Origin: Nemertoderma westbladi
Taxonomy: Eukaryota; Animalia; Xenacoelomorpha
Assembly: GCA_032718475.1 (NCBI GenBank)
Contig: JAUCBJ010004696.1
Location: 1 to 37,327, forward strand
Reading direction: 5' to 3'
Length of the DNA: 37,327 nucleotides
The translations under genes were made by a program, and so were the position numbers. The first letter of the stretch is position 1. The number at the start of each line of letters is the position of its first letter. This document shows positions 1-37,327 of this stretch, one piece after another. The notes below the pieces were generated by a model. That model made no database searches and was not told the origin of the DNA. It saw only the letters and a program-made list of their open reading frames with translations.

Positions 1-288
1 AGTAAACGGTAATATGCAGTCAATCAAAATCGCATCGCATTTCGTACGCGCACAGGAACTTAATCATGAAAAAGTAGGCCTACAACAATTATAATATACT
101 GTATAAATGGTTTCAGTTTCGATTTCAGTCAGGCCGTACAGGTAGTAGTGGTGGGTGAACTTAACAGCTGCAGTGCAGTGCGGCAGATCAGTCATTTCAA
201 ATTTCCATACCATAAGGTTTAGTTCAGTTTAGAGTTAAAATAATTATATTCAACATTTCACTAGAAAAGCAGGATCGTTTCAGCCAAG

Positions 289-388
289 GCGGGACAATCG
301 GGCGTCCCGCCAGGCATCTCGGGGGACAATGTGACAGGGACTACAAAGCGGGACTGTCCCGCCGAAAGCGGGACGTCTGGTCACCTTA
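289..388. mobile_element. Right end of a probable hAT-type DNA transposon/MITE (left part not delimited)
   Basis: Ends ...CTGGTCACCTTA (reverse complement TAAGGTGACCAG, resembling TAGGGTGACCA-type hAT termini). Preceded by several CGGGAC/GTCCCG subterminal repeats. No partner end seen. Confidence 0.5.
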
Positions 389-615
389 GTTATGGTAGGC
401 ACAGGCAAATAAATTGATGTCTGTTGAGATGTATTGAAGGAGCACTATTCCTTCTACTAGACTACTACAGTTAGGCCATGTCCTTGTGTGCTAGCCTAGG
501 CACTGGCTTGGTCAATGACTTTAGATAGCTATGTTAGTAATGTACAACTTCAAGAAATATTATTGGGCACGGCTGCTGCCCTTGCCATGCCTTAGGCTCT
601 ATGGGGGAGAATGGG

Positions 616-856
616 GCCCATGTGAAGAATACCAGACTTTCTACAGTCATATTTCACTTTGCAGTTACCCATATGTGAAGAATACCAGGTTTTCACCAAA
701 AACACAGGTTACAGAAGGGCTGAATTTAACCAAAACAATAACCGAATTAGCATATTTACAGAATATAGATAAATTCAAAAAATAAAATATCGTCATATAC
801 AAAATTCCAATAAAAAGTCGACCGAAAAGTGAAATCCTGGTATTCTTCACATGGGC
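616..856. repeat. Inverted repeat pair, MITE-like remnant
   Basis: GCCCATGTGAAGAATACCAG (616-635) is the exact reverse complement of 837-856; a third copy of the motif lies near 673-690. Confidence 0.55.
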
Positions 857-873
857 GACATTTATGGCATCCG

Positions 874-1755
<882 letters not shown>

Positions 1756-2189
1756 AGTCAGCCAGTTCTATGGAGAGTGAGTGAATGGATAGGGAATTAA
1801 TGCTATCCTACCAGCAGCAGTCTGCCTCTAACAAGCCAGGACATTCTCAGCATTGCTAAGACACGGGAAGGAATTACTCCATATTGACTATCATTAGGCA
1901 TTTAGAGCCTGCGTGTGAATAAATTGATAAAAATGCAATTTTACTTGTAAATCAATAAATAACTATAAAACTTGACATTAATCTCGAGTATAAAGTAAAG
2001 ACTTTGATAGAATGGGACACGGCGAATCTACCCATGTTAATTTTATACCAGATGGGATAAATGTTACCCCCCTAAACAATTAATTACCGATAGAAGAATC
2101 GAAATAATTCGATTCAGCCATACAATTTAGCTGAAGATATAAATTTAGATTATGGCTTCCGACATTTATGGCTTCCGACACTGTAAAAG

Positions 2190-2326
2190 CTTTTGCGGAT
2201 GTAACAAGCCATTTTTCTCCGCAATATACCGTGTAGGTGTTTTAGCGGACATAACAAGCCATTTTTACCCGCTACGTCTGCATGTGTTCTTTAGCGGACA
2301 TAACAAGCAATTTTCTCCGCAATGCG
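2190..2326. repeat. Three imperfect copies of an approximately 50-bp unit
   Basis: Recurring TT(A/T)GCGGA(C/T)(A/G)TAACAAGC(C/A)ATTTT motif at about 2191, 2240 and 2290. Confidence 0.75.
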
Positions 2327-5054
2327 CTGATACTCTAAAAGACCGAAACTCAAGTGACGCAATCTGTCAGCTGATTTACTGCCAATGTGTAACCTCTCTT
2401 TGTTCTCTTTGTTCGGCTCAGCCAATCAGAGCAATTTTCATTTTATGTGGGACAAGAGCCTATGTGAACCGTGCTAGGCGTGTCAGTGTTGGTATTCATC
2501 CTTTTCCAAGCAGCAGAACACCGGCTTGGAAATCTTTTGTACTTCTGTGGAGGTTTCAGACTTTGAGCGAAACATTAGATAGCTTTGATTATAGAAACGT
2601 AAATCTATTATTGTGTTACACCTTGCACAAACTATTTTACTTCTGTTTGCTGTCTATTATTAATTGTTGTATATGGAGAGATATCTTGTTATATTTGGAG
2701 AATAACGATAAATAATCATAAACCCCAATCTTCTTGATTACTGAAGGTAAGAGGGACCGGTTACCTGCAGCAACTGCGACTTACATTATAGGGGGTTTTG
2801 TGGGAATTAAATGCTATTTCATAATCCCTACATGTGTCAGTTGCTATCCTCCTTATACATGATCAAATTCAGTGATGGACGGCAGATCAGTGTAAAGTAG
2901 TGTGAAGTCGTGTGCAGTAGTGTGACTAATAATAAAGCATCTCCTAAAGAATGCGCCATTAACGTAAATCAATAGCCATCCCGTTGTGTTTAGTGTAAGT
3001 CATAACTCTGTTTTACATATTTAAAGCGCCACGTCCTAAAGGAACTGTTAGTATTTCCCCAAAAGTAAATAATATTTGTCAGAGATTATATAGTAACGAT
3101 CAATCGAATAATACAGTAGGTCTACCCCGCAATAAGATCAAAGCATCCGAATCCAGTCTCCCTTAACAGTGGGTGAATGATCGCGCATAGACTGGCTTTG
3201 GCTAATGTTACTTTATGTGTACTAAATAGATGTTATAGGCTAAAGTCGATTTATAAACAAGAGGACACCTAAAATTGGCAGGGTAAACTGCTAAAGGTCT
3301 GAAAGCGCGAACAGTAATAGATTTTATAATTTCTTTATTGCACCGTAGGCAATAAAGTCGAAGGTACCGGTCGAACGGTAAGCTGTAGGCCTGACTGCCT
3401 TACTACCCGAACCAGTACTTACAGGTAAAACAGTATTATTTCGATTGTGATATTGTATATTGGTAGGCGGTTTAAGAGATTAGGGACTGTACACCCCTTG
3501 TTTCTTTTAGAGCTTATTTATTTCTGTCAGTTTTATTTATCAGTAAGTGTAATATTGAGCAGAAGGCGTGTAAGCCTGCTCAGATTGTATAGGTAATTTG
3601 TAGGCTGGATTGTTGTCTGGCTGTTGTTAAGTTTGAAGCGATTGCAGTGTGTGTAGAGTGTAGGTCCGATAAAGTACTAGTTAGGAAGGTAGGGGCATCT
3701 TGAGTTGTAAGGTAAATCCCCCCCGAAAGAATAAGTCGTACTACTCGGTTAGAACGCATACTAACTAACCATTTCGGAGTCTGCATATACTGTAGTCTAT
3801 TTAGGCTTGACAGTAGTCTGCCAGCATTTGGTCTGTATTTTGTTTGTATAGTTGCATGGGTAGCGTAATATCTATTATTCAGAGTTTATGTGAGTATTCG
3901 CAACCTACATACCCCCAAGTTCATTCCTACAGTAATTGTGCTTGTTATACATACCATTATAGTTAAATTAACCGCGGTACTACATCAGGGCTGCTTGGCG
4001 TAGGTAAAGACTGGTGATTTTATGCTCTAGTCACTCCAGCAGATGCCGTGGTTCTTTTAGCTGTACAAGTATATTTAACTGCTGGTTATTTGTTATATAA
4101 GTACTTGTACCTAATTTTGGGTTTAGTGTACAGTGCTTTCCGAAGGTAATTAGTGTGTAGGCAGTATATTTGTGTTGTAAAGTGGTTAATAGGCACGTTA
4201 GCTCTGGTTGGCTGCGGTAATTAACTTCTAGGTAAGGACACTCCGGGTACATAACGTAGTACTTATAGAGCTGTAGAGCTAAAGACTATAAGTCGTCAGA
4301 TGGTGGTATTTTATTATCTGGACAACGCAATTTATTTACTACTGCTTAATTATTTTCAAATACCGTAGTATCCTGTCTGTTTGTAATAACCAGAAATTCT
4401 AACCCCTTGTTAGACTGGTTTGTAGATTCCCTGTAAAATTACCCCTAAAATTTGTACGTGTAATTTGTTATTGCTTATTTAGAGATTGTAATCTCACACA
4501 GAAACTGTATGTAAGTAATTAGTAGTAATAAGTAACTTAGTAAAGTATAATTATTTGTTTTAGTGTCCAACAGGTAGCACTCCACTGAGAGCATTTAGCT
4601 TCTGTGTAGTGACCCCCTTAACCAGAAATAATAACATTTATTTCAAATATTGACAAAAACCCTTGTACGGGTACATATATATTATAAATCAACTCAAACC
4701 TATTTATAAAATAGTAGGCCTGTTATACATCAATTAGGTCTTAATATCAGTTAGGCTACTGCTTAATAACAGTAATAAAGTAAAGGAAAGTAACCTTTAA
4801 ATTCAGAAATTCAGTTATTATAAAATAATTGACATTACCGGTATTTATAGTAGGCTTATTATATTTATTTTATAAATCTGGCTGAGATTATATACCGGTA
4901 TTCTGTAATTAATCCTATTCTATAATTATAGAATTATATTCTCTAAATGCCGTGGATTTTCAAAATTTCTATTTTATTCGGATTAACTTTGTAAAAGATT
5001 GCTTTGAGTTCTCATTCGTATTGGTTCTATCTATTGTACACCCATCGGTCAAGT

Positions 5055-5141
5055 GGTTCAGTAGCTCAGTCGGTAGAGCGTTGGAAATTATATGTGTAGT
5101 AGGTATCGAGTTCGAATCCTAGTAAATGCGAATTATTTTTT
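5055..5141 (+). ncRNA. tRNA-derived Pol III module (A box, D-arm, B box, T-run) inside the LTR; not a canonical tRNA
   Basis: TAGCTCAGTCGGTAGAGC at 5062-5079 with GCTC/GAGC D-stem; GAGTTCGAATCC at 5108-5119; T-run ending at 5141. Acceptor, anticodon and T stems do not pair properly. Confidence 0.7.
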
Positions 5142-5194
5142 GTGCAGAATTTCAACTCATTTAAATTAACCGCTACAAATTAATTGCATTTGTC

Positions 5195-5370
5195 TGTACC
5201 AATGAGACTGTAGTTATTTGATTGTAACCAATGTCGTGCAAGTTATATATTAGCTGGACCAATAGCTATCTTTAAAACCTTGTTAGAATCTATAGAACAA
5301 TCGAGAATTTTCTCGATTGATTGCGGCACAAATTTGGTATAAAAAGGTGCGATTCGTTCATTAGTTATCA
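5195..5370 (+). promoter_or_regulatory. Putative Pol II promoter of the LTR: CCAAT boxes, heat-shock-element-like array, TATA box
   Basis: ACCAAT three times (about 5198, 5227, 5258); aGAAc-aATCg-aGAAt-tTTCt at 5294-5313; TATAAAA at 5338-5344; TTAGTT Inr-like at 5361. The second LTR family has the same CCAAT-then-TATA layout (35263-35497). Confidence 0.65.
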
Positions 5371-6834
5371 ATCTCAACCTTAGTTTACAGATTATATCTC
5401 TTGTTTATTCTGTCATTAGTATTCAGATTACATTTTGTATTATTTTCTGCAATAAATTCGGAAATACCGCTATCTGCTTTTCTTTTACTATGCTTCACCA
5501 CGGTGAACCCAGCTAAGGGATAGGATGGCAGGCTAGAGATCGGGCCGCAGCAATGAACAGGAACATCACGGGAATGTAGACGAGAGACAACCCGCAATAC
5601 CTTCTTGAGTTATTCGCCCATCGCCTGAAAGGTTAGACAGCGTTCGATCCTTGCTACCTAAGTGTAAGACCAAAGATCAAAAGGTAGACGTAGTGACACG
5701 CTGCAAGCCTAAAATTACATCATAGGGACTGTACTGTCTTGATTCAGGAAAACCCACAGTAGACCTTCACATTCCTACGGGGAGGGGAGAGAGAGCGCAG
5801 GCAGATACTAGTACGCAGATAGGACGTAGGCACACCGGTACAAGGCATACACATTGGTTAGGGTGCAGCAAACTGTACGCTTAACTCTTGCTAAGTACAG
5901 GTGCGTGTGCGACTATTTGCAGTACGACAGTGTCCATTGCATTAGAACTTGTAGGCTAGGGGGGTTGCTGTGTTTTCACCTGAATTGGGATTGTACCGTT
6001 CAGGCGGTAGGGCAGTTTACACTAGGCGCAAATAAATTGAGGCTATCAGGGATATACTAACATCTACCGTGTCCCCGCCAACGCCCTAATAGGAAGTTAC
6101 CCGGACTACCTGGGTGACTAAAATTCTAGATAGGAGCCAGGATAGCTATTAGTACCCGTACGCCTACAGTAGTAAACTAACACATCTCTTCTTAGTATCA
6201 GGGACCTGGTACCTAAAATTGCCGAATTCTGGGCGTAGTATTAACCTTATGCCTGAATTTTGAGTCCTGGAAATACGCAAGAGGGGAAGGAACCTTATCA
6301 TTCGTGAGTATTGGACCTACAAGTTACAAAATTAGAATATTCGTAAAATGCACACCGTACCCAGTAATTATATATGAGAAGGAGCAAAACTGTTTTGACC
6401 GTTCAGAATTAACACACGCGCGTTAGAAATTATTTACACCTCGAAATATATAAAATTAACTTTCGTCCTTACTGTGCTTTGCCCGCTAGTTAGACATCTC
6501 CAAATCTCTGCCTGTACCTAGCTAGCGTCCCTTTGCCCAACCATATAAATCACACCGCGGCAAAGTATACGAGCCCCTTAGTCCGTCAGTGAGTCAGCCT
6601 GATTTTAGGATTCGCTGCGCGGGATTTGTTTTATCGAAGTTTGTCTGCTCGTAGACTGTTTTCTGCCTCACCGGTTATAAGAGATCGATACTGCAATATA
6701 TTCGTTTACTTAGAGTTTACTGTTTTGGTGAGAAGGTCGGATTTATGATTTGATTTACAAACTTTACAGTAGGATATTGCAGGTATTGTTACCGTCTCTT
6801 CCAATTAGTAGGAATAGGCGTATCTCTTCCAATA

Positions 6835-6845
6835 GTAGGAATGTG
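6835..6845 (+). promoter_or_regulatory. Atypical primer-binding site (GTAGGAATGTG), complementary to LTR 5768-5778
   Basis: Immediately follows the 5' LTR, lacks TGG, and is the exact reverse complement of CACATTCCTAC at 5768-5778. Confidence 0.7.
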
Positions 6846-7642
6846 TTTTACTGAACTACGGTTCGGTAGGACTAAAGTTATTTGAAAATTTTGTATTTTG
6901 AGGTAAAAGTTTATATTTGATTAGCTAAGTGCTAATTTTTTGAAATAAAATTTGATTTGAAAGCGCGTAAAATATTTTTGGAATTGAATACCGGTGTTTA
7001 AAAAGGGTTTAAATACCATATTGTACCAGTACAAAATTTTCGTAAAGTAAAACCTAACTCTTTTGTTTTTTCAGGATTCAGAACTCATTTCTAGGCTGTA
7101 ACGGGAGCAAGACCGTGTTTAGCAAGTTTGGGAGATAGATAACCCAACAACTTTGGTTGGGAAAATCGCGCTTCGTCCGCAACGCTGGAAACGGAAAGGT
7201 TTACGTTCGGTTTGTATCTGGGGATCTGTTTTTCTGGAGAATTATTGGAGTGGGTGAGTTCGAAAGTTGCATAAATAAGTTAGGCATTACCGTATTAGTT
7301 AAAATTATTGTGGGTTCCACTGTCTCAAGTATTTATGCATTCCGTATGATTTCTTTGTTCATTGCTGAATTAGTCCGTATTATTGTATTTAATTTACCTT
7401 TTGATAACGCATATCGTTATCCGATTTATTTGTTATAAAATTGGCCGCTAGGCTAATTTTATTATATACTTATTCCGTGACATTTATTTGCTGTAAAATT
7501 GGCCGTTTAGGCTAATTTTATCCATCTGCTATAAAATCGGCCGGTAGGCTAATTTTATAAGACTGTAATTAGTACCGTTTAGATATAAATACGGTAAACT
7601 CGATACTTTGACACTCACTTTACTTGACTTACAACTACCGAA

Positions 7643-10600
7643 ATGAGTGACAAACAAGACTATACGAAGAATACACCTACCGACTATGACTCGTGTGACG
7701 CGGATAAGTCAGCAGCGGAAGACCAGCAGGGGAAGACTCGCGAGCCTACCGAACCTACACCGTGTGCGTCACCAGTACATCCAACGGGAGTACCGGATGC
7801 CGTAGTACGAGGCGACGGCAGGACCGAGGACTTTCTAACTGTTCCGCAACCTAGACATAGGGAAACGGAAATGGTAAGTTCAGCAGGAAGCACAGAAAGT
7901 GTGGTTAGAAGCGTCGGAGGTTACATGGCGCATATAACCAGGAGTATTGGGGAAGGCCAACGCATATTAGACGAGTTGACCGCTCCGATGTCTCGATTCG
8001 AGTTCTACACCCTCCAGGTTAGAGTACAAAGTAGAGTACACAAGTCCGTAGATAACCTAATTGGTCTACAAGATCTAGCTAGACAGAGACAGGACATGGA
8101 TACTCAACTTAGAATCCTCGAGAAACTAATGATCACTAGAGAGAAACTGATTCAGTTTAAGTCGACGATTAGACAGATACAACAGGAACAAGCGGACCAG
8201 TTGTTAGGTGAGTCAGTTTCGGATGAATTATTGCAGCCCGAGGAAGAACAGGAACTGTACCGACTGGATGGACAATTGAAACATCTGACGGACCACTTAC
8301 GCATGTGCGGCGAAGACGTCGGCGATTTGGAAGCCGTGCCGGAATATACGAGGGAAACTTCATTCGCACAAATCGAATCGGCACCGGGAATGCTAAATCA
8401 ATCGCTGGTAAGTATTTGTAGCGAAATCTGCGAGGGAAGTATAGTCACGTCAGAAGTTGCTCGACAACAGCAAGAATTCCACCGACAGCGACAAGAAATG
8501 GAAGAACAAGCTCAACTTCTAGTGATGCAGGCAGCAGTAGAGGAAGAGAAGCTACGCGTTGCGAATATAGCAAGAATCTCTCATCTACAGGAACAAGCTG
8601 AATTAGAAGCAGCCGAGGTAGAAAGGTTAGAAGTAGACATTGCCCGACAAGCGGCAGCGGCAGCGGCCGAGGTAGAGCGACAAGCGGCAGCGGCCGAGTT
8701 AGAGCGACAGAACGCAGCGGCCGAACTGGAGCGACAAACGGCAGCGGCAGAGGCGGAATTAAAACGAGAAAGGTTAGTTTCGGAAGCACGGGCCGAAATG
8801 AGAACACGGCAAATAAAAGCTCAATCCGCTATACGACAAGCGGAGTTTGAGGCGCAACGTCAACAAACGGAACAACGAGAGAAGACGGCTAAACTTCATT
8901 TCGAACTCGAGAAGAAGGCGAGAGAATTAGCGAACGCCGAGGAAGATCTGGATCAAAAGGCCCGCGATCGATCGATGAGATCTCGTGATGGACATGATTT
9001 GGACCAGTTAGAAGTAAGACATCGCCAAATTCAGGAACGGAAGAAGGAAGGAAGCGTAGGAGCACCCGGACGGGAACAACAATTAGTAAAAGACGTGTGT
9101 CAACGATTCCCACAGGTAACTCATATGTTTGCACCGGTTACAACAAAGGAACCTGTTTCGATTGCGGGTAGTCGTGATATTTCTCCTATCCATGGTGCGA
9201 CGGAACACAGGTTTGTTATCCCGGACGAGTTTACACCGCCAAGAGCAACGTCGTCGCCTATTCCGAAAGTCAAAGTAAGTAACCCACCGATTACAGATCG
9301 TAGTAGTTTATTGACCGCACCTGCACTACTGACGACAAAACAGGTGAGTCCACCTTTGACACCTAAACCGGTTACGCATTACACGTACCCAATGACTTTT
9401 AGGCCTACCAGGCCTTTAGATTCAAAAGCGGTTACTCGACCACCGAACCAGTTTACATCGCAATCTACGACTTCGAGGAAGACTTGTGAGCCTACCGAAC
9501 AATGGAGACCAGTGGATACGCGACCATTCAACCAGTTTACATCGCAATCTACGACTTCGAGGAAGACTTGTGAGCCTACCGAACAACGAAAGCGAGACGA
9601 TGTTCCGAAACGAAACGTGAGAATTCGTACGACACAACGAACGCGAGCACGTCGACCACCATATCCAGATGATAGTAGTACTTCGAGCGAATCGGATTAC
9701 CCGAAACGCGAGGTATTTAGAACAGGGGCGGCCGATGAATATAAACGCGAGCGTTCAGATAACTCCTTTGTAGACAATCCTCCACAGAATACACCAACAC
9801 AGAAGGCGTTACCACCAGCGGGCGCGATCGGTGCACAACAATTCGCAGACATTGTCAACAAGTTGGCCCGGATTGAGGAACGTCTGGAGGAAGGTTACAC
9901 CGACAGTTCGAGAAATTCCGAATTCGAACACAATAGACACCCGAAGGAACCACAAAGACAGGTACCTTCAAACCCCACATCGTATCAGGGAAAAGCGCCA
10001 AGAAGGGATATCAACAAGGTTATCAACCAAGGACGCGAAACTCTGAACGTTGCCGAGGAGATAGCGAAATTCGCAGCCAGACAGGGATTGCCGGTACAAC
10101 AACCACCGAAGTTTTCCGGTAGCTCAAAACACTGGCATACCTTCGTAGACTATATCGAATCCCAGATTGCCGTGTGCGCCTTTACGTCACGGGAGAAGTT
10201 CAATTACCTGCTCCAAACGTTGTCAGGAGAACCTAAACGTTTGGCGGAGACTTTCGTCGGTGTACCGGACGCTTTCGAACTAGCGTACGATCGTTTAACT
10301 TCGATATACGGAGGTACAGTGAGCATGGCCAGGTCAGTAATAGAGGAACTCTGTAAGGGAGGGGCTATCACTAAACCCGTCGACTTACTAAAACTAGCTG
10401 ACGAGATCAAGAACGCTATCACTACCTTAAGATCAATTGGACAACTTGATTACGGGAATACCCCTACAGTCCTATTAAAGATAATAGGACGACTCCACCA
10501 TCGACTTCGTCGGGAGTGGAGGAAGGTCGAATACCAGCGAGAGGAGCGGGGAGGATTCTTAAAACTAGAAGATGTGTACCTTTTAATATCCAGGGAGGCG

Positions 10601-11749
10601 GTAGTAGAAACTCGATCTAACTACACCGACCAGCACATCGTGGCAGAAGGAATCACGCTGCCATCCTCCAACCGACAAAAACCCCAGACAACATCCACTA
10701 AGACGGCCACTTACGCCACACCGACGGAATCACGACAATTCTCAGACGGTAATAGAGTATCTGCGCCCATTGGGACGAAACAGACGAGACAGCAACTCAG
10801 CACCGACTTCAACGGCTGCCAATACTGCGAGCATCTAGGTAAGCGGTATATTGGTCACAAGTTACGAGGTTGTCGACAATTTCGCGAGTTGAACTCGGAA
10901 GAACGACGGCTGCAGATACGGCCACTGGACTCTTGTTGGCGGTGTACGCGACACGGACACATGCGTAAGGATTGCCCAAATACTGACACTTGTCCATCCT
11001 GTGGACGCAACCACGACGGTCTGCTCCACACAGACAGCCACACGCCGACGAAACGCTTCGCCAGGGAACACCCGGAAGCAGCAGCGAGATGTGATGCGGC
11101 CTACCGAAAACGAGAATCGAAAACGACTCCAACCTTCGTGACCCATATTGAGGATTGCTTCTCAGAACAATCCGGATCGTCGGACGAAGAATCAGAAGAC
11201 GACGATGAATATTCCAATGGAGACGAACAACCGTCGATCGCGCTCCTGACTACTGATCAACTGAAGGGGTTCAGTGTAATCCCGATCAAGGTTACTGGCA
11301 CAAAAGGGAGCAAGAGGATCTATGCGATTCTAGATTCAACCTCATCCCATAGCTACGTGGACAAAAAGATAGCTGACGTCGTGACGGATCTAAAACAAGG
11401 TAAGCACGTCAGTTATACAGTAAGTAGTATGCACGGACAGCGTGCAATACCAGTGACACGAGTTAAGTTGGACTTAGACTCTCTTCTTCCAAAATCGCAA
11501 CACAGCGAGAGGGAGAGGTCTTTGTTGCCCTTTAGAGATCTAACTTTTGCGGCCACGAAGGACTTTAGTAACCTACTAGGTCCAGTGCCGGAACAATCTC
11601 TGGAGGACCGTAAGTATTTCAGACACCTTGGTGTACCCGAATGTCCTGTCAATTATAGATCGGTAGCAATGCTGATCGGGACGGACCAATTCAACCTACA
11701 TCAGGTGTGGGAAACCAGACCATCGGCAGTTGTAGCGGGAAACGCATAA
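7643..11749 (+). CDS. gag: BEL/Pao Gag plus aspartic protease (N-terminal part of the polyprotein; ends at an in-frame TAA)
   Basis: 1368 aa. Long E/Q/A/R coiled coil; PPKFSG...W..F capsid-like block typical of Pao Gag; CQYC..H..C, CWRCTRHGHMRKDC and CPSCGRNHDGLLH; protease motif YAILDSTSSHSYV and MLIGTD. Confidence 0.92.
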   Translation: MSDKQDYTKNTPTDYDSCDADKSAAEDQQGKTREPTEPTPCASPVHPTGVPDAVVRGDGRTEDFLTVPQPRHRETEMVSSAGSTESVVRSVGGYMAHITRSIGEGQRILDELTAPMSRFEFYTLQVRVQSRVHKSVDNLIGLQDLARQRQDMDTQLRILEKLMITREKLIQFKSTIRQIQQEQADQLLGESVSDELLQPEEEQELYRLDGQLKHLTDHLRMCGEDVGDLEAVPEYTRETSFAQIESAPGMLNQSLVSICSEICEGSIVTSEVARQQQEFHRQRQEMEEQAQLLVMQAAVEEEKLRVANIARISHLQEQAELEAAEVERLEVDIARQAAAAAAEVERQAAAAELERQNAAAELERQTAAAEAELKRERLVSEARAEMRTRQIKAQSAIRQAEFEAQRQQTEQREKTAKLHFELEKKARELANAEEDLDQKARDRSMRSRDGHDLDQLEVRHRQIQERKKEGSVGAPGREQQLVKDVCQRFPQVTHMFAPVTTKEPVSIAGSRDISPIHGATEHRFVIPDEFTPPRATSSPIPKVKVSNPPITDRSSLLTAPALLTTKQVSPPLTPKPVTHYTYPMTFRPTRPLDSKAVTRPPNQFTSQSTTSRKTCEPTEQWRPVDTRPFNQFTSQSTTSRKTCEPTEQRKRDDVPKRNVRIRTTQRTRARRPPYPDDSSTSSESDYPKREVFRTGAADEYKRERSDNSFVDNPPQNTPTQKALPPAGAIGAQQFADIVNKLARIEERLEEGYTDSSRNSEFEHNRHPKEPQRQVPSNPTSYQGKAPRRDINKVINQGRETLNVAEEIAKFAARQGLPVQQPPKFSGSSKHWHTFVDYIESQIAVCAFTSREKFNYLLQTLSGEPKRLAETFVGVPDAFELAYDRLTSIYGGTVSMARSVIEELCKGGAITKPVDLLKLADEIKNAITTLRSIGQLDYGNTPTVLLKIIGRLHHRLRREWRKVEYQREERGGFLKLEDVYLLISREAVVETRSNYTDQHIVAEGITLPSSNRQKPQTTSTKTATYATPTESRQFSDGNRVSAPIGTKQTRQQLSTDFNGCQYCEHLGKRYIGHKLRGCRQFRELNSEERRLQIRPLDSCWRCTRHGHMRKDCPNTDTCPSCGRNHDGLLHTDSHTPTKRFAREHPEAAARCDAAYRKRESKTTPTFVTHIEDCFSEQSGSSDEESEDDDEYSNGDEQPSIALLTTDQLKGFSVIPIKVTGTKGSKRIYAILDSTSSHSYVDKKIADVVTDLKQGKHVSYTVSSMHGQRAIPVTRVKLDLDSLLPKSQHSERERSLLPFRDLTFAATKDFSNLLGPVPEQSLEDRKYFRHLGVPECPVNYRSVAMLIGTDQFNLHQVWETRPSAVVAGNA
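8645..8770 (+). repeat. 27-bp coding repeats (RQAAAAELE) in the Gag coiled coil
   Basis: Repeated CGACAAGCGGCAGCGGCCGAG-like units. Confidence 0.8.
9437..9586 (+). repeat. 84-bp-period tandem duplication in gag
   Basis: NQFTSQSTTSRKTCEPTEQ is encoded twice, with the DNA copies 84 bp apart. Confidence 0.9.
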
Positions 11750-14700
11750 GCCTGCAGAACGCCGATAGGGTGGTATACTCGAGCGCCTGTGCGCACACTA
11801 GACGTAAGTGACGAGGAAGATGATGTACAGAGTACATGTAGTTTATTAACTACAAATTCAATTCATTCCTTCTCACACGACGTGAACCATACTACACTAC
11901 AGTCGACAAAACACGACAGACGTGTAACTAGTATGATAAGTCACAAGGAGCAGCTAACCCACAAGGTGAGTTTAGAACTTGGGGGGAAGACGAGACAGCT
12001 AGAGATTCCATCGACGACAGATGATAGGCTTGCGAGTCTACCTACCCCAATAACCTCAACAGTGCCCGTCGATATTGACGATGACGCGTTGAAAATTCAT
12101 CAGTTGGAACAAGCCGCCTTGGACAAAGAATTAACGGAGAAGACTATCAGGTGGTTAGAACAAGATACAGCTGAACCTGGTAGCTACGAACCTTGCATGT
12201 CGGAACAGGAGAAACAATCTCTGAAAATCATGGAAGATACTATCCGCCAGACGAAAGACGGACATTATGAGGTAGGGATGTTATGGCGTAGCCAAAGTCC
12301 TAAACTTATAAACAACTATCCACTGGCTTTAAGACGTCTACACTCAATACGGCAACGTCTATTAAAGGACGAGAAAGCCCATCTGCAGTATAACACTCAA
12401 ATGGAGACGTATTTGACAAAGGGATACGCTATCCGAATGACTAACCCGGAGCAAGTGACCGACCAGACGTACTACTTGCCACATCACTACGTGAGACACC
12501 CCGACAAACCAGACAAAGTACGTGTAGTCAATGAATGTGCGGCTCTGTTTGAGGGAATGTCCCTCAATAGTGAGTTGATGGATGGACCGAACATGAATAA
12601 TTATCTTATGGGGGTGATTATGCGCTTCCGTCAGCGTCAAGTAGCTTTGACTTGTGACGTTGAAGCGATGTTTCACCAAGTAAAAGCGTTAGAGCAAGAC
12701 AGAGACAGTTTGCGGTTCCTCTGGTACCCGGAAGGAGATTTAAGTCTACCACCGGCGACTTACCAAATGCAAGTTCGCGTTTTCGGTGCCAGAGACAGCC
12801 CAAATTGTACGATGTACGCCCTAAAGCAGGCCGCTAGAGATCAGAAACATTTATATGACCCAGAGATAATTAGAATTGTGGAGCGTGACTTTTACGTTGA
12901 TGACGGATTACAGAGTTGCGACACAGTAGAACGTGCTACAACAGTGGCACATCAATTACGGGACTGCTTGGCGGGCGGAGGTTTTAACCTCACCAAATTC
13001 GCCTCAAACAGTGCCGAATTAGTAGACTCATTCGGAACTACTGAGCGTGGAAGAGGTGACATAGACCTAGAGTTCGAACCACTACCGACGACTAAGGTGT
13101 TGGGGCTCTTTTGGGACCCAAACACAGACAACTTTCGAGTGAAGGTGAGACTGGACAGTCAAGGGAACACACTGACCAAGAGATCATGCTTGTCAAAATT
13201 GAGCCGATTGTTTGATCCGTTAGGATTCATCAGTCCAGTGATACTGCAAGCCCGCATTTATATGCGCAGTATATGGAAAGATGGACTAACATGGGACGAG
13301 CCGATCTCATCAGACCAAGTGGACTTATGGAAGACCTGGGAGGCGGAATTATCTTCGCTAGAGGATTATTTCATACCCAGGGTTTACTTTCCATTGCAAA
13401 GTACATTTCCTGACAACTTGGAACTACACTGTTTTTCTGACGCCAGTGACAACGGTTTTGGTGTGGCAGCGTACTTACGCAGACAAGTAGAATCAGACGA
13501 GTTCGATGTTTCGCTCATTACTTCTAAGGCTAAGACCATGCCTACTAAGTATATGACGACACCACGAGCCGAGCTACAAGCCGCAACCCTGTCAACCACC
13601 ATCGTGAACCTCATACAGACAGAACTACAGTCGAGTTTACAGATATTTTATTGGACTGACGCGACGTTGGTTTTATTTTACATAAACAACGACACACTTG
13701 AATTCAAGACATTCGTTGCTAACCGTCGCGCGGAAATTCTAGACCGTTCAATAAAAGGGGATTGGCGACATTGTCCCGGACCACAAAACCCAGCTGATAT
13801 TGCGTCGCGAGGAATGATGCCTGAGGAATTCTGTAAACCGGAGAACAAAGAATTTTGGCAACACGGACCCCAATTCTTGCAGAAATCTACACAAGATTGG
13901 CCTCCGTTATACGACAATAAATCTAACACTATCCCGAAGGACGCCGAAATCAAGAAACCAAAAAAGGGGAAGACAAAGAAAAGGACAACGGCGGCAAAAC
14001 TCAAGAAAAAACCGAAGGCGAAATGGAAAGATATAACTTCAAAGGTCAAGAGAGGAAGACTTGCGAGCCTTTCTACACCAGACATATCGCCAGACGGTCA
14101 ACCAGACACGTTACTAGACGGTCAACCAGACGTTTTGCCAGACATATCACAAAATGTTCTACCAGACACTAGTGACGTACTGACAAACAGTAAAGCCGCA
14201 GTTTCCCTATTGGAGCGGCCTTCTGTTGACAAACAACCAGATACGTTACCAGACGTATCGCCAGACACATTACTAGACAGTCGACTAGACATTTTGTCAG
14301 AAACATCACAAAATGTTCTACCGGACATTAGTAATGTACCGACTAACAATAAAGCCGCAGTTTCCCTATTGGAGCGGCCTTGTATTGACAAACTACCAAT
14401 TTTGACACACTTGAACAACCATAAGCACGGTGAAACCTCATGTATTACAGATGTGGGTAGTACCTACGCTAATGTAAATACAGGTGTTACTTTGCGCTCA
14501 AGAGACATACCGAACTTGCAACCTATGATGAGACCTGGGATTAATGTCGGCAGGAAAATAAGTTTACCGAAACCTGCTGACCCCATAGAGTTCAAACCAC
14601 CATTAACAATCGACTTACAAAGTACTGACGATCAAGGTAAGAAGACGAAGAAGGACAAATTACTTGTAGACCCCGACGGATCAACAGTCAACAAGGGAAT

Positions 14701-15229
14701 ACTTACCGGCGGACCCGTGGGCCCTTCTAGTAATTCAAAACCTTCCAAAATTTCCATTGACTTACCTGATGACGTCACAAATACTCATGTCGACCGTATT
14801 GTAAACTTAACAGATTCTTGGTCGAACGCTTGCCGAAAACTAGCGTGGATTGTACGTTTTGTACAATACGTTAAAGGCAAACGTGACTTTACACGTCGAC
14901 TTACATTGGCTGAGATTGACAGGTGTGAGATTAAATTAATTCGCCATTACCAACTGCGATATTTCGCGCGCGAATTCACATCTATAAGTCAAGGTCAACC
15001 AATCAAGTCGTCACCAATACTGAGTTGGAGTCCGATAATTTATAATGGCTTAATTTGTCATAAATCTCGGCTTCAAAATATTGACTTTAACACAAACTTT
15101 AGGTACCCAATAATAATACCGCAACATCACGAACTACAACGTGCAATGATACTGGACGCACATTTACATCTGAAACACGCTGGAAGACACCACTGTCTTT
15201 CCTACTTACGTACTATTTGTATTAATTAG
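11750..15229 (+). CDS. pol: Pol: reverse transcriptase, RNase H, long linker and start of the integrase zinc finger
   Basis: In frame with the preceding ORF (...GNA*ACRTPIGW...). YYLPHH, KVRVV, DVEAMFHQV, FGARDSP, FYVDD, KVLGLFW, LFDPLG, FSDAS, PRAELQAA, YWTDA, NPADIASRG, HLHLKHAG. Confidence 0.95.
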   Translation, partial: ACRTPIGWYTRAPVRTLDVSDEEDDVQSTCSLLTTNSIHSFSHDVNHTTLQSTKHDRRVTSMISHKEQLTHKVSLELGGKTRQLEIPSTTDDRLASLPTPITSTVPVDIDDDALKIHQLEQAALDKELTEKTIRWLEQDTAEPGSYEPCMSEQEKQSLKIMEDTIRQTKDGHYEVGMLWRSQSPKLINNYPLALRRLHSIRQRLLKDEKAHLQYNTQMETYLTKGYAIRMTNPEQVTDQTYYLPHHYVRHPDKPDKVRVVNECAALFEGMSLNSELMDGPNMNNYLMGVIMRFRQRQVALTCDVEAMFHQVKALEQDRDSLRFLWYPEGDLSLPPATYQMQVRVFGARDSPNCTMYALKQAARDQKHLYDPEIIRIVERDFYVDDGLQSCDTVERATTVAHQLRDCLAGGGFNLTKFASNSAELVDSFGTTERGRGDIDLEFEPLPTTKVLGLFWDPNTDNFRVKVRLDSQGNTLTKRSCLSKLSRLFDPLGFISPVILQARIYMRSIWKDGLTWDEPISSDQVDLWKTWEAELSSLEDYFIPRVYFPLQSTFPDNLELHCFSDASDNGFGVAAYLRRQVESDEFDVSLITSKAKTMPTKYMTTPRAELQAATLSTTIVNLIQTELQSSLQIFYWTDATLVLFYINNDTLEFKTFVANRRAEILDRSIKGDWRHCPGPQNPADIASRGMMPEEFCKPENKEFWQHGPQFLQKSTQDWPPLYDNKSNTIPKDAEIKKPKKGKTKKRTTAAKLKKKPKAKWKDITSKVKRGRLASLSTPDISPDGQPDTLLDGQPDVLPDISQNVLPDTSDVLTNSKAAVSLLERPSVDKQPDTLPDVSPDTLLDSRLDILSETSQNVLPDISNVPTNNKAAVSLLERPCIDKLPILTHLNNHKHGETSCITDVGSTYANVNTGVTLRSRDIPNLQPMMRPGINVGRKISLPKPADPIEFKPPLTIDLQSTDDQGKKTKKDKLLVDPDGSTVNKGILTGGPVGPSSNSKPSKISIDLPDDVTNTHVDRIVNLTDSWSNACRKLAWIVRFVQYVKGKRDFTRRLTLAEIDRCEIKLIRHYQLRYFAREFTSISQGQPIKSSPILSWSPIIYNGLICHKSRLQNIDFNTNFRYPIIIPQHHELQRAMILDAHLHLKHAGRHHCLSYLRTICIN
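14075..14400 (+). repeat. Internal tandem duplication (PD-rich units) in the RNase H-integrase linker
   Basis: SQNVLPD...KAAVSLLERP is encoded twice; AAAGCCGCAGTTTCCCTATTGGAGCGGCCTT is duplicated near 14192 and 14351. Confidence 0.85.
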
Positions 15230-16295
15230 ACCAAGTAAAGCATTAAGTTCAGTGACACGTACGTGTATTATTTGTAAAAAGGTACATTCTAGAATAGGTA
15301 CCCAAGAAATGAGTGAACTACCACAAGCACGACTTCAAGCATTCAGGCCACCTTTTACAGAGACTGGAATTGATTGCTTTGGTCCCATACATACGAAACG
15401 TGGACGCATACTAGTAAAACGCTGGGGACTGATTTTCACATGTATGTCCAGTAGGGCAGTTCACATTGAACGTGTGATGGATCTTTCCACCAACGCGTTT
15501 ATACTAGCACTGCGGCGATTTATCGCTAGACGCGGACTAGTAAAATGCTTGTACTCAGACCAAGGGACAAACTTTGTTGGTGCTCGGAATGAAATTGCTA
15601 GAGCCTTTAAGAAATTAGACCATGATCAAATCTCGAACGAACTACAACCTCACAAGATTGTTTGGAAGTTCAATCCTCCAGATAGTCCTTGGAGAGGCGG
15701 AGTCTGGGAGAGATTGATTAGATCTATCAAGACAGCCATGGCAAAAGTCATTCCAGTAAACCACATATTGACAGACGACCAACTGACAACATTGTTTGTT
15801 GAAATCGAGGCAATACTAAATACTAGACCAATAGTATTAGTACCCGATGACAAACAATCTCAGTTTGCTTTGACTCCGGCACACCTGCTAATGCAGGCAC
15901 CGACGACTTTGACGCCTATTTCTATTCCAACAGAAAGCGACAGCTACGGTAGAAAAGCGTGGAAAATCACGCAACTACTGGCTAACAAATTCTGGGAAAT
16001 ATGGCAAAACCATTATTTGCCCTCTATTTCTGCCAGAACAACTTGGTACAATAACACCCGCGCATTAAAGCCGGGAGATCACGTGCTGTTGGCAGAAGTG
16101 AATCTGAAAAGACGCTTCTGGATAACAGGTGTAATTTTAGCCACACATCCATCTATGGATGGAGTGACAAGAACTGTGACGGTACGGACAATTGACGGTC
16201 GTACAGTAGACAGACCGACTCAACGTCTCGTACTCCTTGAAGAGACTCGTAACGAGTCTGGAGACTACAAATCTCCACCTAATACTAGTAAATAA
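15230..16295 (+). CDS. Integrase core and Pao-type C-terminal domain (frameshifted relative to pol)
   Basis: CIIC, GIDCFGP, RAVHIE, SDQGTNF, GGVWERLI, NTRP, LTPAHLL, FWEIW...YL, GDHVLL, DGVTRTV. Frame changes near 15215-15230, between the HH and CC of the zinc finger. Confidence 0.95.
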
Positions 16296-16957
16296 TTAGG
16301 AGTTTACAAATAGATTTCCACGTACCTGTACACCGTAGTAAGGACAGCGGTAGAATTCCATTGTCTTTATATGTGAACATTGAGGGTAGTACCCTTATGT
16401 GTCACATAGGAGCGGGATTTGTAGGTATAAGAAATGGAATTCTACTTGGAACTCACAATATTGAGACATTTTCGAAATTTTAGACAATCCATTTGGATTT
16501 GAAAAATTTTTAAAATTTTCTCCAGTGAATAGATTTCAGGGTACAGTCGGGTGGAACTTAAAATTAGAGAAACAAGAGAGGAAGACTTGCAAGCCTTTCT
16601 TAAAATTTTAATTAAATTTTACACGGTCTTGTTTCAATAAGTTACGCAAATAAATAGACTCCCCTATATTTATTACTAATTCTTGACTGCTTATTTTCTG
16701 ATAATAGTTTGGGATCAAAAAGTGAGTATTTTAGACTCACAGCCAGTTTAGCCCAAATTCGTTTTTATTTCGGCAAAAAATTTTAGATAAGAAGCAGCGT
16801 GTCATTAAAGAAACCCTAGATCTTAGGCTATGGGTAGGAGGTTAGAGCGTTGTCGAAGCCCAAAAGGCAGACGAAACTCTCACGTCTCCTCACAACTAAC
16901 CACAAACTCTGTTGTATTCCCTCTAGTAGTAATGATTATGTAACTACACCCCTAATT

Positions 16958-18965
16958 ATGGAGAAAGGGACACAAGGAGAGCCGAGATGGGGATATGATA
17001 TCCAAGAGGAGGCAGCAGCGCCATTCGAAAGATTTGGAGCCAAGGATTATACTATATTCGGTATAAAAGAATTATCGGAAAGTACAGCGAAACTCGCGAG
17101 AACTAAATATGACTCGAACGTATTAAAGAGAAGGCAAAACACATTAAACGAAAGAATCGAAAGTTTGCGCCAAACCTTCAACGAACTTTACCCGTACGAT
17201 GCTTTGTGTGATACGGGAGACATTAGCGAAGACCCCGATACTGAAATTAGTCGTTTGTATCATACCATGCAATACCTAAAGGCGCACGAACCTATGCCCG
17301 CGGTACGCGATGAATTCGATGGAATGCATCTTTACAGACGAACTCGAGGGGACGATAGAGAAACCAAGGAAGCATTTTCAGTTTATAAACTTTATTATCA
17401 ATGCGGTTCTTGTATGCGCGAACAACGAAATGCGATTCCGATGCGTTTGAATAAGGAAAATCCCGAACCGATATTGGCGAGGTGTTCGAACCATCAACAA
17501 CTATGTTACCCTATGAAGGAGAACGTATCGTGGAGATTACGGAAGAATCACGGCAGACGCGCGCGCCTATCGGTCACCTCGGTGATGAATTCGAAGTAAC
17601 TACTACGATCGCCGACGATCCTTTAGAGGAACTTCTTGAGATAGAAAGGAACCTCCCGAAGAAATCTCAGACGGAGATTCGACAACTTGAAGCAACAGAT
17701 GCATAGTTTGTATACAACCTTCAGAAACCTACCAACCCATAGACCCAGATGATTACGATTATAGTGTGGGAGGAAGCGCTCGACCGATTGGAGATCTTAT
17801 ATACGAACGAGTGTGGTACCCTGCCAATACGATGTGTAGTAAATGTGGCGTCGCTGGACATCATATGACAAAGTGCAGTGGAAAGCACATTACTACGACT
17901 CAGCTAATCTGTGGATGGTGTGGGGATCAAGGGTCTCATACCTTTTATACTTGCTGGAGATTTATGGCTCAATGTACTTACTGCAATATAAAAGGACATC
18001 GAGCATCTGAATGCCAACTAAGGGACATACCTTATGAACACGAATCTGTAAAACTCGTGAGGAAGTTATTTGCTGAGTGGGAAGATTTAGCCGACGAACA
18101 TGTATCGGCACAAAGAAGACGGTTTCCGATGAGAGCGCATCTCGGATTTTGGGCGGTAAATCCTCAAACGATGATGTCGGAAGGATATATCTCCGCTATG
18201 CCCCAATATGACGAACTTATCGAGGTTGTCGATATTTTGCCCCACGACAGCGGATTCCGAGTGGTGCGCGAGTATCTGTTACAGATTCACCCAGATAACA
18301 AAAACACGTGGAATTTTCAGAAAGTCGTTAATCGTATCACGTATGGTGAATTTGATCGTTTCCGAACTGAAAAGCGGAATAAAGGAGCTTGGTTAACCGT
18401 CGCATGGGCGTACCGAGCCGCGTTTTACCATAAACGTATACGAGCGAGCGTATTCGAGGAAGAAGAGGTCCTAGAGGCGACGAATATACCAGCCACTCCG
18501 GTTGCGCCGTCTGCACGTCACCCTCGGGAGGACGGACAGGGTAGGATCATACGGGTCCAGAAAGTGGGCCAACAATTAAAGAAAATTATTAATGTAGAAG
18601 AACGCAAGGGAGCTGAGCCGACCATTCGAGTTACTCGGGATACGGTATCACTTCCAAGAGAACCAGTAGGAGGATCGGGACATACACCAGCTGATCAACA
18701 AGGGGCGCAAGCTACTCTTGGGTCTGCGTCGTCCGCTTCTCGCGCGTTCCCAGACGTTCTACCAACTGTAGTGACGACTGATCGGTCACGAGGAATCGGT
18801 CGAGGTTTTGGGATGCCAAATAGACGAATTTGCGAGGAAATAGTTGCACCGTCTCTCAACGTCCCAAGTAAACCAGTGACTCGTCCCATTAGTCCCATAT
18901 CGCGAGCAAAGTCACCTGTGCGCAGTTTTCGAGGACGCGGCAGGGCTCGATCCACTAAGCGATAA
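16958..18965 (+). pseudogene. Accessory ORF3 of element A: unknown N-terminus, three CCHC zinc knuckles, basic RS/RG tail; two frameshifts
   Basis: Three ORF-track pieces; the last two align in order with element B ORF3. CSKCGVAGHHMTKC, CGWCGDQGSHTFYTC, CTYCNIKGHRASEC. Frame changes near 17480 and 17703. Confidence 0.8.
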
Positions 18966-19757
18966 AAGGGAGGGCAAGGGTGGACGGAAGACTCGTGGGC
19001 CTTTCTTATTGTATTGTTCTAAACTTATGCAATTGTATTGTTCCAAATTTATTGCTCAGAACTTATGCAATTTATTTTATATTTAGAAAGTTTTATATTC
19101 TGGAAGAACTCATACCTAAAGAGTAAGAATTTATATTTTATATTTACGTGATTATTTCGAACTTATGCAATTTATATTGTTCCGAATATTATGCAATTTA
19201 TATCTTATAAGCAGTATTTGTATTTACAGTGAAATAGAAAGTAAGAGTAGACGGAAGACTCGTGGGCCTTTCTTATAGTTTCATTTGTAAAGTGTTATTT
19301 TGTATTTAGAAAGTTTTATAGTCAGAAAGTTTTGTGCTCAGAAAGACTCATATTTGTAATTATTCCAAACTTATGCAATCTACATTTAGGTACGAAAGTA
19401 TTTGTAATTACTTGCATTTATGTAATATTTGAGATGCAATAGTAGATGGAAGACTCGCGAGCCTTTCTTTTTGTTTTCATTTATTTGTATTTGTAATTGT
19501 TTGAATTTATGCAATATTGAGATGCAATAGATTTATATTGGTGAATTTAATTTAGATTTATATTGTACTTACTTAGTAAAGCCTTAAATACGTAAAGTTT
19601 GAATTTGTAATTATTTTTTGTATCGAATTATTACGTAGAAAGGAAGTATTATTTGAAATTTAATTTGTAAATATGTAAGTACGCCCTAAGTATTCTATAG
19701 TTTGATTGATTATTGGTGAAAACCGTATATTTTATGCACGATAATATCCTGTTTTCA
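18966..19757 (+). repeat. AT-rich 3' UTR of element A built from degenerate internal repeats
   Basis: Repeated (AC)TTATGCAAT, TTTAGAAAGTTTTATA, and three copies of the GGAAGACT...GCCTTTC hairpin. Confidence 0.7.
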
Positions 19758-19765
19758 TGGAGCGG
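19758..19765 (+). promoter_or_regulatory. Short plus-strand primer (PPT position) TGGAGCGG
   Basis: Directly abuts the 3' LTR; the same CTGTTTTCATGGAGCGG precedes the element B LTR (ending at 35000). Confidence 0.7.
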
Positions 19766-21673
19766 TATAGAATTATATTCTCTAAATGCCGTGGATTTTC
19801 AAAATTTCTATTTTATTCGGATTAACTTTGTAAAAGATTGCTTTGAGTTCTCATTCGTATTGGTTCTATCTATTGTACACCCATCGGTCAAGTGGTTCAG
19901 TAGCTCAGTCGGTAGAGCGTTGGAAATTATATGTGTAGTAGGTATCGAGTTCGAATCCTAGTAAATGCGAATTATTTTTTGTGCAGAATTTCAACTCATT
20001 TAAATTAACCGCTACAAATTAATTGCATTTGTCTGTACCAATGAGACTGTAGTTATTTGATTGTAACCAATGTCGTGCAAGTTATATATTAGCTGGACCA
20101 ATAGCTATCTTTAAAACCTTGTTAGAATCTATAGAACAATCGAGAATTTTCTCGATTGATTGCGGCACAAATTTGGTATAAAAAGGTGCGATTCGTTCAT
20201 TAGTTATCAATCTCAACCTTAGTTTACAGATTATATCTCTTGTTTATTCTGTCATTAGTATTCAGATTACATTTTGTATTATTTTCTGCAATAAATTCGG
20301 AAATACCGCTATCTGCTTTTCTTTTACTATGCTTCACCACGGTGAACCCAGCTAAGGGATAGGATGGCAGGCTAGAGATCGGGCCGCAGCAATGAACAGG
20401 AACATCACGGGAATGTAGACGAGAGACAACCCGCAATACCTTCTTGAGTTATTCGCCCATCGCCTGAAAGGTTAGACAGCGTTCGATCCTTGCTACCTAA
20501 GTGTAAGACCAAAGATCAAAAGGTAGACGTAGTGACACGCTGCAAGCCTAAAATTACATCATAGGGACTGTACTGTCTTGATTCAGGAAAACCCACAGTA
20601 GACCTTCACATTCCTACGGGGAGGGGAGAGAGAGCGCAGGCAGATACTAGTACGCAGATAGGACGTAGGCACACCGGTACAAGGCATACACATTGGTTAG
20701 GGTGCAGCAAACTGTACGCTTAACTCTTGCTAAGTACAGGTGCGTGTGCGACTATTTGCAGTACGACAGTGTCCATTGCATTAGAACTTGTAGGCTAGGG
20801 GGGTTGCTGTGTTTTCACCTGAATTGGGATTGTACCGTTCAGGCGGTAGGGCAGTTTACACTAGGCGCAAATAAATTGAGGCTATCAGGGATATACTAAC
20901 ATCTACCGTGTCCCCGCCAACGCCCTAATAGGAAGTTACCCGGACTACCTGGGTGACTAAAATTCTAGATAGGAGCCAGGATAGCTATTAGTACCCGTAC
21001 GCCTACAGTAGTAAACTAACACATCTCTTCTTAGTATCAGGGACCTGGTACCTAAAATTGCCGAATTCTGGGCGTAGTATTAACCTTATGCCTGAATTTT
21101 GAGTCCTGGAAATACGCAAGAGGGGAAGGAACCTTATCATTTGTGAGTATTGGACCTACAAGTTACAAAATTAGAATATTCGTAAAATGCACACCGTACC
21201 CAGTAATTATATATGAGAAGGAGCAAAACTGTTTTGACCGTTCAGAATTAACACACGCGCGTTAGAAATTATTTACACCTCGAAATATATAAAATTAACT
21301 TTCGTCCTTACTGTGCTTTGCCCGCTAGTTAGACATCTCCAAATCTCTGCCTGTACCTAGCTAGCGTCCCTTTGCCCAACCATATAAATCACACCGCGGC
21401 AAAGTATACGAGCCCCTTAGTCCGTCAGTGAGTCAGCCTGATTTTAGGATTCGCTGCGCGGGATTTGTTTTATCGAAGTTTGTCTGCTCGTAGACTGTTT
21501 TCTGCCTCACCGGTTATAAGAGATCGATACTGCAATATATTCGTTTACTTAGAGTTTACTGTTTTGGTGAGAAGGTCGGATTTATGATTTGATTTACAAA
21601 CTTTACAGTAGGATATTGCAGGTATTGTTACCGTCTCTTCCAATTAGTAGGAATAGGCGTATCTCTTCCAATA
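19766..21673 (+). repeat. 3' LTR of element A
   Basis: Copy of 4927-6834; only one difference noticed by eye (C6303 vs T21142). Confidence 0.96.
19894..19980 (+). ncRNA. tRNA-derived Pol III module, 3' LTR copy
   Basis: Identical to 5055-5141. Confidence 0.7.
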
Positions 21674-21848
21674 ATAATAATACTTATATATATATTATAA
21701 GTGTATACCGGTATTCTAATATTATATATATAGCGTTACATTGAGTAATGGTATCGGTAATTAATTAATAGGCTTACAGTTGATACTGAATTACTAGACT
21801 TGCTTTAACTGTCGTTATAGTAGTAGGCATTCAACTGTGCAATCAAAC

Positions 21849-22411
21849 ATGGCTGACACAAAGCAAACTCTGTCAGATAGTCTCCTAGAAAGAACAGTCT
21901 GCAACTCAGACAGGAGTGCAGAACATCTGAGACCAAAGTCCAAGTCCCCTCCTACTGTAAGAAAGGTCATCTTTTCAGTAGTAGTATCAGACCCTAGGCT
22001 AGTCAATCACCGTAGGTCTATTATAGGCACTCGGGCTCAAGTCAAGAGGGACCAAGAGGCAGCTGTTAAACAGCAGTACCAGCAACACCCGAACCGAGAA
22101 CTTATTTCTCAGCGGTCCGACAACTACAGTAGTTCAGACACTGTAGAGTCTACATCCGAGATCGGAGCAAGGATGGCAGAAGTGGTTTATCCGGATCCAC
22201 TTCTAATTCATCCTGGTGCTGTACTCACTAGAGTATTGATCGCTGTGGAAGAACATCAAATCGATTGGGCAAGAAGTAAGCGATCTACCAAGGACAGTTA
22301 TGCGGGATACACAATGGAGGAACTGAAGTCTATTGTTGAGACACAATGGAACTTCCCCAGACCTGGACTCCTGTTTAACTTATTGGAAGCTGCCTGGGAG
22401 GACTTATATAG
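21849..22411 (+). CDS. Unidentified ORF, truncated by the minus-strand LTR; probably TE-derived
   Basis: ATG in good context (AACATGG); about 187 codons of balanced composition after AT-rich DNA; reads into the LTR at 22412. No motif recognised. Confidence 0.45.
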
Positions 22412-22724
22412 TGTGACGGGATCCCAGTTTATCCGGTTTTCAATCTACGCGTCCCCGCCGTGTGTGAAAGGTGAAAGAGTTTATTGATCGTTGTATGTAG
22501 TTCTCCGGGTAAAATAGTATAGATATAAATATAGATGACACAGAATTTATAATATGATGTTGATAGTAAACGGAAGACGGGTGACGGTGATTAAAGTCCC
22601 GGTACTTCCCTAGCTAAACTAACATAACTATACACTGACTAAATGACACACTGACTAAATGATACACTGACTAAATGATTGCTGTACTGATAATATATAT
22701 ATTGCACGGATGGCCGTTGTTACA
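22412..22724 (-). repeat. Probable 3' LTR of element C (313 bp)
   Basis: Minus strand begins TGTAAC and ends GTCACA, contains AATAAA, is preceded by a GGGGGGAAGG tract, and has three ACACTGACTAAATG repeats. No second copy in the window. Confidence 0.65.
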
Positions 22725-23984
22725 TTACTCAGCCGGTGCCTTCCCCCCATTGGCTAATAACCCTGTTGTCGCCCTTTCACCTCCCCTGAAGTGCTTCCCT
22801 TTGCCCCTGCTATTCTCTCTCTCTCAGGGGTGTAACCCCTGACCTCTATTGTGCGTATGTTTCTCCCTCCCACTTTGTTGGGGTGACACGAGGTTGATTG
22901 ATCACACTCGTGTTCCCCAATATTTCCTAAAACCTCACTTTATGGGTTGGTTAGCGGAATTGGATAAGCTAACACTCCCCCCCATGCTATCTTCCCGGTG
23001 AGAAGATAGCATCCACCTCTAGTGCGCTACAATTCCGCTGGATCCCAATCTAGTATCGGGTGTGGGGTGGGTCTATATTCTTGGAGTCGTCTTTCCAGGC
23101 TGCTCCCTATGGGTATGATAATGCTACCCCATCTTGGTACAACTCTAGCTATCTTGTACCAAGACATGTGGCGTCCTGTGTTGGGCCGATCGTGCGCTTC
23201 TCTCACACAATTTTTGTTTCCCCAACACTTTTGCCCTAACTCTCCTCCACACTCACCCTAACTCTCACACTCTCGGACCTCCTCGTCCCTCACTCCGCCT
23301 CTTACTTCTCCCCCCCCCCACACTTGAATTGCGCCCACACTCACTTCACACTCCGAACTCCACGCTCTATTACTCATATCTCGCCCTATCTACCCTCTCA
23401 TTCCTGACGAGCCTCACCCCCCTTTTTGTGCCATCGCACTCAAGAAGTATGATGTCGTCAGCGTCTCATCCGTGACTTACAGTACCATGGTCGATTAGAC
23501 CCCAGTCCCAGTAGCTAATTGGAAAAGGTTGTGCTTGACTACGGTACGTACTTTATAATATACATACATGGTTCACTTATATAATTATTATAAGGCTATT
23601 ATTATCATATATTATATTACATGCTCATCTACATAACGCGCCTCATTCTCTCTCGGCCTTTCTCCCCTGGCGACTTCTTCCAGTCGCTTCTCCCCAAATC
23701 TATCCACTTCCAGCCTCCCCCATGTGATGTCTATCCACCTCCCTGTCTACTAGATGCCGGCCGTTGTATTACACCGACTCGCCCTTCAGCCCCAGGTGGT
23801 CTAGCAGACCTTCGAAGGCCATCTTGAAGGCTCTTCTGTAGTTTGGAGGTGATTCTAATATCCTTAATTTTTATTTTTAAATTTTGTGCTATTAACCCTA
23901 CCTACCTTTCTGGCTGCTATTTCTATGATATATTGTGCTCTCTTATCTCTTACTATATACTATATTTTATATCCCCCTATCACT

Positions 23985-24545
23985 AATCCTTACTACTAAC
24001 GGTACTCTATGCACCCTCTTACTAAATAGTTCTATAACTAACTACTACTCTTTTTAGCCAGTACTACGTACTCTCTTACTAACTTCCAACTCTACTCTTA
24101 CTAACCGGTACTACGTACCCTCTCACTAACTCCTCTAACTCCACTCTTACTAACTAACGGTACTACATACCCTCTTACTAACTCCTCTAACTCCACTCTT
24201 ACTAACTAACGGTTCTACATACCCTCTTACTAACCTCTAACTCTCTCTACTAACTAACGGTACTACGTACCCTCTTACTAACTCCTCTAACTCTCTCTAC
24301 TAACTAACGGTACTATGTACCCTCTTACTAACTCTAACTAACTAATGGTACTACGTACCCTCTTACTAACTCTTACTAACTAACGGTACTACGTACCCTC
24401 TTACTAACTCTAACTAACTAACGGTACTACGTACCCTCTTACTAACTCTAACTAACTAACGGTACTATGTACCCTCTTACTAACTTCTCTAACACTCCTA
24501 ACTAACGGTACTACGTACCCTCTTACTAACTAACTTCTACCTACT
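23985..24545. repeat. Minisatellite of 35-50-bp units (ACTAACTAACGGTACTACGTACCCTCTT...)
   Basis: Roughly a dozen imperfect copies visible. Confidence 0.92.
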
Positions 24546-24676
24546 TACTGCATACTTATTATGTACTATTATTTTTATTTTTATTTTCTTTATTTTTTGT
24601 GGGAGGGGCGTCTCACCCTCAATCCCACCCCCCTCAGTCCAAAACTTGGACGACTAAACTCCTCTCTCACTCTGCT

Positions 24677-25030
24677 CTAAGGTGCTCCCTCTAGTAGACA
24701 GCACTTCCCTACAGCCCTTCTGTAGGTCTTCCTGTCTTTCGCACCTATCTTGCCACCTATCCGTACTTCTACCGATCGGACTCTTCCGTCCTCATCGGAT
24801 TAAGTGCCTACAACTCTCGCCAACCGCCACTGGTTGTTGATGATAGTATCATCCGTGACGATCACGAAATCACCCTCCCTTAACTCTCTGTTCGTCTTCC
24901 TCCACTTGCTTCTTCTGTGGAGCGTGGGTAGGTATTCCTCAACCCACCTCCTCCAATACTCTGCGCTTATTGCCTTAGCAACTTTCCAACTCTGGCGGGA
25001 GTGTATGTCATCTGGGTCTATACCCCGCAT
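24677..25030 (-). pseudogene. BEL/Pao integrase C-terminal domain remnant
   Basis: YWRRWVEEYLPTLHRRSKW...LREGDFVIV...WRLARVVGT*SDEDGRVRSVEVR...CCLLEGAP*; internal stop at 24800-24802. Confidence 0.9.
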
Positions 25031-27841
25031 ATCGATACCATTCTATTGGATATCCCACGATCAAACCGAACCTAAGGAGATGACACCCGAGCTCTTCGAT
25101 AGTATCACCTTTGCTCAGCGTTTGTCGCAGAGACTACAGATACCTCATGTTGAGATGATGCGAGAACCGAGTCAGCTGAGTTGCGTAAAACAATAGTTCA
25201 AAAAATCGTACGCAACGTGCCTCCACATATTACGGACTTTAAGGAAGTGGATCGCGCGGGGACGAATATCGCACCTTGTATCTTGCGAGGATATCTGACG
25301 AAAACGATTCGATTATGGATCGGAGTTGGAACGTTTGAGACCTACACCGATATCGCGACCAATTGGACCAGTAAACCTATTAGTTTTGATGATGAAAAGT
25401 CAATTGGGAGAATTTGGAACCCTACCGATGATTTACTCGACGATTGGGACGTGACTAGCCGATCTCTAAAGGAGAATGGTTATATGTTTTACGACAATGA
25501 AGGAGGAAGCCATCAGCAAAGCCTCACTTCGAAAACTATACAGATTAGAGCACCAGATGGCGTGTTACATGTCTTCAGCCGACAGAGGAGTGATAGAAAG
25601 ATGCCTATGCCGGAAGGAACGACGCAAAGACACGCGATGATAAAACAGATAGTTAAATCCATGGACCTGGCTTGTAGCATAGAAGCTAGGATTTTGCCAA
25701 AGGCCGTGCGAGATGTTGTGTTGGACAAGAGCATCGTCAAGATCGGATCCGGTGTACGGGATGACCTTATTAGCGATTTTGCGGGAATGCCCACGGAAGA
25801 GGATCGATTGCCTATGCCATATGTGGATACTAGACCATTGTTGCTTTGGGCTATTGAGCAAGGATATTTTAGGGAGTATAACACGCTAAAAACTGGGACG
25901 GGTTATATATCATATCTAATGTTCAGTTGGAATCATAAGGAGAGTAAGAGGAGCAAATACACGGACGTATACGGAGAGGGAGATACCCCCGGCGTAAACG
26001 AGTTCGAGTCACAGTTGAAGTGGCGAGGTTGCGTGTATTGGGCGATTACTTCACCTCCACAAATAATCTTGCAATACTATTTAGCGATAGAATCTTCAGT
26101 CAACATTTCTTTCATCGCAGATGTAGTATCTAGAACCCTAAAGCGACATCCGTTATGTCTCGGTGACGGATATACCTTTTACGACGGAGGAAGGACGCAT
26201 ACTGATGTATTCCGACGATTTCTCCAACCCTTTTATAACACTGATGCGCACTGCGAAGTTTTCACGCGAGCGGGACTTAGCTTTTTTTTTTAGCGGGACG
26301 TCTATCTCACTCACGCGGGAAGCCTAGTCGACAGACCGTCGATGTTAACGTTAGTACCCTATGACGGGGAACGCCACGCGGAATTCAAAGGCCCGGAAGG
26401 ATCCTGGAAGGCACGCGAGCCTACCGCCCATCATGACGATGTGGATCCGACCGAGTTTGCGATGATAGACGAACCGTTGCGGCAACTCATAGAGATAGAG
26501 GAGAACCTTCCGAGGAAGACGCGAACTGAGATACGCGAGTTGTGGAAAAGCGATGCCATGGTTTGTGTACAACCTACGGAGACGAACATACCGAGTGACC
26601 CGGATGATGAGAATTATCACGTGGACGGTAGCGCTCGCCCCATTGGAGATCTCATCTATGAGCGAGTTTGGTACCCTGCCAAAACTATTTGTGGCAGATG
26701 CGGGGCAACTGGCCACCACGCAAAGAAATGCGGAGCAAAGCACATATCTCTACCGGAGTTGGTATGTAACTGGTGCGGGGATCAACGTTCGCACACTTTC
26801 TACACTTGCTGGCGTTTCGTTTGCTGGCACGTATTGTAATATTAAGGGCCATAGGGCATCCGAATGTCAACTTAGAGACGTTCCCTATGAGCACATGTCA
26901 GTTAAAATCGTTCGACAGCTATTCGACCATTGGGAGGATCTAGCAGACAAGCATGTATCGACGCAGCAACGCCGTTTCCCTATGAGAGCACATTTGGGAT
27001 TTTGGGCCGTAAACCCTCTCATAATGTCGAAGGAAGGATACGTATCGGCTATGCCTCAGTATGATGAATTGTTGGAGGTGCTGGATATATTGCCTTTGGA
27101 TAGCGGATTTAAGGTTGTGCGGGACTACTTTCTGTAGGTACACCCCGACAACAAGAATACTTGGAACTTTCAAACTGTGGTGAACAAGATTACCGCCGGG
27201 GAATTCGACAAATTGCGAGTTGAACAGCGGAATCGAGGAGCCTAGCATTCGATAGCTTGGGCATACCGGAGCGCATTTTATCCCAAACGCGTAACCTCGT
27301 GTATTCTAGACAAGACCGATGTTTTGCGTGAGACTGGCTTCAAGGCCACGCCGTTAGCAGAGAAGACTCGTCACCCACAGGATGATCAGCAATTTCGTAT
27401 ACTCAAAGCCCAAAAGGCCGGACAAGAGATAAAGAAGGTAGTAAATGTCGCCGAGAGGATGACATCGAAATCGCAAATCCGGATGACTCGGGGCACGGTT
27501 TCCCTTGCTAGAGAACCACGCGGAGGGACAGGTTACGCTTTGCCGGAACCCATTAGGATTCAAACTACGTCAGAGAGCGAGGTGTCAGCGGACGGAACAG
27601 TCCCACCTTTTCGACTTCCTCCCAGCGTTGTAGAGACTTGATCCGATGTTAAGTCAACGATTGGAATCGGACGAGGATTTAGAGGATTGAGCGCACGACG
27701 GATGTGCGAAACTCCCGTGTCCCATTTCCTAGCGTTTTGGAACCACCGACAACTCGACGCCAAAGTCCGAGCCCAGTTCGACCTCGACCACCACCCAATC
27801 GCACTAGAGAACGTGGACGAGCCCGCTCAGCGAAGGAATAG
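25031..27841 (+). pseudogene. Accessory ORF3 of element B: WRN/DEDDy-like 3'-5' exonuclease-fold domain, three CCHC knuckles and basic tail; multiple frameshifts and stops
   Basis: TIQIRAPDG.LHVF, LPKAVRDVVLDKSIVKIGSGVRDDL, YVDT and YYLAIES follow the motif order of WRN-like exonucleases. GSARPIGDLIYERVWYPA and RRFPMRAHLGFWAVNP are identical to element A. Ends ...RGRARSAKE* at 27841. Confidence 0.75.
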
Positions 27842-27876
27842 GAAAGCGAGAAGAAGGAAGGCTTGCGAGCCTACCG

Positions 27877-27975
27877 ATTTGGATATTTATATTTGGATAT
27901 TTTATTTGGATGTTATATTGGATATTTATATTGGATATTTTATTTGGATATTATATTTGGGTATTTATATTGGAC
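27877..27975. repeat. Short tandem repeats ATTTGGATATTT(A/T)T
   Basis: About seven copies visible. Confidence 0.8.
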
Positions 27976-28476
27976 ATAATGTACGAATGTTGGGTTTGGA
28001 AGAGCGAGATAGAGAAGGAAGACTTGCGAGCCTACCGTTAGCAATTAGTGCTCAGGAGAAGATATCCAGACCAGCAGGACGCACTTTTCAGATTGTCAGG
28101 AGGACACTTTAAGACTCATTTGAAAGTTATTAGTGCCTTATGTTTATTTTATATTTGAACTGATTTAATTTAGTGAAAGTTTATTATGTATATTTACAAT
28201 ATATAAAGATTTATCAAAAGAGATTGAAATTATTTGTTTGATTTGTTCTAATTTGTTTTGATCTAATTTGTTTAATTTGCTTACCTTGATAACCGAAAGC
28301 CCCTTTTGTATTTTATGCACTAAAGTTAATTGGTAAATTTATATTATGTAATTTCCTGTTGAATTGCTACTGCTGTAAGCATAAAACTGCTGTGCTAATA
28401 CTGCTGTACTAATACTGCTGTACCTACAACTGAATACTGCTGTACTGATTATGCATACTGAAATCTTATGTAAATT

Positions 28477-30170
28477 ATGGCAGGGCGATGCGCAGACTGC
28501 GGCTTTACCCCGCCCGCCTAATCGCCTGCTCTCTCCACCTATGACGGCAGGGTCCTCTGCCCCAGCTGTTCGTTAAAACGAGGAAGTTCGCTGGCACCTG
28601 TTTCGGTGCCTTCCACCGGGTCCACCTTAACGGGTGAAGACGAGACGTCCATTGATCTGGATAATACTACTGGTATCGGCGAGGACTCTTTCCTTGGCGA
28701 AATTTGCAGTTCAAGTGGTGCTGTTATTTCTGGCGTTTCGCCGGATAATGGTCGACGACTTGTACGCAATGAGTTACTTAGCTTTATGCAATATGGTGTC
28801 TCCACTCTTGACAAACTCTCGCTGTGCTCCTTAATCACCAGCTTTTATACTCTAGACGAGATTGTAGTGGCAAAGAAACTTCTGTTCACTGAAGCCGAGA
28901 ATGCTGCTCTTCCGGATCGACCTCTACCTGCATGGATTGGTCGCATTGGTGCCAAAAAGAAGAAATCCCACGTCGAGGATATGTTTTCTCTCTTCCAGGA
29001 AAGTGCCTTTGCTGATGCCCCAGTGCGTCCTTGTTTTTTGCGCTAAACCCCTCCCGTTTACCGCCGATTGATCGTAACTCTGTTAGAGAAATGGTTAATT
29101 CTGAAAAACTTCAAGAGTTGCGTAAAATGATCTCTGATTTACAGTCTGCTGTTTCTTCTCACAGTGTAACCCTTAATAATGTGGTGCTTCACAAGGATAT
29201 CCATGGTTTAATCCGGGAAACATCAGCCACTGTTCCAGGTGGACTTGTGCGCCCAATCGACGCAAATATTCGGGATGATAACGATTTTGTTGTCTTAAAT
29301 CGTTTGGAGTCATCGCCACCCAACACGTCTACTACTAACTCCAGGGCTAACACCCCGGTGTACTTGCTTTCTGATGTTGCAACGCCCGCTGTAAGGTCTA
29401 CTGGCTGTGGGACATCTTCTACGATTTATACAGTTCCGGTTTCCCAAGCGGCGCTACCTGAGTTTCGAGAGTTTAACACGGAGACCTATGCGGACGTCAT
29501 TGGTAGTCTACCACCCGGAGGATACCCCCGTTGACCACAATCCGGCAGTTATATTCGACCATCTTCCGGGAGTCACACCCGACCCCCATCCGAAATTTCC
29601 ACCCGACCTCCTCCCGGGAGTTACCCGCGAGCCCCACCCGGGAGTTATCCGTGACCCCCACACAGGAGTTACCTGCGAGCCCCATCTGGGAGTTACCCGC
29701 GACCCCCACCCGGGAGCTATCCTCGATCATTGGTCCCGCAGGGCCCTGCTCATGGTTCAAATGTGGATCTTACCACTGAGTTCCAAAACGGTTCCGAGGA
29801 TGGTTACAAGGTTGTTACTCGACGGAGACGCACCCGCCGATTTGGTGTAGGATCGGGAAGCTTTCCGAATAGCTCGATAACGGTTGTACAGAGACCGAGA
29901 GTCCCTACTCGCATTTTCGCATCCCGGTTTGGACTCGCTACGACTTTGGATATGATCTCAAATTTTTTGCTTCGGGAGCATGAAATCTCAGTGGACTCAA
30001 TAATCGACAACCCTGATGTAAGTGAGTCTCGCACCTACACCTCGTTTATCATCACCTGCAGGTCGGAGGAGGATGTTCCTAGACCCTGCAAGTTGGCCGG
30101 AGGGTACCTTGGTGAAGAAATATTTCTCACCTTCAGGTTCAACAGCGGGTCGCATCAATGCTACTGAAGT
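28477..30170 (+). pseudogene. LINE ORF1 (N-terminal CxxC...CxxC, helical domain, C-terminal RRM-like region), disrupted
   Basis: MAGRCADCGFTPPA*...VLCPSC is in frame with the ORF at 28606; VRNELLSF...FYTLDEIVVAKKLLF; RIFASRF...YTSFIIT. Several frameshifts. Confidence 0.75.
29510..29722 (+). repeat. 24-bp tandem repeats in LINE ORF1
   Basis: About nine CCACCCGGGAGTTACCCGCGACCC-like units. Confidence 0.85.
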
Positions 30171-30187
30171 TCCGTCCCGAAATCCTG

Positions 30188-33100
30188 ATGAATAATATTC
30201 ATAGCAAAGACCTTAAGTTGTGTTCGTATAATTGCTCTGGTCTTAATAATAATCGCCTGGTAATTGACAACTTATGCAATACTCATGATATTGTTTTCCT
30301 ACAGGAAACGTGGCTCTATCAGCAAGACCTATCTAACCTAAATAATATACATAACGATTTTTTTGGACTGGGAATTTCCTCAGTTGACCTATCCAATGGG
30401 CCCCCAGTGTTGGGCGGCCTCATGGGGGCCTTGCGGTTCTCTTTAGGAAAAAACTGTCTTCTTGCATTAAATTAATTAATACTAATAATAACCGTATACT
30501 AGGATGTATAATTAATGATAAATTACCTAATTCTACCATTTTTCTAAACATTTATTTTCCGTGTGACAGCTATGATAATCCTGACTTATTTGACGATCTA
30601 TTGGGCCAATGTGAAGCCATTGTTTCTGAATTCCCTAGTAGTCGTTCTTGTATATTAGGGGATTTTAACGCTGACCCTGGTCGCAACTTTGGAGCTAAAC
30701 TTAAAAGTTTCTGTGTAGACGCAGAGTTAACATTGGTAGACCTTGATCTATTGCCTTGTAATTCTTTCAGTTTCATAAGTAACGTTCATGATACTGTGTC
30801 TTGGCTTGACCATATTTTATCCTCTAAAGATTTTTATAGTAATATAGTAAGTGTTAACCTACTGTATAGTTTAGTGGGTGATGGCCATGTGCCACTATCC
30901 ATCTCCTGTCAATTATATCCTACAATTGAATATGACTCAGTGCTTCCTGGTGCATCTGTACATAGGGCTAATTGGGCTAAGGCGACGCCTGAAAATCTCC
31001 GAAGTTATTCCAATAATGTAAACAATTTGCTATGTAACTTAGATCTCCCTGAGGAGGCTATTTATTGTTGTGATGCGCACTGTTGTAACCGTGACCACAA
31101 TGCTTCCCTCGTTAAATGCTACTCTAATGTTGTAAATGCTCTACAAAATGCGAACCGATCTAATATTCCCTCTAACAAAGCTGGAGTGCATAAAAACCCT
31201 CCTATTCCAGGTTGGAATGATCTTGTAAAAGAAAAACGCTCTGCCTCTCTAGAAGCCTTCCATATATGGCGAGAAAACGGTCGCCCGCGTTCCGGAATTA
31301 TCTGGGAAGTTAAAAGGAAAACCTCTGCCCAATATAAACTTGCTCTTAGGAATTGTAGAAAGCAAGAATCTACTTTACAGAATGATAAACTCGCTAAGTC
31401 GTTTCTTGGTTCTTCTAAAGATTTTTGGTGCAATGTCAAGGCACATAATAATTCAAAATTACCGCGTGCTAGTAATGTTGGCGGGGCTCACTCCGAAGCT
31501 GAGATCTCTGACCTGTTTGGTAGGAAATACAGCGATATTTTTAACTCTGTATCTGCGGATCCTATTGATATTTCATTTCTAAATAATACCTTTACCTCTT
31601 GGGATGGGTCCGATAGGCCGCATATAAGTGCGGCGAATGTGACCAATGCAATTAAGGACGTTGAGCCTGGAAAGGGAGCTGGCCCCGACGGTATAAGTCC
31701 CGAATCTCTGAAATTTGCAGGAAATCGCCTCCCTGTTATATTATGCCTCTTGTTTAATAGCTTCCTCACCCATGGCTTCCTGCCTCAGTCATTAATATCC
31801 TGTAACCTGATCCCAGTTGTGAAAAACAAGAACTGCTCGTTGTCCGATGATAACAACTACAGGCCTATTGCAACTGCTTCATCACTGTCTAAAGTTCTAG
31901 AACACTGTTTACTCCCCCACATTAAATCACACGTTAACCTAACTAGCAATCAATTTGGTTTTCAAACAAACCTAGGCACTGAAACTTGTGTCTTTGCCCT
32001 TAAGGAATCAGTTCATATGTACGTTAGGGCGGTGCGTTTTTTACTTTTTTTCGATTTCATTGTTCTACCGGTGCACAAAAGTTGCCAAATGGTAAAAAAA
32101 TAAGGCAAAAAATTTTTTTTAAATTTCGTCTTCGTCTATATCTTCACGGATCCCAAGAGGGTTGAAATTTTGTGCCATCGCGATGCACCATAATGAAATT
32201 TATAACATTATAACACATTGATAAAAGATCAATGACTCAAAAAAGAACTTCCTGCATGCATCAAATGTCATCAAATGGGTCCAAACTTAGTTAGATACCA
32301 AAATTTTAATTTTTGGATCAAGGGAACTAGTGCCACAGGCACGTGGCCAGAACCTACCATTTGGCGCAAGTGATGATTATTCTCAATTTTCGCGATGGCC
32401 AACTTTGAGTTCTCCTACTGCATTCATATTATGCTCATTAGAACCGCAATGGCCGATTTAGTGGGGGTAGACACCTTCAAAACAAACGTAGAGCGAATAG
32501 TTCTTGAGATATCGCAGAAAATATGAAGTACGGCACAAGTCTATATTACCGCCTTGATGTGATATGGACAAATACACAATAAATGATATTTTGAATTATC
32601 TCAAGGAATCAAAAAATAGACACATCACAGAAATGATCGATATAGTGGGTGAAGACACCTTCAAAATAAGAGTAGAGTCATTAGTTCTTGAGTTATTTTA
32701 CAAAATGTCAAGACTATGTCCACCAATTACTACTTGATATTGAGTTGACCCATTCCACACATTTTGTACAAAAACTATAGTGAATTATGTACTATTCTTT
32801 AATTTTGAAGGTCTCTGTATAAACTAAATCAATTTGTTGCAGTTATGTGTATATTTTTGATACCTTAAGATAATTAGAAGTAACATTTTTGTGTATTTGT
32901 CCATATCGCATCAAGGCGGTAGTGTAGACTTGTGCCGCACTTAACATTTTCTGTAATATCTCAAGAACTATTCGCTCTATGCTTGTTTTGATGGTGTCTA
33001 CCCCCACTAAGTCGGTCATTGCGGTTCTAATGAGCATAATAATAATGCCGTAGGAGAACTAAAAGTTGTCCATCACCAAAATTGAGAATAATCATCACTT

Positions 33101-34384
33101 GCGCCAAAGAGTAGGTTCTGGTCATGTGCCTGTGGCACAACTTCCCTTGATCCAAAAATTAAAATTTTGGTATCTAACTAAGTTTGGACCCATTTGATGA
33201 CATTTGATGCATGCAGGAAGTTCTTTTTTGAGTCATTGATCTTTCATCAATGTGTTATATTGTTATAAATTTCATTATGGTGCATCGCAATGGCACAAAA
33301 TTTCAACCCTCTTGGGATCCGTGAAGATATAAACGAAATTTAAAGAATTTTTTTTTGCTTTATTTTTGTACCATTTGGCAACTTTTGTGCACCGGTAGAA
33401 CAATGAAATCGAAAAAAAGTAAAAAACGCACCGCCCTAATGTACGTATCATGTGACTCGCCGGTGTATGCTGCCTTCCTTGATGCGTCTAAGGCGTTTGA
33501 TAAAGTTAACTACTATAAGTTGTTCAAAAAGATGTTCGATCTTAGGATTTCCGTCTGTGTGATTAGAATATTATTTTTCTGGTATACCAACCAGCTTATT
33601 TCAGTATCTTGGGGCTCGTCTCAAAGTAAATGGTTCACAGTCGGCAATGGCGTTCATCAGGGAAGTTTGATTTCCCCGATTTTGTTCAATATCTATCTCG
33701 ATGAACTGAGTCAGCGTCTTAACAGTTCTAAAGTGGGCTGTATAGTATCGAAATTCCTGATTAATCACCTTTTATACGCTGATGACCTTTGTCTCATTTC
33801 TCCTAGTATCTACGGTCTCCGTGGCCTCCTCCGCATCTGCGAGAATTATGGACTGCAGTTCGACATCTCCTTTAATCCGACGAAGTCGAAGTGTATGTAT
33901 TTCTCCCCAACTAAATTCGGCCGCATGGGTGATGTATATTTGAACGGAAAGATTCTAGAATGTGTTAAAGAATATACTTATTCGCCATTATTATTATTAT
34001 GCCAAGCGATCTCTTTATTGTAGAGGAAACCAGCTCTCCCGTATGTTTTCGAAGTGCAGTTTACCTATAAAGACTCTTCTCTTTAAGGCTTATTGCTATT
34101 CGCTATATTGTGCATCCGTATGGTCGACTTTCCGTGTAGAGTGTCTGCGGTTCGTTAAGGTGGCGTACAACTCTGCATTCAGACATCTATTTGGGTATAG
34201 GCGTTGCGACGACGCTGACACAATATTTGTCTGCCCCCGTGTTAACAACTTCAAAGCTGTCAGCCGGGTACTGGCATTCTCATTGCATAATCGCGTCGCA
34301 ATTTCCTGCAATCCAATCCTTGTAGCTTGTGCAAACTTAGGTTACTCATCTCTCACTGATCGATGGGATGTGCTGCTTCTGTAA
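30188..34384 (+). pseudogene. LINE ORF2 (APE endonuclease plus reverse transcriptase), frameshifted and split by a hAT insertion
   Basis: SYNCSG, LQETWL, GDFNAD, WLDHIL, GPDGI, NYRPIA, QFGF, FLDASKAFDKV, GVHQGSLISP, YADD. Removing 32025-33438 and one TSD joins ...HMYV to SCDSPVYAAF. Confidence 0.92.
32025..33438. mobile_element. Non-autonomous hAT-type DNA transposon with about 600-bp inverted arms
   Basis: TAGGGCGGTGCG...CGCACCGCCCTA termini; 8-bp TSD ATGTACGT at 32017-32024 and 33439-33446; arms at about 32025-32625 and 32843-33438. Confidence 0.93.
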
Positions 34385-35144
34385 TGCTCACCCCCCACTT
34401 CATGGCTTGCCCCTACATTATCGCGGCCTTCTCATATTTCAAATCCTTGCAAATATTATATAATATGAATTAATTCAATGTATATCTTATTATTATTTTT
34501 TTTTTGAATACATCACACCTGAGCGACCGGTACTCAATTTTAATATTTAATAATAATATTTTGAATTCAGTAATGGGAATTGCTATTCTTTCGGTATTGG
34601 TTGGGCAGTGCCTGAGTGTATCTTTTTTTGTTTTTTTTTTGAATAATATTGTGCTTTCAAATTGAAAATGCGGTACCTTGGATATCGATTTAATTTAGTA
34701 TTCTATATAGTATTCAATGTATCCTTGTGCATTTAGGTATTAATTGTGCTATGCTGTTAAATTTGGTAGAAATAATCTGTACAGTATGTTTTATGGGCTC
34801 TGCCCGATGAATAAACTTGAAATTGAAATATTTGTATGTACGATGGAATGTATTTACGCCGTACCTGCAATATTAAGTATGCAATAATTAGATAGTGATT
34901 ATTTTATATTTTAGGCCCTACCAGTAGATTTAGAAATATTTGTAAATAGTTCGTATTTCGATTGGTGAAAACAGTCTTACTTACTGTTTTCATGGAGCGG
35001 TGATGAATTATTTCACTATAAGATAGCATTTATAGTTTAACTTTAACGTAAAAACTTTCGAAAATCCGACGCATTTTGAGTAAGTTACAGTAATGTAATA
35101 TGCCTATTCATATTTGTACACATAAAGCCCCTAGTTACTCTCGT

Positions 35145-35228
35145 GGCGTAGTGGTCAGATGGTTAAGGCGTTGGTTACATTACAGATAGGTTACGAGTAC
35201 GAATCCCGGTCGGGAAATTTGTATTTTG
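35145..35228 (+). ncRNA. tRNA-derived Pol III module in the element B LTR
   Basis: TGGTCAGATGGTTAAGGC (A box/D-arm) at 35152-35169; GAGTACGAATCC (B-box variant) at 35195-35206; same relative position as in element A. Confidence 0.6.
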
Positions 35229-36144
35229 GGGCAATTTATTTTCATTTGGTGCAGATTGGTGGACCAATGAGATGCGTACAACGTATCGAACAATGAGCCA
35301 GGCCAATCATAGGGCATAGAACATCTTATTGCTCAAATGTGAGGCTATGGAAAATTCTGTTTGGATTCCATGTCCCAGATTTAGTGTAAGGCCGGTTTGC
35401 ATTGAACGATGAGCTGGGCCAATCATAGAACATCTTATTGCTCAAATGTGAGGCTATGGAAAATTCTGTTTGGATTCCATATTTAGTGTATATAAGGGCT
35501 GGTTTGCCTTCGGTTATCACTTCACGTTACCTCGTTATTCCCCTTGTTATAATACGTTAGTCACCTTATCCTTAACTTTGTCGTTTCTTGTTGAAACTGT
35601 TTTGTAAATTTGTTTTGTTAAATCTTTTGCTAAACTGTAAATACACTGTCAACTCCTGAATATGTTTTTCTTTGGTCCAACTTTGGGACAGCCAAACATT
35701 GGGAAGATGGCAGCCTAGACCGTTAGGCCGTCAGCAACGCAGGGAAAGGATGTCCACAACACGCTAGCGCCCACATTAGGTTAGACCGCGCACCCCCTTC
35801 GCCCCTTCGAAATGCTCCAACTTGCCATGCAGCGCCCGCTTTGAGGAAGGTAGGACTTTGTTTGACGCCCTTGCCCGAAGTAAGACCTATAGATCAGGGT
35901 AAGCGTGACGCCGTTCTGGGACGCCGCAAAATTTAGGATCAAATAATTATATTTTAGGCAGAACCCCTTTGTCAGTCCTGCAAATCCCTGGGTCACCTGT
36001 ATACCTCACAGGTAGGTGCAAGCTATTGCCGTTCGTCAGTGCGCAAGTACATATTAGGTACGGACAGCATACGTTTCATAATTTAGTGATTTGTTAGTAC
36101 TGACTGTTTGGTACCGGTTTGCTTTGTAGAACATACATTAGTAC

Positions 36145-36166
36145 ACCCCCCCCCCCCCCCCCCCCC
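36145..36166. repeat. Poly-C tract
   Basis: About 22 consecutive C residues. Confidence 0.9.
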
Positions 36167-37327
36167 TGCCTGAAGTTAGTTATTTGATCAGGCAAGGAGT
36201 ATTTCTGCTACCGGCACACCGCTTGGCCTAGGGAGGTTTTATTAATATCCTACCACGCCTTGCCACGTACTGATAGGTATTTGCTGCTAACTACCGCAGC
36301 AACAAAGTTCTAGAATCAAATTAGTATACCAGATCAGCTAACGTACGGTAGCGATTAACCCCTATTCTTATCTTACAACCAGAATCTGGTATTAGTGCCG
36401 ATCACGGGTGTAGTTACTAACACCGTGGTTGCCCAGTTGAGTTGTGGATAGGAAGGAGAGAGCTTTGATGTCATTTGTAATTATAAAGTTCTACAAAACG
36501 CGACTAGCTTATTTTAGTAGCTAGCGCACGGTATCGTTTTGGTCAGAAAGTTACTAAAACCTAGTGAAAAGGAGATACACCAAAATTGTTTTATTGTAAC
36601 ACACCCACACACACACGCCCTAAAACATATTTACCCTTAGAGTTCTACTAGTTATAGCGCACTTTAGATTACTTTAGGCAGAATTTATCTGTACTTTACT
36701 ATTCGTATTTGTAAATTTAGGATCTGATATTTAGTTACAACAAAGGGGAGTATTTCATTATTTCGTTATTAAACTGTTGTTTTCTGCGCAGCGGTATTGT
36801 TACATTAGGCACGACCTTCTTTAGACTGATTCAGACAGGGAGATCAGTATTGTAACGCTAGGGCTGTGATCCACCTAGCTCGTATATAAACCATATAAAT
36901 CACACCGCGGCAAGTTACGGTATTTAGGACTGTCAGCGATAGTTAGGATTCGCTGCGCGGGGATTGTTTTCCCGTGAGTTTGGTCTGTTACTGTAACTGT
37001 ACATCTGCCATACTGGTTAGAGGACAGGTTTCCTTTTGTCTAGTTCGTAGGCATTAGACCCGCTCACGTACATAGAATAGGCACCAGGCTCTGCTCCTCG
37101 CCAGTAGTAGTTTGTGTACTGTATCTGTTTGTTTAGATATCCTGGACTGGGATTTGTTGTCAGATACTGTACGAGCCCGTTTCATTACTAGAGTCTCACA
37201 GTAAGATACATCGTTACTGGGATCTGGTAAGCGGTATACTACTGGACTTTACGGTTAGAGATATTCTATAGCTTCATATTAGTAGACTTGTAGGCCGTAT
37301 GATAGCCCCTACCGTAGAGGACTTTAC

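Follow-up and report, generated by a model that had tools for sequence, protein, structure and literature searches.

How does a retrotransposon start minus-strand DNA synthesis when the site next to its 5' LTR does not look like a landing place for a tRNA? The question is raised by a stretch of Nemertoderma westbladi DNA (assembly GCA_032718475.1, contig JAUCBJ010004696.1, positions 1 to 37,327, forward strand; this whole stretch of 37,327 nucleotides is called the window below). Self-comparison of the window revealed a full-length BEL/Pao element with two 1908-bp LTRs (4927-6834 and 19766-21673), which differ by one mismatch, at 6303. The element is young, and it measures 16.7 kb, with LTRs of 1.9 kb. 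Its outer features and reading frames are as follows.

4922-4926: left target-site duplication, 5 bp; the right copy is at 21674-21678.
4927-6834, + strand: 5' LTR, 1908 bp, termini TA...TA; boundary fixed by the 3' copy and the 5-bp duplication.
7628-11749, + strand: gag-protease frame (DUF1759), first ATG at 7643; an in-frame stop ends the frame in this copy.
11750-15229, + strand: RT and RNase H frame (Peptidase_A17).
15174-16295, + strand: integrase core and DUF5641, in a frame that differs from that of RT-RNase H in this copy.
17691-18965, + strand: extra 3' frame with a weak zinc-knuckle match; a homologue lies at 26558-27731 (59-67%).
19749-19765, + strand: polypurine-tract region, common to the sequence that precedes the LTR of sister family B (LTR B) and ends at 35000.
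19766-21673, + strand: 3' LTR, with a second copy of the 11-mer discussed below at 20607.

DUF1759, Peptidase_A17 and DUF5641 all score above the Pfam cut-off, and the order RT-RNase H-integrase is of the BEL/Pao type. Thus, the element has the Pao-type gag and pol domains, the two LTRs, the polypurine tract and the short target-site duplication of BEL/Pao, and its Pol is of that type and not of the Ty3/gypsy chromovirus type that marks the Tf1/sushi group. The frame at 11750-15229 contains motifs that we take to be YVDD and the RNase H acidic motifs. The best protein homologues are BEL/Pao-type polyproteins (34-43%), the top ones from marine invertebrates at about 42%; no close protein relatives were present in the libraries searched, where the best reached 42-43%. 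The family is high-copy in DNA sequencing runs. In this copy, an in-frame stop (11747-11749) lies between gag-protease and RT, and the frame changes in the integrase region (15174-15229, near 15200), although the LTRs are near-identical. The LTRs end in TA..TA (4927, 6834) in place of TG..CA, as do those of relatives L023 and L032. The extra 3' frame has no database relative (0 matches among 3496 candidates); its Cys/His knuckle-like motifs and those of 26558-27731 are conserved between the family of this element (A) and family B. A further frame of no assigned identity is found at 16838-17599.

The features at issue in priming lie at and around the end of the 5' LTR.

5768-5778, + strand: candidate self-primer, exact complement of the PBS (primer-binding site).
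5779-5794, + strand: purine run, of which 5785-5792 pairs with 6823-6830 (8 bp); varies among copies.
6795-6818, + strand: tandem copy that spans the LTR end and PBS nucleotides 1-8; contains the 8-mer that is repeated at 6823.
6835-6845, + strand: PBS position, without TGG; G or A at 6843 among copies.
6846-6871, + strand: predicted hairpin (11 bp, loop of 4 nt) immediately 3' of the PBS, -12.1 kcal/mol.

The first-pass annotation of this DNA had proposed that the element primes itself, and the sequence facts behind that proposal hold. The segment 6835-6845 is the exact reverse complement of 5768-5778, with the match beginning at the first base past the LTR, and there is no TGG anywhere in 6785-6935. 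The estimate of about 5e-4 for a chance match also agrees with our counts: complements of at least 11 nt to the LTR start at 7 of 12,901 internal positions (5.4e-4), and Markov shuffles yielded the 11-nt word 3, 3 and 4 times per 4000. The 11-nt complementarity is real and beyond chance.

The adjacent helix fared less well as a general feature. The pyrimidine 8-mer does occur twice at the U5 end (6795 and 6823), and pairing of the purine run with it is real in the window; the two-helix duplex of 6820-6845 with 5768-5792 has an energy of -30.5 kcal/mol, which is reached by 0 of 512 internal 26-mers (mean -18.8, SD 3.3), 0 of 153 GC-matched segments and 0 of 400 shuffles, in a test whose 26-nt length was picked after the match was seen. 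A comparable second helix was found in 0 of 13 relatives, none of which fell below 14% of its own-LTR controls. The purine run also varies among copies, at 5783, at 5784 and in gapped contigs.

These numbers bear on the most skeptical reading, namely, that the match is due to chance or was left behind, without a function, when reverse transcription produced an inverted duplication of the LTR end. The LTR end is already tandemly duplicated, an own-LTR complement of 8 nt alone is found at 502 of the 12,901 positions (3.9%), and the same word has a 9-nt match in the left flank, all of which would suit a chance or relic origin; the duplex energy, the recurrence of the pattern in relatives and the lack of any other PBS in a family that is high-copy and has near-identical LTRs argue against it, and we consider it very unlikely. 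The flanking match, at 3922-3930, has no partner PBS in the window and is itself probably chance. The tandem copy at 6795-6818 forms a duplex with the 11-mer of -9.5 kcal/mol, versus -15.6 kcal/mol for the PBS.

Other sources of a primer were also considered. A primer built across a splice junction was rejected for the window's own PBS, for which the best junction match is 8 nt on a noncanonical donor, versus 11 contiguous nucleotides at 5768-5778. A tRNA-like segment in U3 was set aside as well: it is not complementary to the PBS. For priming by a tRNA fragment, a text search of the seven supplements of one paper, a weak test, gave none of the terms.

The main result against the self-primer reading is a polymorphism within the PBS. 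At its ninth base, 6843, A replaces G in 65%, 69% and 69% of depth in runs X1, X3 and X4, respectively; the tandem LTR-end copy also carries A at the equivalent position, and no partner change at 5770 is found among the 40 of 77 variants listed. Most copies may therefore pair through 8 + 2 bp with one mismatch, and perfect 11/11 pairing may be the minority state. Because a primer would be copied into the PBS in each round, such a mismatch should be removed, and its persistence counts against self-priming. Depth near 5780-5783 is less than one tenth of the LTR average, so that most copies are unseen at the primer site. The ten variants computed have a top share of at least 43%, suggesting that the table keeps high-share variants, and the main X4 contig over 5711-5903 differs by two substitutions (5783, 5784) and 6 unplaced gap letters.

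The mismatch favors a reading in which the pairing is structural: it would circularize or fold the genomic RNA (the same RNA carries the site's 3' copy) or gate the PBS, with a host RNA fragment, or another site, providing the primer. Half-tRNA primers, described for copia groups in passages of PMC6317226, and a contig joint in runs X1 and X3, which represents a relative with a different LTR end rejoining at 6834, also fit this reading. Yet in the window and in 13 relatives (among the loci listed) the match begins 0-4 nt away from the end of the LTR, the place at which priming has to begin, and the ten different sequences involved would each require their own host RNA. On balance, we judge a structural role unlikely.

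The relatives come from an RT-RNase H alignment scan of metagenome contigs, from which the best 80 of 506 related loci were retained. Among these 80, there were 42 long-range repeat pairs, and the 18 loci with a definable LTR 3' end were kept; left out were loci with a 3' LTR that left the contig too early for its end to be set, assemblies of tandem or circular form, and L017 and L021. The 18 loci, from the best 80 of 506, are 38-45% identical to the window element. Thirteen of them have an own-LTR complement of 10-15 nt at the PBS, at offsets of 0-4; the offset range was broadened from 0-3 after inspection, and at 0-3 the count is 11 of 18. TGG is missing from the first 8 nt past the LTR in 17 of the 18, the sole relative with a TGG site being L080, whose self-match is just 4 nt. 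L067, L057, L066 and L072 also fall below 10 nt; by eye, the L067 miss comes down to one wobble and an uncertain LTR end.

Among the 13 positives listed, the complement is contiguous in 3 and appears only across a canonical GT..AG junction within the LTR in 10. All 10 junction matches use GTAAG or GTACG donors, though the test demanded GT only. By comparison, of 648 downstream control windows, 16 reached at least 10 nt when any GT donor was allowed, and 2 did so when the match had to be contiguous or on a canonical donor. Cross-LTR pairs did so in 19 of 306 cases, 11 of them among loci that share one primer word. Over the 13 loci there are 10 distinct words: L007, L013 and L029 have the same one, and L022 and L041 have near-copies. 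The primer site is upstream of AATAAA or ATTAAA in all 10 positives that possess such a hexamer. In L032 and L059, the helix is predicted with a probability of 0.55-1.0, also with a 50- to 100-nt 5' extension. The LTR introns behind these predicted PBS-complementary exon junctions are 66-185 nt long (L007, L013, L022, L023, L029, L040, L041, L046, L050 and L056). In a quick tree, junction and contiguous types did not cluster (50 of 500 shuffles were as low; 75 of the 80 loci). The window RT forms a long branch (2.16) in a quick tree that holds no named clade references and does not show it nested among the relatives; given this uncertain placement, the relatives show a family-wide habit and not the state of the window lineage.

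Where the primer lies within the RNA depends on where transcription starts and how the transcript is processed. The relevant features are the following.

5199-5370, + strand: predicted Pol II promoter, with three CCAAT boxes, a TATA at 5338 and a putative initiator-like start near 5370.
5451-5456, + strand: upstream AATAAA; the spliced form reads through it, and LTR B does not conserve it as such.
5632-5637, + strand: 5' splice donor within the LTR; conserved in LTR B (35850).
6031-6036, + strand: AATAAA downstream of the primer, candidate poly(A) signal, as the first-pass annotation had noted; not conserved in LTR B.
7053-7074, + strand: branch-point-like motif, pyrimidine tract and AG acceptor; 3' end of a 1443-nt intron.

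The order of CCAAT, TATA and initiator is the same in LTR B (TATA at 35489). Contigs of run X4 contain a GT..AG joint at 5629-7073, which, with the cut shifted by +2, joins 5631 to 7075 at a depth of 250. This run has about 20-fold more LTR than leader depth and 36 A>G places in addition to the joint, and we infer from its contigs that it is RNA, its label of "DNA?" having been a guess. If so, transcripts start upstream of 5631, and a spliced form exists without the 11-mer and the PBS. The intron, 5632-7074, runs from a donor in the LTR to an acceptor in the leader and removes both. Transcripts probably begin upstream of the 11-mer, with a start near 5370 predicted from the TATA box. The A>G places number 36 in run X4 and 8 in X1 and X3, and one X4 contig (record 21), over 5962-6663, has 93 differences, the listed ones in that span being mostly A to G on the + strand. 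This pattern suggests ADAR hyper-editing of sense LTR RNA.

The joint weakens the part of the earlier proposal that made the 11-mer the 5' end of the RNA. There is no TATA-like box 25-35 nt upstream of 5768, and the evidence points to about 5370 instead; the initiator-like motif that had been cited is of a frequent kind, with 14 in the 5' LTR. Contigs do not reveal where an RNA ends, and transcription may also begin at a second, TATA-less site at 5768-5771. This would make the element an exact counterpart of Tf1, with the primer as the capped start of the genomic RNA and the promoter at 5370 left to the spliced mRNA only. A start at 5771 would leave an 8-nt primer, with 6843 free to vary. RNA folding suits such a start, since ViennaRNA gives the helix a probability of 0.93-1.0 at 10 of 11 pairs with the RNA beginning at 5768 and of 0.00-0.01 with a start at 5600 or 5367. 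The geometry is like two of the three Tf1 "pretzel" duplexes as outlined in part of bioRxiv 2022.12.06.519325, Tf2 uses alternative starts according to passages of PMC5341516, and L056 has a TATA-like box 31 nt upstream of the 5' end of its primer. In L029, L040 and L064, on the other hand, 124-135 nt separate the TATA-like box from the primer downstream of it, and forcing the helix in the long RNA costs 3.0 of 444 kcal/mol, so that long-RNA folding stands only modestly against pairing in cis. We regard the Tf1-exact start as unlikely. L056 presents a special arrangement at LTR positions 162-281: its TATA-like box lies 31 nt before a first exon of 5 nt, so that a spliced primer could be the extreme 5' end of the RNA.

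Sister family B offers a second LTR for comparison.

5055-5119, + strand: degenerate tRNA-like segment in U3; Rfam tRNA 12.2 bits, E 8.1, below the gathering threshold of 29.
6539-6682, + strand: conserved block, 72% between here and 36889-37024 of LTR B; it contains a TATAAA hexamer and a palindrome and is predicted to form a stem.
35001-37327, + strand: 3' LTR of sister family B, which runs to or near the window end; the B PBS is outside the window.

The first-pass annotation had placed the family B equivalent of the 11-mer at 35981-35991; in the alignment this segment falls upstream of the 11-mer, whose MAFFT counterpart is 36000-36009. No exact or one-mismatch complement of 35981-35991 occurs in the window, and 37000-37320 compared with LTR B gave no match longer than 9 nt. 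The block at 6539-6682 is the most conserved between LTRs A and B. A second promoter, a poly(A) signal and a packaging signal are candidates for its role; a role as the main promoter is questionable, given the earlier start that the upstream joint shows. A motif common to LTRs A and B was found at 0 loci in viral contigs and 0 in metagenome contigs. The tRNA-like segment contains motifs that are presumably A-box- and B-box-like, and it has a counterpart in LTR B near 35150-35206, both being 130-200 bp into U3. ARAGORN reported no tRNA at 5055-5119, the LTR B segment has no Rfam tRNA match, and an Rfam scan of the whole window gave 0 matches; a Pol III promoter or an insulator is possible for these segments. 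Elsewhere in the window, the 3' end of another BEL/Pao element lies at about 22600-25012 on the minus strand (a DUF5641-like piece at 25012-24689 and a 38-nt tandem array), and a LINE-like fragment at 30388-34384 (endonuclease and RT) is interrupted at 32005-33458 by an element whose inverted repeats measure about 570 bp.

What, then, primes the window element? The complementarity, the missing TGG, the element anatomy, the joint in the contigs of one run and the pattern in the relatives were observed directly. With an own-LTR complement in 13 of 18 relatives from the best 80 of 506, the tRNA-independent, element-encoded part of the self-priming proposal is supported; the Tf1-type primer at the RNA 5' end has less in its favor. 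Self-encoded priming of some form appears rather likely from the sequence; that internal LTR RNA does the priming in the window element is, to us, an evenly balanced proposition. Anything beyond the four readings set out here has a very slim chance of being right.

If internal LTR RNA is the primer, the steps would be as follows. RNA of 5768-5778 would base-pair with the PBS that adjoins the 5' LTR, and its cleavage after C5778 would free a 3'-OH. In Tf1 the primer is released by RNase H cleavage; by analogy, the element's own RNase H is the predicted enzyme. Unlike in Tf1, the primer would probably be internal, some 400 nt from the 5' end of a transcript that begins near 5370. Pairing in cis would loop out 1.05 kb, aided by the 8-bp purine/pyrimidine helix; alternatively, a second LTR RNA would supply the primer in trans. 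Strong-stop DNA would extend leftward between 6834 and 5779 and then jump to the 3' copy, and for this strand transfer the poly(A) site would have to lie downstream of 5779. That the AATAAA at 6031 is absent as a conserved feature from LTR B, and that another is present upstream at 5451, counts against the model. Splicing of 5631 to 7075, which removes primer and PBS, would yield a translation-only mRNA and leave the unspliced RNA as the genome.

More broadly, a large part of BEL/Pao may have abandoned tRNA priming for an element-encoded primer internal to the LTR, with splicing controlling it in both directions: in many families, an LTR intron would be removed to build the primer, and here, splicing from an LTR donor would delete primer and PBS and so separate mRNA from genome. 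We would give this generalization an equal chance of being right or wrong. In the usual account of Belpaoviridae, a host tRNA primes replication. Should these elements be self-priming, the trait arose in a third LTR superfamily, in invertebrate animals, with a primer that would be internal or splice-built and not the RNA 5' end; it would then have to be asked what nuclease generates the 3'-OH. Elements of this kind would be expected to evade silencing by 3' tRNA fragments directed at the PBS, and annotation pipelines that require a tRNA PBS would overlook them.

Self-priming in BEL/Pao appears to be unreported: no case was found in the literature searched, outside which are subscription journals, Repbase notes and the Cer7 papers. 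Within BEL/Pao, Cer7 of Caenorhabditis elegans reportedly has a proposed element-encoded, tRNA-like primer RNA, together with an ordinary PBS; an element's own primer RNA is thus proposed in both cases, but the tRNA-like segment of the window element is not complementary to its PBS. Among self-priming passages in PMC5445492, PMC5443660, PMC3601003 and PMC6317226, none is applied to BEL/Pao; PMC554778 has no passage on a PBS or tRNA, PMC3118150 has none on a primer, PBS or tRNA, and no paper on splice-junction priming was found in the literature searched. According to the ICTV description of Belpaoviridae (PMC8742986), priming is by tRNA-Arg or tRNA-Gly of the host at an 18-nt PBS, LTRs measure 0.2-1.2 kb, and genomes measure 4.2-10 kb. 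The window element resembles Belpaoviridae/Semotivirus in its DUF1759, Peptidase_A17 and DUF5641 domains, RT-RNase H-integrase order, LTRs, polypurine tract and 5-bp target-site duplication and differs from the ICTV account in having no tRNA-type PBS, 1.9-kb LTRs, a length of 16.7 kb, TA..TA ends and extra 3' frames. Because 17 of the 18 listed relatives lack TGG too, we see the missing tRNA PBS as a gap in the description and not as grounds for exclusion.

Outside BEL/Pao, fungal GalEa copia elements, according to passages of PMC5445492, likewise have no tRNA PBS and carry a hairpin, the "Conserved Hairpin Site," just past the 5' LTR; unlike in the window element, those passages report no LTR complement to the site. 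By passages of PMC4600332, PMC6317226, PMC5341516 and bioRxiv 2022.12.06.519325, Tf1 is an established case of self-priming, and predictions of it exist for Tf1/sushi, Tcn1 and plant TAR copia elements. For plant TAR (Houba, Osr-1) copia and Tcn1 gypsy, which are plant lineages belonging to other superfamilies, it was likewise inferred from sequence alone, and the passages of PMC6317226 concerned describe no splice-built primer. Closest in layout are Tf1, Tf2 and Tj1 of the Tf1/sushi group (Ty3/gypsy), in which, by the relevant passages of PMC4600332 and bioRxiv 2022.12.06.519325, the PBS is also directly past the 5' LTR and complementary to the LTR and not to a tRNA, and a second duplex joins the U5 end to the sequence following the primer. 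The window element belongs to a different superfamily and would form a 1.05-kb loop; two duplexes were found in it, with a local hairpin in place of the third pretzel duplex of Tf1, and in 10 of its BEL/Pao relatives, among the loci listed, the primer exists only after splicing. We conclude that the window element, whose primer is probably internal, is not a Tf1/sushi element but a member of BEL/Pao that probably works like Tf1.

Follow-up and report, generated by a model that had tools for sequence, protein, structure and literature searches.

A dispersed 20-nt self-complementary motif in two unusually long BEL/Pao retrotransposons of Nemertoderma westbladi as a candidate for RNA-RNA contacts

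To our knowledge, the dimerisation, selection and packaging of LTR retrotransposon RNA are understood for little beyond Ty1 and Ty3. In Ty1, RNA dimerisation is driven by the palindromes PAL1 and PAL2; these and the retroviral dimer-initiation sites are self-complementary in the genomic RNA and can change from pairing within one molecule to pairing between two, and they are two or three in number, 6-7 nt long, 5'-proximal and mutually dissimilar (PMC6844567). The maize Sireviruses Ji and Opie, plant elements of the Copia superfamily, carry a palindrome of ~17 nt that occurs about seven times per LTR and is common to families; its arms are better conserved than its centre, the env-like gene has some copies nearby, and LTR-clustered proximal pairs form long stems (PMC4728375). 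The VANC targets of VANDAL DNA transposons are family-specific motifs in many same-orientation copies, with turnover in tandem repeats and an extra element gene adjoining; they are 8-9 bp long, non-palindromic, dense and mainly non-coding, and protein binding to them has been shown (PMC5735166). Belpaoviridae, whose replication is described as poorly understood, measure 4.2-10 kb, have LTRs of 0.2-1.2 kb and carry, next to the 5' LTR on its downstream side, an 18-nt site at which a tRNA primer binds (PMC8742986).

Here we describe a 20-nt motif in a contig of N. westbladi (JAUCBJ010004696.1; the window is this whole stretch of 37,327 nt), which holds two related BEL/Pao retrotransposons, both unusually long and referred to as A and B:

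4927..21673, + strand: element A, BEL/Pao LTR retrotransposon of 16.7 kb, with LTR pair and 5-bp target-site duplication
4927..6834, + strand: 5' LTR of A, 1908 bp, motif-free
7643..16295, + strand: gag-pol of A (DUF1759, Peptidase_A17, DUF5641)
16927..18965, + strand: ORF3 region of A, three CCHC-type knuckles and a helical domain
19766..21673, + strand: 3' LTR of A, motif-free
25154..28480, + strand: element B fragment, 5'-truncated, with broken ORF3 and 3' UTR
34820..37327, + strand: likely remaining 3' UTR, polypurine tract and 3' LTR of B, motif-free

Element A is an oversized variant of Belpaoviridae. Like members of this family it has LTRs, a polypurine tract and, between the LTRs, Gag and Pol domains in the order PR-RT-RH-IN, and its closest pol homologues are BEL/Pao polyproteins (34-43% identity; at most 43% among the best 120). 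Its 16.7 kb and 1.9-kb LTRs fall outside the family range (PMC8742986), its ORF3 is not env-like, and a TGG-type tRNA primer site was not seen after the 5' LTR. The two LTRs differ at 1 position, and the target-site duplication lies at 4922-4926 and 21674-21678; the 3' boundary is uncertain by 3 nt, the element being possibly 3 nt shorter. In this copy gag-pol contains a stop at 11747 and loses its frame near 15200, and its ORF3 is frameshifted and misses a stretch near 17505 that is present in other copies. The last of the blocks listed above had been annotated as element C. Its part from 34996 onward comes directly behind the same polypurine tract that precedes A's 3' LTR and probably represents the 3' LTR of B itself, pushed away by the LINE; it extends beyond the window end.

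Zinc knuckles are usually RNA-binding. The ORF3 protein that contains them is likely made from spliced RNA (donor 7254, acceptor 16926), ends in an Arg-rich tail and gave no DNA-binding family match in domain searches; its helical domain is 70% identical between A and B. In B, the knuckles and helical domain are accompanied by an exonuclease-like part recognised by eye alone, with D-x-E, D and Y-x-x-x-E at exonuclease-like spacing. The best RNase D alignment covers the expected ExoII stretch but is weak (E=0.33), a DEDDy profile built from 11 sequences scored the protein below shuffles, and its single-sequence fold is poor (pLDDT 32). The bdelloid elements Juno and Vesta likewise carry a non-env third ORF with a spliced message expected, in their case a DEDDy exonuclease; in A and B the ORF3 has no library or profile match and three knuckles and the helical domain follow, and the available portion of the bdelloid report mentions no repeated motif (PMC5408684). 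ORF3 homologues were found neither among proteins of near or longer length nor in metagenome or viral contigs, and 1.84 billion representative proteins yielded one match, an unrelated repeat protein; the search for a related pol locus likewise gave nothing usable, and both single-sequence folds (pLDDT 32 and 44) are too poor for structure search.

The motif occurs at 13 sites:

7731..7750, + strand: Gag N-terminal extension
9477..9496, + strand: Gag linker, member of an 84-nt tandem pair
9561..9580, + strand: Gag linker, member of the 84-nt tandem pair
12023..12042, strand not assigned: protease-RT linker; mirrored asymmetry, likely inverted
14054..14073, + strand: insertion separating RNase H and integrase
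16580..16599, + strand: integrase-ORF3 spacer
17552..17571, + strand: ORF3 linker of A, diverged 13th copy, orthologue of 26406
18986..19005, + strand: 20 nt past the ORF3 stop of A
19253..19272, + strand: 3' UTR repeat unit of A
19448..19467, + strand: 3' UTR repeat unit of A
26406..26425, + strand: ORF3 linker of B
27856..27875, + strand: 15 nt past the ORF3 stop of B
28017..28036, + strand: 3' UTR of B

The initial annotation had listed 12 of these, all of which we find in place; its consensus is exact in 10 of the 12, with 1 mismatch at 26406 and 3 at 12023, and the copy at 17552 is an addition. The dispersal it described stands as regards places, but the copies are not all independent: 9477 and 9561 represent a single 84-nt tandem duplication and 18986, 19253 and 19448 are units of a 3' UTR repeat, so that 5 of 13 lie within tandem repeats. 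The motif carries 32 bits over its 20 nt. At up to 3 mismatches the whole window contains 13 sites, or 21 matches when the two strands are counted separately, where 100 dinucleotide shuffles lead one to expect 0.05; 60 Markov simulations gave no match at up to 2 mismatches, and the position weight matrix separates the 13th site (21.0 bits) from the next candidate (12.0). Within the window the motif is restricted to the inner parts of A and B. As previously reported, there is no match in the three LTRs (up to 3 mismatches), the LINE or the block once called C; the window scan showed none in the minus-strand BEL fragment or left flank, nor any copy in the 14.7 kb outside A and B, and no target-site duplication was seen at the motif flanks; an independent miniature repeat or a transposon footprint would be expected to show both. 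Rfam covariance models gave 0 matches in the window at E up to 5, and the motif peptides appear in 1 of 121 pol homologues scanned, a chance-like match. Scanning metagenome and viral contigs returned 60 metagenome loci and 1 viral locus, of which 0/61 resemble A or B and 5 have a second loose match. A literature search, with subscription papers and Repbase outside its range, found no paper with the motif text and, among the entries listed, no comparable case.

The motif is read in different frames, giving KTREPT or KTCEPT and GRLASL peptides as first noted and also KAREPT, and this, together with conservation between A and B and at third codon positions, bears out the earlier claim of constraint at the nucleotide level. 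Three A/B site pairs are identical at 14-17 of 20 positions (ungapped flanks, 6-10 of 20), and the ORF3 site keeps 6 of 7 third codon positions, a higher share than the 103 of 255 kept across the core of ORF3 (P=0.02). The copy shortly after the ORF3 stop, already recognised in both families, lies 20 nt (A) and 15 nt (B) downstream. Half-site positions 1, 4, 5 and 7 are invariant in all 26 half-sites, as is G10 across copies. Seven independent sites in A are evenly spaced, 1.0-2.5 kb apart or about every 2 kb (P=0.001 with placement restricted to non-conserved sequence; P=0.004 when judged by the largest gap). Counting every one of A's 10 copies, which span 7731 to 19448 and include the tandem ones, gives P=0.04. 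Twelve of the 13 copies have the transcribed orientation, the exception being 12023, which scores 25.8 bits reversed and 18.1 forward (leave-one-out).

An 8-bp imperfect stem had been proposed for these copies, but it proves poor: 72 of 88 cells are paired across the 11 distinct copies, with pair 6 unpaired in eight and pair 3 in six, and an A-C mismatch is retained in 10/13 copies. For 10 of the 13 copies the predicted hairpin energy lies between -0.4 and -2.9 kcal/mol; the B copies and 12023 fold better (-4 to -8). Whichever of four context sizes is used, stem probability stays below 0.15 in 5/13 copies, and it exceeds 0.9 at every size in only one; of 10 sense 40-mers, not one is more stable than its shuffles by more than z=-1.7. 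The covariation score is reached by 89 of 500 shuffles and the double changes are matched by 340 of 500, each from 11 related rows with low power. A self-standing sense-strand hairpin is thus weak, rarely predicted in context and with covariation not above shuffles.

The core tells a different story. Positions 7-14, loop included, pair in 51/52 cells on the sense and 39/52 on the antisense strand (93% versus 75% in all-against-all comparison), and this sense-strand self-complementarity is compatible with one copy pairing to another. At the four central positions, each of the 10 cells that depart from Watson-Crick pairing is G-U and none is A-C, whereas CpG decay, or a DNA site with symmetric halves, would yield both kinds. 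Changes in the centre are one-sided: C to T is tolerated in 11 cases, while its mirror image, G to A, appears a single time and is then peculiar to this insertion. Given this and the fact that A is not CpG-poor (CpG o/e 1.0-1.4 in its genes), CpG decay by itself is a poor explanation for what is seen in the loop. Two double changes preserve core pairing, G8-C13 at 17552 and U9-A12 at 16580, with a score reached by 24-26 of 500 shuffles. Homoduplexes are predicted at -8 to -31 kcal/mol, against the weak hairpin, and in 60-nt context motif-to-motif pairing is predicted for 11/13 copies; in 8/13 the gain is 12.5 kcal/mol or more, a threshold that corresponds to the 5th percentile among 300 60-mers drawn at random from A. 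The mirrored copy at 12023 is predicted to pair with each other copy at -24 to -30 and is the best predicted partner for A's others.

We place the dimerisation idea of the initial annotation first among the readings and tentatively regard the motif as a selected multi-copy cis signal that may act on the sense RNA as open palindrome contacts, a view that is favoured over each competitor while falling short of an even chance. The mismatches would stop individual copies folding into hairpins, leaving the central 8 nt free to pair with another copy, either on a second genomic RNA or 2 kb along the same RNA. Such a row of contacts, one per protein linker, would keep two RNA copies in register and would compact a genome about twice the usual family size (16.7 kb versus 4.2-10 kb). 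The sense-biased core with its G-U-only wobbles, the core-preserving double changes, the predicted duplexes, the even spacing, the common orientation and the motif-free LTRs are all consistent with this, and the Ty1 palindromes offer a precedent (PMC6844567). Differences are also evident: known dimer palindromes are one to three short sites of 6-7 nt near the 5' end (PMC6844567), whereas A has 10 copies of one 20-nt sequence, seven even sites over 12 kb, in coding linkers and in two families, with dimerisation a prediction here.

Several observations weigh against open contacts. The copies share ancestry, and the wobble bias comes from 4-7 preserving changes versus 1 breaking change (P=0.19 to 0.035) in a core chosen post hoc, after data inspection. 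One of the two double changes includes a letter, position 12 of the 16580 copy, that is peculiar to this insertion. Four U11-core copies self-pair weakly (-8 to -15), motif-to-motif pairing is not predicted in 2/13 copies, median duplex energies are alike on both strands (-20.0 and -19.5), and spacing is less striking with all copies counted. Positions 1 and 20 are invariant despite lying outside a mismatch and pairing ends at 20 nt, so pairing alone is an insufficient explanation; a protein, Gag or ORF3, would likely read or stabilise the symmetric 20-bp duplex, which would account for the sharp ends. The 3' sites would also be present on a spliced ORF3 RNA; for this reason, and as the leader intron holds three hairpins far stronger than the motif, a selective packaging signal is doubtful. 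We speculate, with more reserve, that a giant BEL/Pao lineage swapped a single 5' dimer-linkage site for a distributed zipper of identical open palindromes, present in each protein linker at ~2-kb intervals, which might hold or compact RNA of the 15-kb class and may have allowed the doubled size.

An unlikely reading, though the closest competitor, is that a dimeric protein, either ORF3 or a factor of the host, binds the motif as double-stranded DNA, and that sites 2 kb apart through the integrated element keep it open or transcribed in the manner of VANC. It would accommodate the sharp 20-bp limits, the invariant half-site positions, the one mirrored copy, the excess of stem A-C over G-U (12 to 9) and the instability of the sense hairpin, which differs from the leader hairpins with their G-U sense signature (-10.7 vs -5.5). 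The 3' UTR units, gained and lost between family members, combine same-orientation copies with tandem-repeat turnover as described for VANC targets (PMC5735166), and Sirevirus LTR palindromes are a further precedent (PMC4728375), even if the present motif lies outside LTRs, in single copies through gag, pol and ORF3. The one-sided centre changes, the motif-free LTRs and the knuckle-bearing ORF3 argue against DNA binding, and a half-site model gives no reason for the 8/13 double change.

It is rather improbable that the motif is a sense hairpin, weak alone, which Gag or ORF3 stabilises and which serves from its dispersed positions in export, localisation or packaging, after the fashion of Rev or boxB signals. 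Shared orientation, an invariant G10 as in a protein-read loop, the better-folding B copies and 12023, and the Arg-rich product of a likely spliced RNA would suit it, but the low stem probabilities, the unexceptional 40-mers and the shuffle-matched covariation do not, and the self-complementary loop in all copies is left unexplained. A neutral origin, in which reverse-transcriptase template jumps seed the palindrome in tolerant linkers and fold-back correction maintains symmetry, appears more improbable still. Some bases next to the motif are indeed common to copies, with 28 nt shared between 14054 and 16580, five copies sit in tandem repeats, and 1 of 21 variants listed in 18930-19500 falls inside the motif, not a depletion relative to 2.2 expected. 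Yet orthologous sites are kept though third positions of the families are 40% identical, family members share the 18986 copy while diverging 4 nt beyond it, the window's deviating letters at 16591 and 18998 are minority letters within the family, and the spacing is even. A hairpin on the opposite strand, in antisense RNA or minus-strand cDNA, is very improbable: the antisense 20-mer folds better in 11/13 copies and control palindromes in A have no such lean (40 sense, 30 antisense, 11 ties), but the effect depends on one ancestral A6/C15 state, with 12023 excepted, and as DNA all 10 A copies reach only 0 to -1.7 kcal/mol. Target sites for one 20-21-nt small RNA of host or element, suggested by the length, sharp ends and mostly transitional changes that guide wobble could tolerate, are the least credible, as no complementary source was found in A or its LTRs, Rfam gave no match, and among the 12,471 remaining 20-mers of A just 12 equal the best copies in self-complementarity.

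Further candidates were considered by eye and dropped. Sites for p53, NFI, BANP/ZBED1 and Smad do not agree with the motif in their spacing or in key bases. The 5' end of miR-7 resembles the first 8 nt of most copies, but it does so on the strand that could not serve as a target, and the resemblance is broken in 4/13. A central polypurine tract (unlike A's own) and ADAR sites were set aside as well. A 20-nt, 32-bit motif at regular intervals provides a precise handle on RNA-RNA pairing versus DNA binding and bears on the limits to retroelement size; for BEL/Pao, a dimer linkage spread over many points would be new, and so would protein sites arrayed along the whole element within coding sequence. 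As a separate observation, the first 11 nt after the 5' LTR of A are complementary to LTR positions 5768-5778.

The 20-nt near-palindrome dispersed through the window is a genuine cis element that is under selection, specific to one lineage and oddly regular. All twelve copies claimed by the initial annotation were found in place (12/12), and a thirteenth lies at 17552 (copies are named by their start coordinates). The pattern GGAAGRCTYGYGAGCCTWYC, with up to three mismatches, matched 13 sites in the window vs 0.05 expected. Among the nine non-tandem sites, positions 1, 4, 5, 7, 10, 14, 16, 17 and 20 hold the commonest base in 9/9, and outside positions 1-20 the commonest base reaches only 3-5/9; the motif limits are sharp, and the information content is ~32 bits. 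No paper with the motif text was found in the literature, and concept searches of the literature turned up no LTR element with an evenly spaced palindrome in its interior. The elements concerned, and two neighbors, are as follows.

4927-21673, plus strand: element A, a BEL/Pao LTR retrotransposon
25154-28480, plus strand: element B, a related fragment
23975-25100, minus strand: a third BEL/Pao fragment, carrying an integrase C-terminus and lying head to head with B
~32020-33445: a 1.4-kb element of long inverted repeats (87-93% complementary), inside the LINE reverse-transcriptase gene

Element A is a BEL/Pao retrotransposon that carries Pfam DUF1759, Peptidase_A17 and DUF5641, has 1908-bp LTRs with one base different between them, and is flanked by a 5-bp target duplication; its gag-pol is interrupted by one stop and one frameshift. 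Its length of 16.7 kb is beyond the range of 4.2-10 kb given for the BEL/Pao family (PMC8742986). Contigs of 4/4 sequencing runs compared cover it, and because thousands of contigs match (16,968 in run X1, 7,393 in run X3), many of them 90-99% alike, A is a family present in many copies. In three runs, contigs depart from the window sequence at 17504-17510, one by ~1.4 kb, and similarity to B begins there, so the window copy of A lacks part of ORF3, the third, non-env ORF. B is a 5'-truncated relative of A, whose ORF3 core shares 70% identity with that of A as protein and 40% at third positions. A LINE splits its 3' UTR, beyond which come A's polypurine tract again and then an LTR. This LTR stretch, from 34996 onward, had been named as a separate element C; with the same polypurine tract preceding it, we take it to be the 3' LTR of B.

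The claim that constraint acts at the nucleotide level held, as copies occur both within coding sequence, in two different frames, and outside it. All copies lie in stretches covered by at most 14/120 BEL/Pao homologues. Motif identity in three A/B site pairs is 14/20, 17/20 and 15/20, vs 6-10/20 in ungapped flanks, and at the ORF3 site third positions are kept in 6/7 while residues are changed in 5/7 (P=0.02). Two window copies each have an odd letter, at 16591 and 18998, and both letters are minority states in the family: the usual base makes up essentially all family depth at 16591, and 82% in X1, 93% in X3 and 47% in run X4 at 18998. Just beyond the 18986 copy depth drops from tens of thousands to <700, and contig joints record both loss and gain of 3' UTR units. 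Counting against constraint, the variant deficit in motifs at 18930-19500 was not significant (1 of the 21 listed variants vs 2.2 expected).

With tandem copies collapsed, which was the analyst's choice, A holds seven sites separated by gaps of 1746, 2546, 2031, 2526, 972 and 1434 nt, the 972-nt gap being the one that spans a stretch missing from this copy. Such evenness is reached in 0.7% of uniform placements, and in 0.1% when placement is restricted to 6,966 non-conserved positions; the figure is 3.9% when all ten copies of A are counted. The picture is one motif site per inter-domain linker. Between RNase H and integrase, A also has an insertion of ~280 codons (13950-14800), in which a 159-nt stretch directly following the motif is tandemly duplicated; 14000-14600 is covered by 0/120 homologues.

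The initial annotation had drawn the motif as a stable hairpin with an 8-bp stem. Weak folding, the context, shuffle and antisense results, and the contrast with hairpins in the leader mean that this is not supported. The 20-mers fold at a predicted -0.4 to -2.9 kcal/mol in 10/13 copies; pair 6 (A6 with its mirror position, C15) is A-C in 10/13 and pair 3 is A-A in 6/13. Stem probability exceeds 0.9 at all four context sizes in copy 26406 alone, none of ten sense 40-mers passed z=-1.73 against shuffles, and covariation, a check that the annotation had proposed, stayed within shuffles. The antisense strand folds better than the sense strand in 11/13 copies. Just before gag, the leader intron (7437-7556) contains three strong, near-identical, sense-favored hairpins with 10-bp stems (sense -10.7, -10.6 and -6.9 vs antisense -5.5, -5.4 and -5.9). 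On these predicted folds they display the pattern of a sense-selected stem in A, and are better candidates for packaging signals than the 20-mer.

Multi-site RNA-RNA pairing is, tentatively, the most likely mechanism, although unproven. The symmetry of the motif continues through the supposed loop: positions 7-14 are self-complementary in 51/52 cells on the sense strand and 39/52 on the antisense strand, every one of the ten imperfect cells in positions 9-12 is a G-U, and at 17552 both sides of pair 8/13 are changed. The core pairing score was equalled in 24-26/500 shuffles, a marginal result given related rows and a core picked post hoc. Four core pairs are impossible in a hairpin but possible between two copies. 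Predicted homoduplexes range from -8 to -31 kcal/mol. Copy 12023, which is mirrored, is predicted to pair with every other copy at -24 to -30 kcal/mol. The A6-C15 mismatch would break a hairpin beside its loop yet spare the 8-bp run in a duplex, so its retention would make sense. Independent core changes preserve rather than break pairing by 4-7 to 1 (P=0.19-0.035), and the wobble bias therefore only tilts the odds. Palindromes that dimerize retroelement RNA are of a known kind, as excerpts of PMC6844567 illustrate, and multi-copy transposon motifs are known too, but the motif of A and B is positioned differently from both. The portion available of a viral RNA export review (PMC7551171) offers no comparable dispersed motif.

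A double-stranded DNA site for a dimeric protein would suit the sharp limits, the half-site positions 1, 4, 5 and 7 (invariant in 26/26) and the one mirrored copy, with precedents in Sirevirus palindromes (PMC4728375) and VANC motifs (PMC5735166), both available in part. The changes at the centre are one-sided, however, the motif is absent from the LTRs and ORF3 is of the knuckle type, all of which weigh against it; this reading, the main rival, is considered doubtful. A hairpin held by protein is improbable, and a neutral origin more so; an antisense hairpin is very unlikely and a small-RNA target scarcely to be expected.

ORF3 is a candidate binder of the motif, and no more. Its three knuckles are of the CCHC type (Pfam zf-CCHC, with scores below cut-off) and are followed by a conserved domain, for which no relatives were found in any collection searched. 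The upstream part of B's ORF3 looks DEDDy-exonuclease-like, as in bdelloid elements (PMC5408684, in the part available), by eye only and with tests without significance. In one contig of X4, a run guessed to be of DNA, 7252 is joined to 16926 (29-nt side) and the ends read GT..AG. At this joint the window sequence offers a canonical donor as well as a branch-like acceptor; on these grounds ORF3 RNA is likely made by 7252-16926 splicing.

A's LTR (4927, 6834) begins TA, not TG, and may end TA; B's LTR (34996), which is preceded by the polypurine tract also seen in A, begins TG. The only stretch common to both LTR types (6539-6647 and 36889-36987, 74% over 111 nt), which includes a TATA-like box, is from its sequence likely a core promoter. 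Both types open with a tRNA-like cassette of A and B boxes and then a T run (5062-5119, 19901-19958 and ~35140-35230), on which neither ARAGORN nor Rfam made a call and which is possibly a Pol III unit or an insulator in U3. No TGG primer site was found after A's 5' LTR. The 11 nt directly after that LTR (6835-6845) are the exact reverse complement of LTR-internal 5768-5778 (and 20607-20617), and the stretch at 5768 starts in an initiator-like context. This complementarity resembles the Tf1/Tj1 self-priming described in part of PMC4600332; self-priming, if true in A, would be unusual for BEL/Pao. The 3' UTR of the minus-strand fragment has a tandem array of nine copies of a different 13-bp palindrome, and the inverted-repeat element in the LINE has the same 8-mer on either side.

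Follow-up and report, generated by a model that had tools for sequence, protein, structure and literature searches.

A decayed third open reading frame of a BEL/Pao family in Nemertoderma westbladi combines a probable DEDDy exonuclease-derived domain with three zinc knuckles

The window analysed here is a stretch of 37,327 nucleotides from Nemertoderma westbladi (contig JAUCBJ010004696.1, assembly GCA_032718475.1), and the features described below lie on its forward strand unless stated otherwise. It holds two elements in tandem, A followed by B. Element A is a BEL/Pao element (Belpaoviridae), with BEL-type gag-PR-RT-RH-IN, LTRs, and PBS-like and PPT-like sites. Its 5' direct repeat (4927..6837) comprises the LTR, a PBS-like site at 6726 and a leader of 110 nt, and its 3' direct repeat (19766..21676), with a PBS-like site at 21565, doubles as the 5' end of B; the two repeats show 2 differences in 1911 nt. 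The near-identity continues for about 110 nt beyond the PBS-like site, so one LTR is common to A and B in tandem. The gag-pol of A (7628..16295) matches DUF1759 (E 2.7e-11), Peptidase_A17 (E 3.3e-42) and DUF5641 (E 1.3e-21) in Pfam and is broken both by a stop codon in frame at 11747-11749 and by a shift of frame near 15200; a long insertion of low complexity, containing two 53-aa repeats, lies between RNase H and integrase (13900-14700). ORF3 of A (16838..18965), between the integrase and the 3' LTR, consists of an N-terminal part of its own, a break at about 17504-17510 and a part homologous to B, the homology starting at A 17500 and B 26348. No family matches this N-terminal part (16960-17500), whose roughly 180 aa include CxxC and C-x5-C, and the B copy has nothing that corresponds to it. 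Repeats this similar in an element with a disrupted gag-pol and ORF3 point to copying in trans, to recombination or to an effect of the assembly. Both LTR types contain tRNA-like stretches with A-box-like and B-box-like sequences, seen by eye (about 5050-5130, 19890-19970 and 35150-35215), and an ARAGORN search of the window returned no tRNA gene. A CA repeat of about 0.9 kb occupies 864-1750.

Element B is tied to BEL/Pao by the similarity of its ORF3, PPT and LTR to those of A; no sense-strand similarity to gag or pol was found in 21677-25200. Judged from position only, a 229-codon orphan frame with no Pfam match (21798..22487) is possibly the start of the B gag. It is separated by a pyrimidine-rich stretch from the integrase tail (DUF5641, E 4.7e-18) of a third BEL/Pao element, which lies on the reverse strand (24689..25042) directly upstream of the ORF3 piece. 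Beyond this tail on the minus strand come a run of purines and a stretch rich in repeats (about 22500-24650), with tandem units of 38 and 52 nt at 24000-24550, and the repeat-rich stretch may be the LTR of the third, antisense element. At the far end, B has a polypurine tract identical to that of A and a diverged 3' LTR (34991..37200, right end approximate) with 74% identity to the A LTR over 111 nt. In the simplest reading, B would once have been a full element that first took up the antisense insert and whose gag-pol was later deleted. A LINE (endonuclease, RT) is inserted in the 3' UTR of B at about 28413-34830, its 5' part at low, single-copy-like depth, and inside its RT region lies a 1.45-kb element (32005-33458) with long terminal inverted repeats (87-93%) and TACGTA at both ends. 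The 16-nt motif GGAAG-R-CT-Y-G-Y-G-R-GCC occurs nine times in the coding regions and 3' UTRs of A and B (7731, 9477, 9561, 14054, 18986, 19253, 19448, 27856 and 28017; five in 3' UTRs) and is a possible protein-binding or packaging site. The earlier note on this DNA had described an extra ORF in the env position of an element, and had overlooked that B has no gag-pol and that, in this window, the exonuclease-like domain is missing from A; the position holds for ORF3 of A, but the exonuclease-like part is not seen there directly.

ORF3 of B starts as an open piece of 379 codons (25154..26290), which carries the exonuclease-like domain; the stop that closes it (26291-26293) is private to B, the other copies having no break there. 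About 0.2 kb present in other copies is absent from B at 25168-25178, and further stops interrupt the frame at 27135, 27243 and 27639. The three CCHC zinc knuckles reported previously (26690..26867) are all intact in A; in B two are intact (CX2CX4HX4C at 26690-26731 and CX2CX5HX4C at 26765-26809), but a frameshift near 26820-26831 disrupts the third. The repeats conform to CX2CX4-5HX4C, and the Pfam zf-CCHC matches are below the cut-off (E 0.003-0.6). Next comes a region (26868..27300, with the in-frame stops at 27135 and 27243) of 74-80% identity to A, reaching 80% over 101 aa after the knuckles, which agrees with the strong conservation described before; it matches no family, and homology searches found no relatives. 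The remainder (27301..27841) is less conserved and, through the stop at 27639 and a frame change, runs into a tail that had been called RS/RG-rich and is indeed R/S/P/G-rich in A and also in B, where it lies in a shifted frame.

All the motifs quoted as evidence for a WRN/DEDDy-like exonuclease fold share the 379-codon frame, with GVGTFE at residue 57, TIQI at 128, LHVF at 138, YVDT at 223 and YYLAIES at 308. The statistically supported part is the alphaA-beta4-ExoII block LPKAVRDVVLDKSIVKIGSGVRDDL (residues 181-205; 25694..25768), which contains the invariant Asp, D204, and scored 25 bits against a bacterial DEDDy matrix, the next-best site scoring -2.8. An ordered chain of eight blocks scored 42.0 against a shuffle maximum of 23.8 (0/300), and without ExoII 17.1 against a shuffle mean of 13.8 (72/300); in motif-block scoring only the ExoII block is above chance. 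When the ORF was compared by hhalign with an alignment of 11 bacterial WRN-like sequences, 89 columns matched (83.6%, E 8.2e-6, score 41.4), against a best score of 23.8 among 158 shuffles (best 5.6%) and of 22.2 among 20 natural ORF pieces of the window. The match is colinear, from LPKAV through YVDT (25820..25831), the beta5 'hhD' motif, to the SK motif, and D204 falls on the single invariant column of the WRN-like profile. With such a profile, hmmsearch placed the ORF top among 141 window ORFs at 11.5 bits (0/5000 shuffles). Of the rows of an initial 9-row profile, L151 (mis-extended) was dropped, as was L148 (duplicated stretch), and a 7-row version has WRN, Mut-7 and EXD2 as its best structure matches (E 3e-28 to 2e-19). 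The predicted secondary structure, in the same order in both models (strand at FYD, strand, strand, helix, helix, strand, helix, strand), fits the DEDD core topology taken for comparison from the available text of PMC7968707.

Blind searches of the exonuclease-like ORF against Pfam, PDB and 1.8 billion proteins gave no match; PF01612 did not rise above the cut-off, and no Pfam family appeared at E up to 10. One protein (P0001) was rejected as a relative, being an unrelated repeat protein, and the sole metagenome match (L001) was rejected because it matches via one knuckle; the latter contig holds at 146-7985 an unrelated, apparently intact gag-pol-env LTR-type element. Structure prediction gave a DEDDy origin no support: the single-sequence fold was meaningless, and in a seeded fold the result for residues 181-269 was circular and the remainder failed to assemble. 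Of the profile or structural match suggested earlier as a check, the targeted WRN-like profile supplies one in the ExoII region; the blind searches and structure prediction supply none, and the whole DnaQ-like fold stays putative. With the targeted profile as support, we consider it quite probable that the ORF3 domain derives from a WRN/EXD2-type DEDDy exonuclease.

The placement of the remaining active-site motifs depends on spacing, predicted strands and inspection. The earlier note had taken GVGTFE (25322..25339, matrix score 5.3) as ExoI, but this is probably wrong, since it has no Asp and some 70 residues separate it from IQI downstream. Two other candidates keep D-x-E: ISFDDE (25379..25396; D79, E81), which has the best matrix score, 5.8, but precedes the Q of IQI by 51 residues, and FYDNEG (25487..25504), which scores only -0.2 and lies 16 residues ahead of that Q, the profile spacing being 19. 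We prefer FYDNEG (D114, E116) from its spacing and because both models predict it as a strand after a helix; no ExoI block score is above chance in the bacterial matrix, and an alternative MAFFT register has no acidic residues at ExoI. After FYDNEG, QIRAPDGVLHVF and LPKAVRDVVLDKSIVKIG appear colinear by eye with a stretch of EXD2, save for a helical insertion of about 35 residues, and the EXD2 counterpart of the predicted beta2-beta3 hairpin TIQIRAPDGVLHVF (25535..25576) is likewise colinear by eye. The ExoIII candidate, YYLAIES (26075..26095), was placed by eye as Y309-x3-E313, with Glu at the usual Asp position, and the bacterial matrix picks no significant ExoIII site; another Y-x3-D lies at residues 340-344, its Tyr private to copy B. 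A literature search for data on ExoIII Asp-to-Glu variants found no paper with the term. The active site is likely D114/E116/D204/E313, as predicted from sequence; it would retain four carboxylates, so that loss of catalysis is not indicated, and the argument for such a loss from GVGTFE is weak given the two better candidates.

The domain belongs to a family rather than to a one-off insertion. Summed contig depth at 25114-28151 was 18,000-58,000 in runs X1-X3 against 23-86 at 28586-29000, where summed depth marks a high-copy family, not copy number, and the data comprise four runs from at most three samples. In all four runs the exonuclease-like part is as very high in depth as the knuckle region, and contigs bridge the junction at 26291 (records 8, 15, 16 and 32). 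Selection was assessed on 38 classified differences of the best 40 of 109, two at the break being left out; they were labelled segregating or private by eye from depth ratios, with one site counted twice and one just past the stop. Among differences segregating in the other copies, 18/19 are synonymous against 33% expected (p 3e-8), and therefore the exonuclease-like domain is under purifying selection; among those private to B, 6/19 are synonymous. Comparison of A with B over 351 codons gives a dN of 0.27 and a saturated dS (NG86), hence no dN/dS ratio is given. The family thus keeps the exonuclease-like domain in working order, and the B copy is decaying neutrally. ORF3 of A lacks this part in the window, but contigs of other copies depart from the A sequence at the break, with loose ends at 17504 and 17510, and in a contig of 1887 letters the first 494 fit A 17017-17510 and the remainder continues beyond the A sequence. 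Since the roughly 1.4 kb missing from A is the size of the extra part of B, the A copy probably lost it from ORF3 by deletion, and the missing DNA would be the exonuclease part.

Taken together, 25154-27841 is a decayed ORF3 copy of a high-copy BEL/Pao family. We tentatively propose, at somewhat short of an even chance, that this family gene encodes an active WRN/EXD2-type DEDDy 3'-5' exonuclease serving as an RNA-trimming accessory protein. It is possible, if on the whole unlikely, that the DEDDy-derived domain is instead catalytically dead, an adaptor like Egalitarian or EXD1 that binds element RNA for transport, packaging or as a shield from silencing. The Glu in the ExoIII candidate and the ambiguous placement of ExoI, with one register free of acidic residues, would suit an adaptor; the 16-nt motif would offer it a candidate binding site, partly in 3' UTRs; and there are precedents in the exonuclease domain of Egalitarian, which binds a localisation signal according to the available text of 10.1101/2025.08.03.668247, and in the inactive EXD1 and Maelstrom discussed in that of PMC5408684. 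However, D-x-E is kept in two ExoI candidates, the ExoII Asp is kept, and none of the best 40 of 109 differences changes the amino acid at D114, E116, D204 or E313. That the fold is not DEDDy at all, the ExoII-like stretch being a chance or fragmentary resemblance in an orphan accessory protein, seems to us improbable: it would accord with the negative blind searches, the single significant block and structure predictions that gave no resolved fold, but the 89-column colinear match is far above its controls, the upstream hairpin and D-x-E stand at the places expected for the family, and the precedent in other LTR elements raises the prior.

Two further explanations concern the origin of the frame. 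The absence of the exonuclease-like part from A in this window and the antisense fragment of another element adjoining it could suggest a separate insertion or a captured host fragment peculiar to this locus. We reject this as very improbable, because the depth equals that of the knuckle region, contigs bridge the junction, purifying selection acts on the domain and an extra 1.4 kb or so is present in other A copies at the matching point. A divergent envelope gene has in its favour only the position of the frame and the existence of env-like genes in some belpaovirids (PMC8742986); in keeping with the earlier statement that the product is not Env, hydropathy over 19 residues reached at most 1.33 in the seven pieces scanned, the deleted parts lying outside the scan, which found neither signal peptide nor transmembrane segment, and the nucleic-acid-binding knuckles and basic tail also speak against it, so that this explanation is largely refuted and hardly worth entertaining.

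Returning to the active exonuclease, the joining of an RNA-binding module to a nuclease-like domain points to an RNA substrate. By analogy, the three CCHC knuckles and the basic tail would grip single-stranded RNA and pass its 3' end to the predicted active site for trimming, the ORF3 protein perhaps being expressed apart from gag-pol. As substrate we favour, with considerable doubt, host silencing small RNAs or their precursors, in a counter-defence role, over 3' ends of RNA or primer that belong to the element itself. More speculatively, a captured BEL/Pao DEDDy ribonuclease with a knuckle array may suppress silencing through the trimming of host piRNAs or piRNA precursors, which would have aided a rise to hundreds of copies, an idea we hold to be doubtful. 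Were host small RNAs trimmed, an animal element would be encoding its own enzyme for counter-defence; were the domain catalytically dead, it would be an element-encoded RNA adaptor.

Among cellular proteins, one close comparison is with the WRN, EXD2, Mut-7 (Nibbler) and Egalitarian group (PF01612): the ExoII block, the beta5 Asp and the SK motif align with the profile that best matches WRN, Mut-7 and EXD2 structures, but the exonuclease-like part has no Pfam match, two insertions, only candidate ExoI and ExoIII motifs and the knuckles as an extra module. The extra domains of the WRN/Mut-7/Egalitarian group are helicase, MUT7-C or LOTUS. RNase D of Trypanosoma brucei (TbRND; PDB 7c42, 7c45) likewise places RNA-binding zinc fingers C-terminal to a DEDDy domain, and these boost RNA binding and the trimming of guide RNA 3' ends, but it is a cellular mitochondrial enzyme with four fingers (available text of PMC7797062); a homology search found no sequence match between it and ORF3 of B, and the likeness is architectural. 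Dada (DEDDy, PMC3706591) and KolobokD (DEDDh, PMC9587614) are also mobile-element DnaQ-like nucleases; they differ in being DNA transposons with proposed DNA-end processing, and the available text of both papers describes no knuckle array. Belpaoviridae with an env-like third gene share the gag-pol order, LTRs, PBS, PPT and a third gene after the integrase; in contrast, the third gene here is not env-like, and A, at about 16.6 kb with 1.8-kb LTRs, exceeds their 4.2-10 kb and 0.2-1.2 kb (PMC8742986).

Env-like third genes are the only ones in that ICTV profile (PMC8742986) and in the available text of a BEL/Pao survey, where 'exonuclease' occurs 0 times (PMC3118150). We found in the literature no DEDDy third ORF for BEL/Pao and no fusion of such an ORF with knuckles, though Repbase, subscription journals and supplements may hold one. 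The earlier note had missed a published precedent for the arrangement: according to the available text of PMC5408684, the bdelloid LTR retrotransposons Juno and Vesta carry DEDDy ORF3s, shared with Athena/Terminon elements, for which 3'-end processing or a silencing role was proposed without a functional test. As described there, these too are non-env third ORFs after pol, DEDDy-like, with no transmembrane segment and an altered acidic set, in their case DEED; the homology searches returned none of these rotifer sequences. In contrast to Juno and Vesta, the elements here are BEL/Pao, the ORF is much longer, the Glu substitution would be in ExoIII, and the domain forms one protein with three CCHC knuckles, a basic tail and a conserved region that has no relatives; purifying selection is seen here, whereas the rotifer variation test (env and GDSL ORFs) looked neutral (available text of PMC5408684). 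We believe that this family would extend to BEL/Pao the DEDDy third-ORF arrangement described in rotifers, and that it adds direct evidence for purifying selection on a nuclease-like domain in a high-copy family.
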